Positions 1-64,000 of a stretch of 64,000 nucleotides of DNA are shown piece after piece. The DNA comes from an uncultured archaeon. Lineage in GTDB: Archaea; Altiarchaeota; Altiarchaeia; IMC4; QMZM01. The stretch lies in assembly GCA_964549685.1 (NCBI GenBank), contig CAZJVE010000002.1, forward strand, positions 82,859-146,858. The letters are read 5' to 3'. A program made the position numbers and the translations under genes. The first letter of the stretch is position 1. The number at the start of each line of letters is the position of its first letter. The notes below the pieces were generated by a model that saw only the letters and a list, made by a program, of their open reading frames with translations, did not search any database and had not been told where the DNA came from.

Positions 1-653
1 GCGACCCCTGCTCCCAGTGCAAGTACAGCGCAATCATAACCGGGCAGGCATCAACCTACCAGGAGGCCGAGGCGGATATGAGGAGCACGCAGATACTCCT
101 TGGCTCAGGGAACCTCCCGGCAAAGGCGACAATCGAGTCAAAGTCCGAGGTTCCGGCATCGTTAGGTGGAGAGTTCCTGAGATACAGCTTCATAATCGGA
201 ATCCTGGCAGTCTTTACCGTCGCTTTGGTTGTATTCCTTAGGTACAAGAGGCCGGAGATGGTCGTTCCAATAATGATGACCTCGCTCTCGGAGATAATCA
301 TCATCCTGGGCGTTGCCTCGTTGATAAGCTGGGAGCTCGACCTTCCCGCGGTTGCCGGAATCATAGCTGCAGTGGGAACCGGAGTCGACCACCAGATAAT
401 CATCACCGATGAAAGCATAAGCAGGAGGCACAGCGAACAAAAGAAGAAGCTCGTAAGCATCGTTGAGAGAATAAAGAGGGCGTTTTTCATAATATTCGTT
501 TCGGCGGCAACAACGATTGCCGTGATGATACCTGTATTCCTGATACAGTCGCTGAAGGGCTTTGCGTTAACAACGGCGGTAGGCGTATTCATCGGGATAA
601 TAATAACCCGGCCGGCTTACGCCAAGATAATAGAGGGGATTCTGAAAAGATAG
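1..653 (+). CDS. secD: Preprotein translocase subunit SecD (archaeal), 5'-truncated by the window
   Basis: Frame is open from the window start (DPCSQCKY...) into LGSGNLP...PASLG, followed by TM helices with AGIIAAVGTGVDHQIIITDE, typical of archaeal SecD. Confidence 0.88.
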   Translation, partial: DPCSQCKYSAIITGQASTYQEAEADMRSTQILLGSGNLPAKATIESKSEVPASLGGEFLRYSFIIGILAVFTVALVVFLRYKRPEMVVPIMMTSLSEIIIILGVASLISWELDLPAVAGIIAAVGTGVDHQIIITDESISRRHSEQKKKLVSIVERIKRAFFIIFVSAATTIAVMIPVFLIQSLKGFALTTAVGVFIGIIITRPAYAKIIEGILKR

Positions 654-698
654 GCCCATTTTTTATTCTCGATTACTATTCTTAATATCACTCCAAAA

Positions 699-1019
699 AT
701 GAAAGAACTCGAACAGATAAAGAAGGTCGAGGAGACGGTTGAAAAGTCCGTTGAGAAGGCTAGGAAGGATGCTGAGAAGAGGATTAACGACCTGAGGGCG
801 AGCAGGGGCACGAGACTGGAAAAGGCCAAGGAAAGCGCCGAGAAGAGCATGGACAAGAAGATAAAGGGCGCGAAAGAGAAGGCCGATGGCGAGGCAAAAA
901 GGCTAAACTCAGGGGTTGCCGGCGAGATATCCGAGCTTGAGAAACAGACCAAGAAGAATTTTAACAGTGCAGTTGACTTTATCGTGGACGAGTTCTCAAG
1001 GATAGGGGGCGGCGATTAA
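699..1019 (+). CDS. A/V-type ATP synthase subunit H (G-like stalk), coiled coil
   Basis: 106 aa K/E-rich coiled coil ending NFNSAVDFIV; directly upstream of subunit E. Confidence 0.7.
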   Translation: MKELEQIKKVEETVEKSVEKARKDAEKRINDLRASRGTRLEKAKESAEKSMDKKIKGAKEKADGEAKRLNSGVAGEISELEKQTKKNFNSAVDFIVDEFSRIGGGD

Positions 1020-1021
1020 AA

Positions 1022-1564
1022 ATGGCCTTTGAAAAAATCGAGAGCAAAATCAAGGAAAAGGGCAATGAAGAGGTTAAGGGAATCAAAGGCGAAGCCAAGA
1101 AAGAGATAGATGGCATAGAAAAGGACATAAAGACCGGGGAGGAAAAGGCCAACAAGAAGGTCATGGACAAGAGAAAACAGGAGTTCGAACTAATCCCGAA
1201 GAGAATAATCTCAAACGCCAGGATGGAGAGGAAGCTCCAGGTGGATTCAAAGAAGGCGGAGATAGTCCACAACGTCTTCGAGAGCGCGAAGAAAAAGATT
1301 CTCGACATGGACAGCAAGAAGAAGGAAAAGCTTCTGAAGAGCCTTGCCGAGGATGCAAAGAAGAGCGTCAGGGACCCGGTGCTCTACGTTGACAAGAAAT
1401 ACGCAAAGTTCATTGATGCAAAGGCCAAGGACATCGGCGATTTTGGTGTAATTGTCGAGAGCAAGGACGGCTCCATGAGAGTCGACAATACCCTGGACAA
1501 CCTGATGCTCAGAATGGAGCCCGACCTCAAGGCCAAGGTCGGCGGGATTCTATTTGGGGACTAA
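1022..1564 (+). CDS. atpE: A/V-type ATP synthase subunit E
   Basis: N-terminal coiled coil, GVIVESKDGSMRVDNTLD motif and C-terminal ILF. Confidence 0.85.
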   Translation: MAFEKIESKIKEKGNEEVKGIKGEAKKEIDGIEKDIKTGEEKANKKVMDKRKQEFELIPKRIISNARMERKLQVDSKKAEIVHNVFESAKKKILDMDSKKKEKLLKSLAEDAKKSVRDPVLYVDKKYAKFIDAKAKDIGDFGVIVESKDGSMRVDNTLDNLMLRMEPDLKAKVGGILFGD

Positions 1565-1575
1565 TAATCGTTTCT

Positions 1576-4500
1576 CTATGTGCAAAGAGGGATATCTGCT
1601 GTATCCATCCCCATATACGGTGAGAAGCACGTATCCGAGTCATAGTCGTCTATGCAGCCATCCTGATTCAGGTCATGGCTTGAAGTATAACCTGGATCGC
1701 CCGCGCATAAGTCCAGGCTTATTTGCATCGACAAATAATCAGCATAATCAACCTCTGCATCGCCGTTTAGGTCTGGACACAGCACGCATCCCGTAGCAAT
1801 GCTCGTAGTTGTTAGGGTGGTGCTTGTCGTAGTGCTCGAAGCCCCGCTACTCCACGCGTTTATCAGGTCTATTACATCCGCCAGATTCGCCTGGTCATTG
1901 GACCAGAGAGTTATCAGGTCTATCACTTCTGAGAGACTCACGTCACCACAGGGTGCGCTGTCGCCAACCAGAGTGCAGTCCCCCGATATTGTTGTGCTGG
2001 TGCTTGTCGTAGTTGTGGTTGTAGCGCCCTCCTCGGCACATTCTATCTTGGATACATTGACCCCCCACACCGTGATGGAGCCGTCCGAGTCAAAGACGAA
2101 CTTCATGTCGTCCGTTTCATAGTACTCGGTCCAGTTGTAGTCCCCCCCGCTCCAGGTGCCGTCTATCGTATCCAGGCTGGAGCCCTCGCCCGTTTTTATG
2201 TAGAGGTAGTCGTACCCCGACTCCGTAATCGCCTTCATATATGCCCTCATTGACGAGCCGGAGCTGCATTGATATTCATAGGAGGCGCAGTCCAGGTAAT
2301 TCGAATACGGGTGCGGCGTTTCGAATGCTATGCTATGCTGCCCCAGGCCAAAGGAGCCGCCCGAATCCATGCTGCAGCCCGATGCGATGGTGGACGTGGT
2401 CAAGACCGTCGTCGTGCTCGTTGATGTGGATGTTGTCGATGTGGTTGTTGTGCCATTTATTGATGTCGATGTTGAGCTCGTGGAGGTGCTGCTTGTTGAT
2501 GTGCTGCTGCTAGTGGATGTAGACGTCGTGGTAGTCCCGGTAACCGTAACCGCGGCATTGCTACTCCTTACTGTCTGAAGTTGCGGGTTTCCGCTGTTGT
2601 AGGTCCTTATATCTACGGTGTCAAGCGTTATGTTGCTGACTCCTGCACCTATCGCCTCGAATTTCGCGGACGCTATGCCGGTCCCGGAAGAAGATATGCC
2701 GTCCGTCGACCTGACTCTCAGGTACTGCACCGTCCCCTGGGTATTGTTTATGGTCGGTCCGACATCGGTATATGCGGTTGAGCTATCCGCAGTCAGGAAA
2801 TCCCCTATCGTTAGCGAGGTGGCGTTCAGGACGTCCGGGTCAAAGCCGAGATGAATCTCCACGCTGTATGCATCTGAAAGCTGGCTGCTGTTAATCTCGA
2901 CGGAGAAGGTGTCTCCAGCCACGGCGGCTACGCTCGAGGGGTCGATGCTCACGTCCAGCAGGATTGTGCTTGTGGTGCTCGTCGACGAGGTGCTGGTCGT
3001 GGTCGTCTGGTTTGTTATGCTTGTGGTGGTCGACATTGACGTGCTGGTAGAGGTCGTAGTGCTCGTGGACGTGGTAACAACGCTGCAGTCATACGTGCAT
3101 CCGGCCGTCCCGCTGTCGCTCCAGGTGCTCGGGTTGTCGCACGTATTCTCGTCCCCTGAATTCCCCGATGTGGTGCCTGAAAACTTGAAGTCTGACTCCG
3201 TATTACCGCAGATTCGGTTCGAATCCACGTCATTGAACATCGAATCATGGAAGCGGATTCCGTTCGTGTTGTTGGATATGGTGTTGTTGGCGATTGTGTT
3301 ACTGGAGGAGCTGCTGAAAGAGATTCCCTTGTCGAAGTCCGTGATGATGCAGTTCCTTATCTTGTTGCTGGCCCTGAGGTGCATGTAGATTCCGGTGCCG
3401 GAGGTGTCCCCGTCCCCGTCAATTTTGTAGTTCTGGCAGTCGAAGATTATGCCGCTCTCGCCGAACGTAATGCAACTGCCGTCCTGGTCGGTTATGTCCG
3501 CGCCGAGGTTCACGGTCGAATAGGTGCCGTCCAGCTTCGTGGTGCAGTCCGCACAGGAGGTGCAGGTATTCCCTGTCGATACGGTCGTTGTCGTTGAGGT
3601 CAAGCTCGTGCTTGTAGATGTTGACGTGCTCGTCGATGTACTGGTCGAGGTGGATGTCGACGTCGTGCTACTACTACTGGTCGTCGTAGTGCCAGACGTA
3701 ACGACGCTGAATGCAAGGTCGTCATCATCTCCGTAGGTTCCGGTATAGCAGCTGCTTCCGCCACCCCACTTCCAGCCGATTATCGCCCTCACGTATTGGG
3801 TGCTACTGGCGTCATCCACGGTAAAGCTCGTGGAGTAAGTTCCTGTGGTTCCGGGGTAATCGCACTGGGAGTCTATAAGGAGCACTCTCCAGCCAGTGCC
3901 GTTATAATACCATATCTCTACTCTGTCATTGGAATCATAGCACTCCACCAGGACCTCCACGTTAACGGTGTCCCCCGCATTCACTCCGCAGGAGGAGCCC
4001 ACGTTCGTAAGGGTAATCCCCTCTATGTCGTCCTCGCCGTTGCAGCTCGCCGCCCCGGCGCAGGAATCCGCCAGGATATTGTCGGTGCAGCCGTTGCTCC
4101 CAAGGCACGCGCTCCCGCACTGGCACTGCGTAACTACGGTTGAGGTCGTGCTTGTAGAGCTAGTAGTTGATGTTGTCGTGCTGGTAGAAGACGTGCTGCT
4201 GGACGTTGTCTGGGTTATCGTGCTAGTGGTGCTGGTCGAACTCGTGCTAGTGGTGCTGTAGCAGTTAATCGTCTCGACATCGATGCCCCAGTCTGTTTGA
4301 GAACCGTCGGATGTGAACCTGAACTGGATGCTCCTCGTGTTGGGGTGCTCCCTCCATACGTAGCCCTGTGAATCCCCGCACCAGTACGTGCTTGTGCCGG
4401 TGTCGGCGTTTATTATGTAGAACTTGTCATAATTGCACGTGGAATGGTACTCAATATCGTGCTTTACATAGACCTTTCCGTAGTAGCTGGATGGGCAGGT

Positions 4501-6882
4501 ATAGGTGTTCGAAGAGCAATCCATGTTGTTGGGATAAGTGTGCGGGGTCTGGAAATCGATTGTATTGTCCCCGGCGCTCAGGCTTGCTGATGCAGAGGAG
4601 GTACACGACAGGATAGAGGTCGTGGTCGAGGTTGTCGTGGATGTGGTGGTTGTACTTGAGGTAGAGCTTGAGGAGGGGCAGTCCGCCTCGCAGTTGCCCG
4701 TGGTCTCGGCATTTGTAGCAGAGGAATCGCAGGTGCCGTCGCCGCAGTATTTCAGCTCATAGGTGAAGTCGAACAGCTCACCGCCGCCGTCTTCATATAC
4801 ATGGGCCGCAATGCTTATATCGCAGCCGGAAGAGCAGTACTCTTTACTGGTTATGTCGTTCCATGCATCGCTGTCCGCGCTGCCCGTGCACGTGGTGGCA
4901 CAGCCCCCCACGTAATTCGTTCCGCTGCAGTTCCCGCCTTCGTAGAGATCCGGGCTGGAGGATTCGTCGTTGTTGGAATCAATCCAGAGCTTATAGCCGT
5001 CGTCGGATGCGACCCTGTAGCTCAGATTGGCCAACCGCCCCGGGACATTAATGGTCTTCCTGTAGAATTTATCGCAGTGGTCGCAGTTCTCGTCCCACTC
5101 GTCTTTCAGGTCCACGTCGCTCCAGCAGGAGTCGTCATAGTTGAGCTCGTACCAGTAGTCATAGCCGCCGTCCCTCATGACCTCGTTATCGGAATACTCG
5201 TCGCACTGGTCGTTGTCCGCGTCGTATCTCACCGCCTTCCAGCCGCACCTCGGGTCTGTGGGATTCGTCAAGCACCAGGACTTCGAGTTCGTGACGGTGC
5301 CTACGCACTCCCCGTTGCAGCTAGCCCACCTCGTGGAATCGTTAACCGCGCAGTCGCTTCCGTCTATGGTGCCATCATCATCACAGTCGGAATCCTCGGG
5401 GCACGGGTCGTTCATGTTGGAGAGGCCGTCGCTGTCCAGGTCCGTGGAGTACGAGGTGTCGGTGTTTATCATCTCGTGGTTAGAGGCGACGGCATAGTAC
5501 TCAAAGCCGTTCTCCAGTGTGTAGGGGTAGGGGACCCCCACCCTGAGCCAGTATATTCCGTTCTCGCTGACCTGGTAATGGACGTGCTCCACGTTGTTCT
5601 TGGTGCTTCTCGAGGAGCTTATGAGGTTGTAATCGCCGTCGTAGAGGTAAAGATTAAAGTTGGTCAGGGATGCCGGGGTTCCTTTATAGCTCGAGACGTT
5701 GCGCCTCCAGACAAGCGTTGCCGTGATATTGGCGGGGGCGTCAGTCACGTAGACCTTATGGTACCTGTCGGTTGTGTCAGAGGCCAGTCTGGCATGCAGC
5801 TTGTAGCCTGACGGCTCCGTTGTCGCCCTGCTACTGTAGGTTGCGAGCGCCTCCACCGCGTCCACGAGCCCCGCCCCCTGCCACTGGTCCAGGGGGTCGG
5901 TGGTTGTATGCGACCAGCCACTCAGCTTCGTTGCAGAGTTCATGATTGCGGCCTTCATAAGGACCGGGTCGTTCGTCTGGCTATTCGTCTCAGCCCAGCT
6001 GAAGAGAAGCGCTGCCACGCCCGAGACGTGGGGGGTGGCCTGGCTGGTGCCTGTCCTGGGCGCGATGCTGTCTTCGGTTTCCCAGTCATTGTTGGACGAC
6101 CATATCTCCTTCCCCGGCGCCACAACATCGACCGTCGTTCTGCCGTCGTCCGTCTTGCCGTGGCCGCTCTCGTTGTCCGGAGAACAGCTATCAGCATCAC
6201 TACAACTTAGCACTGAGCCCACGGTAATGGCGTTGTAGTTGTCCCCCGGCGCCTCGATGTGCGAGTCCGGATTGTGCGTCTGGTCCCAGTTGCCTGCAGC
6301 GGTGACGAAGATGGTATCTCTCCCATACGATATATAGTCCACGAGTTGCGTCAGGTTAGAGCTGCCTGTCGTGCTCAGTTCGTCATAGTAGCGGCCCTGG
6401 CTCAGGCTGATTATCTCTGCGCTATTCGGGTAGTCTATGGCCCAGTTAATCCCGGCATAGAGGTAATCCCAGAGCCCAAATGCGGTTGAGGCCTGGACGT
6501 CTATTATCCCGGCGTAGGGTGCCACTCCCTTGTAGCTGCTGTCCTGGCTGACGATAATCCCTGCGACGTGGGTCCCGTGCCCCTCAATGTCCCCCTCGTG
6601 CCCGTCGGGGTCCGTGTTATTGTAGAAACTCCCCCAGTTGAGGACGGCGTTGATGTCGGGGTGGCTCCTGTCAATTCCTGTGTCGACGACCGCCACCGTG
6701 GTAACTAGTCCTCCGGACGTATTATCCTGGATTTCATCTGCTCTGATTAGGGATACTGACTCAATCAGACTTGTCTTGATTCCGCCTTCATCAGACACGT
6801 CGCCGGCATCTTCAACACCGACAACACCGCAGCTAAGAACCAATATACTGACTGCAAGAATGAATAAAACACCCTGTTTCAT
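1576..6882 (-). CDS. Secreted multidomain S8 subtilase: S8 + PPC-like + Ca-binding TSP3-like repeats + beta-sandwich + CUB x2 + beta-helix + cohesin-like + short dockerin-like module + canonical dockerin
   Basis: Signal peptide; triad VAVVDTG / HGTHVAG / GTSQATPHVSG and oxyanion AAGN; Thr/Ser linkers; C-terminal DLNGDAEVDYAD...DLNQDGCIDDYD. ATG at 6882 preferred over TTG at 6891. Confidence 0.9.
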   Translation of the reverse strand: MKQGVLFILAVSILVLSCGVVGVEDAGDVSDEGGIKTSLIESVSLIRADEIQDNTSGGLVTTVAVVDTGIDRSHPDINAVLNWGSFYNNTDPDGHEGDIEGHGTHVAGIIVSQDSSYKGVAPYAGIIDVQASTAFGLWDYLYAGINWAIDYPNSAEIISLSQGRYYDELSTTGSSNLTQLVDYISYGRDTIFVTAAGNWDQTHNPDSHIEAPGDNYNAITVGSVLSCSDADSCSPDNESGHGKTDDGRTTVDVVAPGKEIWSSNNDWETEDSIAPRTGTSQATPHVSGVAALLFSWAETNSQTNDPVLMKAAIMNSATKLSGWSHTTTDPLDQWQGAGLVDAVEALATYSSRATTEPSGYKLHARLASDTTDRYHKVYVTDAPANITATLVWRRNVSSYKGTPASLTNFNLYLYDGDYNLISSSRSTKNNVEHVHYQVSENGIYWLRVGVPYPYTLENGFEYYAVASNHEMINTDTSYSTDLDSDGLSNMNDPCPEDSDCDDDGTIDGSDCAVNDSTRWASCNGECVGTVTNSKSWCLTNPTDPRCGWKAVRYDADNDQCDEYSDNEVMRDGGYDYWYELNYDDSCWSDVDLKDEWDENCDHCDKFYRKTINVPGRLANLSYRVASDDGYKLWIDSNNDESSSPDLYEGGNCSGTNYVGGCATTCTGSADSDAWNDITSKEYCSSGCDISIAAHVYEDGGGELFDFTYELKYCGDGTCDSSATNAETTGNCEADCPSSSSTSSTTTTSTTTSTTTSILSCTSSASASLSAGDNTIDFQTPHTYPNNMDCSSNTYTCPSSYYGKVYVKHDIEYHSTCNYDKFYIINADTGTSTYWCGDSQGYVWREHPNTRSIQFRFTSDGSQTDWGIDVETINCYSTTSTSSTSTTSTITQTTSSSTSSTSTTTSTTSSTSTTSTVVTQCQCGSACLGSNGCTDNILADSCAGAASCNGEDDIEGITLTNVGSSCGVNAGDTVNVEVLVECYDSNDRVEIWYYNGTGWRVLLIDSQCDYPGTTGTYSTSFTVDDASSTQYVRAIIGWKWGGGSSCYTGTYGDDDDLAFSVVTSGTTTTSSSSTTSTSTSTSTSTSTSTSTSTSLTSTTTTVSTGNTCTSCADCTTKLDGTYSTVNLGADITDQDGSCITFGESGIIFDCQNYKIDGDGDTSGTGIYMHLRASNKIRNCIITDFDKGISFSSSSSNTIANNTISNNTNGIRFHDSMFNDVDSNRICGNTESDFKFSGTTSGNSGDENTCDNPSTWSDSGTAGCTYDCSVVTTSTSTTTSTSTSMSTTTSITNQTTTTSTSSTSTTSTILLDVSIDPSSVAAVAGDTFSVEINSSQLSDAYSVEIHLGFDPDVLNATSLTIGDFLTADSSTAYTDVGPTINNTQGTVQYLRVRSTDGISSSGTGIASAKFEAIGAGVSNITLDTVDIRTYNSGNPQLQTVRSSNAAVTVTGTTTTSTSTSSSTSTSSTSTSSTSTSINGTTTTSTTSTSTSTTTVLTTSTIASGCSMDSGGSFGLGQHSIAFETPHPYSNYLDCASYEYQCSSGSSMRAYMKAITESGYDYLYIKTGEGSSLDTIDGTWSGGDYNWTEYYETDDMKFVFDSDGSITVWGVNVSKIECAEEGATTTTTTSTSTTISGDCTLVGDSAPCGDVSLSEVIDLITLWSNDQANLADVIDLINAWSSGASSTTTSTTLTTTSIATGCVLCPDLNGDAEVDYADYLSMQISLDLCAGDPGYTSSHDLNQDGCIDDYDSDTCFSPYMGMDTADIPLCT

Positions 6883-6926
6883 TTTATTCAATTAAGGATT
6901 GGTTCCAGCACTATAAATCCTTATTG
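6883..6926 (-). promoter_or_regulatory. Putative archaeal promoter (TTTATAG box) shared with the paralogous protease gene
   Basis: Minus strand AATAAGGATTTATAG...AATCCTTAATTGAATAAAATG; near copy upstream of 10019. Confidence 0.5.
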
Positions 6927-6938
6927 ATTCGCTGCTGT

Positions 6939-9900
6939 CTAGCCCGAGGACCAGGCACTTATCAGGTCTATCACGTCCGCAAGGCTTGCGCCGTCCGCTG
7001 CCCACAGGCTTATCAGGTCGATTACTTCTGCCAGACCCACTTCGCCGCAGGGCGGGTCGTCTCCTACTAGGTCACAGCCCCCGGATATTGTGGTGCTGGT
7101 CGATGTCGTGCTTGTCGTCGTTCCTGCTATTGTCGTAGAGGTACTCGTGCTGGTTGATGTCGTAGTAGTCGCGCTGCACGCATAGGTGCATCCGGTCGTC
7201 CCGTCGTCGCTCCAGTCTCCCGGAATATCGCATGTGTTCTCATCGCCTGAGTTCCCTGAGTTGCTGCCCGAGAACGAGAAATCAGCCTCGGTGTTGGAAC
7301 AGACGGTGTTGGAATTCACCGTGTTGTACATGGCGCTCGAGAAACGGATTCCCTCAACGTTATTTGATACGGTATTGTTAACAAGGGTGCTGAAAGACGT
7401 GGAGCTGAGCAATATCCCCTTGTCAAACCCGGTAATGACGCAGTTTCTTATGGTACTGTCCGATTTCAAATGCAAATAGATTCCCGTTCCATAATCGTCT
7501 CCGTCCCCGTCGATTGTATGGCCCTGGCAGTCGAACTCTATATTGCCGTCGCTGAATGTGATGCAGTTCCCGTCCTTGTTCGATATGCTCGCAGTCAGCT
7601 GAACCGTGGAGTAGGTCCCGTCCAGCTTCGCGTTGCAGCCGGAGCATGAGCTGCAAGTATTCCCTGCTGACAATGTGGTGGTGGTCGATGTCGACGTAGT
7701 CGAGGTGGTCAATGTGCTGCTGGTTGACGTCGTTGTGCTGGTTGTTGTTGCGCCGGCGCAGGTATAGCTGCATCCCGTAACTCCTGTGTCGTTCCATCCA
7801 GCTACCGTGTCGCAGCTATTCTCGTCGCCGGAATTATCCGTGCCGTTGGCGAAGTAAAAATCCTCCTGCGTGTTGGAGCAGAAGCGGTTCGAACTTATGG
7901 TGTTGTTATCGGAGTTATAGATGCGGATTCCGTTTATGCCATTGGACTGTGCGGTGTTTGCCGTAATTGTATTATTGTCGGCTGATGTCCCAACGAACAT
8001 TCCCTGCCAGGTGTTCGAGTTCATGGTGTTGTTGGTTATCGTGTTGTAGCTGCCGCCGACATAAATCCCCCGGTATGTGTTGGAGTTTGCGGTGTTGTTG
8101 GCGATGGTATGGTAGTCGGACAGGAGAGACAGGTATATTCCGCCGTCGTTGTTTGATGCGTTGTTGTCCGTAATCGTGGCGCCGTCTGAATAGTATACAT
8201 AAATCCCATTCCCGCTGTTTGAGGTTAGGGTGTTGTTCAAAATGGTGTTGTTGTTCGAGCCATAGAGGTAGATGCCGTCTGAGAAACCAGTAATTATGCA
8301 GTTCCTCACGGTGTTGTTGTCTTTATAGAGCATGAATATTCCGTCATTTATGCCCGAACTGTCAATTGTATAGCCCTGGCAGTCGAACTCGACGTTGTCG
8401 GAATTGAAGGTGATGCATCTGCTGGGGTAATCTGTTATGTTCGTGGTCAGCTTAACCACAGTGTAGTTCCCGTCGAGCTTGTTGCTGCAATCCTCGCATG
8501 AGCTACAGGTCGTTTCCAACTGCCATGCGCTTGAGTTCAACGGATAATAATCTGCAGTATTATTCACTCCGTCCCCATCACAATCAGTGCAGTAGGTCAG
8601 GTCATAGTCCAGCATCGGCTTGTTGCTGGCGAGAGCATAGTATTCGAAGCCGTTCTCCAAGGCACCGCCATAGACATCGACGTTGAGCCAGTATATCCCG
8701 TTCTCAGTGGCCTCATAGTAAACGTGCTCCACATTGTCCTTGTTGCTCGCGGACCAGTTGAGCATCTCGTTCATGTCTCCGTCATAAAGATAGAGGTCGA
8801 AGTCCGTCAAATCTGCAGGAGTAAGATTGTAGTTGGTAACATTCCTCCTCCAGACAATGGTTGCCGTGATGTTCGTCGGGGCATCGTCCACATAGACTCG
8901 GGTATACCTGTCCGAGGCATTGTAGACAAGCCTTGAGTGCAGCAGGTAGCCCGTGGGGTCTGTCGACGGCCTGCTTATATAAGTCCTGTATGCATCAACG
9001 GCATTCAGAAGCCCGGCCCCCTGCGTCCTGTCCAGGGGCTCAAGGTGTGTATGGCTCCATCCCGACAGCTTCGTCGCAGAGTTCATGATTGCGGCCTTCA
9101 TAAGGACCGGGTCATTCGTTTTCGAATTCAAATCTCCCCAGTGGAAGAGCATTGCAGCAACCCCCGACACATGGGGCGTTGCCTGGCTCGTTCCGCTCTT
9201 CGTGGTATAATCGTCTATCTCCTCAGGCCAATCGCTCCAGTTATAGTTGCAGGACCATATGTCGTCCCCGGGCGCCAGGACGTCTATCTTCGTCCTGCCG
9301 TCATCCGTTACATTCCTTCCGCTGTCACTGTCCAGGGCCAGGCCCTTTGTCACCGAACCCACCGTGATTCCGTTATAGTTGTCCCCCGGAGCCTCGATGT
9401 GCGAATCTGGATTGTTCGTCGAGTCCCTGTTGCCTGCGCAGACTATGAACGGAGTATTCCTCTGATATGCGATGTAATCCACGAATTTTGTAAGCTCAAA
9501 ATTGCCTGTCGTGCTGACCTCGACATAGGACCGTGCCTGGCTCATGCTTATTATGTTCGCGCCGTTGTCTATGGCCCAGTTCACTCCCGCATAGAGGTAT
9601 TTCACTGCGTCATCCAGCTCCGTTATCGAGGCCTTCACGTTTATTATGTCTGCATTCGGAGCCACCCCTGGGTAAAGGTCGTCCTGGCTCGCGATAATGC
9701 ACGCGACATGCGTTCCGTGTCCCTGAATATCCTCGGTGCTCCCGTCGGGGTCCGCATCGGTATAGAAGTTCCCTCCATTAACAAGATTATTATCGATAGC
9801 GGGGTGCGTGCTGTTGACTCCCGTATCTACGACAGCGACCGTAGCCAGAGAAGCCCCCGATACGTTGCTCGTAATCTCATCGGCCCTGATAAGCCCCACG

Positions 9901-10019
9901 GAATTATCCAGGGCGGTCTTGATTCCTCCCCTGGACGCATCGTTGGAGTTCTCGGCACTGAAAGCACCGTAGCTCAGGACTATCAAACAAACCAGAACAA
10001 ATAAGTTCCTGTTTTTCAT
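6939..10019 (-). CDS. Secreted S8 subtilase with two beta-helix (NosD/CASH-like) modules and a C-terminal dockerin-like module
   Basis: Paralogue of the neighbouring protease (VAVVDTG, HGTHVAC, GTSQATPHVSG); GI-x-L-x-x-S-x-N repeats; ends CDLVGDDPPCGEVGLAEVIDLISLW...LADVIDLISAW. Confidence 0.9.
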   Translation of the reverse strand: MKNRNLFVLVCLIVLSYGAFSAENSNDASRGGIKTALDNSVGLIRADEITSNVSGASLATVAVVDTGVNSTHPAIDNNLVNGGNFYTDADPDGSTEDIQGHGTHVACIIASQDDLYPGVAPNADIINVKASITELDDAVKYLYAGVNWAIDNGANIISMSQARSYVEVSTTGNFELTKFVDYIAYQRNTPFIVCAGNRDSTNNPDSHIEAPGDNYNGITVGSVTKGLALDSDSGRNVTDDGRTKIDVLAPGDDIWSCNYNWSDWPEEIDDYTTKSGTSQATPHVSGVAAMLFHWGDLNSKTNDPVLMKAAIMNSATKLSGWSHTHLEPLDRTQGAGLLNAVDAYRTYISRPSTDPTGYLLHSRLVYNASDRYTRVYVDDAPTNITATIVWRRNVTNYNLTPADLTDFDLYLYDGDMNEMLNWSASNKDNVEHVYYEATENGIYWLNVDVYGGALENGFEYYALASNKPMLDYDLTYCTDCDGDGVNNTADYYPLNSSAWQLETTCSSCEDCSNKLDGNYTVVKLTTNITDYPSRCITFNSDNVEFDCQGYTIDSSGINDGIFMLYKDNNTVRNCIITGFSDGIYLYGSNNNTILNNTLTSNSGNGIYVYYSDGATITDNNASNNDGGIYLSLLSDYHTIANNTANSNTYRGIYVGGSYNTITNNTMNSNTWQGMFVGTSADNNTITANTAQSNGINGIRIYNSDNNTISSNRFCSNTQEDFYFANGTDNSGDENSCDTVAGWNDTGVTGCSYTCAGATTTSTTTSTSSTLTTSTTSTSTTTTLSAGNTCSSCSGCNAKLDGTYSTVQLTASISNKDGNCITFSDGNIEFDCQGHTIDGDGDDYGTGIYLHLKSDSTIRNCVITGFDKGILLSSTSFSTLVNNTVSNNVEGIRFSSAMYNTVNSNTVCSNTEADFSFSGSNSGNSGDENTCDIPGDWSDDGTTGCTYACSATTTTSTSTSTSTTIAGTTTSTTSTSTTISGGCDLVGDDPPCGEVGLAEVIDLISLWAADGASLADVIDLISAWSSG

Positions 10020-10063
10020 CTTAATCAATTAAGAATTAATCACGGGGCTATAAATTCTTATTG
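10020..10063 (-). promoter_or_regulatory. Putative archaeal promoter (TTTATAG box)
   Basis: Minus strand AATAAGAATTTATAG...AATTCTTAATTGATTAAGATG, same layout as 6883-6926. Confidence 0.5.
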
Positions 10064-12679
10064 GTTCGCCCAGTTATCGATGGCATCGATTACGTCAGCC
10101 AATTCGGCCTCCTCGTTCTGCCAGAGGTTTATGATATCTATGACCTCTGCCAGGCTCACCTCCCCATCGCAGTCAGAATCGCCCGTTAGACACACTATCG
10201 TCGTGCTCGTGGACGTGGTGCTGGTCGAGGTGGTCGTGGTTAGCACTGTCATGCTCAGGTCCCATTCTACTGGTATGAAGTTCTGCTTCGTTACTGTGAG
10301 GTTCATGGAGTCGTTGCCGGCGACGGTTACCTGAAGCGCCGCATCGCCCGAGGAATTGGTGTAGGCATTGGCGTATGAGCCCGAGTTCTGCAGGCAGACC
10401 CTCGCATCCTCGACAGGGCCGGCTGAACCGTTAACGGAAACCACTATTGAATTCTCCCCCAGATAAATCTCGCTGGGGAATTCCACGGTGAAATTCTCCG
10501 GGACCGAGGTCCATATCGGAACCTCAGGGTCTCCCAGGAGGTTGTAGTCCGCAAAGTTCTTCTTCGAGGCATCTCCGCCGCCCCATCCCTCATCCGTTGG
10601 CCACTGGTTGACGTAATACCATCTCTTCATGTCCGCCAGCGTCTTCCCCGGCTGATGGCTTCCGTTGATGAACTGCTCGAAGAACCTGTAAACCAGCTCC
10701 TGGTTGAAGCCGTCGCCAAGGACCCATCCCTGCGTGTAGTAGCTGGTCCTTGTGGCCCCCACATAGCCGATGGCCCAGTTCTTCAGCACCTCGTTGCCGA
10801 GAGAGCCTGTCTGGTCGAATGCCCCGGTTAAACAGGAATCTGCATAGACAAGCGGCAGCATCCCGCCGTTTGCAGGGTCCGTCCCGGTATCTACAAAGGC
10901 GTCGCATGTCTGGCACGGTACCGACACGGTATATAGCCCGTGGCCTGACCAGGTTACAAGGGAATTCCCATAGCCTGCATAGGTCTCAAAATTGGAATAT
11001 GTGAGTGCAGCATCCCTGTCGTACGTGCTGGAATGATACAGTCTGTAATTCGAGAAATTCCCCGGTTCCAGTAAATCAGCCCTGACCAGCTCCATCAGAT
11101 AGGCATCGTCAGTGGTGTCGTCGGATACCCCTCCCGCAAGAACCGCCCTCGAGAACCACTCGCTGCTGTTCGTGGGCGGTGATTTCTCATAGCTGATTAT
11201 GGCACTGACAAGGCTCTCAATCTCCGTTGCTGTTGATACCGGCAGCCTCCCGACGTAGACGTCGGGAATCCAGTCCGTTACCTCGTCCCCGACCCCGGTG
11301 TGTTCATTCTCTCCATAGTTGGAGTCCCAGTCGCTATTCCAGTCCCCGCCAAGGCAGCTATAGTAGTAGTCGGTCGGCACACTATCCTCGTCGCCTTCAT
11401 ACCAGTCCCTGCTCACTCTCAACGAGGGGACCTGGCTGTCCGAGCCTGCAAGAAGAACCCATTCCGCCCCCTCGCTGTATCTGTCGATGATGAAATCCCT
11501 AATCATCTTCTGCGGTGGATTCTCATGGGAATTCAAATCCATTGCACTGAAGCCGGAAACGGTCCAGTTGGTGGTTGAATTCCCCTCCGCCAGGAAGAGA
11601 ACTTCCTGGTCCGTAACTACAGAAACATTGTCCAGCCACCAGCCGCCGAAGCTGACGTAGGTGTCGGTAACATAGTAGAACCTAAGGTAGATTTCCTCCC
11701 CGGCGTAGCTGTCCATGTTTATAGTATCCTGCACCCAGGAGCTGTTCCCGGTATAGGCATAGGCGCCCTCCGTCCCTACATAGGCCTCCGGCTCCCGGTA
11801 GTCGGTCATCTGCCCGCCCTGCAGTTGGGTCCAGTTTTCTCCATTGCTTGAGACCTCGATGTAGCCAAAGTCCCAGCCCTTCTCGACCTTGAATTTTGTC
11901 ATGAGCGTCAGCTTCGCAGTGGTTGCATTGCTCAGGTTCAGTGTTCTCTGCATATAGTTGCTCTGGTCGTTGCCTGTCCCAGAATGGAAAACATAGTTCT
12001 CGGTTCCGTTGTAGCTCTGATAAATCCACTGCACGGTATATATCTCTGCTGGAACGCCCTTCTTCGTCTTCCATTCCTTCAATGGCTCCAGGGAAGAGTT
12101 CAAAGAGGAGTCGGTTATTATCAGATACTTCGTTGCGTTGGAGACAGTAAGTGTGCCCACCTTTCTCTTCTTCGGGAGTTCGTATTCAAGGCGTAGCGAG
12201 ACCCTCCTATGGAAGAGCAGGCTGCCACCACTATATTGCAGCGGGAAGATTGAGACCGATACCAGCTTGTGGTCCTTAAAACCATCGATAATCCAGAAGG
12301 AATAGACGTCTTCTGGGAACAGAAGGGACTGACCACCTGCCGTTTTAAGCGCCGGGGGATTCCCCCCTGTAGTCATGATTACGGGCTGCTTCGACAGGAC
12401 AAGGCCATCGACCTCGCCGAGGGATTCCGTTTCTGTGTCCTCCAGAATTACCTGAATATTCATAGCATCCCGGGGAATTTCCACGAACTCTCTCTTCATG
12501 GGTAGCCTTGGTTCATTGGGAATGGCTGTAAAATCAAGGCCCGGAATCTCATACTGGATTCCCTCATCGCTCTGGAATGCCGTCGGCTCCTGGAACTCAA
12601 AATCCAGATGCGTGCTCTCGGCCGAGACCGAGGCCGAAAGAAGGAAAAGCAACAGCAGCGCTCCAAACCTGTTCGACAT
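10058..12679 (-). CDS. Secreted C25 (gingipain-like) cysteine peptidase with propeptide, inserted beta-sandwich and C-terminal dockerin-like module
   Basis: KYLIIT...L.PL.EWK..KG; TDYYYS; PDVYVGRLPV; catalytic His WSGHG and Cys ADSCLTG; YNLLGDP. Confidence 0.88.
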   Translation of the reverse strand: MSNRFGALLLLFLLSASVSAESTHLDFEFQEPTAFQSDEGIQYEIPGLDFTAIPNEPRLPMKREFVEIPRDAMNIQVILEDTETESLGEVDGLVLSKQPVIMTTGGNPPALKTAGGQSLLFPEDVYSFWIIDGFKDHKLVSVSIFPLQYSGGSLLFHRRVSLRLEYELPKKRKVGTLTVSNATKYLIITDSSLNSSLEPLKEWKTKKGVPAEIYTVQWIYQSYNGTENYVFHSGTGNDQSNYMQRTLNLSNATTAKLTLMTKFKVEKGWDFGYIEVSSNGENWTQLQGGQMTDYREPEAYVGTEGAYAYTGNSSWVQDTINMDSYAGEEIYLRFYYVTDTYVSFGGWWLDNVSVVTDQEVLFLAEGNSTTNWTVSGFSAMDLNSHENPPQKMIRDFIIDRYSEGAEWVLLAGSDSQVPSLRVSRDWYEGDEDSVPTDYYYSCLGGDWNSDWDSNYGENEHTGVGDEVTDWIPDVYVGRLPVSTATEIESLVSAIISYEKSPPTNSSEWFSRAVLAGGVSDDTTDDAYLMELVRADLLEPGNFSNYRLYHSSTYDRDAALTYSNFETYAGYGNSLVTWSGHGLYTVSVPCQTCDAFVDTGTDPANGGMLPLVYADSCLTGAFDQTGSLGNEVLKNWAIGYVGATRTSYYTQGWVLGDGFNQELVYRFFEQFINGSHQPGKTLADMKRWYYVNQWPTDEGWGGGDASKKNFADYNLLGDPEVPIWTSVPENFTVEFPSEIYLGENSIVVSVNGSAGPVEDARVCLQNSGSYANAYTNSSGDAALQVTVAGNDSMNLTVTKQNFIPVEWDLSMTVLTTTTSTSTTSTSTTIVCLTGDSDCDGEVSLAEVIDIINLWQNEEAELADVIDAIDNWANQ

Positions 12680-12736
12680 AATCTCTATTTGCCTGCCAAT
12701 ATTTAAATACACAGAACTATCTTTTAATATAGCAAG

Positions 12737-12898
12737 ATGCCTGCAATGAAAAAGAGAGAGTACGGCGGCCCCGCGGGAGGGGCAGGACTAATCCGCTACT
12801 TCGACGTCGACGAAGGCGGCCCCAAGCTCGATCCGAAGTTCGTGCTCGGAATAGTCATAGCCGTAATCCTTCTTGAGATTCTTACGAACATGTTTTGA
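12737..12898 (+). CDS. secG: Preprotein translocase subunit Sec61beta/SecG (not in the ORF track)
   Basis: 53 aa MPAMKKREYGGPAGGAGLIRYFDVDEGGPKLDPKFVLGIVIAVIL...; AGLIRYF..E..K.DP plus one TM helix is the archaeal Sec61beta signature. Confidence 0.9.
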   Translation: MPAMKKREYGGPAGGAGLIRYFDVDEGGPKLDPKFVLGIVIAVILLEILTNMF

Positions 12899-12899
12899 T

Positions 12900-13094
12900 T
12901 GAACCGCAAAATGTGGCTGAATGCTTCGCATTCAGACACGCGCCCGACAAAGTCGGCCGCGTCGGTTCACGCTTTGTGCGACATACGCTAATTGCGACGT
13001 CGCCTTCCTCCGTCGCAATTTTTCAAAATTCGCTTCGCGAATTTTCAAATCGCTAGTCGCATGTGAATTCTCTAGAAATTTACCGGGAAATTCA
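12900..13094. repeat. Palindrome-rich intergenic element
   Basis: Perfect hairpins CTGAATGC-ttc-GCATTCAG, CCGAC-aaa-GTCGG, AATTGCGACG...CGTCGCAATT, AAAATTCGC-ttc-GCGAATTTT; related motifs at 27349 and 54809. Confidence 0.6.
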
Positions 13095-13099
13095 GTTAT

Positions 13100-13372
13100 G
13101 GCGAACAGGTCCGGGAGTGAATCTACCAGCTGAACACCGGCAACCTGAGTACATCCTCGTTCCCGCTACCCCACCAGCACCCTCTAGAGAGGTTAGGGCT
13201 GCTCCCGTCAAGGTCTGACCCGGTTCCCCCGGAAGAAAGTCCGGTAAGACGAGAGGTCATAGTCAGAAACTCAGACCGAATGAACGGCTGATAGACTGCC
13301 TCCCGGACTTCAGCTTTCCCTAAAGGCGATTGGGAATTACAGAGGACGCCTACCCCTCCAGCCTAGTTCACC
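13100..13372 (-). ncRNA. ffs: Archaeal signal recognition particle (7S) RNA
   Basis: 5' GGUGAAC pairs with 3' GUUCGCC (helix 1); Alu domain UAGGCUGGAGGGGUAGGCGUCCUCUGUAA; helix 8 GGUCAG-ACCU-UGAC-GGG-AGCAGCC. Confidence 0.9.
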
Positions 13373-13463
13373 GTAAGATATGTGGATTATAGACCTAAAA
13401 ATTCCCAGCTATTTAAATCAGAAAACTAATATCTATGTATTCGTTTAATCTCACTGAAACAAG

Positions 13464-14558
13464 ATGGATTCCATAGTAAATGCTGCTATACAGCACGGAA
13501 GTCTGGAAAAAAGGTCCTTTGATGAATTTGAAGACACTGACAAACTAAAGATAGTCGTTCTTGGTACAGGCGGAGGCGGAAACAACACAATAAATAGGCT
13601 GCAGCACATAGGCATAGAGGGCGCTGAGCTGATTGCCGCCAACACAGACAAGCAGGATTTGCAGAAGTTGGAGGGAGATGTAACGAAGATTCTAATTGGA
13701 GCCAAATTGATGCGCGGCCTTGGCGCTGGCGGATTCCCGGAGATGGGAGAGAAGGCTGCTGAAGCATCAAGGCACGAATTAGCCGACCTACTTGCTGATA
13801 CACACCTTCTGTTCCTGACAGCGGGAATGGGCGGCGGCACCGGAACCGGCTCAGCCCCCGTAATCGCAGAAATCGCAAGGGACCAGGGCGCGATAGTAGT
13901 AGCTATAGTAACATTCCCATTCAACCTGGAGAGAACAAGGTTGAATGTCGCAAGGGCAGGAATCGACCGCCTGAGAAAGGTTGCCGATACAGTCATAGTC
14001 CTTGACAACAACAAGCTTGTGCAGTACGTACCTAACCTCCCGATAGACAAGGCCTTCTCTGTTGCGGATGAGGTCGTTGCAAGGGCAGTCAAGGGAATTA
14101 CCGAAACAATCATGGAGCCCAGCCTAATCAACCTCGACTTCGCAGACATAAAGTCCGTCCTCGGAGGGGGCCAAGTTGCGGTCATCTCCGTCGGAGATGG
14201 AGAGGGCCCGGACAAGGTCGAGCGGGCAGTTGAGAATACTCTGGCACAGCCGCTCCTTGAGGTAAGTTATGCGGATGCTAGCGGAGCATTAATCCATATA
14301 ACTGGTGGAGAGGAGATGACACTCGGCGAGGCCAACGCAGTCGGCGAGCTCATAACCAAGGAGCTTAGAGCCGATGCATCAGTAACCTGGGGCGCCAGGG
14401 TCGAGCCAAGCCTGAAGGAGAAGATTCAGGTCATCGCAATCCTGACGGGAATAAAGTCTCCGAACATACTCTCAACCTGCGACGATGACAGCAGAACAGG
14501 CGCCTTCGTATATACTGAAGAATTCCACAGGTGGTCCAGAGGCCTTCCCGAAGTATAG
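13464..14558 (+). CDS. ftsZ: Cell division protein FtsZ
   Basis: GTGGGGNN, AGMGGGTGTG tubulin signature and T7 loop NLDFAD. Confidence 0.95.
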   Translation: MDSIVNAAIQHGSLEKRSFDEFEDTDKLKIVVLGTGGGGNNTINRLQHIGIEGAELIAANTDKQDLQKLEGDVTKILIGAKLMRGLGAGGFPEMGEKAAEASRHELADLLADTHLLFLTAGMGGGTGTGSAPVIAEIARDQGAIVVAIVTFPFNLERTRLNVARAGIDRLRKVADTVIVLDNNKLVQYVPNLPIDKAFSVADEVVARAVKGITETIMEPSLINLDFADIKSVLGGGQVAVISVGDGEGPDKVERAVENTLAQPLLEVSYADASGALIHITGGEEMTLGEANAVGELITKELRADASVTWGARVEPSLKEKIQVIAILTGIKSPNILSTCDDDSRTGAFVYTEEFHRWSRGLPEV

Positions 14559-15257
14559 CTACTTCTTTCTCTTCTCGGACGCTTTTCTGAATACTCCAGT
14601 CAGAGTAGTTGCCTCCAGCCCCGAGATGAATGCCCGGCCTATCAGCTGCCTGAACGTCTTCTTTGCTACTCTCTTCCTAAAATCTTCCTTATAGACCGAG
14701 TCAACGAGGGCGCTGAACTTTTCCAGCATGATGTCCTTCTCAATCTTCTTTGCCTTCCTGAACTTCCTGAGCCCTTTCCTGTTAGAAGCCTTTGAAATCT
14801 CGTAGAGGACTATCGCCACGGACTGCGACAGGTTCAGGGTCGGATACTCATCACTCGCCGGAATCGTAACCAGCATGTCGCACTCCTTTATCTCTTCGTT
14901 CAGCAGCCCCGTATCCTCTCTACCAAAGAGAATCCCCACCTTCCCGTCCAGGTCCAGGGAATTCCCCAGCTCCTCCGGAGCCACGGGAGACCTCATCGCA
15001 TTACTATCTCCTGCTATAACCGCGCTAGTAGCAACAAGAAAGTCGAATTTCCCGGCCAGCTCATCGAAGCTCTTCAGCACCTCGGCGCCCTTCAAGATAT
15101 CTATGCCGTGCATGGCCATCGCTCTTGCTTCTCCTTCAAGCTTCGGCGGCTTTACAAGGACAAGGCTGCTGAAACCGAAGTTCTTCATGGCCCTCGCTAC
15201 CGAGCCGATGTTGCCCTGATACTTTGGCTGCACCAATACCACAAAAAATTCGGCCAT
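14559..15257 (-). CDS. trmJ: tRNA 2'-O-methyltransferase, TrmJ/SPOUT family
   Basis: P...GNIGSVARAMKNFG, FGREDTGL, YPTLNLSQSV. Confidence 0.9.
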   Translation of the reverse strand: MAEFFVVLVQPKYQGNIGSVARAMKNFGFSSLVLVKPPKLEGEARAMAMHGIDILKGAEVLKSFDELAGKFDFLVATSAVIAGDSNAMRSPVAPEELGNSLDLDGKVGILFGREDTGLLNEEIKECDMLVTIPASDEYPTLNLSQSVAIVLYEISKASNRKGLRKFRKAKKIEKDIMLEKFSALVDSVYKEDFRKRVAKKTFRQLIGRAFISGLEATTLTGVFRKASEKRKK

Positions 15258-15295
15258 ACCGTTAGTTATAAGTCACTCAAGATTAATTATTTAAC

Positions 15296-16846
15296 ATGAG
15301 ATTCATAGGGACCATTCATGGCAAGGTCGACCCCACCAACTTCGACATACTTCTTGCTGTAGCAGATGTCGAGAAGGGGAGCTTCGTGAAGATAAACCAC
15401 GAGCTCTATGGTTGGGTCCTTGCCAGGATAGAGAACCTGAACAGATACCTTGAAAAGAGCGAGGAGGTAATCCTGGCGAAGGCCAGGACAATAGGTTACA
15501 AGGAAGGCAACCACATACTCATACCAAAGACGCCCTTCAAGCCCCAGGAGAAGGTCTATTCTGCCGACAGGGAGTTGATAGCCGATATCATAGGCCTGAA
15601 GAAGACTAAGACGGACAACCTCTACCTTGGCCTCCTTGAGGGCCACGACATCCCGGTCTACCTCGACACGGACAAATGCATAAGCAAGCACATGTCCGTC
15701 CTTGCAAAGACGGGGGCAGGAAAGAGCTATACTGTGGGAGTCATCCTCGAGGAACTGCTCAAGGGCAGGTTCCCCATAGTCATAATCGACCCGCACGGCG
15801 AGTATTCCAGCCTGAAGCACGAGAGCGAGGACTACGACTCCATGCTCCCGTACGGCACCAAGCCCAGGGCCTATGACAACCAGATAAAGGAATATGCTGC
15901 CAATATCATCACAAACCCCGAGGCAAGGAAATTCACTATCCGGCCGAAGTTCACTCTTGAGGAGCTGGTCGAGATTCTGCCCATGAGGCTTACTGACAAG
16001 CAGAAGTCCATAGTCTATGACGTCCTGCGCAGAGTCGAGCACCAGGAGTACACCATCCAGGACCTCATAAATGCGGTAAGGATGGAGGAGAGCAAGGCAA
16101 AGTGGAAAGTCATAAGCGGCCTTGAATCGCTGCGAAACTCCGGCATCTTCGACGGCAAGCCCCTTGCAGAGAAGGACCTGGTAAAGGGGGGCCAGGCCAC
16201 CGTAATCAACCTGAAGGGAGCAGAACCAAGGATACAGGAGCTCATAGTCTCGAAGGTCTCCAAGGACCTGTTCAACGCGATAAAGGTTGGCGATATTCCT
16301 GCATTCTTCTACCTGGTCGAGGAGGCGCACAACTTCTGCCCTGAAAGGGGCTTCGGGGACACGCTCTCATCACAAATTCTCCGCGACATCGCATCCGAGG
16401 GAAGGAAGTTTGGATTGCATCTGTGTGTTGTTTCACAGAGGCCCGCCAGGATAGACAAGAACGTCCTCTCCCAGTGCAACACACAGGTCATTCTCAAGGT
16501 AACGAACCCCAACGACCTCAGGGCCCTTGGGCAGTCCATAGAGGGCTTCACCCCCGGGATGGAGAACGACATAAAGCAGCTCTCCGTGGGGCAGGCCCTT
16601 GTTGTTGGCGAATGCGTCGAGCAGCCGATTACAATCAACATAAGGGCAAGAGAAACCAGGCACGGCGGCTCCAGAGGCAAGGAGGCAAAGCCAAGGCCCG
16701 AGACAAAGCCCGGCATCGTGGAAAAGATAAAGCCCGTCTTCATCAAGGAGGATGAGCAGCCAACACCCATCACAAAGGAGCAGCCCAAAAAGAAGAAGAA
16801 AACCAAGTGGGGCCTGGTCAAGAAAATATTTCTGAAGGATGAGTGA
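15296..16846 (+). CDS. HerA/DUF87-family ATPase with N-terminal HAS barrel
   Basis: HMSVLAKTGAGKS, IIDPHGEY, VEEAHNFCP, EGRKFG, SQRPA. Confidence 0.88.
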   Translation: MRFIGTIHGKVDPTNFDILLAVADVEKGSFVKINHELYGWVLARIENLNRYLEKSEEVILAKARTIGYKEGNHILIPKTPFKPQEKVYSADRELIADIIGLKKTKTDNLYLGLLEGHDIPVYLDTDKCISKHMSVLAKTGAGKSYTVGVILEELLKGRFPIVIIDPHGEYSSLKHESEDYDSMLPYGTKPRAYDNQIKEYAANIITNPEARKFTIRPKFTLEELVEILPMRLTDKQKSIVYDVLRRVEHQEYTIQDLINAVRMEESKAKWKVISGLESLRNSGIFDGKPLAEKDLVKGGQATVINLKGAEPRIQELIVSKVSKDLFNAIKVGDIPAFFYLVEEAHNFCPERGFGDTLSSQILRDIASEGRKFGLHLCVVSQRPARIDKNVLSQCNTQVILKVTNPNDLRALGQSIEGFTPGMENDIKQLSVGQALVVGECVEQPITINIRARETRHGGSRGKEAKPRPETKPGIVEKIKPVFIKEDEQPTPITKEQPKKKKKTKWGLVKKIFLKDE

Positions 16847-16897
16847 GGGAGATACACAACAGCACAAGTGGCTAGGTTCGTTCTCTCTATCTTATTA

Positions 16898-18112
16898 TCA
16901 TTCAATAACGCTTTTCAAATCATCCAGTAGATTGTCTGCTTTTGCGTCGTATGTATCGACGTAGTATATCTTTTGGTCGTCGGCATATAATATTTCACGT
17001 AGAGATATGTGGAATCCTGCCTTTTCGTCGTTTAGTTTTAGTATGTGGTTGTTCCTTAACTCTATGTCCTCTAATTTATCCGACAGCATTACCCTGAGTG
17101 GTATTGAATGGCCTGTTTTTCTTAATAGAACCGAGGTAAGAATGCTTGGTATGAGCTTCCTTTTTATTTTATTTTTGTATTCAACGTCTGTAAGCTTTTT
17201 TGCATATTTTTTCCAATCTTTCAGCTTTATAGTAATTGTGAAAAAAGAACCAAATCTCTGCCTGGAAATTGAGCTGATGTCTTCCTTTTTTATTTCAATA
17301 GGGGGATAGTTTTTGGTTGGATATATAAGCTCAATCTTTTTCCCATACACTCTAACCATTGGCTGATACACGAGAAAGGTGAAGTAATCGACCAGGGTAA
17401 GTAGAAAACCTATGAAAAAGAAAAAACCCCCAATTCTTCGAAACCAGAGCATAATGTCATCGGTTGCAGGCAGGAAATTAAAAAAGATAATACCGACAAC
17501 CAGAAGCAATACACTGTTTAGTATTATATGGGATTTGTTAGGTTTATAGTCTCTAAAAGCATCACCTCTAATCTTTTCTCTAATCTCCTTTTCCTTATAT
17601 TTCCCTAGTTTCGTAGACCATTCTACCTCCCTTCTTAGTCGGGTTATGCCCAATACTATAAGCAAAAATGCGTAAGACGTTAGGATTAGTAGCAGGATTA
17701 TAGTGTTTAAGCCATGTTCCCATGTCCACCAAAAATACAGGAGTGGAAGAAAAATCCAAAAACCAAAGAATATCATCAGGTAGGGGTACCAGCGTTTCTT
17801 TGTAGTGAGATATATTGCTGCTGTTAGCGGTATTAAAGTCACAAGTATGCCAGGAATTCTAGGAGACAATAGCAATGCTATCAAACCAAGCACGATAGAT
17901 ATCACAAACAAGCAGTTACGCATTATGTTATAATACGTCTTGTATCTCAGTTTCCAGATAAAGATCAAAAAGAGAGAGATAGGAAATGCATCAAGAAGAC
18001 TAAATAAGATGGGGAATACCTTATCCTCTGAAAGCAAAAAATGATTAACACCTACAACCAACACAATGGCAAATACCAAGAACCAACCGAACCCCCCAGC
18101 GATATTTCTCAT
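16898..18112 (-). CDS. Hypothetical multi-pass membrane protein (AT-rich)
   Basis: 404-aa ORF with about 8 hydrophobic segments; visibly lower GC than the flanks. Confidence 0.65.
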   Translation of the reverse strand: MRNIAGGFGWFLVFAIVLVVGVNHFLLSEDKVFPILFSLLDAFPISLFLIFIWKLRYKTYYNIMRNCLFVISIVLGLIALLLSPRIPGILVTLIPLTAAIYLTTKKRWYPYLMIFFGFWIFLPLLYFWWTWEHGLNTIILLLILTSYAFLLIVLGITRLRREVEWSTKLGKYKEKEIREKIRGDAFRDYKPNKSHIILNSVLLLVVGIIFFNFLPATDDIMLWFRRIGGFFFFIGFLLTLVDYFTFLVYQPMVRVYGKKIELIYPTKNYPPIEIKKEDISSISRQRFGSFFTITIKLKDWKKYAKKLTDVEYKNKIKRKLIPSILTSVLLRKTGHSIPLRVMLSDKLEDIELRNNHILKLNDEKAGFHISLREILYADDQKIYYVDTYDAKADNLLDDLKSVIE

Positions 18113-18178
18113 CTCATTAATCTATAGCCCCCCATACCTTTTATCCTGTGTAGATTAATCATTACGTAGAGAGATGAG

Positions 18179-18655
18179 ATGAAAAAGAAACCAAAGGTAT
18201 GGGCTAAGAAGATAAGATGGAATGGTATCGCAGTGAGTAAGAAAAGATTGGAGACAAAGGATAAACTCTTATTCTTCCTTCCCCTCTTGTTTGTGCTCAT
18301 AATTCTCATAATCTGCACCATATTTCTGATTACGAGGGCTTTTTGGTGGGGGGTGATGATAGGCCTTATTATTGCTCTCATGTCCTTCACTTTCATAACT
18401 ATCATAAAGCTACATTCTTATCGGCCCCCAAAAGGTTACGACTACTACGTTTTATATGATTCCGAAGACACCTTAGACCATGAATTGGGGCATATAATCG
18501 GGGAGCATTGTGATAAATTAACCAACCTTCCCTCCCTGATTGACAGACTTATCTATGAATTGTCAGATGACCCGTGGATCACGAAATTGCTAAAGAGACC
18601 GAGATGGAAGAGGAGGGCCGATAGGTCGCAGTTTGAAATCACTTATGCTGATTAA
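18179..18655 (+). CDS. Hypothetical 2-TM protein with an HExxH-like motif
   Basis: Two TM helices, then LDHELGH; AT-rich. Confidence 0.5.
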   Translation: MKKKPKVWAKKIRWNGIAVSKKRLETKDKLLFFLPLLFVLIILIICTIFLITRAFWWGVMIGLIIALMSFTFITIIKLHSYRPPKGYDYYVLYDSEDTLDHELGHIIGEHCDKLTNLPSLIDRLIYELSDDPWITKLLKRPRWKRRADRSQFEITYAD

Positions 18656-18662
18656 TAACTTG

Positions 18663-19535
18663 CTACGCCATCTCTTCAGCAATAGCATAGACCTTCTCCA
18701 GGTCGAAGATTGTCTTGTTGTCCTCGAAGAGCTTTTCTACGAGCTTGTGATGCACCTTCATCTTCAGCCCGCCGATTGCCAGCGCGCCGATTGCTGCCTT
18801 TCCTTCGAGGTCCTTGCAGTCGTCCTGAATGCCCACGCCCTCAATCCCTGCAGGGGGGACTGCATTCACGTCCGCAAGGACCTTCAGCTCGGGAAATTTC
18901 GACCATATTGATTTAGAAAGGACTAGAATCCCCTCGGGGCCTGTGGAAATTACAATATCTTTATCAGAAACCGCCTTCTCGGTGGATTCGTCGTCGGCAA
19001 CCTGCATCGGCTTTACATCCGCCCCGTACTTCTCCTTCATCAAGGCGCAGATTTGCGTGGCCCTCCCCTCCTTCCTGGATGTCAGCGTAACCTCGCAGCC
19101 CTCCTTTGTAAGGAGGACGGCCACCCTCTGTCCGACAGGGCCTGTTCCGGCGAGAATCACCGCCTTCTTTCCCTTCAAATTGCCGTCCATGGCGTGCTTG
19201 ACCTTTACCGCGCAGCCGCATGCCGTGGTATATGCGCCGTCGGGGTCGACTGCAATGGAAACTCTGAAGAAGTCGGGCAGCTCCTTGAATGCTTCCAGTG
19301 CCTTTTCGAGCATCTGCTCTCCGAGATTGACGTCATGGCCTCCAATGAACAGGGCGGTATTCTTCAGCTCGTCCGGGTGCCTGGTGAATACGCAGCTGTG
19401 CACCATGTCCCTTACATCGTCTGGGGCAATGTTGCAATAGGGGACGATGACGTCTGCTCCCGCATCATGGCCAACAATGAGGTCGAAGAGGCTGGCATAC
19501 TTCTCCGGGCTCAGGTAGGCGAGAATCTTTTTCAT
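18663..19535 (-). CDS. NAD(P)-dependent methylene-tetrahydromethanopterin/H4F dehydrogenase (MtdA/MtdB family)
   Basis: SLFD....DAGAD, FTR....KNTALFIGG, DPDGAYTTA, GTGPVG, DVNAVPPAGIEG, GALAIGGLK. Confidence 0.88.
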   Translation of the reverse strand: MKKILAYLSPEKYASLFDLIVGHDAGADVIVPYCNIAPDDVRDMVHSCVFTRHPDELKNTALFIGGHDVNLGEQMLEKALEAFKELPDFFRVSIAVDPDGAYTTACGCAVKVKHAMDGNLKGKKAVILAGTGPVGQRVAVLLTKEGCEVTLTSRKEGRATQICALMKEKYGADVKPMQVADDESTEKAVSDKDIVISTGPEGILVLSKSIWSKFPELKVLADVNAVPPAGIEGVGIQDDCKDLEGKAAIGALAIGGLKMKVHHKLVEKLFEDNKTIFDLEKVYAIAEEMA

Positions 19536-19615
19536 TGAATTAATACATGAGTTTGCAGGGTAAAAAATCATGCTGCAGGATTAGTTTTTAATCTGCTCTC
19601 CAATAGATTTATACC

Positions 19616-20137
19616 ATGGATTTGGGAATCATCTACAGCAACATGGACCTCGTGATGAAGATAGTTTACAGCGTTCTGGTCCTCATAGGCGCGAAGTTTG
19701 TGATAATCCTGCTGAGGCCGACCATGAGGAAGCTTGACGGCCATATCGGCGAGGTCGACCTCACGGAGAGCACGCACAAGCTGATAGAGAACGTAATCCA
19801 CTACGGCATATATATGGCTGCGGTGGTCGTAATCCTCTACATCTTCGGGCTTAAGGACGCCTTCTATGGGGTTCTTACCGGTGGAGCAGTATTCGGCTTC
19901 GCCATCGGCTACGCCGCCCAGGATATCGTCTCCAACATGCTCTCAGGGGTTATGATAGCCGTCGACAAGCCATTCAAGATAGGGGACAGGATAATGGCTG
20001 CCGGCATAACCGGAGTTGTGAAAGACATAACCCTCAGAACGACCGAGATGAAGACCGATGACGGCGTTAAGGTCGTGGTCCCGAACTCTAACCTGCTAAA
20101 GAGTCCCATACACAACTACGGCAGGAAGAAGAAGTAA
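19616..20137 (+). CDS. mscS: Small-conductance mechanosensitive channel (MscS family)
   Basis: GFAIGYAAQDIVSNMLSG, KPFKIGD, VVVPNS. Confidence 0.88.
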   Translation: MDLGIIYSNMDLVMKIVYSVLVLIGAKFVIILLRPTMRKLDGHIGEVDLTESTHKLIENVIHYGIYMAAVVVILYIFGLKDAFYGVLTGGAVFGFAIGYAAQDIVSNMLSGVMIAVDKPFKIGDRIMAAGITGVVKDITLRTTEMKTDDGVKVVVPNSNLLKSPIHNYGRKKK

Positions 20138-20138
20138 A

Positions 20139-21575
20139 ATGCAGGACAAGATATTGGACATCTCGAGGAGGAGGGGGATAATCTATCCCTCCTTTGAAAT
20201 CTACGGCGGGCTTGCGGGATTCTACGACTATGGTCCTGTCGGAAAGAGAATAAAGGAGAACGTCGAGAACCTGATAAGAGAATTCTATGTCATTGACGAG
20301 GGCTTCATGGAGGTCGAGTGCCCTACTCTCTCGCCCGAAGAGGTGTGGGTTGCCTCCGGGCACGTGGAGAACTTCGCAGACCTGATGACGGAGTGCAAGA
20401 AGTGCGGCGCACCATACAGGGCGGACCACCTCGTGGAGGCGCACCTCAAGAAGGCAGTCGACGGCCTCGGCATCAAGGAGCTTGAGACCCTGATAGAAAA
20501 GGAGAAAATCAGCTGTCCCAAATGCAGGGGCGAGCTTGACAAAGTTTATAACTATAATCTGATGTTCCAGACCTTCGTTGGCCCTGGCAAGGAGAAGAAG
20601 ACCTCCTACCTCCGGCCTGAAACCGCGCAGACCACATACCTCGCCTTCAGGCGGCTCTGGGAAATCGGCAGGAAGAAGCTCCCCCTCGGAGTGCTGCAGA
20701 TTGGCCGCTCGTTCAGGAACGAGATATCGCCGAGGCAGGGCGTTATAAGGTTGCGGGAGTTCAACCAGGCGGAGATTCAGATTTTCGTGGACCCCGATGA
20801 AAAGGACACCGAGGAATTCAAAAATGTTTCTAAGATAAAGGTTAGAATTCTCGACAAGAATGATAAAGAGTCCGATATGACTCTTGGCGATGCCGTCAAG
20901 AAGAAGATAATAGAGTCAAGGCTCATTGCATATCACCTGGGCAGGGCGCTGCAGCTGTTCGAGGCCATGGGGATAGACGGCAAGAGGCTGAAGCTCAGGC
21001 AGCATAGAGATGAGGAAAGGGCATTCTATTCGACCGATACCTGGGACGTTGAGTTCCAGTCCGAGCAGTTCGGCCGGGTCGAGCTTGTTGGAATATCGGA
21101 CAGGACAGACTATGATTTGAAGGCACATCAGGACCTCAGCGGCCAGAGCATGGAGGTCAATCTGGAGGGCAAAAGATTCATACCCCACGTCATTGAGATA
21201 GCATACGGGGTCGACAGGCCGGTTTACTGCGCGGTTGAGTCATGCTATGCCGAGGATGACAGGGGCGCATACTTCAAATTCCCAAGGAGAACGGCACCCT
21301 ACCAGGTGGCAGTCTTCCCTCTTGTTAACAAGGACAAAATTCCCGAGAAAGCAAGAGAAATTTTCAATTCCCTGAAAAAGGCCAGGATATTCTCTCTTTA
21401 CGATAGAGGGGGAAGCATAGGCCGAAGATACGCAAGAGCGGACGAGATAGGAATCCCTGCCTGCATAACGGTAGATTATGATACTCTGGAGGACGATACG
21501 GTGACCGTCAGGGAAAGGGATTCCAAGAAGCAGGAGAGAGTAAAGATAGAGGAACTCTCTAAGCACATTTTATGA
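20139..21575 (+). CDS. glyS: Glycine--tRNA ligase (alpha2 type)
   Basis: IYGGLAGFYDYGP, YLRPETAQ, FRNEISPRQG, SIGRRYARADEIG. Confidence 0.95.
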   Translation: MQDKILDISRRRGIIYPSFEIYGGLAGFYDYGPVGKRIKENVENLIREFYVIDEGFMEVECPTLSPEEVWVASGHVENFADLMTECKKCGAPYRADHLVEAHLKKAVDGLGIKELETLIEKEKISCPKCRGELDKVYNYNLMFQTFVGPGKEKKTSYLRPETAQTTYLAFRRLWEIGRKKLPLGVLQIGRSFRNEISPRQGVIRLREFNQAEIQIFVDPDEKDTEEFKNVSKIKVRILDKNDKESDMTLGDAVKKKIIESRLIAYHLGRALQLFEAMGIDGKRLKLRQHRDEERAFYSTDTWDVEFQSEQFGRVELVGISDRTDYDLKAHQDLSGQSMEVNLEGKRFIPHVIEIAYGVDRPVYCAVESCYAEDDRGAYFKFPRRTAPYQVAVFPLVNKDKIPEKAREIFNSLKKARIFSLYDRGGSIGRRYARADEIGIPACITVDYDTLEDDTVTVRERDSKKQERVKIEELSKHIL

Positions 21576-22329
21576 AGATTTCGTCGTACAGGCTTTCCTG
21601 CTCGAGCTTCACTCGCTGGTTGTTTGACAGGTACAGCAGCGAAAGGAACAGGGATATCTTTTCCTCGAGGTTGCCGGCCATCTCCGAGAAGAGGGCCACG
21701 TCCTTTGTAGACAGGATGTCCCTCACCCTCTGGTAGGTCTCCTCTATCAGCTCGGTTATGTTGGCGGTAAGCGCGATTTCGAGCTCCTTCTTCCCGTTGC
21801 CGTTTCCGTTGCCTTCCTTCTTCAGCTTCTGCTTGAGAGTCTTTTCCTCCAGGACCCCCTGGATTGCGTTAATCAGCTCGACTGCGGTTACCCTTCTTTT
21901 CACAATCCTCTTTGGCTTGACGTGTATTGGAAGGCCGTCGTCGCCCTCAATCTCCCTCTTGAGCTTGTCTCCTGCAGAGGAAAAGGCCGAGGGGTCTAAT
22001 TCACCGAACAGGTCGAAGTCCCCCTCAAGGAACTCGGGCATGAACTCGTCCATGCTTATCGGAATGTTGCCGACTATGTCGGCCTTCATTCGCAGGAGAA
22101 CGGCGGTGACAATGACTACGTTAGCGGGAATCGTGAAGTTCATGTCTTTCATCTGCTCGACCTTGGAGGCGTATTCGGTAGCAAGCTCGGATATGTCGAT
22201 GTCCCAGGGGTCCATCTGGCCAATCACTTCATAGAGGGTGTCCTTCCAGAACGAGCTTTCCATCATTCCGTGCGGGAATGATGTTTTGTGAATCTCCTGA
22301 TTTGCGATATTGGCGTCGGTCGCGACCAT
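21559..22329 (-). CDS. scpA: Segregation and condensation protein A (kleisin)
   Basis: MDPWDIDI, AVLLRMKA, R.VT..ELI, FLSLLYL....V.LEQ. Confidence 0.85.
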   Translation of the reverse strand: MVATDANIANQEIHKTSFPHGMMESSFWKDTLYEVIGQMDPWDIDISELATEYASKVEQMKDMNFTIPANVVIVTAVLLRMKADIVGNIPISMDEFMPEFLEGDFDLFGELDPSAFSSAGDKLKREIEGDDGLPIHVKPKRIVKRRVTAVELINAIQGVLEEKTLKQKLKKEGNGNGNGKKELEIALTANITELIEETYQRVRDILSTKDVALFSEMAGNLEEKISLFLSLLYLSNNQRVKLEQESLYDEIFIKCA

Positions 22330-22371
22330 TTTGGTGGTATTAGTGATAAGGTCGATTCGGGTTTAAATACA

Positions 22372-22524
22372 TTACGGTTTTTCCTCGCTCAGGATAGCGA
22401 TTACGTTCCTGCCCAGCCACTTCAGCGGGACGGTTATGTGTGCCCCGGTGCCGAACTCCTTGGCCTTCTTCTTGCGCACGTCGCTGATTCCTATGTCCAC
22501 CCGGACGATATCACCCTTTCTCAT
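22372..22524 (-). CDS. DUF2080-like small AbrB-fold protein (not in the ORF track)
   Basis: 50 aa MRKGDIVRVDIGISDVRKKKAKEFGTGAHITVPLKWLGRNVIAILSEEKP; FG.GAH..VP..W.G..V pattern. Confidence 0.75.
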   Translation of the reverse strand: MRKGDIVRVDIGISDVRKKKAKEFGTGAHITVPLKWLGRNVIAILSEEKP

Positions 22525-22637
22525 TATATATATTTATATATATCTAAGTATAAAAAGGTTTTGGTTTTTGCGGATTTGTACAAGAAGTGAATCCGAAAGG
22601 GATTAATACCTATGAGGCAAATACTTTAATGCTTAAA

Positions 22638-24848
22638 ATGAAGTACGGGCTCTTGATACTGCTGGTGGTGTTATCACAGGTTGCGGTGGTAGACTCGAAT
22701 GTTATAATCAATGAAGTGATGTACAATCCGAACCAGTGCACCGACTCGTATTGTGAATGGATTGAGCTGTATAATCCCACCGCATCAGCCGTGGATGTGA
22801 GTGGATGGGGCCTGTCGGATGATACTGCGACTGACACATTAGAGGGAACCAACACAGTTATTCCCGCCTATGGGTATGCAATAATAACGGATAAAACGAC
22901 CTACGTCTACAGCTACTTTAACGTTAATGCATCGGCTATCAGACTCACCGTTGATGACGAGAGCATCGGCAACGGACTTGGTAACAGTGGCGAGAGCATA
23001 GGGATATCGTCAGGCAACTACTCCGATTCAATGACATATTACGGTAATGAACTGGCAGGATATTCAACCGAAAAAATAGGGTCCAGCTGGACGGAGAGCG
23101 TCGCACTGGGCGGAACTCCAGGTTCGGCCAATGGGGCCGCAGCGACAACCACCTCCACGACAACAACCACAACGACATCGTCCACGACAACAACCAGCGT
23201 CCCAATCGCAGCCGTAATAATCAACGAAATAATGTATGACCCAAACCAGTGCAGCGATACATACTGTGAGTGGATAGAGCTCTACAACCCCACAGGCTCG
23301 TCGGTTAATATTTCCAACTGGACTATCTCAGATGACAGTGCAACCGATACCCTGATGGGGACCACCATGGTCATCCCGGCCTATGGTTATGCCATAATCA
23401 CGGACGTCACCAACAATGTCTACAGCAGCTTCAACGTTAGTGCATCCGCTATCCGGCTTACGGTGGATGATGAGAGCATCGGCAACGGATTAGGTAACAC
23501 AATCGGAGAAACCATAACTCTGTCCTATAGTACGTATTCTGACTCGGTAAGTTATTCCATAGGGGGTACACCGGGATATTCTGTCGAGAAAACAGGCTCT
23601 GGCTGGGCTCAGAGTGCCGTAGATGGCGGCACGCCGGGCAGCGCAAACAGCGGAACGACTACGACGACCACTACCACAACAACGACCGCTGCAAGCACGT
23701 CTACGACAACAGCCCCTGCTACGACGTCCACTACAACAAGCACGTCTACGACGGTGACTGGTACGACCACCACGAGCACATCCACGACCGTAACCAGTAC
23801 GACATCTACCACGAGCACGTCTACGACTGTGACTAGCACGACATCCACTACGAGCACATCCACGACAGTGACTGGTACAACAACCACGTCCACTACAAGC
23901 ACGTCCACGACAGTAACTGGCACAACAACCACGTCCACTACGACCACCACAACGACCAGCACGACCACAACGATATCCGGAGAGCTGGAGGTAACATCGG
24001 CACAGGCCTCCCTGGGCGAAACGGTTACAGTCGATATAAGGGTTAACAGCGCCCCCAATGAAGTTAGTGCATTTGGATTCGACTTAACATATGATGGAGA
24101 CGTCCTCCTGTATCAGGCTTATTGGAACGGGAGCATTATCGAGGGCTATGATTACCTTGGCGTGAATGACATCTCACTAGATACGGTCAGGGTCGGCGCA
24201 TTTACGACCCAGAACGCAATACAGGCCGGAGAATCCGGAAGCATTTTGGAAGTGGACTTCACAGTCGTAGGCTGCTATAATATCTCACTTGGGCTGACAA
24301 ACCTTGTGGATGATGTTTCCTCCTGGGAAGTAAGCAATGGGACCTTTACCTGTACGGGGGCCGCTACAACGACTACCTCCACCACCACAACATCCTCAAC
24401 AACCACGACACTGGATGGCGTGGTTGAATACATAGATATAGGGGACTCTGAATTCTTCCCCAATCCCATGCCCATAGTGTTGGGAAGGTATGTAAGATGG
24501 ATCAACTTTGATGCAATCCCGCACCAGGTAATGATGGATTCGGGTCAGGGCATAGACTATACGAGTGCGGTATTATCCCAGTATCAGGAATCAACAGTCC
24601 TGCTGATAAATGATACAGGCACCTACACCTATCACTGTCACCTGCATCCTGAAATGACCGGCACAATCGAAGTCAACGCTGAAACCACGACCACCCTTGG
24701 AGAATGTCTTACCGGAGACCTCGACTGCGATGGAACAGTGGGTTTGGACGAGGTAGTGGACGTGATTACCCTTTGGACGGAGGGCCAGGCCCTTCTCAGC
24801 GAGGTAGTAGAGGCCATAACCAACTGGGAGGCGCAGGCGGGGGGCTAG
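22638..24848 (+). CDS. Secreted non-catalytic protein: lamin-tail domain x2, long Thr linker, cohesin-like domain, cupredoxin-like domain, dockerin-like C-terminus
   Basis: VIINE.MY.P...EWIELYNP twice; GETVTVDIRV...FGFDLTYD; YHCHLHPEMTGTIEV; CLTGDLDCDGTVGLDEVVDVITLW. Confidence 0.85.
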   Translation: MKYGLLILLVVLSQVAVVDSNVIINEVMYNPNQCTDSYCEWIELYNPTASAVDVSGWGLSDDTATDTLEGTNTVIPAYGYAIITDKTTYVYSYFNVNASAIRLTVDDESIGNGLGNSGESIGISSGNYSDSMTYYGNELAGYSTEKIGSSWTESVALGGTPGSANGAAATTTSTTTTTTTSSTTTTSVPIAAVIINEIMYDPNQCSDTYCEWIELYNPTGSSVNISNWTISDDSATDTLMGTTMVIPAYGYAIITDVTNNVYSSFNVSASAIRLTVDDESIGNGLGNTIGETITLSYSTYSDSVSYSIGGTPGYSVEKTGSGWAQSAVDGGTPGSANSGTTTTTTTTTTTAASTSTTTAPATTSTTTSTSTTVTGTTTTSTSTTVTSTTSTTSTSTTVTSTTSTTSTSTTVTGTTTTSTTSTSTTVTGTTTTSTTTTTTTSTTTTISGELEVTSAQASLGETVTVDIRVNSAPNEVSAFGFDLTYDGDVLLYQAYWNGSIIEGYDYLGVNDISLDTVRVGAFTTQNAIQAGESGSILEVDFTVVGCYNISLGLTNLVDDVSSWEVSNGTFTCTGAATTTTSTTTTSSTTTTLDGVVEYIDIGDSEFFPNPMPIVLGRYVRWINFDAIPHQVMMDSGQGIDYTSAVLSQYQESTVLLINDTGTYTYHCHLHPEMTGTIEVNAETTTTLGECLTGDLDCDGTVGLDEVVDVITLWTEGQALLSEVVEAITNWEAQAGG

Positions 24849-24867
24849 TTCTTGCGGGACGAAAACC

Positions 24868-26187
24868 CTATATGACCTTGTCTTCTCTCAGCACCGACAG
24901 CAGATTCAGCACCGAATAGGATGCCCGGGTTATGCCCATGCTCCTCTTCTCGGTGTCGGTGCCGACGAGATAGATGCCGTCAACCGGGGTTTTGATTCCC
25001 GTGAATTTTGTGTTGATTGTCCATGCTGCCTTCTCGGGCACAAGGATTTGGTAGTGTGTCATGTCCTCGCTCTTTTCAAGCCCCGGCTTTACGTCAAATA
25101 TTGCAGCCAGCGCCCTTTTTTTCTCCTTCTCCGGCTTGTAGTTTTCGGGCAGCCTGAACGCGAAGCCGACGAGCTGCTTTCCTTTTGGAGCGAGAGAGGA
25201 GTCATAGTTTGATACGGGCACGGCCCAGGTGTAGGGATTGGAATCCACCCATATCTCGGAACCGTCCCTCTTGAATGCCTGCTCGTTCAGGCCGAGCCAT
25301 ATTGTGAGGGCGTCCGCCCTGTGCGATTCCTTGAGGGAGCCCCCGTACTCTTTCGGAAGGTCTTTGATGATTCCCGGCAGCTCCGACGCAAACCCGGAGT
25401 AGATTACGGTCTCCGCGGAATACTCGGCCTTGTCGGTGAGAATCTTCTTCTTCCCGCCTGAGCCCTCTATCTTCTTTACTTCCTCGTTAGTCTTAATCTC
25501 AACCTTCCCATCAGGCATCGACGACAGGACGGAATTCGTTATGGACTGTATTCCTCCCCTGGGGTAGAACTGGTCCGTTGCGCCCTCCTTCATAAGGACG
25601 TTGTAGAGCTTGTCAAGGATGTTCTTGGAGCGGCTCTTGTAGTGTTCTGCATCGAGGAACCTGGCAACCGGGGTCTCCTTCATCGACGTCCCGGTCATGA
25701 AGTAGGACAGGCAGTTAAGGAACCTCGTGGTGGATTCGCTGAGGTTGTTCCCGATGAGGTCCCCAACGGACTTTTTGGACAGATCCTCCCCCGACTTGAA
25801 GAGATATGATATCGAGAATAGAGCGGATACAAGATGCAGCCTGTCAACCGGAGGGATTAAATCGAAGTTGAACCAGCCCTGCAGGTTCCAGGGGAATGGC
25901 TTTACTTTGTTGTTCAGCCTGACGTAATAGCGGCCGTGGGGAACAAAATTCGGGACGACATCGAAATAGCTATCCATCAGCTCACGCAGCGGGCCGTTCT
26001 CAACCCTCGTTATTATGTGCGGCCCGGTATCCACTTGATAACCGTCGACGTCATAGGACCTGCATACTCCTCCGATGTCGGGGCTCTTCTCAAGGACCAA
26101 TACATTCCTTCCCTCCTTTGCCAATGCAAGCGAGGTCAAAAGCCCGCTGATTCCAGCGCCCACAACAACGATTCTGTCCTTATCCAT
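24868..26187 (-). CDS. FAD-dependent oxidoreductase, phytoene dehydrogenase/amine oxidase-like
   Basis: VVGAGISGL...VLEK...GG; DTGPH; YPRGGIQ; TPVDGIYLVG. Confidence 0.8.
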   Translation of the reverse strand: MDKDRIVVVGAGISGLLTSLALAKEGRNVLVLEKSPDIGGVCRSYDVDGYQVDTGPHIITRVENGPLRELMDSYFDVVPNFVPHGRYYVRLNNKVKPFPWNLQGWFNFDLIPPVDRLHLVSALFSISYLFKSGEDLSKKSVGDLIGNNLSESTTRFLNCLSYFMTGTSMKETPVARFLDAEHYKSRSKNILDKLYNVLMKEGATDQFYPRGGIQSITNSVLSSMPDGKVEIKTNEEVKKIEGSGGKKKILTDKAEYSAETVIYSGFASELPGIIKDLPKEYGGSLKESHRADALTIWLGLNEQAFKRDGSEIWVDSNPYTWAVPVSNYDSSLAPKGKQLVGFAFRLPENYKPEKEKKRALAAIFDVKPGLEKSEDMTHYQILVPEKAAWTINTKFTGIKTPVDGIYLVGTDTEKRSMGITRASYSVLNLLSVLREDKVI

Positions 26188-26188
26188 C

Positions 26189-27157
26189 TTACAACACAAA
26201 GGAAATCGCAATAACACCAAAGAGGAATTCTATCAGGATGAGAATCAAAACGAGGTCCTTCTCAGTAACCCCGCCGGTCAGCTTCATTATCCACTGGCAG
26301 AGGCTTACCGGCCTCTCCGGACTGAAGAGCTTACCGTCCCTGTACCGGCCCCACCAGCCCTTGCTCGGGAACCCGTTCTTCGCCTTTATGAAAAAGTCTA
26401 TGATGTAGGGGAGCAGGACTATGGTCCCGAGGGTCTCGAAATTTCCTATTATTACCGCGGATGCGATTACTGCGCCAACCGTCAGGGTCCCTATGTCACC
26501 TATCAGAACCCTTGAGGGATACCAGTTGAAGAACAGGAACGCGGCAAGTGCGCCGCACATGGACAGCAGCAGAATCAGGGCCTCGTCGCTGCCGAGCCGG
26601 AAGGCGACAAAGGCGAGAGAGAGGCAGGCAACCAGGCCCATCCCCGCCTCCGAGCCGTTGAAGCCCGCCAGCATGTTAGTGACATTGGACGCCCCCGCAA
26701 TCCCGATGGGGATGAGAATCAGCGCATAGAAGATTCCGAATTCCACCGGGCCTATGAACGGGAACGTCATCGTTGTGACCCCCGCCTTTACGGCCGCCAG
26801 GGGGAGTGCCGCAAAGAGCGGCAGGACAGCCTTTATGCCCTGGTGCATCGCAAACAGATCGTCGAATATCCCGACCAGGGCCATGAGCAGTATCGTCGAT
26901 AATGCAGCCAGAAGATACGCCAGCTTGAAGCCATTGCCAAACGCATGAAACGAGGTAAAGAGCGCAACGGCAATAAGAATCCCGGCAGTCAGCCCGAATA
27001 CTATGCCGAACCCGCCCATCTCCGGAACCTCTGGTTGAGATGGTTTGTTCACATCCTTTCCCACCAGACCGGCCCTCCGCAGCTTCGGTATTATCCAGGG
27101 CGTCGAGACGAACGTCACGAGGAATGATGCCAGAAGAACCGGCAGGAATTCATACAT
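26189..27157 (-). CDS. UDP-GlcNAc:dolichyl-phosphate GlcNAc-1-phosphotransferase (AglH/GPT, MraY-like family)
   Basis: GKDVNKP..PEVPEMGG, GIFDD, NMLAGFNG, FNWYPSRVLIGDIG. Confidence 0.85.
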   Translation of the reverse strand: MYEFLPVLLASFLVTFVSTPWIIPKLRRAGLVGKDVNKPSQPEVPEMGGFGIVFGLTAGILIAVALFTSFHAFGNGFKLAYLLAALSTILLMALVGIFDDLFAMHQGIKAVLPLFAALPLAAVKAGVTTMTFPFIGPVEFGIFYALILIPIGIAGASNVTNMLAGFNGSEAGMGLVACLSLAFVAFRLGSDEALILLLSMCGALAAFLFFNWYPSRVLIGDIGTLTVGAVIASAVIIGNFETLGTIVLLPYIIDFFIKAKNGFPSKGWWGRYRDGKLFSPERPVSLCQWIMKLTGGVTEKDLVLILILIEFLFGVIAISFVL

Positions 27158-27205
27158 CTTGAAATTACATATTAATTTCTAATACTAAATAATAGGTATC
27201 TCCAT

Positions 27206-27330
27206 GCGACCATAGTGTAGTCTGGCTATCACTCTGGCTTGCCAACAGCCCTTTTCCGCCTTCGGCGCAAAAGCGTTGACGGAAAAACGGCAAACAGCCA
27301 GTGACTCGGGTTCAAATCCCGGTGGTCGCA
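27206..27330 (+). tRNA. tRNA-Gly(GCC) with a 51-nt intron at position 37/38 (27245-27295)
   Basis: Acceptor GCGACCA/TGGTCGC; anticodon stem CTGGC/GCCAG; T-loop TTCAAAT; BHB central helix TTGC/GCAA. Confidence 0.92.
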
Positions 27331-27368
27331 AACTATTGTTTCAGTCTTGAATTCACCAGCAGAATTTC

Positions 27369-27665
27369 CTAGCGTCTAGACTTCTCGCTTTTCCTGCCCT
27401 CTTCCATCGCCCAGCGCTTTGCCTCAATCATGGCTTCCTCTGCAGTCGGGAAGTCCTTCAGCTTCACGTTCCAGCAGCCCTTCTTCCTGTACCTGTTCGA
27501 TTTGTTGCATGCCCTGCAGCGGAACATTATCTCTCCCTGCGTGACCTGTATCCTGCCGCAGTGCCCGCACATCGCTGTCTTGTAGGGCAGTAGTTTCTTA
27601 TCCGGCGCTGCTTTTTTCTTACCTGCAAATACCATGCCCATGATGGTTGATGGTTCGTCGGTCAT
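27369..27665 (-). CDS. Small Zn-finger protein (CxxC...CxxC)
   Basis: CGHCG...FRCRACNK; start overlaps the upstream stop (ATGA). Confidence 0.65.
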   Translation of the reverse strand: MTDEPSTIMGMVFAGKKKAAPDKKLLPYKTAMCGHCGRIQVTQGEIMFRCRACNKSNRYRKKGCWNVKLKDFPTAEEAMIEAKRWAMEEGRKSEKSRR

Positions 27666-27790
27666 TTTTTGCTCACGGCAATGACGTGGGCCCTCATCGT
27701 GCCCCCGCAGGGGCATTTCTTCTCGACAAATGAGGGATTATCTATATCCTCCGTAAATCCACACTCTTGGCACTCGAACTTGAATTTCAC
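27662..27790 (-). CDS. Small Zn-ribbon protein (not in the ORF track)
   Basis: 42 aa MKFKFECQECGF...KKCPCGGTM...; GTG start with GGGGT upstream; coupled to the next ORF. Confidence 0.6.
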   Translation of the reverse strand: MKFKFECQECGFTEDIDNPSFVEKKCPCGGTMRAHVIAVSKK

Positions 27791-27882
27791 AATCAAAATA
27801 CCCCCATTTGTTTCGTTTTATTATCTTATAATTAATAATTATTAATAATTACAAAAGCAATAATCATTAATTGTTACAAGAG

Positions 27883-29160
27883 ATGGAAACCGAGTTTGAG
27901 GCGTTCTTTGGGAAACAGCAAAGGCCAACAAGGTCCATTAACAATATCCGAAAGGTAGGAGATATACTCGATATAGAGCCGAGGACCGTTAACGAGATTA
28001 TCTACCCCCAGGACGTTCACGTTTTCAGGCTTCACATCAACCTGGTGGAGCACCCCATAAGCGTGTGGGGGTGCATCTCCTTCCACAACAGGGCAAAGGG
28101 CATTTACAAGGGAGGCATAAGGATTTCCTCCGACCTGGATATCTGGGACACCATTGAGCTCTCGAGGCTGATGACCCTGAAGACCTCCCTGGTGAACCTA
28201 GAGTTTGGCGGGGCAAAGACGGGAATACGCTTTGACATGTCCAAGGCATATGAGCTGCTTGACAGGACACAATATGATGTCAAGTTCGAAACCTATGTCA
28301 AAAAGGAGATAATCAAGGAGTTTGCCCACCATTATCACGACATGCTTACGAAAAAGCACTATGTCCCTGCCCCGGACATTAACACGGGCCCGTCTGAAAT
28401 GGCCCTGATTTACGGCGAGACCCACGAGCCGTCTTCCGTCACCGGAAAGCCGGAGGGTGTTCCCGGCTGGCTGCCCGGCAGAAAGGAAGCGACGGGCTAC
28501 GGGGTTTATATCGTTGTTAAAAACCTGATTGAGAGGATGAAGCAAAAGCCCGGAGAAACTACTGTGGCGATTCAGGGCTTTGGGAACGTCGGCTCAAACT
28601 CGGCCTTTTTCCTGGACAAGCTGGGTGTGAAGATAGTGGCTGTCGAGGACAAGGACGGGAGCGTTCACAAAGAAGATGGCATCGATGTCGCATCGCTGAC
28701 CAAGCACGTAACATCCAATGGAACAGTTAAGGGGTTTTGCGACCCTGCACCGGACTTCTTCGGGGTTGAGGCGGACATCATGGTTCCGGCGGCAATCAAT
28801 GACGCCATAGACGCTGAAGCCGCCAAAAAGATAAAGGCAAAGTACGTTGTCGAGGGCGCAAACTTCCCGACGACCCCCGAGGCAATGGAAATATTTGAGA
28901 AGAAGGACACAGAGGTTATTCCGGACATTCTCTCAAACGCCGGGGGCGTAATAGCATCATCCGTGGAGTATGCCAATCCCGTATCGACGCAAAAAATGGA
29001 CAAGGAGGAGGTATTCGCCATGATTGAGAAGAAGATCGGGAAAAACCTGAACCTTGCCTCCAACATAGCGAAGGAGAGATCAATAAGCCTGGACCTTGCA
29101 TGCACCTTCTTATCGGCCGAGAGACTAATCAAGACGATGAAGAACAAGGGGTGGATATAG
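27883..29160 (+). CDS. gdhA: Glu/Leu/Phe/Val dehydrogenase (glutamate dehydrogenase-like)
   Basis: YKGGIR, FGGAKTG, VPAPDINT, VTGKP, ATGYG, QGFGNVG, EGAN.P, PDILSNAGGV. Confidence 0.88.
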   Translation: METEFEAFFGKQQRPTRSINNIRKVGDILDIEPRTVNEIIYPQDVHVFRLHINLVEHPISVWGCISFHNRAKGIYKGGIRISSDLDIWDTIELSRLMTLKTSLVNLEFGGAKTGIRFDMSKAYELLDRTQYDVKFETYVKKEIIKEFAHHYHDMLTKKHYVPAPDINTGPSEMALIYGETHEPSSVTGKPEGVPGWLPGRKEATGYGVYIVVKNLIERMKQKPGETTVAIQGFGNVGSNSAFFLDKLGVKIVAVEDKDGSVHKEDGIDVASLTKHVTSNGTVKGFCDPAPDFFGVEADIMVPAAINDAIDAEAAKKIKAKYVVEGANFPTTPEAMEIFEKKDTEVIPDILSNAGGVIASSVEYANPVSTQKMDKEEVFAMIEKKIGKNLNLASNIAKERSISLDLACTFLSAERLIKTMKNKGWI

Positions 29161-29219
29161 TCCCTTTCAGAGAAATCAGCCAAGCGTATTTATCTCTATA
29201 ATCCGATTTCTTTAAGGTA

Positions 29220-31745
29220 ATGGCCATTGAATTCCAGAACCTCGGCATCGAGAACCCCTACGTTCTTTTGCTCATAATTCCTGCAGCGTTCCTCATCCAC
29301 CGCTATGTCAAGAAGGGTGGGATGAACCGGGAGAAGAGGCTATTCATCGCGTCCAGGACGGTTATATTATCTCTCCTGCTCCTGGCGCTCTCCATCCCGT
29401 ATATCATCGAAGAGGTGAGAGAATTCCAGGACGCTGCCTCTGTAATGTTCCTCTACGATGCCTCGGGGAGCATGTCCGTTTATCCCGAGGAGATTCATGC
29501 TACAGTCAATGAGCTCTACCGCACAGTGAGGAGCATGGTCGGGAACATGACCGGCTATCCCGATGCCGTCAGCATCCAGTACTTTTCCGAGGGCAACAGG
29601 ACGGAGATAGGAAACGTTCTGTATCAGAATGCAATGAAGACGGATACGGAGAGCAACCTGCTTCTCCTGATAAGCGACGGCAACAACAACTATGGCAGGG
29701 ATGCGGAGGACGTCGCGGCTGTTCTTGCCGGGATGAACACCACCATATCGGCACTAATTCCCGACTCGGCAGCCCGGGACGTATACCTTGCTGATATTCG
29801 CGGCGAGAAGAAGGTCCCCGCAGATACGGAGTATCGCATAGTGGTAAAGGTCGGCAAAACCGGCGAAGGGAGGGCGGACTACCGGCTGAACCTCTACGTT
29901 GATGACAACCAGAAGAACGGCGTCGACGCCTTCCAGGACGAAGACATGAGCAGCAGGGCATTTGTTCTGTCCTTCAGCGAGAGGGGCCCGCACAAGATAG
30001 TCGCCGAGATTATTCCTGAGGGGGAAGACTATTTTGCAATGAACAACCGGTTCCTGAAGGCCATAGACGTTGTCGACAAGCCCCACGTTCTTCTCATCTC
30101 GGATGACTCTGACTCCCCGCTTTTCAAGGTATTGCAGGAGAGCTATGTAGTTACGGTAACCCCCAGCCCGACCACGGACTTCGATAGCTACGACGTGGTA
30201 TTCATTGACAACAAGCCGCTGGGGGAGCTCGGCTCCGGCTTTGTCAGCTCCATAAACGCCTATGTTGTTGATGGAAACGGCCTCGTGGTCGTTGGAGGGG
30301 ACGATTCATACGAGAACGGGGACTATTACAACAGCGACCTGGAGAGGATTCTTCCCGTTGTTTCAGCCGAAATTCCGAAGGACAGGAGGAAGGAGATTGC
30401 AGTTATCTTCCTGATTGACATCTCGGAGAGCACCGAATACGGTGTCGGAGGCGAATCAAAGATTGACGTTGAGAAGGCCATTGCCATAAACATGCTGAGA
30501 CAGCTCAACGACAACGACAAGGTCGGGGCTGTTGCATTCAACTACAACGGCTATATCCTGTCTGCCCTGAACAGCCTGAGCAACAACAAGGACTCGCTGG
30601 AGAATCAGATATACTCTCTGCAGTTTGGCGGCGGCACGGACATGCTTCCGGGCCTGATGATAGCGGAAACGCTCATTGAAGACTTTCAGGGGGACAAATA
30701 TGTGATAATCCTCTCTGATGGAGTCATAGGGAGCAAGAGCAGGAGGGAGCCGACCCTGGGGCAGGTTGCTGCGATGGCGGAGAAGGGGATTTTCGTCTAT
30801 ACGGTCGGCGTTGGATTCGACACCGATGAAGGATTCATGAGCCAGCTGGCTCAGAACGGCGGCGGAATCTATTTCAGGCCCACGGAATATCAGCGGCTCA
30901 AGCTGGAATTCGGCCAGGGCGGACAGGACAGAGACGGAAAGAACGCCATTAGCATCTACAACAGATACCACTTCATAACGCAGGACCTTGAGGATACCGA
31001 CGTCGAGGGCCTGACGGTGAGCAAATATAATGGGGTTACTGACAAGTCAATCGCCCAGCTGCTGGTAACTGCTGGGAGCAAGAAACCGCTCGTTACTGCA
31101 TGGAGATTCGGCCTCGGTAGGGCAGTTTCAATCTCCACGGACAACGGAAAGGGCTGGGGCTCGAACCTCTATAAGGTCGCCGACGGCCAGCTGGTCAATG
31201 CGATAACGAACTGGGCAATCGGGGACCTTGAGAAGGGGAAGAATACGATAATAAACTCAAGGGACGGTTCCGTCGGCAGGGACTCGTCCATATTCATAGA
31301 ATCCGCCGAGGTGCCTTCACTGGTAGCAAGGCACGAGGGCGCGGGCGAGGCGAGCGGGATAGGACTCAAACAGATTGACCTGAAGGAATACACCGGGACC
31401 CTATATCCTGACCTGGAGGGCTTCTATTTCCTGATAGCCAGGTCCGCAGTCGGAGAGGACAGCGATGCAGTTGCTGTAAATTATCTGGCCGAGTATTCGC
31501 GGCTGGGGGCAGACCGGGAGAGCCTCACAAGAGTTACGAGAACGACCCGCGGCCTGATATACGATATGTCCCAGCTCGATGAGCTGGAGCAGGACGTAAT
31601 AAGCTATGCAAGGGAGGGCACAATGAAGAAAACCGTCAAGAAGAACCCCCTGGTCATGTACTTCGCAATTCTTGCATTGCTTATATTCTTTACGGATGTG
31701 GTTGTCAGGAGGGTCCGGGAGATAAAGAAGAGGACCGAGGAATGA
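29220..31745 (+). CDS. Membrane-anchored VWA-domain protein (BatA-like N-terminus, two VWA domains, GATase-like insert)
   Basis: DASGSM and DISES MIDAS-like motifs, SDG, GGTD; N- and C-terminal TM helices. Confidence 0.8.
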   Translation: MAIEFQNLGIENPYVLLLIIPAAFLIHRYVKKGGMNREKRLFIASRTVILSLLLLALSIPYIIEEVREFQDAASVMFLYDASGSMSVYPEEIHATVNELYRTVRSMVGNMTGYPDAVSIQYFSEGNRTEIGNVLYQNAMKTDTESNLLLLISDGNNNYGRDAEDVAAVLAGMNTTISALIPDSAARDVYLADIRGEKKVPADTEYRIVVKVGKTGEGRADYRLNLYVDDNQKNGVDAFQDEDMSSRAFVLSFSERGPHKIVAEIIPEGEDYFAMNNRFLKAIDVVDKPHVLLISDDSDSPLFKVLQESYVVTVTPSPTTDFDSYDVVFIDNKPLGELGSGFVSSINAYVVDGNGLVVVGGDDSYENGDYYNSDLERILPVVSAEIPKDRRKEIAVIFLIDISESTEYGVGGESKIDVEKAIAINMLRQLNDNDKVGAVAFNYNGYILSALNSLSNNKDSLENQIYSLQFGGGTDMLPGLMIAETLIEDFQGDKYVIILSDGVIGSKSRREPTLGQVAAMAEKGIFVYTVGVGFDTDEGFMSQLAQNGGGIYFRPTEYQRLKLEFGQGGQDRDGKNAISIYNRYHFITQDLEDTDVEGLTVSKYNGVTDKSIAQLLVTAGSKKPLVTAWRFGLGRAVSISTDNGKGWGSNLYKVADGQLVNAITNWAIGDLEKGKNTIINSRDGSVGRDSSIFIESAEVPSLVARHEGAGEASGIGLKQIDLKEYTGTLYPDLEGFYFLIARSAVGEDSDAVAVNYLAEYSRLGADRESLTRVTRTTRGLIYDMSQLDELEQDVISYAREGTMKKTVKKNPLVMYFAILALLIFFTDVVVRRVREIKKRTEE

Positions 31746-32230
31746 TTCTTGGAAAGGAGAGAATTCAGGAGCTCGTAGAGCAGTCCGCACTGCTGGAGAG
31801 CTTCAGCCCCGATTCCCTGGGGGGAGCGGGCTATGACTTGCGGATTGGAAGGGTTTACAGGCTGAGGGGCGGGGGGGCCCTGCTGGTCGAAGGCAAGAAT
31901 AATCCAGAGGTTGAGGAGCTTCAGGGCGATGAATTCACTCTGAAGGCCGGAGAATATATTCTAATCGAAAGTCTTGAGAAGGTCAATATGCCGCCGAATC
32001 TGGTTGCGAGAATTCTGCCAAGGTCGACAATCTTCAGGAATGGTTGTTCTCTAATAACGGCCCTCGTCGACCCCGGGTTCAGGGGGACCCTGACCATGGG
32101 CCTGAAGAACCTGTCGGGCCATGAGTTCAAATTCCAGAGGAACGCGAGGGTAGCGCAGATTGTTTTCGAGGAGGTAAGCGGAGGGACAGAGGAATACGGC
32201 GGGCACTATCAGGGCGGCAAGGTCGTGTGA
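31742..32230 (+). CDS. dUTPase/dCTP deaminase family protein
   Basis: GYDLR, PRST..R, VDPGFRG, AQIVF, Y.G.YQG. Confidence 0.82.
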   Translation: MILGKERIQELVEQSALLESFSPDSLGGAGYDLRIGRVYRLRGGGALLVEGKNNPEVEELQGDEFTLKAGEYILIESLEKVNMPPNLVARILPRSTIFRNGCSLITALVDPGFRGTLTMGLKNLSGHEFKFQRNARVAQIVFEEVSGGTEEYGGHYQGGKVV

Positions 32231-32469
32231 CCGAAATGGATGATTAGGTCGAGGTTGAGCATCCCCCCCTCTTTCTTCTTGGTGTCGCAGGCCCCATAGC
32301 ACGGGTCTGTGAATATGACAGTCTTTGCTCCTGTCTTTGACTCTATCTCCTCTGCAATCTTTACCGCCTCCTTCTTCAGGCCCTCAGGAAGCTGCAGGCC
32401 GACAAGCTTTGCATTCTTCTCCCTAATCTCTCGTACAACCCTGTCGAGTTCGAGGTTATAGTCAGGCAT
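32209..32469 (-). CDS. Diphthamide synthesis Dph2 N-terminal domain only (86 aa)
   Basis: VGLQLPEGLK, DPCYGACD, IHFGH, then a stop. Confidence 0.8.
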   Translation of the reverse strand: MPDYNLELDRVVREIREKNAKLVGLQLPEGLKKEAVKIAEEIESKTGAKTVIFTDPCYGACDTKKKEGGMLNLDLIIHFGHTTLPP

Positions 32470-32866
32470 CTTCTTTTCTATCGACCCATTTCACTCTATC
32501 AAACCCCGCATCGAATGAATACAAGGTCTTATCATTTAATATCTTCATCAGCGTGAGAATGGTGCCATCAGTAAAGCTCAGCTTGTATCTCTTTGAGAAC
32601 TTCCACGCATGCAAAAACATTGGACTGTCAATCAAAACAAGCCTAAGCTTCGGTTCATGGATCAATGTTCTGCCAAGTTCACTCGCTGCAATAAAATCCC
32701 TCTTGTTTATAAGAAAGGTAACGCATTCGTTGAATATGTGGTCATTCACAAAAACATTCTTTATCTTACCCTCGTGTATGGCTTTTATTATTGGAACCGC
32801 CATTTCATGCCATTGGTCCTTTTTCCTCTTAGCTCCAATCCAGACACATGAATCCACAACTGGCAT
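32462..32866 (-). CDS. vapC: VapC/PIN-domain toxin
   Basis: VVDSCVW, E..T, LSFTD, SFDAGFD. Confidence 0.88.
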   Translation of the reverse strand: MPVVDSCVWIGAKRKKDQWHEMAVPIIKAIHEGKIKNVFVNDHIFNECVTFLINKRDFIAASELGRTLIHEPKLRLVLIDSPMFLHAWKFSKRYKLSFTDGTILTLMKILNDKTLYSFDAGFDRVKWVDRKEDA

Positions 32867-32870
32867 TTAC

Positions 32871-33122
32871 CTATCCCCACACTACCTCGTCAAGCTCTTT
32901 TACGGAGTCGGTTTTGGGTCCTTTTGTCGAGGGATTCTCAAGGATCTCAAGGAGATAATTATGCTTTTGTGCCTTACTTCCTTTATGGATTTCCGGTTCT
33001 ATATAAGAAACAAGGGCTTCGCGCATTAGTTCTGACCTCTTCTTATATCTATACCTTGCTTCTTGATCATATCTTTTTAGTACCTTCTTTGGCAGTTTTA
33101 GAGAGATTTGTGTGTATTCCAT
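32871..33122 (-). CDS. Ribbon-helix-helix antitoxin (VapB-like)
   Basis: ISLKLP...RSELMREAL; directly upstream of the PIN gene. Confidence 0.8.
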   Translation of the reverse strand: MEYTQISLKLPKKVLKRYDQEARYRYKKRSELMREALVSYIEPEIHKGSKAQKHNYLLEILENPSTKGPKTDSVKELDEVVWG

Positions 33123-33165
33123 TGTATCACCTTGAATATCTATTGGGATTCAGAATATAAATACA

Positions 33166-34893
33166 TTACTTCCCCTTCTTTATTCGAAGGATTTCCCGCA
33201 TTGTCTCTTTGTCCTCCTCGCTCAGGGCCTCTTTGTCGACCCGTTCTACATCCTCGTTGGACATGAAGGGATAGACTATGTCCCCTTCGGAGAGCTGCCT
33301 GCCCACGGTTACGTTCTCTATTGCGACGGCGACCTGTTCGCCCTTCTTGGCGGATTTCACTGTTTCGCTCTTGCTCTGAATCTCCTTTACCCGGCCCACA
33401 ATCTTTCCGTCTTCCTTGAGGAGGCTGCAGCCCGGGCCGAATTCCCCGGCAAGAACCTCTATGCCCACAATAGCCGGCTTGCTCTGCCTGAAGACGCAGT
33501 CCGGCATGAACCTGAGTTTTGCTGGAGTGACGACCTTGCCAACGAGCTCCTTCTTCTCCTTGTCCCTCTCTTCCTTGACCCAGAGCTCGTAGTCCTCCAG
33601 AAGCTTATAGATTACGTTGCTCTGGAAGATTTTGACCTCGTTGTCCCTGGCAATCTGCTCCGCGTTCTCAAGGACCCTGGAGTTGAAGGCGAGGATTACG
33701 CCGAGGTGTTTGTTCTCCTGCCCTACTGCTGATGCCTCGATAACGTCATTGTTGGAGACCTTTCCTATCGTGCCCCTCTTTATCGGAATCTCGCTCTCCT
33801 GCAGAATCTTTATCAGGGCTTCGAGCGAGCCGATGGTATCTGCCTTGATTATCAGGCCCAGGTTGTCCTTGTCTATCTCGACGTCCTGAATCTCATTCCT
33901 TACCTTGCCGATGAGCTCTTCTGCCCCAACATAGACCGGGGCCCCCGCCATTGCATCCTCCAGGCCCGGAGCAGCAATCTTTACCCCTGCTGCTGCGTAA
34001 ATCTCATCCTCCTGCGAGAACTTGTCCCTTGGGTCGCGAATTTCGTCGAGGGGCTTCGGCCTGAGCAGGGCCTTGACTTTTGTAAGGATTGGTTCCTTCG
34101 CCCCGACGATTATCGAATCCCCCTTCCTTATCACTCCTTCATAGACTATGACGTCTATTGTCGTGCCGAGGCCCTTTTCCTCTCTAACCTCAAGGATGGT
34201 GCCTTTTGCCGGGCTGTTCGGGTCGATGGTCAGCTTCCCCGTGAGGTACTGCTGCGACAGGCCGATGAGGACCATCAGGAGCTCCGGTATGCCCTTGCCG
34301 TGCTTGGCTGAGATAGGAACGATGGCTATCTGCTTTGTGAAGTCACTTACCTGGGAGAATAAATCGGACTCAAAGCCGTGCTCCGACAGCTTTCCAATGA
34401 GCGAATAGAACCTGTTGTAGAATTCCTTCTGGACATGCTCCTGCTGTGAATTCAGGTCCTGCTCTGGATTCCAGCCCCCGATAACGTCCACCTTATTTGC
34501 AGCAATGATGAAGGGCACCCGGTACTGCTTGAGAATCTGCATCGCCTCAAGGGACTGGGGCATGAGCCCTTCATTTATGTCAACGACGAGAATTGCCAGG
34601 TCGGCGACAGAACCGCCCCTCTTCCTTAGATTGGTGAATGCCTCGTGGCCCGGCGTGTCTATGAAAAGAAGGCCCCTGAGTTCGGTCTTCATCCCGAAGG
34701 CATCCAGCAGGCTGCCGCAAATCTCCTTCACGGTCTCAAAGGGAACGTCAGTCGCGCCGATGTGCTGGGTGATTCCCCCCGCCTCTCTCGATGCTATTAC
34801 GGAACCCCTTATCCAGTCCAGGAGCGTTGTCTTCCCATGGTCTACATGACCCAGAACCGAGATGATTGGCTCCCTCACCTTAGCGGATGACAT
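33166..34893 (-). CDS. infB: Translation initiation factor IF-2 (aIF5B)
   Basis: GHVDHGKTT, GGITQHIGA, DTPGHEAF, NKVD. Confidence 0.95.
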   Translation of the reverse strand: MSSAKVREPIISVLGHVDHGKTTLLDWIRGSVIASREAGGITQHIGATDVPFETVKEICGSLLDAFGMKTELRGLLFIDTPGHEAFTNLRKRGGSVADLAILVVDINEGLMPQSLEAMQILKQYRVPFIIAANKVDVIGGWNPEQDLNSQQEHVQKEFYNRFYSLIGKLSEHGFESDLFSQVSDFTKQIAIVPISAKHGKGIPELLMVLIGLSQQYLTGKLTIDPNSPAKGTILEVREEKGLGTTIDVIVYEGVIRKGDSIIVGAKEPILTKVKALLRPKPLDEIRDPRDKFSQEDEIYAAAGVKIAAPGLEDAMAGAPVYVGAEELIGKVRNEIQDVEIDKDNLGLIIKADTIGSLEALIKILQESEIPIKRGTIGKVSNNDVIEASAVGQENKHLGVILAFNSRVLENAEQIARDNEVKIFQSNVIYKLLEDYELWVKEERDKEKKELVGKVVTPAKLRFMPDCVFRQSKPAIVGIEVLAGEFGPGCSLLKEDGKIVGRVKEIQSKSETVKSAKKGEQVAVAIENVTVGRQLSEGDIVYPFMSNEDVERVDKEALSEEDKETMREILRIKKGK

Positions 34894-34926
34894 GTATATA
34901 TTTAAAATTTTAACCTTTTATGTCCA

Positions 34927-36600
34927 ATGACTAACATGGAATTCTCAGAACTCGCTTCGGTGTATCAAAAACTTGAGGGGATTTCGGGCAGACTGGAGAT
35001 GACGTCCGTTGTTTCCGAGTTCCTGAAGACCGTTCCCGATGATGAGCTCTCCACCGTAATCATGTTCCTCCAGGGAAAGGCATTCCCGCTCTGGAGCGAG
35101 AAGGAGCTTGGCATAGGCGGCAAGCTGATGATCCGGGCCATCTCCAACATCTCCGGCTTTCCCGAGGAGAAGGTCGTGGACGAGGTTCGCGAGAAGGGGG
35201 ATACCGGCCTTGCGGCCGAGGAGCTCCTTGTCAATAAGACCCAGACTACTCTCTTCAAGGAGAAGCTGACTCTCCGTAAGGTCAGCGACAACCTCAACAA
35301 GCTGGCCGGCCTCACAGGGAAGGGGGCGCAGGACAAGAAGATTTCCTACATCAACGAGCTGCTGTCTTTTGCGAGCCCGGTGGAGAGCAGATACCTCGTG
35401 AAAATCATCCTGGAGGAACTTAGACTGGGAGTCGGCAGGGGGGTTGTAAGGGACGCGATAGCTGGAGCATTCGAGGTCGATGCCGCGCTGGTCGACAGGG
35501 CATATTCACTGACGTCTGACCTGGGAGAGGTTGCAAGGACCGCTAAGTCCAAGGGCAACAAGGGCCTTGAGCTTGCCATGATGAAGACCGGAGTCCCGGT
35601 CGAGGTTATGCTGGCGCAGAAGGTTGCCGGCATTGAAGAGGCCCTTGAAAAATTCAGCCCCGCCGCCTTCGAGGTTAAGTACGACGGGGCCAGGATTCAA
35701 ATTCACAAGGAGGGGGACAAGATAACGCTATTCACCAGAAGGCTGGAGAACGTGACAAAGCAATTCCCGGAGATTGTGGAGGAATCGAGGGAGAATATAA
35801 CTGCCGGGTCTGCCATAGTGGAGGGCGAGCTTGTTGCGATAAAGGATGGCCGTCATCCCCGGCCCTTTCAGGACCTGTCGCGAAGAATAAAGAGGAAGTA
35901 TAATATTGAAGAGATGGTCGGGAAGATTCCGGTTGAAATTAATCTGTTCGATGCCATCTATCATGAGGGAAAGAGCGTGATAGATTCAGGATTCAAGAAG
36001 AGGAGGAAGATTCTGGAGAAGATTGTTTCTCCAACCGAACAATTTAGAATCGCCGATGACCTTATAACGGAGGATGCCTCCGAGGCCGGGAAATTCTATC
36101 AGAAAGCCCTGGACCTGGGGCACGAGGGCGTGATGGTCAAGAATCTTGATGCCCCCTACCAGCCCGGCTCCAGAGTGGGTCACATGTACAAGGTCAAGCC
36201 GATAATGGAAACCCTCGATTTGGTTCTTGTAGGGGCAACATGGGGCGAGGGGAGGAGGGCAAACTGGCTTGCCTCATACCTTCTTGCAGTCCTCGACCCG
36301 GACAGCGGCCAGCTTCTCACGATAGGAAGAATGGGCACCGGTTTTACTGACGAGGAGTTCAAGAGCATGACCGAGCTGCTGAATGAGCAGGTTCTGGAAG
36401 AAGCAGGGAAGGAGGTGAAGCTCCGCCCCTCAGTAGTCGTCGAGGTCGCCTATGAAGAAATTCAGAAGTCCCCGACCTATGAGTCCGGCTACGCATTAAG
36501 GTTCCCGCGCCTTGTCAGAATCCGCGATGATAAGGGCGTGGACGATGCCGACACCCTGGCAAGGGTCGAGGAGATTATCGGCTCTAGGAAGGGTCAGTAA
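34927..36600 (+). CDS. lig: ATP-dependent DNA ligase
   Basis: EVKYDGARIQ, EGVMVK, ALRFPR..RIRDDK. Confidence 0.95.
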   Translation: MTNMEFSELASVYQKLEGISGRLEMTSVVSEFLKTVPDDELSTVIMFLQGKAFPLWSEKELGIGGKLMIRAISNISGFPEEKVVDEVREKGDTGLAAEELLVNKTQTTLFKEKLTLRKVSDNLNKLAGLTGKGAQDKKISYINELLSFASPVESRYLVKIILEELRLGVGRGVVRDAIAGAFEVDAALVDRAYSLTSDLGEVARTAKSKGNKGLELAMMKTGVPVEVMLAQKVAGIEEALEKFSPAAFEVKYDGARIQIHKEGDKITLFTRRLENVTKQFPEIVEESRENITAGSAIVEGELVAIKDGRHPRPFQDLSRRIKRKYNIEEMVGKIPVEINLFDAIYHEGKSVIDSGFKKRRKILEKIVSPTEQFRIADDLITEDASEAGKFYQKALDLGHEGVMVKNLDAPYQPGSRVGHMYKVKPIMETLDLVLVGATWGEGRRANWLASYLLAVLDPDSGQLLTIGRMGTGFTDEEFKSMTELLNEQVLEEAGKEVKLRPSVVVEVAYEEIQKSPTYESGYALRFPRLVRIRDDKGVDDADTLARVEEIIGSRKGQ

Positions 36601-38233
36601 CCCGGCCGATGAACAGGATATTCCCTGTTCCCTTCTCTTGTATTATGAAGATAAACGGGTGGTCTGCGCGGAATATCTTGTATTTTGGCTCCTGGACCGA
36701 CGTTATCCCTATCACCACACCCGTCGCAGCCGCAGCCTCCGTTCCCTCCTCATTCACCTCAACGAACGCCTGGTGAATCACGTTGCTGATGAACAAATCC
36801 CTGGTGCCGTCCATCCCGGAGAAGTCCGCGACCTCGCTGTCGAACGCGTCCACCATATTCAGCTCCCTCAGTACCTCCGGAAGGAAGTACTTCGTCTCCA
36901 GTTTGAATTTGGGAAGGTAGACACGCACCTCTTCTTCCCTGAGGTCGCTCCTCCACAGGTTTATATCATCCGCTGAAAGGGACTCCTCCAAATCCTCAAG
37001 GTCGTTCTCCTTTGGAAGGATGACGAGCATCGAGACCTCCTCACCGTCATAGGGGAGTTCAAGAACCTGAGCATCTTCATCCTCGGCATAATTGAACTTT
37101 ACATCATCGCCAGTCAGGCGCATCATCTGTGCCGTTACCGTCTCCTCCGGGCTGACGTGAAAGTCCTGGTCCGTTGTATCCTCCTCGTCGAACTGCATGA
37201 CCCAGGTTCCCTTGAAGTATATGGCATTGGTAAGAACCATCCTTGTTAGGGGGCTGAGCACCCCCGCGGGAATCAGGTCCTTTATCTTGTCGTTCGTCTT
37301 CTCCTCGACCCATGAGTTGATTGTCTGCCTCGAGCTTTCGGCTGCGGTGACGTAGTCGAGGGCCGTGACCTCCCCGCCGTAGTAGGTTCTTATGGTATCG
37401 ATGTAGCTGTCAAGGAAGGGGTAGTCCTGCTGAGGCCACAGGGCATTCGCTGTAAGCAGCTCGTATCCCTTGTCCTCTCTGTTAATCCCCTCCTGAACCT
37501 CCTTGAATGAGCTCCTCCTGCTCTCATCGTCCTCGGGGAGATGGAGAACCTCCTGCATCTCTTCCGCGGTCTGGCCTCCCGCTCCTTCATAGGTCATTGC
37601 CAGGGCGGAGAGGATACTCCATGGAGAATAGAACATGTTGCCGTCAGAATCCCTCAGCTCCTGGTAGAGGTCGAGGGCGAATTCGTTGTTCGCTTCCACA
37701 ATGTCGTTGCTCACATCTACGACCGGGGCGTCGCCGGTGGATTCTTCTGCGACGCAGTAACCCAGGGCATCGGCTATTCCCGACGGTGCTTTGCACGTAT
37801 ATCCTTCAGGGCACGCAAAGCCCGCTATTCCTGCGCACTCGCACAGGGCCTCGCAGACGGAGGGACAGGCCATATCCTTCCCTTGGTTATCTATCCTGCA
37901 TCTGTTTGAACAGCTTCTCCAGTTCCCACCAGCAGATTCGCAGAGCTCTTCGCTCATTTCCTGAACAGGACACGCCGCAAATTCGCAGTCCGGGCCTTCT
38001 CTCACAACTACTGTGCCGTCAGGGCATATCTTGGCATCCTCGGGGCAGCCAACCGGCTGTGGCTCAGGGCACGCTGCAAATTCACAGTCCGGTGCGACCC
38101 TTCCAACGGCAGTACCATCGGGGCACGTCTTGGCGTCCAGTGTACAGGCAACCGGCTCTTCTGACTTTTCTGGTTGAATGCATCCCATGAAAAGTGCCGA
38201 TATCGCCAGCAACAAAATAATCTTATCTTTCAT
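36584..38233 (-). CDS. Lipoprotein serpin with N-terminal Cys-rich repeats
   Basis: Lipobox-like FMGC; two C..DAK.CPDG..V.R..PDCEFAACP repeats; NAIYFKG.W, EEGTEAAAAT hinge, FRADHPFIF. Confidence 0.9.
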   Translation of the reverse strand: MKDKIILLLAISALFMGCIQPEKSEEPVACTLDAKTCPDGTAVGRVAPDCEFAACPEPQPVGCPEDAKICPDGTVVVREGPDCEFAACPVQEMSEELCESAGGNWRSCSNRCRIDNQGKDMACPSVCEALCECAGIAGFACPEGYTCKAPSGIADALGYCVAEESTGDAPVVDVSNDIVEANNEFALDLYQELRDSDGNMFYSPWSILSALAMTYEGAGGQTAEEMQEVLHLPEDDESRRSSFKEVQEGINREDKGYELLTANALWPQQDYPFLDSYIDTIRTYYGGEVTALDYVTAAESSRQTINSWVEEKTNDKIKDLIPAGVLSPLTRMVLTNAIYFKGTWVMQFDEEDTTDQDFHVSPEETVTAQMMRLTGDDVKFNYAEDEDAQVLELPYDGEEVSMLVILPKENDLEDLEESLSADDINLWRSDLREEEVRVYLPKFKLETKYFLPEVLRELNMVDAFDSEVADFSGMDGTRDLFISNVIHQAFVEVNEEGTEAAAATGVVIGITSVQEPKYKIFRADHPFIFIIQEKGTGNILFIGRVTDPS

Positions 38234-38299
38234 TCTATTACTAATTTCACAGAAGCTATAAAAAGTGTTGCGGTTTTTCTTCGGTCCAGACCGAAAGAA

Positions 38300-38584
38300 T
38301 CAGATGTCAGACCTTGCGGGCGCCTTCAGCCCGAACCTGTGGCCGCACCTGGGACAGGTCGTATGACTTCCCTTAGCATCGTTGTCAACCACTCCAAGGA
38401 GCCGCAGAGACTCCGTCCTCCTGTTCCTCGCCTCATCTATGATGTCCGCCATCAGCCTGTAGCGCGCGGGCATATGGGCGCGAATATCCCTCCTGGTTTC
38501 AGGAGTGAGGTTGAGGCGCTTCTTTTTCCTTCCCTTTCTCGGAAGTGCTTTGAGGCTCGACCTGTGCAGAGCTTTTACGGCCAT
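38300..38584 (-). CDS. Hypothetical basic protein with C-terminal CxxC
   Basis: 94 aa; TCPRCGHRF; fills the intergenic gap. Confidence 0.55.
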   Translation of the reverse strand: MAVKALHRSSLKALPRKGRKKKRLNLTPETRRDIRAHMPARYRLMADIIDEARNRRTESLRLLGVVDNDAKGSHTTCPRCGHRFGLKAPARSDI

Positions 38585-38623
38585 TTTCGGATTATATTAT
38601 TTGCTAAGAACTATAAAAGGAGT

Positions 38624-39433
38624 TTATTTCAGGCCGAGAACGTCGGCCATGGAGAAGATTCCCTTCTTTCCGCTGATGAATTGAACTGCCCTGATGACGC
38701 CGCTGGAGAACGCTCCTCTGGAATGCGCCCTGTGCGTAATTTCCACTCTCTCGCCCAGCGTGCCGAACAGGACCGTATGCTCGCCGACAATGTCCCCCGC
38801 CCTTATCGCATGGATTCCGATTTCTCCGGGCTGTCTTTCCTTGATTCCCTCTCTTCCGTAGACTGCTGAGTCGGAAAGCTTTTCGTTCAGCTCATCGGCT
38901 ATGACCTCAGCGGTCTTCTTTGCAGTCCCTGACGGGGCGTCCTTCTTGAACCTGTGATGTGCCTCGGTAATCTCGATGTCGTAGTCCTTCAGGAGTCCCG
39001 TGGCGTTCCTGACCATCTCCCAGAATACGTTGACTCCGACGCTCATGTTCGGGGAGATGACCGCGCCGATTCCCGCGCCTTCGATATTCTTCTTTAACTC
39101 CCCCGTCTGCTCATCGGAAAGTCCCGTAGTTCCGATGACCATATCAATCTTGTTCTCACAAACGATTGCGGAATTCTTTACGCATGCCCCGGGGCCTGAA
39201 AAGTCCACCACGACGTCGGGCTTTGCCCGGTCGAGGATGTCCATAAGGTTTCCTGCCCCGGCAACGGTTACGCCAAGGGCTGGAATTCCCGCGAGAGCGC
39301 CGGCATCTTGGCCCACAGCAGGGCTGTCGTCGCTGTCTATTGCAGCAACAACCTGCATGCCTTCGGCTGCAGCATTCCGAACTATCTCCCTGCCCATCCT
39401 GCCCATGCCGAGCATTGCGATTTTCGTTGCCAT
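38624..39433 (-). CDS. dapB: 4-hydroxy-tetrahydrodipicolinate reductase
   Basis: GRMG, GTTG, PNMSVG, EAHHRFKKDAPSGTA. Confidence 0.95.
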   Translation of the reverse strand: MATKIAMLGMGRMGREIVRNAAAEGMQVVAAIDSDDSPAVGQDAGALAGIPALGVTVAGAGNLMDILDRAKPDVVVDFSGPGACVKNSAIVCENKIDMVIGTTGLSDEQTGELKKNIEGAGIGAVISPNMSVGVNVFWEMVRNATGLLKDYDIEITEAHHRFKKDAPSGTAKKTAEVIADELNEKLSDSAVYGREGIKERQPGEIGIHAIRAGDIVGEHTVLFGTLGERVEITHRAHSRGAFSSGVIRAVQFISGKKGIFSMADVLGLK

Positions 39434-39489
39434 CTCTACCTATAATATTGAATTGAGAGATATATTAATCCAGATTTTCATATTATTAC

Positions 39490-39873
39490 ATGGCTGATGT
39501 CCTGATAATTGCTGGAAGCGAGTCTGACAAGGAGATTGTGAAGAAGGCAGAGGACGTGCTGAAGGAGAACAAGGTTTCTTACGACATCGAATACTGCTCC
39601 GCGCACCGGGAGCCGGACAGGCTCAAGGAGATTGTTGGAAAAGCCGATGCGAAGGTATTCATCTGCATTGCGGGTTTGTCAGCAGCTTTACCCGGAGTGG
39701 TTGCCTCCATAACAAAGAAGCCGGTCATCGGAGTTCCTGTTGCGGTGAAGCTTGATGGTCTTGATGCCCTGCTCAGCAGCATGCAAATGCCGAAGGGCGT
39801 TCCCGTAGCAACGGTGGGAATAGACAACGGCCAGAACGCTGCGTGGCTGGCTATTCGAATCCTGTCTCTCTGA
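39490..39873 (+). CDS. purE: N5-CAIR mutase / AIR carboxylase
   Basis: [37 protein letters not shown]. Confidence 0.93.
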
Positions 39874-40525
39874 TTAGGAGCTGGCCCCTCAGACCGTCCC
39901 ATATCTTTTCCGATTTCTTTATCTCTATCTTCTTCTTGAATATCGGGCCGTTGATGACGAAAGTTTCATACTCTCCACCCTCCCCGCCGACATCAATGCC
40001 GAATTTCCTGGAGAGCTTTTTTAATTCCTCCAGCGCCCCGGAATCCAATGTCCTGCCCAGCCAGCTGTCGTCAAGGCCATCGGCTGCGACCCCCACAATG
40101 ACCGTCTCGAATCCCGCATCTATAGCATCCGTGACCAGCTCCTCGTGATTATGCTGCCAGTAGGGGGCGACTGCCTCAAGACCAAGCTCCTCGCAGGCCT
40201 TTGAGACTATTCCATGCTGGTAGTTCGACCTTACTGCTCCTGCAACGACGCCCTCGACCCCGAATTCCCTCTTCATCTCCGCCAGTGAATTCGCCATGTC
40301 TACGTTCTCCTGCGGGGGCTTTCCGGAGGTCTTTCGCTGCACGATTGGAATTTCCATTGCTTCAGCCTGGACCTTCGTCAGCTCTATGTTGGGGTAATGG
40401 AACATGTAGCTGTCGTCCCTTTCAGGAAGCATTGTCAAGAGGACGGAGATTTCATGCTCCTCCATGGCCTTGTACATGGCCATGGTCGAGTCCTTCCCTC
40501 CCGAAAACAAGGAACAGAGCTTCAT
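39851..40525 (-). CDS. Diphthine--ammonia ligase (Dph6 family ATP pyrophosphatase)
   Basis: [23 protein letters not shown]. Confidence 0.88.
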
Positions 40526-40563
40526 TCTGTTTTAATCTTGGATTTCAATAGTTAATACTTTCG

Positions 40564-42930
40564 ATGGACAAGCGCTACAACCCGAAGGATATAGAGCCGA
40601 AGTGGCAGAAGAGCTGGAAGGGGAAGAAGGCACACAGGTTCAATCCCGGCTCTGAAAAGGACGTCTATTCCATAGACACCCCGCCGCCCTTCACCTCGGG
40701 AACGCTGCACATGGGCCACGTCTATAACCACGTCTGGATTGACCTCGTTGCCCGATACAAGAGAATGAGGGGCTTTGAGGTCTACCTGCCGCAGGGCTTC
40801 GACTGCCATGGGTTGCCGACAGAACTGAGAGTGGAGGAGGAGGTAGGGGTCAAGAAGGAGAGCAGGGAGGAATTCCTGAAGGCGTGCCAGGACTGGACAG
40901 AGACTGCGATAGAGAGGATGAGGAAGCAGTTCGATGATATCGGCTATTCCGCAGACTGGGATTACACCTACAAGACCATGGACGGCTCCTACAAGGCGCT
41001 GGTCCAGGGCACTCTGCTCGATTTCTATGAAAAGGGGCTGCTCTACAGGGAGAAGCACCCGGTTCTCTGGTGCCCGCAGTGCGAGACAGCACTGGCAAAG
41101 GCCGAGGTGGGGCACGTCGAGAGGGCCGGAAAATTCTATCACATAGACCTGGACTGCGAGGGGCATAAGCTTACAATAGCCACAACGAGACCGGAGATGA
41201 TGCCGGCCTGCGTTGCGGTATTCGTGCATCCGGAAGACAAGAGGTACAAGAAATTCGTTGGCAAGAAGGCGAAAATGCCAATATTCGGTCAGGAGGTGCC
41301 AATCCTGGAAGACGAAGCAGTCGACATGGAATTCGGAACCGGGGTTGTCTACCTTTGTACCTTTGGAGATGAGCAGGACATTGCGTGGCAGAAGAAGTAC
41401 AAGCTCCCGGTCATTGAGGCCCTCGACAAGAAGGGCAACATGACCGAGGTCGCAGGGAAGTATGCAGGCATGAGTTCAAAGGAGGCGCAGAAGAAGATTT
41501 CCGAGGACTTGGTTGAGTCCGGTCACATAAGAAAGATTGAAGACCTGACCCATGCCGTCCTGTCGCATACCGAAAGGAGCTCCTGCAAAACCCCTATCGA
41601 ACTGTTGCCATTAAAGCAGTGGTTCATCAAGGTCAAGGAATTCAACCAGGACATCATAAAGGCGGCGAAGGAGATGAACTGGTATCCTGGCTATATGTTA
41701 CAGCGCCTGATAGACTGGACCGAGTCCATGGACTGGGACTGGATAATCTCCAGGCAGAGGGTATTTGGCACTCCCATCCCGTTCTGGGTCTGCGACTGCG
41801 GGGAGATTGTCGCCGCTGAAAGGAAGAAGCTGCCGGTCGACCCCAGGGGGACAAAGAGGAAGTGCCCTGGCTGCGGCAAAGAGGCCGAAGGGGTCAGGGA
41901 CGTCTGCGACTGCTGGGTCGATTCGTCTGTAACTCCGTTAATAATCTCAAAGTGGGGCTCGGACGAGGAGTTCTTCAAGAAGACCTATCCATCTTCACTG
42001 AGGCCGCAGGGCTACGAGATTATAAGGACTTGGGCATTCTATACCATCTTCAGGGATTTGATGCTGACGGGGAAGCCGTGCTTCAAGGACCTCATGATAA
42101 ACGGTATGGTTGCAGGTCCTGATGGCAGGAAGATGTCCAAGTCCCTCGGCAACGTCATTGAGCCGGAGGAGCCGCTGGAGAAGTATTCTGCTGACACCAT
42201 AAGACAGTGGGCGGCCAACGGAACTCTTGGAGCGGACTATCCATTCTCCTGGGAGGAGTGCGAACACTCACAGAAGTTCATGACGAAGCTCTGGAACGTC
42301 AGCAGGTTCATAGGAATGCACCTCGAGGGCTACGACGGCAAGGAAGGCAAGATGAGAGACGTCGACCGCTGGCTGCTGACAAAGCTGCAGAAACTGGTTG
42401 AGGAATGCACGAAGAGCATGGATTCATACGTATTCAACATTCCCCTGGACAGGATAAGGAGCTTTATCTGGCACGATTTAGCCGATAATTACCTGGAGAT
42501 GGTGAAGCACCGCCTCTATAAACCAGAGATTTACGGGGAGGATTCAAGGAAGGGGGCACAGTATGCCCTGCATCTCACGCTGAGGACGGTTCTAAGTCTT
42601 CTTGCCCCGTTCACCCCCCATATCTGCGACGAGCTCTGGGAGGGCCTGCTGAAGGAGGGGGGTGCAACCTCCTCGCAGTGGCCGGAGGTTGATAAAAAGC
42701 TCGTTGACGAGGATGCCGAAAAAGCCGGAGAAATCCTCGTGGACATCGTAACAAGAATCCGCAAGCATAAATCAGATAATAATCTCTCTCTGGGCAGTGA
42801 ATTGGAAAGGGCCAAAATCCTCGCGCCGAAGGAGATGGGAGTTGAAAAAATCAAGGAAGATATCTCCGGAACTGGAAAGATAAAGGATATTGAGATTGCC
42901 GAAGGCCCCGAGCTGAAACTGGAGTTCTAA
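40564..42930 (+). CDS. valS: Valine--tRNA ligase
   Basis: DTPPPFTSGTLHMGH, DW.ISRQR, KMSKS. Confidence 0.95.
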   Translation: MDKRYNPKDIEPKWQKSWKGKKAHRFNPGSEKDVYSIDTPPPFTSGTLHMGHVYNHVWIDLVARYKRMRGFEVYLPQGFDCHGLPTELRVEEEVGVKKESREEFLKACQDWTETAIERMRKQFDDIGYSADWDYTYKTMDGSYKALVQGTLLDFYEKGLLYREKHPVLWCPQCETALAKAEVGHVERAGKFYHIDLDCEGHKLTIATTRPEMMPACVAVFVHPEDKRYKKFVGKKAKMPIFGQEVPILEDEAVDMEFGTGVVYLCTFGDEQDIAWQKKYKLPVIEALDKKGNMTEVAGKYAGMSSKEAQKKISEDLVESGHIRKIEDLTHAVLSHTERSSCKTPIELLPLKQWFIKVKEFNQDIIKAAKEMNWYPGYMLQRLIDWTESMDWDWIISRQRVFGTPIPFWVCDCGEIVAAERKKLPVDPRGTKRKCPGCGKEAEGVRDVCDCWVDSSVTPLIISKWGSDEEFFKKTYPSSLRPQGYEIIRTWAFYTIFRDLMLTGKPCFKDLMINGMVAGPDGRKMSKSLGNVIEPEEPLEKYSADTIRQWAANGTLGADYPFSWEECEHSQKFMTKLWNVSRFIGMHLEGYDGKEGKMRDVDRWLLTKLQKLVEECTKSMDSYVFNIPLDRIRSFIWHDLADNYLEMVKHRLYKPEIYGEDSRKGAQYALHLTLRTVLSLLAPFTPHICDELWEGLLKEGGATSSQWPEVDKKLVDEDAEKAGEILVDIVTRIRKHKSDNNLSLGSELERAKILAPKEMGVEKIKEDISGTGKIKDIEIAEGPELKLEF

Positions 42931-42931
42931 A

Positions 42932-43228
42932 ATGCCCAAGAAAAGATTTGGAAACCAGACCGCGGACCAGATACTGAAGCACCTGATAAACCTTCTTGAC
43001 CCGGCAGCAAAGTACACACTCTCCGTCGACCCGTTGAACGTTCACTTCACCATCAGGGAGGCCATCGGGAAGACGCCCCGCTCCGAGAAGAGGAATAGAT
43101 TGAGGGCAGCGCAGAGGAACCTCAGCAAGGGCAGGAAGAAGCACATGGCCACGAAGAAGACGACCCGGCCGAAGATAAGGACTGTGAAGAAGGGAAGAAC
43201 GGTGAACCTGAAGGGGCAGGTTTATTAA
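42932..43228 (+). CDS. Hypothetical basic protein
   Basis: 98-aa K/R-rich ORF starting 1 nt after the valS stop. Confidence 0.55.
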   Translation: MPKKRFGNQTADQILKHLINLLDPAAKYTLSVDPLNVHFTIREAIGKTPRSEKRNRLRAAQRNLSKGRKKHMATKKTTRPKIRTVKKGRTVNLKGQVY

Positions 43229-43240
43229 CTCCCCAAAGCC

Positions 43241-44122
43241 ATGTATAACGGGATGAAAAGACTGGTTTTGATGTTCCTGGTTATTCTACTCAGCGGATGC
43301 ATTGGGGTGAGGGACGAGACGCCGTCGGTTTTACAGAACACCAGCTCGACAAGAGCCAGGATTATGATTGACACGCTGGGAGAGTTCGAATTCAATCCCA
43401 ACGAGGTTGTTACAGTAAGGGAGGACATCTTTGTGGACGGACAATTCTCCATTTTTGACATTCTGGTTTACCTGGACAACGATGGTTCAATCGACATGGA
43501 GTATCGGTTCGATGAGGAGATTAACACGCACGTCGTAGAATCCATCAACGGTAAAGAGGGCTGGTGGTACATGGCCTATTATAGCGGCGGCTGGTCCGAG
43601 AACAATGTCTTCAGGATGGACCACTACCCCTACAAGGAGAGTACGTATATAAGGATTATCGAAGAGGACGCGGGAATGCTGGAGGAGATGTACGGCGTCT
43701 TCAGGGAGGAGATAGACAGAAAGGAGCAGAACAACGGCAAGGTGATAATCCCCAGAGTCATTATCGACGGGCCGAGAACCAACCTACGGCTGAATGATGT
43801 CGAGGTTACTGCGCATAATCTCAGAGATGACGTGTTCCAGCCCGGGACCATAACTGCAATCGATGTCATCATGTCCTTGGCCGAGCAGGGGAAACTCACA
43901 TATGACCTCCAATGGTACGATTCGATTGGCAGGGCAAGGGTCGTGAGGAGCTACTGGGTCAGCAGGATAGATAACGACGCAAGCCACGGCCGCTGCGGCT
44001 TCGTCTATGAGGCGGGTTCATCCACCTATAGCGGCTTCAGGGGGAACCACATACACATTCCTGCAGATACGAGAGTCATAAATTCGCCGGAATACGAGGA
44101 GTGGTTCTGGATTTGCTTATAG
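43241..44122 (+). CDS. Hypothetical lipoprotein with an internal two-fold repeat
   Basis: LLSGC lipobox; repeat V..REDIF..G.FSIFD / V..RDDVF..G.ITAID. Confidence 0.7.
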   Translation: MYNGMKRLVLMFLVILLSGCIGVRDETPSVLQNTSSTRARIMIDTLGEFEFNPNEVVTVREDIFVDGQFSIFDILVYLDNDGSIDMEYRFDEEINTHVVESINGKEGWWYMAYYSGGWSENNVFRMDHYPYKESTYIRIIEEDAGMLEEMYGVFREEIDRKEQNNGKVIIPRVIIDGPRTNLRLNDVEVTAHNLRDDVFQPGTITAIDVIMSLAEQGKLTYDLQWYDSIGRARVVRSYWVSRIDNDASHGRCGFVYEAGSSTYSGFRGNHIHIPADTRVINSPEYEEWFWICL

Positions 44123-44147
44123 TCTTTCAAGGATATAGGGTAGGGGG

Positions 44148-44813
44148 ATGGAAACAAAAATTGTATGTCTGGTGATGCTGACCTCATTCATTTTCATGTC
44201 TGGCTGCGTGTATCAGGACGAGAGCCAGTCGGTGAAAGAACTGCCGGAGGTGGGAGTCATGGAATACGAGGGTGAAAAGCTGTCGTCGGTAAACGACTTC
44301 AGGGAGAATTCAATACTTGGTCCGCAATATGTCGATGTCGAAACCTACAGGCTTGAGATTTCAGGCCTGGTGGAGAATCCGGAGGAGTACACCTACGAGG
44401 AAGTGCTGGACAGGCAGAAATACTCCAAGGTCGTAACGCTGCACTGTGTCGAGGGCTGGAGTGTGACGCTGCTGTGGGAGGGCGTCATGCTAAAGGACCT
44501 GTTGGAAGAGGCAGGAATAAAACCGGAGGCGAATACCATTATATTCTATGCCCATGACGGCTATTCGAGCTCGCTGCCCCTGGACTACATACTGGACAAT
44601 GACATTATCATGGCCCATAGGATGAACGATGCGCCCCTGCTGCCGGAGCGGGGTTTCCCGTTCCAGCTGGTCGCCGAGGAGAAATGGGGCTACAAGTGGG
44701 TCAAGTGGATAACAAAGATCGAGCTGTCAAACAGGGCGGATTACAAGGGTTACTGGGAGACCAGGGGCTACAACAATGACGGAGACCTCGACGGGCCGAA
44801 GCTTGAGAGGTAG
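44148..44813 (+). CDS. Molybdopterin-dependent oxidoreductase (sulfite oxidase/MsrP-like) lipoprotein
   Basis: MSGC lipobox; LHCVEGWS, GFPFQLV, GYKWVKWI..IEL, GYWE.RGY. Confidence 0.88.
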   Translation: METKIVCLVMLTSFIFMSGCVYQDESQSVKELPEVGVMEYEGEKLSSVNDFRENSILGPQYVDVETYRLEISGLVENPEEYTYEEVLDRQKYSKVVTLHCVEGWSVTLLWEGVMLKDLLEEAGIKPEANTIIFYAHDGYSSSLPLDYILDNDIIMAHRMNDAPLLPERGFPFQLVAEEKWGYKWVKWITKIELSNRADYKGYWETRGYNNDGDLDGPKLER

Positions 44814-44860
44814 CGAGGCACTATCTTTTATAAAGTAGGCACCATATTATATAGGTTGAA

Positions 44861-45388
44861 ATGAAAAGGTTCGCTTTATTTGCACTAATTGCGCTGGTTC
44901 TAATCAGTGGATGTACTCAGCAGCAGGAATCGCCGGAAACCACTATCATTGCAACGACCCTGCAGCAGGAGACGACTCTGGCGGAGGAGACGACCATTGC
45001 ACAGGAGACGACGGTTCAGGCAGAGGAGACGAGCACCGTGGGAGAGGTGACGACAACTTTGGAGGAGAGCAGCACCATCCAGCCAGAGGAAACGATTACC
45101 CTTGCAGAACCCACTGTTCGCGAATTCTCCATGACGGCCAAAAGATTCAGCTTCGACCCGGGCACGATAACAGTTAATCAGGGCGACATAGTCAGGATAA
45201 CGCTTACAACTACGGACGTAGCGCACGGATTGGGAATAAGGGAATACAACATCGATGAAGAAATCAACCCCGGCGAAGAAAAAATAATCGAGTTCACTGC
45301 AAACAAGAGGGGAACCTTCACTTTCTACTGCTCCGTTTTCTGCGGCGGCGGCCACCGGGGCATGACCGGCACGCTAATAGTGGAATAA
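44861..45388 (+). CDS. Lipoprotein cupredoxin with a CuA-type site
   Basis: LISGC; ETT-repeat stalk; DVAHG...YCSVFCGGGHRGM. Confidence 0.85.
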   Translation: MKRFALFALIALVLISGCTQQQESPETTIIATTLQQETTLAEETTIAQETTVQAEETSTVGEVTTTLEESSTIQPEETITLAEPTVREFSMTAKRFSFDPGTITVNQGDIVRITLTTTDVAHGLGIREYNIDEEINPGEEKIIEFTANKRGTFTFYCSVFCGGGHRGMTGTLIVE

Positions 45389-45391
45389 AAA

Positions 45392-45610
45392 ATGCTCGAG
45401 GAGATAAGCTATTACATGATATTGGGGATCCCCCTGATAGTTTACCTGGGGGTTCTTACCCTTATTTCCTTCATTGCCACGGCAGCAATCGCCATCATGA
45501 ACCAGAAGGGGAACACAAAAATTCCCCTGAAATGGCACTTCCACATGGCGAAAATCTCTATCCTTCTCGCATTAATCCACGGCTCGCTGGGGATAATGGC
45601 CTATCTTTAG
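45392..45610 (+). CDS. Small 2-TM protein with an H-x13-H motif
   Basis: WHFHMAKISILLALIHG. Confidence 0.65.
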   Translation: MLEEISYYMILGIPLIVYLGVLTLISFIATAAIAIMNQKGNTKIPLKWHFHMAKISILLALIHGSLGIMAYL

Positions 45611-45665
45611 GATAGTTTCTGCAATATCGCTATTTTTATAGGTTTATTCGGCTTATAATAGCCAT

Positions 45666-46223
45666 ATGGCTGCTTCTAAATCGAAAAGGAAGGCAAATAG
45701 GGCCAGTTCATTGGGTGGAAAGAAAATCAAGAGCTCCAGCTCGTTGGGTGGAAGTAAATCTAAATCATTGACCAAAAGGAAACCGAAAAAACCCACATCA
45801 CTGAGCGGAGCGAGAGCGAAGAAGCCTAAGACGCCGGAGATAAGCGGCGTGGGGATGCACGTCCTGCTGATGGCCTTTCTTTTCATGATTCTGGCGCTGC
45901 TAAACGCCTACTCCACCGAGAGCGCGGAGCCAGCTGTCGTCGGGAAGGTCACGGCGCCAGTATATACGACTACTACTAGTACATCGACTACTACCAGCAC
46001 ATCGACTATACCAACAACCACGACATCGACTATCCCCACAACCACCACAACCCTGTGCGGTGGAGAGTACCAGCCGCCCTGCGAGGACGGCTGCAATGTT
46101 GGTTTCACCATCGGTTCGACGGGCACCTGCCATCCCAAGGGACCGTGCGCGCCCTCCGTTTCAAGCGGTAGGGAAGGATGCGGCGCATTCGCGCTCAGCT
46201 TCTGCGCGGGCGGCAGGATATAA
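45666..46223 (+). CDS. Membrane-anchored hypothetical protein (basic N-tail, TM, Thr linker, Cys-rich tip)
   Basis: Segmented composition visible in the translation. Confidence 0.65.
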   Translation: MAASKSKRKANRASSLGGKKIKSSSSLGGSKSKSLTKRKPKKPTSLSGARAKKPKTPEISGVGMHVLLMAFLFMILALLNAYSTESAEPAVVGKVTAPVYTTTTSTSTTTSTSTIPTTTTSTIPTTTTTLCGGEYQPPCEDGCNVGFTIGSTGTCHPKGPCAPSVSSGREGCGAFALSFCAGGRI

Positions 46224-46246
46224 AGGTTTTTTCCTATTGATAAGGG

Positions 46247-47878
46247 ATGAACATACGGCTCCAGTTCGCGTCCCTTATAACGCTGGGAATTCTATCCGGA
46301 TTCGTCCTTGCGATAGTTCTCGCTGCTTCTTACTATGCGGGCTATGTCTCGTGGCCGCTGATGATAGGGCTTACGCTTATCTTCAATTTTGTCATGTGGC
46401 TTGTCGGGCCCTATATCTCCGACTTCATGTACAAATGGTTCTACAAGGTCGAGTTCTATGAGTATGAGCAGATTAAGGACAAGCCGTTCGCGCAGTTTGT
46501 AAAGAGGGTTTGTGATGAACATGGAATCAAGGTTCCCAAAATCGGCATAATCAAGGACCAGAACCCTACCGCTTTTACCTATGGTTCGGCAGCCTTCAAT
46601 GCCCGGATTGTCCTGACCGAGGGGCTGTTCAAGTTCCTGGATGACAGGGAGGTCGAGGCGGTGGTCGCACACGAGCTCGGGCACATAATCAACAAGGACT
46701 TCATCATTATGACCATAGCGGCGACTCTGCTGCAGATTCTCTACCAGCTGTACTTCGTCTTTACCAGGTCGAGGAGCAGGGGGAGCGACAACAAGAAGGG
46801 CGGCTACCTTGTAGCCATAGGAATCGCATCGTTAATACTCTACTGGGTAGGAACCTATGTCCTGCTATACCTGAGCAGGTTGCGGGAGTATTATGCCGAT
46901 GAATTCGCAGCAAAGAAAACAGGCGATGGAAACCTGCTTTCCTCTGCACTGATAAAGATTGCCTATGGGATTGCTGCTGTTCCCGATACCCAGAAGACCG
47001 CCCACCTCCTGAACGCTACAAGGGCACAGGGGATATTTGACTTCAAGAGCGCGAACGAATTCGGCCTTGTCCATGAGAATTCCAAGAACAACAGGGGCCT
47101 GCTGGAGAAGGCGCTCCTCTTCGACCTGGTCAATCCGTGGGCAAAGCTTCTGGAGCTGAAATCAACGCATCCGCTGGTTGGAAAGAGGGTGAGGCGGCTT
47201 TCTGCAATGGTCCAGAATCCTGCCTTTGACTTCGAGAGCCTGATGGACAGGAGCATAGACAAAGGGAGACTATGGGGTAACTTCTTCAAGGACGTTCTCG
47301 TTTCGTATTCGATACTCATTACAATTATTGTGTTTATTGGGCTTGCCGTAATGCAGTTCATGGCGGGAGTGAACCAATTCCTTCCGATGCTGGTCGCGTT
47401 CTTCTTTGCGATAATAATCCTTTCGATAGTCAAGGTCCGGTACAGGCTGCCGATGGGCAACTTTGCCGAAACCACTGTCATTGAGTGCATGGCGGACATC
47501 TATGCGTCCCCGGTCAGGGGCAAGCCCATCAGGCTGAGTGGCCAGGCGATAGGCCGGGGGCAGGCAGGCTACGTCTTCGGCGAAGACATGATGTACCAGG
47601 ACCGGACAGGAATAATCTATCTCAACTATGAGTCTGGAATCCCGTTCCTCGGGAACCTGTTCTTTGCATGGAAGAAGCTGGAGTCGTTGCTCATGAAGCC
47701 TTCAAGTGCGGAGGGGTGGTTTCTGAGGGGGGCCACGCACCACATAGAGCTGCACAAGTTCAAGGTCGGGGAGCAGATAATAAAGAGCTACGTGCGTTTC
47801 TGGATGGTCGTTGGAACAATCTTGACCATATTGCTTATAGGAGTTATACTATTCATCCTGGCGGGCATTTTTCTGTGA
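46247..47878 (+). CDS. htpX: HtpX-like M48 zinc metalloprotease with C-terminal extension
   Basis: PTAFTYG, AHELGH, SRLREYYAD, STHP. Confidence 0.88.
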   Translation: MNIRLQFASLITLGILSGFVLAIVLAASYYAGYVSWPLMIGLTLIFNFVMWLVGPYISDFMYKWFYKVEFYEYEQIKDKPFAQFVKRVCDEHGIKVPKIGIIKDQNPTAFTYGSAAFNARIVLTEGLFKFLDDREVEAVVAHELGHIINKDFIIMTIAATLLQILYQLYFVFTRSRSRGSDNKKGGYLVAIGIASLILYWVGTYVLLYLSRLREYYADEFAAKKTGDGNLLSSALIKIAYGIAAVPDTQKTAHLLNATRAQGIFDFKSANEFGLVHENSKNNRGLLEKALLFDLVNPWAKLLELKSTHPLVGKRVRRLSAMVQNPAFDFESLMDRSIDKGRLWGNFFKDVLVSYSILITIIVFIGLAVMQFMAGVNQFLPMLVAFFFAIIILSIVKVRYRLPMGNFAETTVIECMADIYASPVRGKPIRLSGQAIGRGQAGYVFGEDMMYQDRTGIIYLNYESGIPFLGNLFFAWKKLESLLMKPSSAEGWFLRGATHHIELHKFKVGEQIIKSYVRFWMVVGTILTILLIGVILFILAGIFL

Positions 47879-47921
47879 TTTTTATTTAAAAGCCTATACC
47901 TAATCGGTGAGGTGGTAAAAA

Positions 47922-48638
47922 ATGACTGATTCAAACGATAGGTGCCCCAGTGGCATCCACGGTCTTGACGAGTTGATTGAGGGCGGTTTCCCGCGAGGGA
48001 GAACCATTCTGGTTTCTGGCTCCTGCGGAACAGGAAAGAGCACGCTTGGGATTCAGTTTATCTATAATGGCATCGTAATGCACAACGAGCCCGGAATTAT
48101 TGTAACGATGGAGCAGACCGCCAAGGACCTCAAGAAGGACATGCTTAAGCTGGGTTTTGACCTCGGCGGGGAGGAGAAGAGCGGCAACTTGATTATAGTC
48201 GACAGAAAGAAGGCCATTCCTGAGATTCATGGTCTGACTGACATATTAGCGAGTTCTATGGAGCAGATGAAGGCCAAGAGAATGGTAATCGATAGCCTTG
48301 GAGCGATAGACTTCTTCATGGGCGAGGGGGATAAAATAAGGTCCGAGCTGCTTACCCTGAGCGAGAGGATAAAGGATGCAGGTCTTACAACCGTCCTTGT
48401 CTCAGAAAGGCCGGAGGGGGAGAGCGCCATAAGTGCCCATGGGATAGAGAGCTATATCCTGGACGGTGTGGTAATACTGACCATACACCCTGCCCTGGAT
48501 GCAAGGAAAATGGAGATAAGGAAGATGAGGGGAACGAACCATACCCTCAGGATGCTGGACTTTGGTTTCACAGAGAAGGGAATTGAGATACTCGGGGGCT
48601 CTGGTCCAGAAGAGGGCCACAGGAAGGTTATAATCTGA
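47922..48638 (+). CDS. KaiC/RAD55-family RecA-like ATPase (single domain)
   Basis: SGIHGLDELIEGG, GSCGTGKS, IDSL, KMRGT. Confidence 0.88.
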   Translation: MTDSNDRCPSGIHGLDELIEGGFPRGRTILVSGSCGTGKSTLGIQFIYNGIVMHNEPGIIVTMEQTAKDLKKDMLKLGFDLGGEEKSGNLIIVDRKKAIPEIHGLTDILASSMEQMKAKRMVIDSLGAIDFFMGEGDKIRSELLTLSERIKDAGLTTVLVSERPEGESAISAHGIESYILDGVVILTIHPALDARKMEIRKMRGTNHTLRMLDFGFTEKGIEILGGSGPEEGHRKVII

Positions 48639-48953
48639 TTACCCCAGCTTTACAGCCGTCCCGTAGGCAAGAAGCTCTGCCGCACCCTGCATCACTTGTG
48701 AAGTGGCGAATCTTACGTTTACGACTGCATCTGCATTGAGTTTATCTGCTTGTTCAAGCATTCTATTCAGTGCCGTTTCCCTGGCATCATCAAACATTTC
48801 AGTATATTCCACTAGCTCTCCACCAACCATATGTCTTAATCCCGCAAGGATATCCTTGCCAACCCACCTGGTTTTTATTGTATTCCCTCTTACCAAGCCT
48901 AGTGTCTTCTTTACCTTCTTTCCCGCAATTGTTTCAGTATTTACAACAATCAT
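48639..48953 (-). CDS. YbjQ/UPF0145 family protein
   Basis: MIVVNTETI.G, GGEL..Y, ADAVVNVRF, AYGTAV; start reassigned to the ATG at 48953. Confidence 0.9.
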   Translation of the reverse strand: MIVVNTETIAGKKVKKTLGLVRGNTIKTRWVGKDILAGLRHMVGGELVEYTEMFDDARETALNRMLEQADKLNADAVVNVRFATSQVMQGAAELLAYGTAVKLG

Positions 48954-49144
48954 TTTTTCTCCCTCCTGCTTTCTATTGACATTGATGCCAGTATTATAAC
49001 GATGCCAAGGATAACGAGGACTATCGCAGCCTTTATCGAAACAGGCAGCTCCGAGGAACTCAGCATCAGATAGAGCCACCAACACACGAAGAGGAGTACG
49101 CCACCGCCTATAAAAGCCAGTCCTATGTTCTTTGACGAATTCAT
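48950..49144 (-). CDS. Small 2-TM membrane protein
   Basis: 64 aa, coupled to both neighbours; PVSIK motif shared with the next ORF. Confidence 0.65.
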   Translation of the reverse strand: MNSSKNIGLAFIGGGVLLFVCWWLYLMLSSSELPVSIKAAIVLVILGIVIILASMSIESRREKK

Positions 49145-49383
49145 TTTTCAGGGGCTTTCTTTTTGTTGTCTTTCATCAGCTGCTTATATATCCTATTCAT
49201 GCCGATGGCCATGATGTTTATTATTGTACCGGTTACAAGAAGCACCAGCCCTAGCTTTATCGATGCAGGAATGTCCGGGTAAGTCAGCACCTGGCCGCTT
49301 AGCATCGCCGGCAGGAATCCCATGGCAAGCAAAACGATTCCACTGACGATTAAAAAAATGCCCACGGCATTGCCCAACATCAT
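49141..49383 (-). CDS. Small 2-TM membrane protein
   Basis: 80 aa; PASIKLG motif; overlaps the hisG stop. Confidence 0.65.
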   Translation of the reverse strand: MMLGNAVGIFLIVSGIVLLAMGFLPAMLSGQVLTYPDIPASIKLGLVLLVTGTIINIMAIGMNRIYKQLMKDNKKKAPEK

Positions 49384-50291
49384 TCTATTATCATCCGTGT
49401 ATCCGATACGACTATTGAAGACGCGCCCTTCCTCTTTAGTTCCGGCAATAGATACTTGAGCTCCTTCTCGTCAATGACGACAAAGACGTCATACCCTCCC
49501 CCCTCGAGGTTGTTTATTGTCGGGCGCTCCACATGACTCTTTAGGACGGGAAGTACCTTGTCAAGGTCCTTTGGATTCAGTATGTTCATGTAGACGTTGA
49601 CCTTGCCCTGGCCCCTTAAAGCCCCGCCGAACAGCTGAACAATCTCATCAATCTTCTTTTTCTTGCCCTTGTCCTTCAGGCTGTCGCTGTTGGCTATCAG
49701 GAACGAGGAGGTGTCCATTATCGTGTCGATGACCCTGCAGCTGTTCTCCCTCAGGGTTCTGCCGGTCTCCGTTGTCTCGATTATCATGTCCGCCTCTGGC
49801 ACCGGGGGGACCAGCCACGCCTCCGTCTTGCCGGCGGGCTTCCTGATTATTGCCTCTATCCCGTTCTTCTTGAGATACTCCTTGGATATGTTCGGGTATT
49901 CTGTTGCAACTACGACCTTCTTGCCCTTCATGGACTTCTTGAAGTCCTCGAGTGATTTGACTCCCGGGAGAATTTCCTCGGAGATTGCTACGCAGAGTCG
50001 GGTCTGTCCAAGCTCCAGGTCCAGCAGCTCCTGAACCTTTTTCCCGTTCTCCGGGTATCGCAGCCTGAATTCCTGAATTATGTCGGAGCCGGTGATTGCA
50101 AGGTCGCCCTTGTCAAGAGAGAGAACGAAGGGAAAGTCCTGCGGTCTTATCCGCTTCATGACTATCTCCTCGTCATCAATCTGGGGATTATATCCCCTTT
50201 CTGAGATGCTAACCTTGAAACCGGCCCGCTCGAACACCCTCAGCGCGAATTTCTCAAGGTGCCCGTCAGGAATATAGAACTTCACGGTCAT
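49380..50291 (-). CDS. hisG: ATP phosphoribosyltransferase (long form)
   Basis: RPQD, DLAITGSD, ATEYPNI, GKTE, ETGRTLREN, C-terminal regulatory domain. Confidence 0.92.
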   Translation of the reverse strand: MTVKFYIPDGHLEKFALRVFERAGFKVSISERGYNPQIDDEEIVMKRIRPQDFPFVLSLDKGDLAITGSDIIQEFRLRYPENGKKVQELLDLELGQTRLCVAISEEILPGVKSLEDFKKSMKGKKVVVATEYPNISKEYLKKNGIEAIIRKPAGKTEAWLVPPVPEADMIIETTETGRTLRENSCRVIDTIMDTSSFLIANSDSLKDKGKKKKIDEIVQLFGGALRGQGKVNVYMNILNPKDLDKVLPVLKSHVERPTINNLEGGGYDVFVVIDEKELKYLLPELKRKGASSIVVSDTRMIIE

Positions 50292-50320
50292 TTTATTTAA
50301 CTCCCTCGTAATAGTAATAA

Positions 50321-51328
<1,008 letters not shown>

Positions 51329-51372
51329 AACAATATACAAAGAGTAGTAAAACAATAAAGGAGTAGATTAAG

Positions 51373-51816
51373 ATGGAAGGAACAGTAAAGTTTTTTAACA
51401 GAGGACGAGGCTTCGGCTTTGTTGCCGGAGACGACGGAAACGAGTATTTTGTACATGCGACTGGTTTGAAAGAAGGCGTGGATATAAAGGAGGGAGACAA
51501 AGTCACCTTCGATCCAGCTGAAGGAGACAGGGGCCCGAAGGCAGAGAACGTCGTTCCCACCGGGGAGACTGCACCTGTTGGAGAGGCTGCTGAAGCTCCG
51601 GCAGAAGAGCCTGCAGAGGAAGCACCGGCAGAAGAGCCTGCTGCTGCAGAGGAAGCACCGGCCGAGGAGCCAGCAGAGGAAGAGCCCGCTGCTGAAGAGC
51701 CTGCTGAGGAAGAAGCTGCAGAGGAAACTCCGGCAGAAGAGCCTGCAGAGGAAGCTCCTGCAGAGGAAGCCGCTGAAGAAGAAGCTCCTGCTGAAGAGGC
51801 ACCAAAGGAAGAATAA
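51373..51816 (+). CDS. Cold-shock domain protein with an acidic E/A/P repeat tail
   Basis: GTVKFFN...GFGFV...FVH...RGPKAENV, then about 80 aa of EEPAEEA repeats. Confidence 0.9.
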   Translation: MEGTVKFFNRGRGFGFVAGDDGNEYFVHATGLKEGVDIKEGDKVTFDPAEGDRGPKAENVVPTGETAPVGEAAEAPAEEPAEEAPAEEPAAAEEAPAEEPAEEEPAAEEPAEEEAAEETPAEEPAEEAPAEEAAEEEAPAEEAPKEE

Positions 51817-51819
51817 GTA

Positions 51820-52221
51820 TCAGAGTCCCAGGGCATCATCGACCATCTTACGGTGGTCGAATGCCATTTCTGGCATTTCTTTTATTTTGAATTCTTTAGC
51901 CTCGGCTGCGTCATCCGCAGCCACTAATTCTCCGCCAACCTTGCGACAGAGGAAGGTAACGGCCACCGTGTGGCCCCTCGGGTCGCGCTCCGGGTCAGAG
52001 TAGACCCCGACCATCCTCTCAATCTCGATGTCAAGCCCTGTTTCTTCCTTGGCCTCGCGGATTGTCGCATTTTCAAGGGTCTCCTTATATTCGACAAATC
52101 CGCCGGGCAGCGCCCACGTGCCCTCGAAGGGATATATCCCCCTCTTTATCAGCACTATGGAATTCTTCTCCCGGTCCAAGATTACTGCATCTACCGTCAG
52201 GCGAGGTATTTTCTGCTCCAT
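51820..52221 (-). CDS. NUDIX hydrolase (ADP-ribose pyrophosphatase-like)
   Basis: WALPGGFVE...REAKEETGL, RDPRGH, AFDH. Confidence 0.9.
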   Translation of the reverse strand: MEQKIPRLTVDAVILDREKNSIVLIKRGIYPFEGTWALPGGFVEYKETLENATIREAKEETGLDIEIERMVGVYSDPERDPRGHTVAVTFLCRKVGGELVAADDAAEAKEFKIKEMPEMAFDHRKMVDDALGL

Positions 52222-52258
52222 CTTTAATAATTTCTATCCAATATTATAAAACGGGTTC

Positions 52259-52333
52259 GGGCCCGTAGTCTAGTTCGGTTATGACGTCGCCTTTACGAGG
52301 CGAAGATCGCCGGTTCGAATCCGGCCGGGCCCA
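52259..52333 (+). tRNA. tRNA-Val(TAC)
   Basis: GGGCCCG/CGGGCCC acceptor, TCGCC-TTTACGA-GGCGA anticodon arm, GGTTCGAATCC. Confidence 0.95.
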
Positions 52334-52487
52334 AATGCTGATTCTTATGCTCTGACCCCCATAGTATAACATACTATTTCTGCTGAGTGCGGTAGTCAAC
52401 ATAAATATGGGTATGTTCACCTCCCTGTTTGGGGAGCGCCTCTGACTGCTTTGACTGGTAGGACTAAAGAACAAGACGGGTGAAAGC

Positions 52488-52754
52488 ATGCCAAAACCAA
52501 AAAAACAAGGACGTTTAGACCGAGCCGTTAATAATGCGTCGTTTCTAATGAACGACGAGGGCGTTTCTTACCAAGTAAGCAGCATAGCTGCAGCAGTCTG
52601 GAATCAATGTGATGGCCACACAGAAACTGATAGACTAGTCGCAAACATGATGAAGACCATGGACCTTAAAAGAGATGAAAAAATAGCTGCCAAAACCAGC
52701 ATTAACCAGATAATCACGAAGCTAAATGAGATGGGCCTGATTCGTTTTGGCTGA
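52488..52754 (+). CDS. PqqD-family (RRE-like) protein
   Basis: YQVSSIAAAVWNQCDG...L.EMGLI pattern; GGGTGA RBS. Confidence 0.65.
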   Translation: MPKPKKQGRLDRAVNNASFLMNDEGVSYQVSSIAAAVWNQCDGHTETDRLVANMMKTMDLKRDEKIAAKTSINQIITKLNEMGLIRFG

Positions 52755-52833
52755 AGCAGCGCTACCTCTATCCTGAATGGGCAGTTTATAAGCCCCCACT
52801 CCATTATAACAGTATAAATATTGGGTAAATAAT

Positions 52834-52977
52834 ATGAGAGACAATTACGGAGAAAGGGAAATGCACAAGATAACCTGTGCCGAGTGCGGTCAGGAGTCTG
52901 AAGTCCCTTTCAAGCCGGATGGTTCACGCCCCGTGTATTGCAGGGAGTGCTACTCGAAGAAAAATAGAAGGTACTGA
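52834..52977 (+). CDS. CxxC-x17-CxxC zinc-binding protein (not in the ORF track)
   Basis: 47 aa MRDNYGEREMHKITCAECGQESEVPFKPDGSRPVYCRECYSKKNRRY. Confidence 0.9.
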   Translation: MRDNYGEREMHKITCAECGQESEVPFKPDGSRPVYCRECYSKKNRRY

Positions 52978-53096
52978 TTCTTTGGTATATCTGAATTTTT
53001 ATCGTAGTAGAAATTGATTTTTTATTTTTGGGGTGAATAACCCCGCTTATTCTTATTTTAGAAAGGAAATGCATTTCTATTACTGTCAGTAAAAAA

Positions 53097-54104
53097 ATGA
53101 GACCCGACAGTGAGGTAGTTGAGCTGGAGCGGAAGGTTTTTGAAATACAGAACGAGCCCATGCCCCAGGGGGCATGGTGGTGGTGGTTCTGGCTGTTCTT
53201 CTTCAACAACCCCAAAAATCCTGAAAGACCCCGGCAACTGATGATATTGTGGTCCACAAAGAATGAGCCGGAGATTAGCTGCAATGATATAGCGTTCAGA
53301 CTGGCCCCCTCCCAGGACCGGAACAATCTCAATGGTATCGTTGCCGCCTGGTACTTTGATGGGGAGAAAATGCACCACAACCTTCTTCTTGACCAGTGCA
53401 ATCTGAGCATATCGGACAAAGAACTCTCTTCGGATTCAGTTACGCCCACGTCATTCTCCATAGACAAAACCAAGAATACAGTAAAACTTGGAAATGATTT
53501 TGAATTCATTGCGGATGCTGGAGAAAAGCACGGTTTTGTAATGCCCACCTACAAGTCAAACGTTTACATGATGGATAAGGGCTACTCCCTGCTGCGGCTG
53601 AATCATCTGGATTTGCGCGGGAGAGTCAAAAATGAAAAAATTCACGGGAGCGCCTACTTCCAGCGTGTTTTCGTGAATGCTCCCATGCCCCCCTGGTACT
53701 GGGGAATATTCCACTTCGAGGGCGGGGGCGTCCTGAGCTACTACAGACCGTATCTGCTTGGAAAATCCCTGAAGAAGGACATCTCCTTCTTTGACGGCGA
53801 AAGGATGCATAAATTCGATAACATAGCCATAACGAGGTCTGGGGGTGACCTGCCCATATTCACGGTATCGGGAGAGAACAAAGACGAAAGAATAGACTTC
53901 AGCGTAACCCCCTACTCCCATTCTTCATGGACATTCAGAAAAAGGGCTCTAGGCATCATCCCGAACAAGCTGGTCTACAATGAGTATCCTGCAGCAATCT
54001 CCAGCCTGAGGCTCAGGAACAAGAGAACGGGGGATGAGATTACGCTGAAGGATCTTGGTAATTCAGTGGGCAATGCGGAGCATACGACGGGCCTGCTGAT
54101 ATAA
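53097..54104 (+). CDS. Hypothetical protein, possibly tocopherol cyclase/CrtC-like beta fold
   Basis: AWWWWFW, GSAYFQRV, PWYWG motifs; fold assignment is weak. Confidence 0.6.
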   Translation: MRPDSEVVELERKVFEIQNEPMPQGAWWWWFWLFFFNNPKNPERPRQLMILWSTKNEPEISCNDIAFRLAPSQDRNNLNGIVAAWYFDGEKMHHNLLLDQCNLSISDKELSSDSVTPTSFSIDKTKNTVKLGNDFEFIADAGEKHGFVMPTYKSNVYMMDKGYSLLRLNHLDLRGRVKNEKIHGSAYFQRVFVNAPMPPWYWGIFHFEGGGVLSYYRPYLLGKSLKKDISFFDGERMHKFDNIAITRSGGDLPIFTVSGENKDERIDFSVTPYSHSSWTFRKRALGIIPNKLVYNEYPAAISSLRLRNKRTGDEITLKDLGNSVGNAEHTTGLLI

Positions 54105-54248
54105 GAATGCGCCTCGGACAGGCCTAAACAAAGTTCTCAGTCCTCTTTTTATGTCGTGTGGGGTCCCGTTTCCAATTTAGTTATTTACTAAATAACTAAT
54201 TAACTTAGTTATTTACTATTTAAATATCAAATTTAATAATTTACTAAA

Positions 54249-54602
54249 GTGGTATTAAAAGCAGATAGCCTAACGAAGAAGAGCCTAGTAAACATAAACA
54301 GGCAGTTTGAGAAGGGAGCAGTAAGGGACGAGGGCACTTTAGACCACATTATCTTCGAAGTCTCAAAAACCAGAGGCATCAACAGGAAAGGTGCAAGACT
54401 CTTGGTTGAAATCACAACAAAACATCCGTTTTTCGATGGAAATAAGAGAACGGCAATAGAAAGTATGAAGGCATTTTTAGCCCAACACAACAAAAAGATT
54501 ACAGTAAGAGATGAGACATTATACGATCTGATATACCGGGTCACAAGCCAAAGAAATGCAATAGATGAAGTTGCGATGTGGATTGCTAATCACACAAAAT
54601 GA
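54249..54602 (+). CDS. Doc/Fic-family toxin
   Basis: HPFFDGNKRTA motif. Confidence 0.85.
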   Translation: MVLKADSLTKKSLVNINRQFEKGAVRDEGTLDHIIFEVSKTRGINRKGARLLVEITTKHPFFDGNKRTAIESMKAFLAQHNKKITVRDETLYDLIYRVTSQRNAIDEVAMWIANHTK

Positions 54603-54727
54603 AACTTGTAGAAATGAAGGGCATCAAACGCCCCGTCAGGTTATTGGAATGGGACGATATCAAAGATTTTGTAGAGAAAGACATCAGAGAAAACAAAGCA
54701 TTCTATGAGAAATTAGCTCAGATGTGA
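54599..54727 (+). CDS. Putative antitoxin peptide (not in the ORF track)
   Basis: 42 aa MKLVEMKGIKRPVRLLEWDDIKDFVEKDIRENKAFYEKLAQM; ATGA overlap with the toxin stop. Confidence 0.6.
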   Translation: MKLVEMKGIKRPVRLLEWDDIKDFVEKDIRENKAFYEKLAQM

Positions 54728-54735
54728 AAAAAGCT

Positions 54736-54808
54736 CGCCTCGGACAGGACTTGAACCTGTGACCACCTGGTTAACAGCCAGGCGCTCTACCAACTGAGCT
54801 ACCGAGGC
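54736..54808 (-). tRNA. tRNA-Asn(GTT)
   Basis: GCCTCGG/CCGAGGC acceptor, CCTGG-CTGTTAA-CCAGG, GGTTCAAGTCC. Confidence 0.95.
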
Positions 54809-54904
54809 TGAACTGACGTCAGTTCACACCGAAGCGGGTATGTGGGATTTCGCTGTCGCTCAATCCCACTTAACGCACTGTGAATTCACCGGGGAATTTC
54901 CCGG
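54809..54904. repeat. Palindromic intergenic element related to 12900-13094
   Basis: 18-bp palindrome TGAACTGACGTCAGTTCA; GTGGGATT...AATCCCAC hairpin; TGTGAATTC...AATTTCCCGG end. Confidence 0.55.
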
Positions 54905-55510
54905 CTATTTTGCAAGCCTGCCCTTCGCGCGCAGGCTTGGCCTTACCTTCTCGGCGCCCTTGCCTCTCTTCGTCAGGCCCCTGCCCTTCCTTCCTGCGGG
55001 AGTGAGTCCCCTGAACACCCTGCCCATGTGCTGCTTCTCGCAAATCCAGCCGACGTCCTTGTCGCTTCTTATCGCAGGATGGCTTGGGTCGACCATGATG
55101 ACCTCGAACCACTTGTACTGACCGTCCTCCCAGAGCCAGTAAGAACTGAGAACCTCTAGATTCGGGAATTTCTTCTGTGTTCGCTCCTCGGCAATCCGCT
55201 GGATGGACTTCTTGGGGGTTATCTTGCTGATACCCATCCTTTTCGGCTTCCTTCCACCGGTGGGGCGGGACTTTCTCAGGCCACCTCTCCTTACCCGGGT
55301 TCTTGCGACGACGAAGCCCTGCTTTGACTTGTAGCCATAGCTTCTTGCCCGGTCTATTCTGGTGGGTTTCTCAACCCTTACGACGGCGGGGCTCTTTCTC
55401 CAGGCCTTCTTTCTCTCCATCACAAGGTCCCTGAGGTCCTTGTTTTCGGGGCGCTTTATCTTTCTCTTAATGTCCTTATATGTTTCCTTAACGTACTTGT
55501 AATAGCCCAT
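54905..55510 (-). CDS. rpl15e: 50S ribosomal protein L15e
   Basis: [41 protein letters not shown]; GGTGA RBS before MGYY. Confidence 0.95.
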
Positions 55511-55616
55511 TTTCATCACCCTTGCGGATTCAAAGATTACCTCACATCTCCATTGCGGGTGTATTCTATGATATGTCTTTTTATCATTAAAAACCAATTC
55601 TTAACATCAATATCAG

Positions 55617-56249
55617 GTGATTCGTGTGCCTTTGAGGAGGTTGTTTGGCTGGTTCAAGACGGTCTTCGGCAAGAAGAACATAATCAAGCTCGGCCTTTAT
55701 GGCCCTCCAAATGCAGGAAAGACCACCCTGGCGAATAAGATTTCTATGGACTGGACCGGAGAGCCGGTAGGTAAGGTTTCTGAGATCCCACACGAGACGA
55801 GAGAGGTTCAGAAGAAGGAGCAGATTATCGTAAGGGCGGGGGGGAAGAAGCTCGTTATGAACCTCCTGGACATGCCCGGAATTGCAACAAAGGTCGACTT
55901 TGAGGAATTCGTGGGGCACGGCATGACGAAGGAGGCTGCTCAGCAGAGGGCAAAAGAGGCGACCAAGGGCGTTATCGAGGCGATAAAGTGGCTTGAGCAC
56001 GTTGATACCGCGCTGGTTGTCATGGATTCTACCCGGGACCCCTATACGCAGGTTAATATCACAATCATTGGAAACCTCGAGGCGAGGGACATACCGATAA
56101 TCCTGGTTGCCAATAAGCTTGACCTTCCCGATGCCAACCCTGATGCGATAAGGGACGCGTTTCCCCAGCACCACGTCGTCGAGGTCTCTGCCCTGACAGG
56201 AAAGCTGGTTGACGAGCTCTATGAAGAAATAGCAAAGTACGCAAAATGA
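55617..56249 (+). CDS. Era-like GTPase (OapA-like)
   Basis: GPPNAGKTT, PHETR, DMPG, ANKLD. Confidence 0.88.
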   Translation: MIRVPLRRLFGWFKTVFGKKNIIKLGLYGPPNAGKTTLANKISMDWTGEPVGKVSEIPHETREVQKKEQIIVRAGGKKLVMNLLDMPGIATKVDFEEFVGHGMTKEAAQQRAKEATKGVIEAIKWLEHVDTALVVMDSTRDPYTQVNITIIGNLEARDIPIILVANKLDLPDANPDAIRDAFPQHHVVEVSALTGKLVDELYEEIAKYAK

Positions 56250-56602
56250 GCATAGAAATAGAATTCATATCATCCGACGTGCTTTCGAACAAGGAGAGCG
56301 ACGAGAAGATAGACTACATTCTCGACCGGGTGAAGAAAAACAAGATTCTCGTTGTCGAGGAGAGCATGTCGGCCCTGGAGGAGAGCAAGCTGATAGAGGC
56401 GACCATGAGCCAGATAAAGGGTAAATTCTCCGGGATAGAGATATCCACGCTCAAGGACAAGAGCTCGGAGGGGATAAAGCACAAACTGATAAGGGCCCTT
56501 GGCGGAACAACCGGCGGACTGACGGTCATAGGGCCCTCGAAGATGATTCGCAAGGTCAAGAAGCAGCCGCAGAGCATATCCCTGCTGGCTGGAGAGAAGT
56601 AA
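56246..56602 (+). CDS. DUF2073 family protein (OapB-like)
   Basis: EESKLIEATM, FSGIEI, GLTVIGP. Confidence 0.85.
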   Translation: MSIEIEFISSDVLSNKESDEKIDYILDRVKKNKILVVEESMSALEESKLIEATMSQIKGKFSGIEISTLKDKSSEGIKHKLIRALGGTTGGLTVIGPSKMIRKVKKQPQSISLLAGEK

Positions 56603-56604
56603 AG

Positions 56605-56988
56605 ATGCCACACAAATGCGCCCGATGTGGAACAATCTACGACGACAATTCTCCTGAGCTCATAAACGGCTGTTCCTGCGGAGCCAGAGTGTTTCTGTAT
56701 CTCAAGGAGAGGCCGGGCAGGAGCGAGGAGGACACAATCGAGGAGCTGAAGATAAAGGAGATAGGTGGAGAAGATCTCAAGAGGCTGGACAGGGAGTTCG
56801 GCATGGACCTTGAGAAGACGGGGAGGACAATCCACCTCGACCTGGAGAACCTGCACCAGATTGACAAGGGGAGGTACAGGATAGACATAAAGTCACTGAT
56901 GAAGGGCGACCCCCTGATAATGAAGGTCGGTGACGGGGTCTACTACATCGACATAATCGATGCCATGAGCAAGGGGAGGAAAAGATGA
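56605..56988 (+). CDS. Zn-ribbon DUF2072 family protein (OapC-like)
   Basis: MPHKCARCG...GCSCG..FLY; G.Y.ID. Confidence 0.85.
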   Translation: MPHKCARCGTIYDDNSPELINGCSCGARVFLYLKERPGRSEEDTIEELKIKEIGGEDLKRLDREFGMDLEKTGRTIHLDLENLHQIDKGRYRIDIKSLMKGDPLIMKVGDGVYYIDIIDAMSKGRKR

Positions 56989-58313
56989 CAATCCATCCGA
57001 TGGAGTCCCGCTACGGGCGGGACGAGGTCAGGAGTATTTTTGATGAAGAAAAAAAGCTGGAGCTGATGCTGGAGGTCGAGGCAGCCCTTGCAAGGGCCCA
57101 TGCAAAGGCAGGGAACATCCCTGAGAAGGATGCTGCTGCAATCTCCAAGGCCAAAAAAGGCGTCAAAATCGAGAGGGTCAAGGCGATTGAGGCCGAGATA
57201 AACCATGACGTCATGGCGCTGGCCAAGGCCATGGCCGAGCTCAGCGGGGACTCCGGCAAATACGTTCATCTCGGGGCCACAAGCAATGATATTACAGATA
57301 CTGCGCTTGCATTACAACTTAAGGAATTCGTCGAATTCCTTTCCGAGGACCTGGTGAATTTGAAGAAGATTCTGCTCGGCCTCGCCAAGAAGCACAAGGC
57401 CACAGTATGCATAGGAAGGACCCATGCCCAGCATTCTATCCCGACCACCTATGGACTGAAGTTCGCAATATTTGCCTCGGAGGTTCAGAGGCATATTCAA
57501 AGGCTGGAGGAAACAAAACCGAGAATCCTCGTCGGCAAGATGTCCGGCGCAGTCGGAACCCAGGCCTCCTTCGGAAAGAAGGGCATTGAGATTCAGGAGT
57601 ATGTCATGGCGGACCTGGGGCTCAATGCCGCGATGGTCTCGAACCAGGTCATCCAGCGGGACAGGCACGCTGAATTTTTGCTGCTGCTGGCATTGATTAC
57701 AGAGACAATGAACAAGATTGCAACGGAAATCAGGAATCTGCAAAGGACTGAAATCGCTGAGATATCAGAGGGCTTCGGCAAGAAGCAGGTCGGCTCCTCG
57801 ACGATGCCGCATAAGAGGAATCCAATCATTGCCGAGAGGATATGCGGCCTGAGCCGGGTTATAAAGGCGGATGCCATGGCATCGCTTGACAACATCCCGC
57901 TCTGGCATGAGAGAGACCTGACGAACTCAAGCTGCGAAAGGGTTATCATCCCGGAGGCCTGCATCCTGACGGACTACATCCTGAACCTCAGCATCAACCT
58001 GCTGAAGAATCTCGTTTTCGATAAGGAGCAGATAGAAAAGAACCTGAACCTCTCGCAGGGGAGAATCATGGCCGAGTCCCTGATGATTAAAATGGTCGAG
58101 AAGGGAGTGGGCAGGCAGGTGGCCCACGAGATGCTGAGGAAGGACGCGATGAAGAGCCATGAGTCTGGAATCCCCTTCAGGGACGTTCTTCTGAACGACA
58201 AGAAGGTCATGAAGCACATGAGCGAGAAGGAGCTGACATCCGCCCTTAACCCAAAGAATTACACGGGGACTGCGAAAGAGCAGGTCGACAGGATTGTGAA
58301 AGAGTTAAGCTAG
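56985..58313 (+). CDS. purB: Adenylosuccinate lyase
   Basis: HLGATSND, GRTHAQ, GSSTMPHKRNP. Confidence 0.95.
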   Translation: MTIHPMESRYGRDEVRSIFDEEKKLELMLEVEAALARAHAKAGNIPEKDAAAISKAKKGVKIERVKAIEAEINHDVMALAKAMAELSGDSGKYVHLGATSNDITDTALALQLKEFVEFLSEDLVNLKKILLGLAKKHKATVCIGRTHAQHSIPTTYGLKFAIFASEVQRHIQRLEETKPRILVGKMSGAVGTQASFGKKGIEIQEYVMADLGLNAAMVSNQVIQRDRHAEFLLLLALITETMNKIATEIRNLQRTEIAEISEGFGKKQVGSSTMPHKRNPIIAERICGLSRVIKADAMASLDNIPLWHERDLTNSSCERVIIPEACILTDYILNLSINLLKNLVFDKEQIEKNLNLSQGRIMAESLMIKMVEKGVGRQVAHEMLRKDAMKSHESGIPFRDVLLNDKKVMKHMSEKELTSALNPKNYTGTAKEQVDRIVKELS

Positions 58314-59695
58314 CCCGCCCAGCTGTTTATTGCATCTACCACTGCGGATAGTGAGACCTCTTCGTTGGCCCATCTGTTTATCATGTTCACGACTTCGGCC
58401 AAGGTTACCTCGCCGTCGCAGTTCTCATCCGCCAATGGCTCAAAGCTCGGCGCACCGCAGACGAAGGCATCCAGGTAAGGGATGTATACTACCTCAGGCA
58501 GGCCAGCATCATCATAGTAGTCATAGATGTATACGTCAATATCCTGTTTGTTGCTGGTGCCCCACCAGTTGTTTATCATCATTATCTCCTCGCTCGGCAT
58601 TGAGTGCTCTATGTCGATTGCCCTGACGCCGTATTCGAAATTGTCATGCAGGTTGTTATACGAATACTCTCCAAGATACTCATTCACGAATATGCCGATG
58701 CTGTTCAGGGTTATGGTGTTGTATGTAATCTCGCCTCCATCGACCATGTCCTCGACGTAGATGCCTACCGAGTTGTTGTAGATGAGGTTGTAGCTCAGGC
58801 TCACCTCGCCGTAGGCGTCGTTTACGTCAATTCCATAGGTGTTGTTATAGAAGGTGTTGTAGCTGACCTCGGTCCAGCCCATGACTGCCGCACCGTGCGT
58901 GCTTCCATGCACCGTGTTGTTGCTGAAATAGACGTATGACGCCGCTTCTTCTCTCCCTCTCAGCTCGGGGGTGCAGTTGTTGAATTCGTTCTGGGTTGCA
59001 TAAATGTGTATGCTGGGGAATATACTCCTCATTATGGCGTTGCTGCCGCAGTTTGTGAATGTATTGTTGCTTATGTATATGGTGAAGTTCCCGCCCCTTA
59101 TCTCCATATCCCCATCATAGAATATGGAGTCCATGACGTCAACGGAGGACTCGTAGGTCTCCAGCCCTGTGTTGTTAAACCTGCAGTATCTCAGGCTATT
59201 GTTTCCGCTGATGCTGGTGTATTCGAAGTAGACCACCCCTCCCCCGGAGGAGACGAATTCAATCGGGCTTATGGAGTTCCCCTCGGCTATGAGGCCGCCC
59301 TCCATGTCAAGGCGGTAGCTGCCGTTGAACTGTACCACTACGCCAGGCCCTATTGTCAGGGTGCTGTTCTCCTTTACCTCAATGTCGTTCAGCAGGAGGT
59401 AGGGGCTGTCGGCCAGAGTCCATGTCGTGTCTCCCTTGATGTCCCCTGTCACGTAGGTGGGAATCAGCGTCGATGTGGTTGAGGTGGATGTTGTGCTGGT
59501 TGTTGATGTGGTTGAGGTCGTTGAAGTTGATGTGGTCGAGGTGCTTGTCGTTGATGTCGTTGAGGTGGATGTAGTAGATATTGTGCTTGTTGATGTTGTT
59601 GAAGAGGTGCTTGTGGAGGTGGTCGTCTGAGCGGCAACACCAATGCTAAGGAAAAGCAGCCCAATCAATAAGAAGAGTGCCTTGCGCTTAATCAT
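58310..59695 (-). CDS. Secreted right-handed beta-helix protein with Thr linker and dockerin-like C-terminus
   Basis: Signal peptide; TTWTLADSPY, LTIGPGV, NNWWGT; ADENCDGEVTLAEVVNMINRW. Confidence 0.85.
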   Translation of the reverse strand: MIKRKALFLLIGLLFLSIGVAAQTTTSTSTSSTTSTSTISTTSTSTTSTTSTSTTSTSTTSTTSTTSTTSTSTTSTLIPTYVTGDIKGDTTWTLADSPYLLLNDIEVKENSTLTIGPGVVVQFNGSYRLDMEGGLIAEGNSISPIEFVSSGGGVVYFEYTSISGNNSLRYCRFNNTGLETYESSVDVMDSIFYDGDMEIRGGNFTIYISNNTFTNCGSNAIMRSIFPSIHIYATQNEFNNCTPELRGREEAASYVYFSNNTVHGSTHGAAVMGWTEVSYNTFYNNTYGIDVNDAYGEVSLSYNLIYNNSVGIYVEDMVDGGEITYNTITLNSIGIFVNEYLGEYSYNNLHDNFEYGVRAIDIEHSMPSEEIMMINNWWGTSNKQDIDVYIYDYYDDAGLPEVVYIPYLDAFVCGAPSFEPLADENCDGEVTLAEVVNMINRWANEEVSLSAVVDAINSWAG

Positions 59696-59727
59696 ATTAG
59701 GAATTAGCTCATGAGCGTATAAATCTC

Positions 59728-62700
59728 TCATCCTTCAACAGCATACCTCAATCTTCCGCCATATTCCTGTCTATAGACAACATGCGCTTTGTCTGTGCTG
59801 TCAACAGCAAGCTCGGCATAGGTCCCGATCTGTTCGTCATCGCTATTACCGCCATACTGGATTGTCCGGGTCGTCCAGCTGGTATCGCCGGAATTCTTAA
59901 CCGCGACCTTCATGTAAGAATCCAGATAGGTTGCACTCATCGCCTTTCTATGATAGGCAATCAGGATATTATCGTTGCTGTCAAAAGCCAGAGAGGTATA
60001 TAGTCCTGCTCTCAGGCTGTCGTCAATCATGTCCGGGCTTGCGGACCAGGCGCCGCTGCCGATTCTTGAGGAGAACATCAGGGCCCCGTCATCGCCATCC
60101 CCGCTGTATCTCGCATGATAGGCGATGTGGGGGGTGCCGGAACTGTCAACTGCAATCGAGGGGTACTGCATCGTATCGCTTGAATCCACCAGTTCCTCCG
60201 ACCAGGTGCTGGAATCCGTTGCTCTGTAGATATACTTCAGGAAGCTGTTGGAGTCGACGAATGCGATGTGTATCACGCCGTTTGCAACGACTATCGAGGT
60301 GTCCGCGCTCGTCACGCTGGTATCCACCGTCTCTATTGTCCATGACCCTGAACCAGCTGGTTTGCTCGCCAGGAGCAAATCGTAACTGGTCCTGTCCAGG
60401 TAGGCAATATACACGACGTCGTTCTCGTCTATGTCCATTGAGGTGTACTGGCCGAGGTTGTTCGTGGCCGATGAGGCAACGGTTTCGGTGGAGAACGACC
60501 CTGCACCCGCCGCCTTGTAGGCGTATCCCAGGTTATAGCCTGTGAACGTGGGATAGGCTATGTGAACCCCTCCGTTGCTGTCAACTGCTATTCTGGTATA
60601 TGGGTTTGTCTGGTCGGCATAAACCAACTCCCTTTCCGACCAGGAACCGTCGGAATTGACCATGTAATAAACGCCGTCGGTATAGGTGCTGTAGGCATTG
60701 ATGTAGTGCACCACATGGATGTCGTCATTGCTGTCGATGGCCAGGTCAGCATATCTTCCGCAGCTTGAGGTGGACCACGTATCAATAGTAGAATCGGTCC
60801 AGGAGGCCAATGTATGATCAAGAGTTGTAGTGGCCGATGCGGTGGTTGTGGTTGATGTCGTAGCCAGTGCAGTAGTTGTTGTTGTCGCAGGTGCCGTTGT
60901 CGTAGTCGTTGAAGCACCGCCGGCCCAGGCGTTTATCAGGTCTATTACATTTGCAAGAGTCGCACCATCCCCTGCCCAGAGGTTTATCAGGTCTATGACC
61001 TCTGACAGAGTCACCGTGTTGCATGGGGCCTCGTCTCCGACGAGGGTGCATTCTCCAGCTACGGTCGTGGTCGTCGATGTGCTGGTGCTGGTCGAGGTGG
61101 TTGTGCTGGTTGTCGAGGTGGTTGTGGTGGTAGCTGCAGTGCAGTCATACGTACAACCCGTCGTCCCGGTGTCGCTCCAGGTGCCGGCCTCGTCGCAGAT
61201 GTTCTCGTCACCGGAGCCTCCCAGAGCTGAAGAAAGGTAAAGATCCGAGATTACGTTGGAGCAGACCTGGTTAGAGTTCAGCGTGCTGTAGTTCGAAGAG
61301 AGCAGGTAAATGCCGTAGCGTCCATTGTAATCCGCTGTGTTGTCGGTCAGGTAGTTGTTGTGCGAGTAGAGTGGCAGGATTCCGTCATACGTGTTGTTAT
61401 TCACCTGGTTTTGTCCTATCGTGTTGTTGTTCGCATAAGCAAGAAAGATTCCGTAAATGTCGTTATGGCTCATCGTGTTGCCCGTGACGGTGCTGTCATT
61501 GGCGAAATATAGATATACGCCCAGATAGTTGTTGGTTATTGTGTTATTGCTAAAGACGTTGCTGGAGGAATTAGTAAGGAGCACTCCGTAGCATGTGAGG
61601 TCGCATGAGTTGTTGCTCGCCAAGTTGTCCGTCAGGGTGTTGTCGTCTGACCTGTAGACCACGAGCCCGATGGTGTTGTTCTCCAGCGTATTGCCCGTGA
61701 CCGTGTTGCTGTCCGAATAATTGAGATAGATGCCGTGGTCGAACAGGGAAACCTCGCAGTTTTTGACTGTGTTGTTTGAGTTGCCCTGGAGGAAGATTCC
61801 ATAGGTGTCCGATACATAGGGCCCCTGAATGCTATGGCTCCGGCAGTCGAATTCCATGTTGTCTGCCGAGAATTCTACGCACGTTGCGGAGGTGCTGATG
61901 TCAGCAGTAAGATAGACGGTTTCGTAGCTGCCGTCCAGCTTTGAGGTGCAGTCGTTGCACGAGGTGCAGGAAGCCTCCCCCGCCGCAAGGGTTGTCGTGG
62001 TGCTCGTAGATGTCGTGGAGGTCGAGGTCGTGCTGGTCGTCGTTGAGCTCATCTGCTCTACGGCGAACATGTAGAGTGCTGAGCCTGAGCTCTCGTCGTT
62101 GGATATGATAAGGACTGCGTCGTCGTAGGTCGAGCCGAACCCGTTCACGAAAAGCTCGCCGTTCTGGATGCTGTCCAGCGGCATGTATTCCACCGCCTTT
62201 GATGAGGCCGTTAACTTTGCCACGGATACGTTGAAGTTCCCGTCATTTGCCCCGTAGAAGGACAGATTCAGGGTGCTTCCATCGCCCCCCGTGAAGTTGA
62301 TGTATTCGGCGGCCCAGTAGTTCACCGTACTCAGGGCGGACGTGGGATAAGAGGAGAATGCGTTTACCACCGGCACGGTAAAGTCGAGGTCAAGGTAGCC
62401 ATAGAGCCCATCTCCTATCGTGGTGTCGTCAAGCACGTTCGCTATCGTCCAGTCGTTGAATATCTTGGTGAAGGTTTCCGAGTAGCCCCTGGTGGACAGG
62501 GCATGGTTTATGCCGGTTATGCCGATGTCCGTCTCGGAGACTATCTCCGTTATCGTCAGGTTGCCGCCGTAGTGGTTGGAGATATAGAGCATGAATAGAT
62601 AGCTCTTTCCATAGTCATAGATATTGCCGCCCCAGTTTGTCAGGGACTGGCCGTAGTTGGAAGCGAAGTCGTTGATGTCGCTTGTTGCGTGGCCGTAACC

Positions 62701-63519
62701 GTTGATATATTCGGCATAGACCGCACAACCCTCGTCGACCCATGCTTCTTCATCCGCGTCGTGGTACCAGTGAATCATGTGCTGGAATTCATGAGCAAGA
62801 GTCGAGTAGCTGTTGTTCACTCCCTCGTCGATGGAGTAGAAGTCGTCGTGGTCGCTTGTTGGAGTGTAGTTAACATCCCCTGTACCGGGATAGCTCCCCT
62901 TCTCTATCAGCGGGAAGGTGTCGATGTAGAACATCTTGCGCTCGTTGCTGTGGTAGCCCCAGTAGGATGCATAGGCTTCGGTATATTCGTTCATGGACCA
63001 GAAATAGCCGGCAATATAGCCTCCCCCGGTATAGCTATTGGCGTAGCTCTCGTCTATGTCAGTCAGCAGTATTGTTATCATGGAGTCGCCGTCCACGCCC
63101 TCGGGCTCCTCCTCGCCGAAGTAGAGCCGGTCATTTACGTATATGGAGTCGAATTCTGCCGCTACCTGGTTCACGTCGTCCTGGGTTATGTAGCCGGGCA
63201 GTTTTCCTGCATCGGGAGCCGTGTCCACCCACACTGCATTTCCTGCCTGGTCCTTGGTCTGGACGTAGACGTATGCCACGGAGGTGATGTTCCTGATAAC
63301 GGCGTTAATCTCGAACCATGTGTCCTGCTCGTTAATCCAGAAGCTTTCGGTGTCCCCAACGCTTTTGGCCTCTTTGATTGACATGGACCTTATGCCCGTG
63401 TCCCGCACGCTGAGGGCCGGAACCGGAATCTCCGGGAGCTCATGCGTCCTGCATCTCCCCTCGGCAGCTGCAGGCATGCAGAGGCCCATTAGGAGCATAA
63501 GAATAACCAGTCTTTTCAT
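59728..63519 (-). CDS. Secreted HExxH metalloprotease (M30/M6-like) with beta-helix, internal dockerin-like module and C-terminal beta-propeller
   Basis: STLAHEFQHMIH...WVDEGCA..AE; YGKSYLF..Y; repeats of IAVDS.G..HIAY. Confidence 0.85.
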   Translation of the reverse strand: MKRLVILMLLMGLCMPAAAEGRCRTHELPEIPVPALSVRDTGIRSMSIKEAKSVGDTESFWINEQDTWFEINAVIRNITSVAYVYVQTKDQAGNAVWVDTAPDAGKLPGYITQDDVNQVAAEFDSIYVNDRLYFGEEEPEGVDGDSMITILLTDIDESYANSYTGGGYIAGYFWSMNEYTEAYASYWGYHSNERKMFYIDTFPLIEKGSYPGTGDVNYTPTSDHDDFYSIDEGVNNSYSTLAHEFQHMIHWYHDADEEAWVDEGCAVYAEYINGYGHATSDINDFASNYGQSLTNWGGNIYDYGKSYLFMLYISNHYGGNLTITEIVSETDIGITGINHALSTRGYSETFTKIFNDWTIANVLDDTTIGDGLYGYLDLDFTVPVVNAFSSYPTSALSTVNYWAAEYINFTGGDGSTLNLSFYGANDGNFNVSVAKLTASSKAVEYMPLDSIQNGELFVNGFGSTYDDAVLIISNDESSGSALYMFAVEQMSSTTTSTTSTSTTSTSTTTTLAAGEASCTSCNDCTSKLDGSYETVYLTADISTSATCVEFSADNMEFDCRSHSIQGPYVSDTYGIFLQGNSNNTVKNCEVSLFDHGIYLNYSDSNTVTGNTLENNTIGLVVYRSDDNTLTDNLASNNSCDLTCYGVLLTNSSSNVFSNNTITNNYLGVYLYFANDSTVTGNTMSHNDIYGIFLAYANNNTIGQNQVNNNTYDGILPLYSHNNYLTDNTADYNGRYGIYLLSSNYSTLNSNQVCSNVISDLYLSSALGGSGDENICDEAGTWSDTGTTGCTYDCTAATTTTTSTTSTTTSTSTSTSTTTTVAGECTLVGDEAPCNTVTLSEVIDLINLWAGDGATLANVIDLINAWAGGASTTTTTAPATTTTTALATTSTTTTASATTTLDHTLASWTDSTIDTWSTSSCGRYADLAIDSNDDIHVVHYINAYSTYTDGVYYMVNSDGSWSERELVYADQTNPYTRIAVDSNGGVHIAYPTFTGYNLGYAYKAAGAGSFSTETVASSATNNLGQYTSMDIDENDVVYIAYLDRTSYDLLLASKPAGSGSWTIETVDTSVTSADTSIVVANGVIHIAFVDSNSFLKYIYRATDSSTWSEELVDSSDTMQYPSIAVDSSGTPHIAYHARYSGDGDDGALMFSSRIGSGAWSASPDMIDDSLRAGLYTSLAFDSNDNILIAYHRKAMSATYLDSYMKVAVKNSGDTSWTTRTIQYGGNSDDEQIGTYAELAVDSTDKAHVVYRQEYGGRLRYAVEG

Positions 63520-63806
63520 TCGAATTCCTCCACCGCTATTGCCTCGCCAAGGGATGTCCCGCAGAATTCGTCGGTCAGCTCCCCCCTTATCGTCAGGGTC
63601 TGCCCCTGCATCTGTTGGAGCTCCTCAGCCAGAGGGCCGGTAAGGCAGTAGCTCCCGTCCTCTGTCTCAATAGCAAGCTCTGTAAACGGTTCGTTCCCGG
63701 TAACGTAGATTCTGCCCCTCACCTCAATCCCGGTGTCCGGTATCCCGCTGTCCTGGACGCAGGCAGATAAAAGGGCGACGAGCGCGATTAGGGCTATCTT
63801 TTTCAT
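63516..63806 (-). CDS. Small lipoprotein
   Basis: MKKIALIALVALLSAC lipobox; GNEPF motif; stop overlaps the protease start. Confidence 0.7.
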   Translation of the reverse strand: MKKIALIALVALLSACVQDSGIPDTGIEVRGRIYVTGNEPFTELAIETEDGSYCLTGPLAEELQQMQGQTLTIRGELTDEFCGTSLGEAIAVEEFE

Positions 63807-63916
63807 ATTAGAATATGTGTTATGGAGGTATAATAACATTACTTAAACATGGAAACCCTGCTCGATATCGATTAGATTATCCACTCACCCCACGTACCAT
63901 AGTCCAGATTACTCCT

Positions 63917-64000
63917 TCACCCCGCCCAGGCATTAATAAGGTCTATTACGTCCGAGAGACCTGCATCGTCTGCTGCCCAGGCGTTTATCAGGTCTATCAC
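63917..64000 (-). CDS. 3' end of another dockerin-like-tagged protein (runs off the window)
   Basis: ...VIDLINAWAADDAGLSDVIDLINAWAG-stop. Confidence 0.85.
   Translation of the reverse strand: MIDLINAWAADDAGLSDVIDLINAWAG

Follow-up and report, generated by a model that had tools for sequence, protein, structure and literature searches.

To our knowledge, cohesin/dockerin proteins of archaea, known since 1999, still have no established role. The classical type I dockerin (PF00404) is built of two tandem loop-plus-helix repeats of ~22 residues, ~60–70 residues in all; its F-hand units are acidic and stand at the C-terminus, after linkers, of secreted multi-domain proteins. The EF-hand shares the loop and the helix that follows it, but has an entering helix as well and is usually paired. 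At the same place, the end of a Thr/Ser stalk, other surface proteins bear C-terminal membrane anchors or archaeosortase-type signals (PEF-CTERM/PGF-CTERM), which consist of a hydrophobic helix and a basic tail, the archaeosortase type having in addition a short motif and an archaeosortase gene in the genome. PMC9012536 (citing Peer et al. 2009) reports archaea with cohesin/dockerin domains without multi-cohesin scaffoldins, and names non-cellulosomal cohesin/dockerin proteins from Archaeoglobus fulgidus and ANME archaea. Naturally truncated dockerins have been described in Ruminococcus flavefaciens (group 2, RfDoc2, PDB 9GVB; PMC12270676). These single-loop dockerins were shown by experiment to bind cohesin, two per cohesin, and the two dockerin copies make extensive contacts in the solved complex.

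Here, we describe a module of ~45 residues from a stretch of 64,000 nucleotides (below, the window) of an uncultured archaeon of the phylum Altiarchaeota. The following features were located in it.

1576..6891, minus strand: carrier 1 (P0001, 1771 aa), with signal peptide, S8 peptidase, beta-helix repeats, cohesin, internal module and classical-type dockerin-like tail
1639..1773, minus strand: classical-type two-loop dockerin-like tail of P0001 (PF00404, 21 bits, E 4.9e-4; cut-off 22.9; 18.8 bits in the Pfam scan)
1843..1995, minus strand: module copy 1, internal in P0001, C..PCG loop type, then a Thr-rich linker (HMM, 93.3 bits)
2536..2952, minus strand: cohesin domain of P0001 (PF00963, 29.0 bits over 2545-2937; lineage profile A5, 136.8 bits, the sequence itself being a row of A5)
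6939..10028, minus strand: carrier 2 (P0002, 1029 aa), S8 peptidase and NosD/beta-helix, C-terminal module at 6942-7094
10058..12712, minus strand: carrier 3 (P0003, 884 aa), MAM-like domain and C25 peptidase, C-terminal module at 10061-10210 with a canonical DSDCDG loop
22587..24848, plus strand: carrier 4 (P0004, 753 aa), two LTD, cohesin and cupredoxin-like domain, C-terminal module at 24687-24836
23982..24359, plus strand: cohesin domain of P0004 (PF00963, 38.1 bits over 23982-24266; A5, 113 bits, the sequence itself being a row of A5)
58310..59731, minus strand: carrier 5 (P0005, 473 aa), without a Pfam family, beta-helix-like repeats, C-terminal module at 58313-58459
59728..63519, minus strand: carrier 6 (P0006, 1263 aa), HExxH metalloprotease-like N-terminus, NosD beta-helix, internal module at 60916-61068, beta-propeller-like tail
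63917..64000 (HMM 63920-64000), minus strand: module copy 7, of which the window holds the C-terminal part (second helix region) before it breaks off

The first-pass annotation had read these as seven copies of one module on carriers of three catalytic classes and on non-catalytic proteins, the six complete ones exported and anchor-free, accompanied by two cohesin-like domains, and this description held. All seven copies lie in frame on real ORFs and were recovered by an HMM built from them, the six complete ones with domain scores of 77.6–93.3 bits (i-E 5.1e-22 to 6.4e-27), well outside anything expected by chance. The gene of the seventh runs on into contig C12, whose start overlaps the end of C2 by exactly 55 nt; it encodes an HExxH/NosD protein of 889 aa with a C-terminal module (L005), which is 69% identical over 500 aa to its paralogue P0006. 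Among the window carriers, two have Peptidase_S8 domains (Pfam, E 8e-44 and 4e-42) and one has Peptidase_C25 (E 4e-51). One further carrier has an HEFQH motif, its match to MXAN_6640_HExxH being sub-threshold (E 8.5e-8, 32.3 bits vs. a cut-off of 140), and the non-catalytic carriers contain LTD, cupredoxin and beta-helix domains. Each of the six complete carriers has one N-terminal hydrophobic segment and zero further membrane segments. Both cohesin-like stretches match Pfam Cohesin above its cut-off of 24.1 bits, and both belong to module carriers.

When the source genome (1.17 Mb, ~85% complete) was searched with the HMM of the seven window copies, 23 modules were found in 22 ORFs encoding secreted proteins, a larger family than the window alone had indicated. 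The module ends at most three residues before the stop in 19 of the 22 carriers and is internal in the other three. Nineteen carriers have one N-terminal hydrophobic segment and no second membrane segment, and in the remaining three the sequence is interrupted at a gap or contig end, or the start is unclear; a C-terminal hydrophobic segment was found in 0/22. The module is preceded by a Thr/Ser-rich stalk, the Thr-rich linker running straight into the loop, and by a crude count it tags roughly 17 of the 24 linker-bearing secreted proteins of this genome. Clear peptidases, of three catalytic classes, make up 6 of the 22 carriers, the rest being beta-helix, lectin, propeller and giant adhesin-like proteins. 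The composition is very acidic (mean net charge −10.3), with just 3 Lys or Arg in 21 modules. Tandem modules occur in one protein of this genome (L011), in several ORFs of another module-bearing genome (G024) and in 10 of the best 149 carriers of the global search.

It should be noted that P0001 holds the module together with a classical-type dockerin-like tail, which aligns with two-loop dockerins of the same archaeal family; since both occur on one protein, the two are probably not redundant.

A profile search of the whole library returned 693 module clusters among 1.84 billion representatives, and the named relatives are MAGs of Candidatus Altiarchaeota. Within this phylum, the module is present in 10 of 61 genomes, all ten from four genera of one family, at 6–26 copies per genome; the family comparisons below cover 22 genomes, these ten and 12 module-free ones. 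In 138 of the best 149 global carriers, it lies within 12 aa of the C-terminus. Classical dockerins are far fewer in the same family (0–3 per genome). No model matching the module is present in Pfam or NCBIfam, and a Pfam scan of six module stretches (E ≤ 10) gave no Dockerin_1 match on the module and no Excalibur-type match; an Excalibur-type reading was also compared and rejected. Cluster names for ten module carriers comprised one "hypothetical protein", the others being unnamed, and a word-index homologue search with the module region of P0003 returned P0003 alone.

The AlphaFold2 model of the module is compact (pLDDT 92.7): residues 1–19 are non-helical and helices span residues 20–31 and 37–49, giving a loop-helix-turn-helix. 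The loop has no helix in front of it, as in the F-hand of dockerins and unlike an EF-hand. The two helices repeat one motif (xLxEVIDxIxxW and xLxDVIDxIxxW) with a five-residue turn between them. The second repeat retains its helix, its lead-in being shortened and ligand-poor, and the module has a single loop only. The model for the natural tandem (L011 tail, alignment of 8 rows) was poor (pLDDT 59.2, pTM 0.48).

Two types of loop were distinguished. In 7 of 22 modules of the source genome, the loop has the calcium-ligand pattern (positions 1, 3, 5 and 12), and there the 12 residues D-x-[DN]-x-D-G-x-[VI]-x-x-x-E followed by a helix resemble an EF-hand; the variants are DSDCDG, DLDCDG, DENCDG, DFDGDG, DLNGDG, DMDGDG and DENSDG. 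The pattern is absent in the other 15, which are of xPC[GDN] types. The latter dominate among the 163 modules of the best 149 global carriers (140, compared with 12 canonical). Most copies have other residues at ligand positions 3 and 5 and a pair of cysteines flanking the loop, and we infer that these two form a disulfide. The two types interchange: in the orthologous giant-adhesin tail, two genomes have DVDG[DN]G where the source genome has C..SPCG.

Relationship to dockerins was assessed at the profile level. An alignment of 21 modules, compared by hhalign with 13 two-loop dockerins of the same family, scored 28.4 (77% probability, E 2.1e-5), in a register that sets helix 1 on repeat 1 and helix 2 on repeat 2, with a 16-column gap deleting the linker and most of loop 2. 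Column-shuffled controls had means of 8.2–9.1 and a maximum of 17.1, none of the 120 reaching the real score, and reversed alignments scored 7.8–7.9. A profile search of the PDB (E ≤ 10, 13 chains) retrieved EF-hand proteins at E 0.006–0.05 (best E 0.0058) and the ScaA dockerin of R. flavefaciens (5n5p_B) at E 0.017. In the ESM Atlas, Dockerin_1 members make up 98% of one of the nearest named clusters (score 0.87), which serves as a lead only. The module stays below the Pfam cut-off for PF00404: a search of the whole source genome (E ≤ 1) matched 0/23 modules, its sole match being the P0001 tail, itself below cut-off.

In likeness to the classical dockerin, the module has an F-hand loop-helix, is acidic and follows linkers at the C-terminus of secreted multi-domain proteins, and in likeness to archaeal cohesin/dockerin proteins it co-occurs with a single cohesin on the same protein; it differs from the former in having one loop, no inter-repeat helix and ~45 residues. 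An EF-hand identity was rejected, with no helix before the loop and EF-hand_1 matches of 12–13 bits (E 0.06–0.15) vs. a cut-off of 25.4; the module is, moreover, extracellular and C-terminal after a linker. As to the minimal-dockerin design put forward in the first-pass annotation, the single family, the dockerin relationship, the retention of the first loop only (DxDxDG or Cys-flanked xPCG) and the two like helices stood; fold searches were unable to show a dockerin likeness for so small a module. Most of the sequence similarity falls in the EF-type loop and helix, also present in true EF-hands, and since the loop is common to these too, we hold homology of the module to bona fide dockerins with moderate confidence. 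It is the context that speaks for descent from a dockerin and not from some other EF-hand protein. In each of the three genomes of the source genus, the giant adhesin ends in a cohesin and then directly in the module, and in other genera of the family (g2 and g8) cohesins adjoin classical dockerins within the same ORF.

Compared with RfDoc2 (PMC12270676), the module is of similar size (~40–45 residues) and likewise has one calcium-type loop followed by a helix-loop-helix, its own topology being taken from AlphaFold2. Both are C-terminal on secreted modular proteins, one of which also has a cohesin-like module, and both can be read as a dockerin minus one repeat. However, RfDoc2 belongs to a bacterial cellulosome and has five members in a single genome, whereas the module is archaeal, with its 6–26 copies per genome spread over four genera. 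The second helix of RfDoc2 corresponds to the extra helix 4 of group-4 dockerins, and that of the module is a copy of its first helix. Unlike RfDoc2, most module copies lack the calcium ligands and have the Cys pair instead. No sequence similarity to 9GVB was detected in the PDB profile search (E ≤ 10), and neither 9GVB nor 8AJY is among its 13 chains. This lack of a sequence relationship to group-2 and group-4 dockerins suggests independent truncation, in which case nature would have arrived at a half-dockerin a second time.

The ends of homologous proteins in module-free genomes were then compared. The C25 peptidase ends in the module in four module-bearing genomes, whereas in a module-free genome the C-terminus of its homologue (36% identity) is a Thr/Ser stalk followed by a hydrophobic helix and a basic tail; a NosD beta-helix homologue of another module-free genome has PEF, a membrane helix and RKR at its end. 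This equivalence of module and anchor concerns two proteins only, and two further NosD homologues of module-free genomes simply stop at the beta-helix cap. The S8 homologues are uninformative, one running off its contig and the other being a short subtilase without a C-terminal extension, and HExxH homologues were found in the source genus only. Within the source genome itself, LTD, NosD, CarboxypepD_reg, PQQ and FG-GAP domain types are found on proteins that end in a membrane anchor as well as on proteins that end in the module. On homologous surface proteins of related genomes, the module stands at the same position as C-terminal anchors and archaeosortase signals, the end of the stalk, but has neither their hydrophobic helix nor their basic tail, and any attachment through it must be non-covalent.

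Two further candidates were set aside. An archaeosortase-type sorting signal was rejected because the 22 carriers have no C-terminal hydrophobic segment and archaeosortase (PF09721) was not found in the source genome or in the two other genomes of its genus. Nor does archaeosortase behave as a complementary system: its distribution in the family is mixed (3/10 module-bearing and 6/12 module-free genomes), and in those three it co-exists with the module. LTD, another domain that cohesin carriers have in common, was likewise rejected as an alternative receptor, since it occurs in 21 of the 22 family genomes with or without the module and so does not track it.

We propose that the module is a lineage-specific, cut-down dockerin derivative serving as a general non-covalent surface-docking tag, a reading to which we assign about an even chance. 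A dockerin would have been reduced to one F-hand (loop and exiting helix), a five-residue turn and a second helix repeating the first. A minority of loops would have kept the DxDxDG...E ligand pattern, and most would have swapped two ligands and gained the loop-flanking, putatively disulfide-bonded Cys pair. Located behind a Thr/Ser-rich stalk, at the C-terminal end of anchor-free proteins exported by Sec, the module may act as a docking tag that would hold proteases, beta-helix proteins, lectin-like proteins and giant adhesins at the cell surface, or joined to each other. A bolder form of this proposal is that the clade has made a half-dockerin into a calcium-independent, disulfide-stapled mini-tag with its own, mostly non-cohesin receptor, which would amount to a new surface-display system mounting ~20 proteases, lectins and adhesins per cell non-covalently, in parallel to membrane anchors and archaeosortase. 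In this full form, we consider it tentative and rather unlikely.

The proposal of the first-pass annotation was that the module is a minimal dockerin with a cohesin receptor and that such pairs assemble a dedicated, extracellular cellulosome-like complex for protein degradation. Several facts agree with it. Pfam and the lineage-specific profile found three single cohesins in the source genome, one per protein and all on module carriers (P0001, P0004 and the giant adhesin on contig C3), and in the giant adhesins of the genus (3/3 genomes) the cohesin is fused directly to the module. Because the genome has just one weak classical dockerin, at least two of its cohesins are without a classical partner. 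Three catalytic classes are represented among the six carriers that are clear peptidases, and truncated single-loop dockerins can bind cohesin (PMC12270676). The three single cohesins are the best candidate receptors in the source genome, possibly taking two modules each as with RfDoc2. However, no multi-cohesin scaffoldin was found in this genome, the maximum being one cohesin per protein and the ratio three cohesins vs. 23 modules, and none of the three cohesin carriers has a membrane segment beyond its signal peptide that could serve as a cell anchor. Pfam cohesins occur in 6 of the 10 module-bearing and 2 of the 12 module-free genomes of the family. In the other four module-bearing genomes no cohesin was detected (Pfam, E ≤ 0.001; lineage profile, barring one 17-bit match with stop codons); these genomes are 97%, 77%, 81% and 80% complete and contain 26, 18, 11 and 11 modules, respectively. 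A cohesin on the same protein was present in just 1 of the best 149 global carriers, 16 of the 22 source-genome carriers are not clear peptidases, and in g2 and g8 the classical dockerins beside the cohesins are the more obvious partners. Prediction of a 1:1 complex between the P0004 cohesin, one of the three, and the tail module of the C25 peptidase (P0003) with one Ca gave an ipSAE of 0.02 in both runs (mark 0.32), a result that weighs on neither side. Cohesin cannot be the general receptor of the module, and the cellulosome-like complex was weakly borne out; we regard it as unlikely. The few, single cohesins, the cohesin-free module-bearing genomes and the mostly non-peptidase carriers argue for a general tag of the surface secretome, not for a device that assembles a dedicated protease machine.

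Single EF-hands are known to pair, and the module may likewise self-associate, two acidic hairpins pairing, perhaps bridged by divalent cations, and cross-linking surface proteins into a matrix or biofilm network without a receptor. The natural tandem modules fit this idea, which would also account for the cohesin-free genomes. The contacts between dockerin copies in the truncated-dockerin complex (PMC12270676) point the same way. On the other hand, the strong negative charge makes pairing without a partner or cations electrostatically unfavourable, and most copies (the 140 of xPC[GDN] type among 163) are missing the calcium ligands; we consider self-association improbable. We give still less credence to the idea that the module does not dock at all but directs export or sorting from the C-terminus, for instance by helping its carriers across an outer envelope layer or onto it, or else stabilises them as a calcium/disulfide cap. 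The strong C-terminal preference among the best global carriers, the confinement to Sec-exported proteins and the possible need for another sorting route in a genus where archaeosortase was not found speak for it. It is opposed by the internal copies followed by further linkers and domains in three source carriers, the tandem copies, the lack of a hydrophobic helix or basic tail, the compact predicted fold and the joint presence of archaeosortase and module in three genomes.

In sum, a small group of Altiarchaeota has an unannotated, dockerin-like tail on about twenty secreted proteases and adhesins per genome, which probably retains them at the surface. In most copies, a Cys pair stands in for the calcium loop ligands, and a docking tag of 45 residues that works without calcium would, if borne out, be of interest for designer enzyme scaffolds. 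Apart from membrane anchors and archaeosortase, the retention of large secreted enzymes and adhesins at the archaeal surface is poorly understood, and the module offers a simple handle for defining the surface proteome of this uncultured lineage.

Translation of the window revealed the same tail in six long ORFs (P0001-P0006) and in a further ORF that is open at the window end. The tail begins with a Thr/Ser-rich linker and a Cys residue, followed by a 12-residue loop with G-D first and Glu last, and a helix with the motif V-I-D-x-I-x-x-W. Five variable residues further on, the helix motif recurs as L-x-D-V-I-D-x-I-x-x-W. The first-pass annotation had placed seven such modules in the window, assigned catalytic classes to their carriers and located two cohesins; its module coordinates were reproduced by ORF translation and an HMM, its classes agree with Pfam, and both cohesin positions agree with Pfam Cohesin matches. 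The seventh copy forms the C-terminal end of an 889-aa protein on contig C12, a paralogue of the HExxH protein P0006 (69% identity over 500 aa). Contig C2, on which the window lies, ends in exactly 55 nt (window 63946-64000) that are identical to C12:1-55 and lie inside repeated module sequence. Thus, C2 and C12 join, and the assembly break between them was probably caused by the module repeat.

Contig C2 is part of a 27-contig, 1.166-Mb assembly with an estimated completeness of 85%. The archaeal SRP RNA (13099-13373), aIF-2 and an ATP-dependent DNA ligase indicate that the window is archaeal. It should be added that a tRNA model of 71 positions matches 125 nt at 27206-27330 (+) with 48.8 bits; this is probably an archaeal tRNA with an intron.

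An HMM built from the seven copies, as the first-pass annotation had proposed, was searched against the genome's ORFs in all six frames and extended the count beyond the window to 23 modules on 22 ORFs (whole-ORF E 6e-27 to 7e-11). The module lies within 3 residues of the stop in 19 of these ORFs, while in three (P0001, P0006 and L006) it is internal and is followed by a further linker and domains. L011 is the sole protein of this genome with two modules in tandem. The modules are strongly acidic, with a mean net charge of -10.3. The D-x-[DN]-x-D-G...E loop is retained in seven of the 22 own modules considered, and in three of these seven one Cys occupies loop position 4 while another lies upstream; the remaining 15 have G-D-x-x-P-C-[GDN], or a variant one residue longer, also with an upstream Cys. 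The Cys pair may form a disulfide in place of calcium. The tail of the giant adhesin, a 3389-aa carrier, is canonical (DVDGDG/DVDGNG) in both other genomes of the genus and Cys-type in this one, so at this orthologous site one loop type stands in for the other.

A profile of 21 modules searched against 1.84 billion cluster representatives matched 693 of them at E<=1e-3, of which 303 also pass E<=1e-10. Of the best 149 of the 693, 138 carry the module no more than 12 residues from the C-terminus and ten carry at least two modules; the 163 modules of these 149 include 140 xPC[GDN] loops and 12 canonical ones. Ten global carriers were checked for annotation: one was a 'hypothetical protein' and nine were nameless. 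Three module loci were confirmed in GTDB species genomes (five-row module alignment), all of them Candidatus Altiarchaeota/Altiarchaeia archaeon MAGs. The module was found in 10 of the 61 phylum genomes examined, with 6-26 copies each, all in one family and in 4 of its 10 genera; it was absent (E<=1e-5) from the other 12 genomes of the family and from 39 genomes of other families.

No Pfam model matches the module: PF00404 misses every copy, and EF-hand_1 reaches 12-13 bits on two copies. In a PDB profile search, EF-hand proteins gave a best E of 0.0058, and the Ruminococcus flavefaciens ScaA dockerin (5n5p_B) an E of 0.017. A profile-profile comparison was made with the P0001 tail and 12 two-loop dockerins encoded within the same family (probability 77%, E 2.1e-5, score 28.4). 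It pairs helix 1 of the module with dockerin repeat 1 and helix 2 with repeat 2, and a 16-column gap takes out the linker between the repeats together with most of loop 2. Column shuffles (60 per alignment) gave mean scores of 8.2 and 9.1 with a maximum of 17.1, none of the 120 reaching the real score, and reversed alignments scored 7.8-7.9. A relationship of the module to dockerins is moderately supported. A 497-aa protein from the representative library, P0047, contains repeated two-loop dockerin/EF-hand-like units (GDLNGDGKVTLDEI...); the module profile matches it over five stretches and the dockerin profile at E 2.4e-27, and it may be a sequence intermediate from the classical dockerin to the module.

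Among described domains, the group-2 dockerin of R. flavefaciens comes closest. Two of its copies sit side by side on one cohesin (PDB 9GVB), and dockerins from other species that were halved artificially can also still bind (PMC12270676). The two share a topology, which for the archaeal module is predicted, and a sequence link to 9GVB was not detectable in the PDB profile search. Unlike the group-2 dockerin as described there, the archaeal module has a duplicated helix, mostly calcium-free loops and a far higher copy number.

According to Pfam, the clear peptidases account for six of the 22 own carriers (three S8, one C25 and two HExxH). NosD/beta-helix proteins are numerous, and there are a Laminin_G/pentaxin protein, a PQQ propeller, an FG-GAP protein, a carrier with MAM/PPC/TIG domains and one with a CHAT match below threshold (23.3 bits, cut-off 24). 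The giant adhesin contains 23 CarboxypepD_reg stretches, PKD, LTD and a cohesin, and several carriers are without any Pfam family. A single N-terminal hydrophobic segment and no second one was found in 19 of the 22; the other three end at a contig end, contain a run of N or have an unclear start. Among own ORFs of >=250 aa, 24 combine a signal-like N-terminus with a Thr/Ser linker, and by a crude count 17 of these carry the module, so that it labels much of the large secreted proteome, beyond proteases.

Some further features deserve mention. A 107-aa ORF at 63516-63839 (-), with a lipoprotein-like signal (a hydrophobic stretch ending LLSAC), lies between both HExxH paralogues. Its stop overlaps the P0006 start, and P0006 in turn overlaps the start of P0005 with its own stop (59728-59731), suggesting that the three form one operon; the small protein might be a metalloprotease inhibitor or chaperone. 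The S8 protein P0001 (1576-6891) contains two Cys-rich domains of ~120 aa (~aa 760-880 and 1500-1620) with the motif F(Q/E)TPH(T/P)YPN..DC, which have no Pfam match at E<=0.01 and look CUB-like, judged by eye only. A ~110-aa domain starting with RDLP and containing GEVKWLLW alternates with modules in some carriers (P0011 and P0046 of the representative library, L008 of the own genome); in L008 its only match is a weak one to NPCBM_assoc.

The weakest part of the initial reading is that the modules and cohesins assemble a cellulosome-like extracellular protease complex. Only three Pfam Cohesin domains were found in the genome, in P0004, P0001 and the giant adhesin, one per protein and none with a membrane anchor; a lineage-specific profile of 14 cohesins added no further one, and nothing scaffoldin-like was found. 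The sole classical-type dockerin of the genome is the weak P0001 tail. Pfam cohesins are present in six of the ten module-bearing genomes and lacking in G011 (97% complete, 26 modules), G013 (77%, 18), G020 (81%, 11) and G024 (80%, 11), where the lineage profile gave only a 17-bit match containing stop codons. Two of the 12 module-free family genomes have cohesins, and in the genera g2 and g8 cohesins adjoin classical dockerins within the same ORF. A cohesin occurs in just one of the 149 best global carriers. Together with the share of peptidases among the carriers, these results argue against the protease complex, and cohesin cannot be the general receptor of the module. At the C-terminus of the giant adhesin, each of the three genomes of the own genus has a cohesin joined to the module without a linker, which is the usual archaeal cohesin-dockerin order and makes cohesin a plausible module partner in this genus. 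Archaeal cohesin/dockerin proteins without scaffoldins are already known (PMC9012536). Our literature search, most subscription journals being outside its scope, gave no full text naming both Altiarchae and cohesin; the match listed for Altiarchae and dockerin mentions the two in unrelated passages.

The C25 peptidase ends with the module in four module-bearing genomes, whereas its homologue in a module-free genome (36% identity) has a Thr/Ser stalk there, leading to a hydrophobic helix and then a tail rich in Lys. In the NosD homologue L066 of another module-free genome (G021:C23), the same Cys-rich beta-helix cap is directly followed by a PEF-type signal (PEF, then a membrane helix, then RKR); the contig also carries, at a distance of ~2.4 kb, a gene of the archaeosortase family (G021:C23:27631-28344). 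Two other NosD homologues in module-free genomes have nothing beyond the cap. L061 and L073 (G023:C4 and G023:C15, a module-free genome) share a short tail, ..GWNLIS.P..., directly after the cap, which may be another C-terminal motif or a domain start cut by a frameshift. At least nine secreted proteins of the own genome are anchored in the membrane at the C-terminus, and they share domain types with the carriers (LTD, NosD, CarboxypepD_reg, PQQ and FG-GAP). The giant adhesin, which bears the module, has a membrane-anchored counterpart in L083 (G000:C4:12331-25665), a protein of 4445 aa that combines NosD, CARDB, six CarboxypepD_reg stretches and three LTD domains with a membrane anchor at its C-terminus. 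From the two homologue pairs (C25 and NosD) and the paralogue pattern, we infer that the module takes the place of the anchor. Judged from these sequence comparisons, its function would be surface retention, to which the relatives point.
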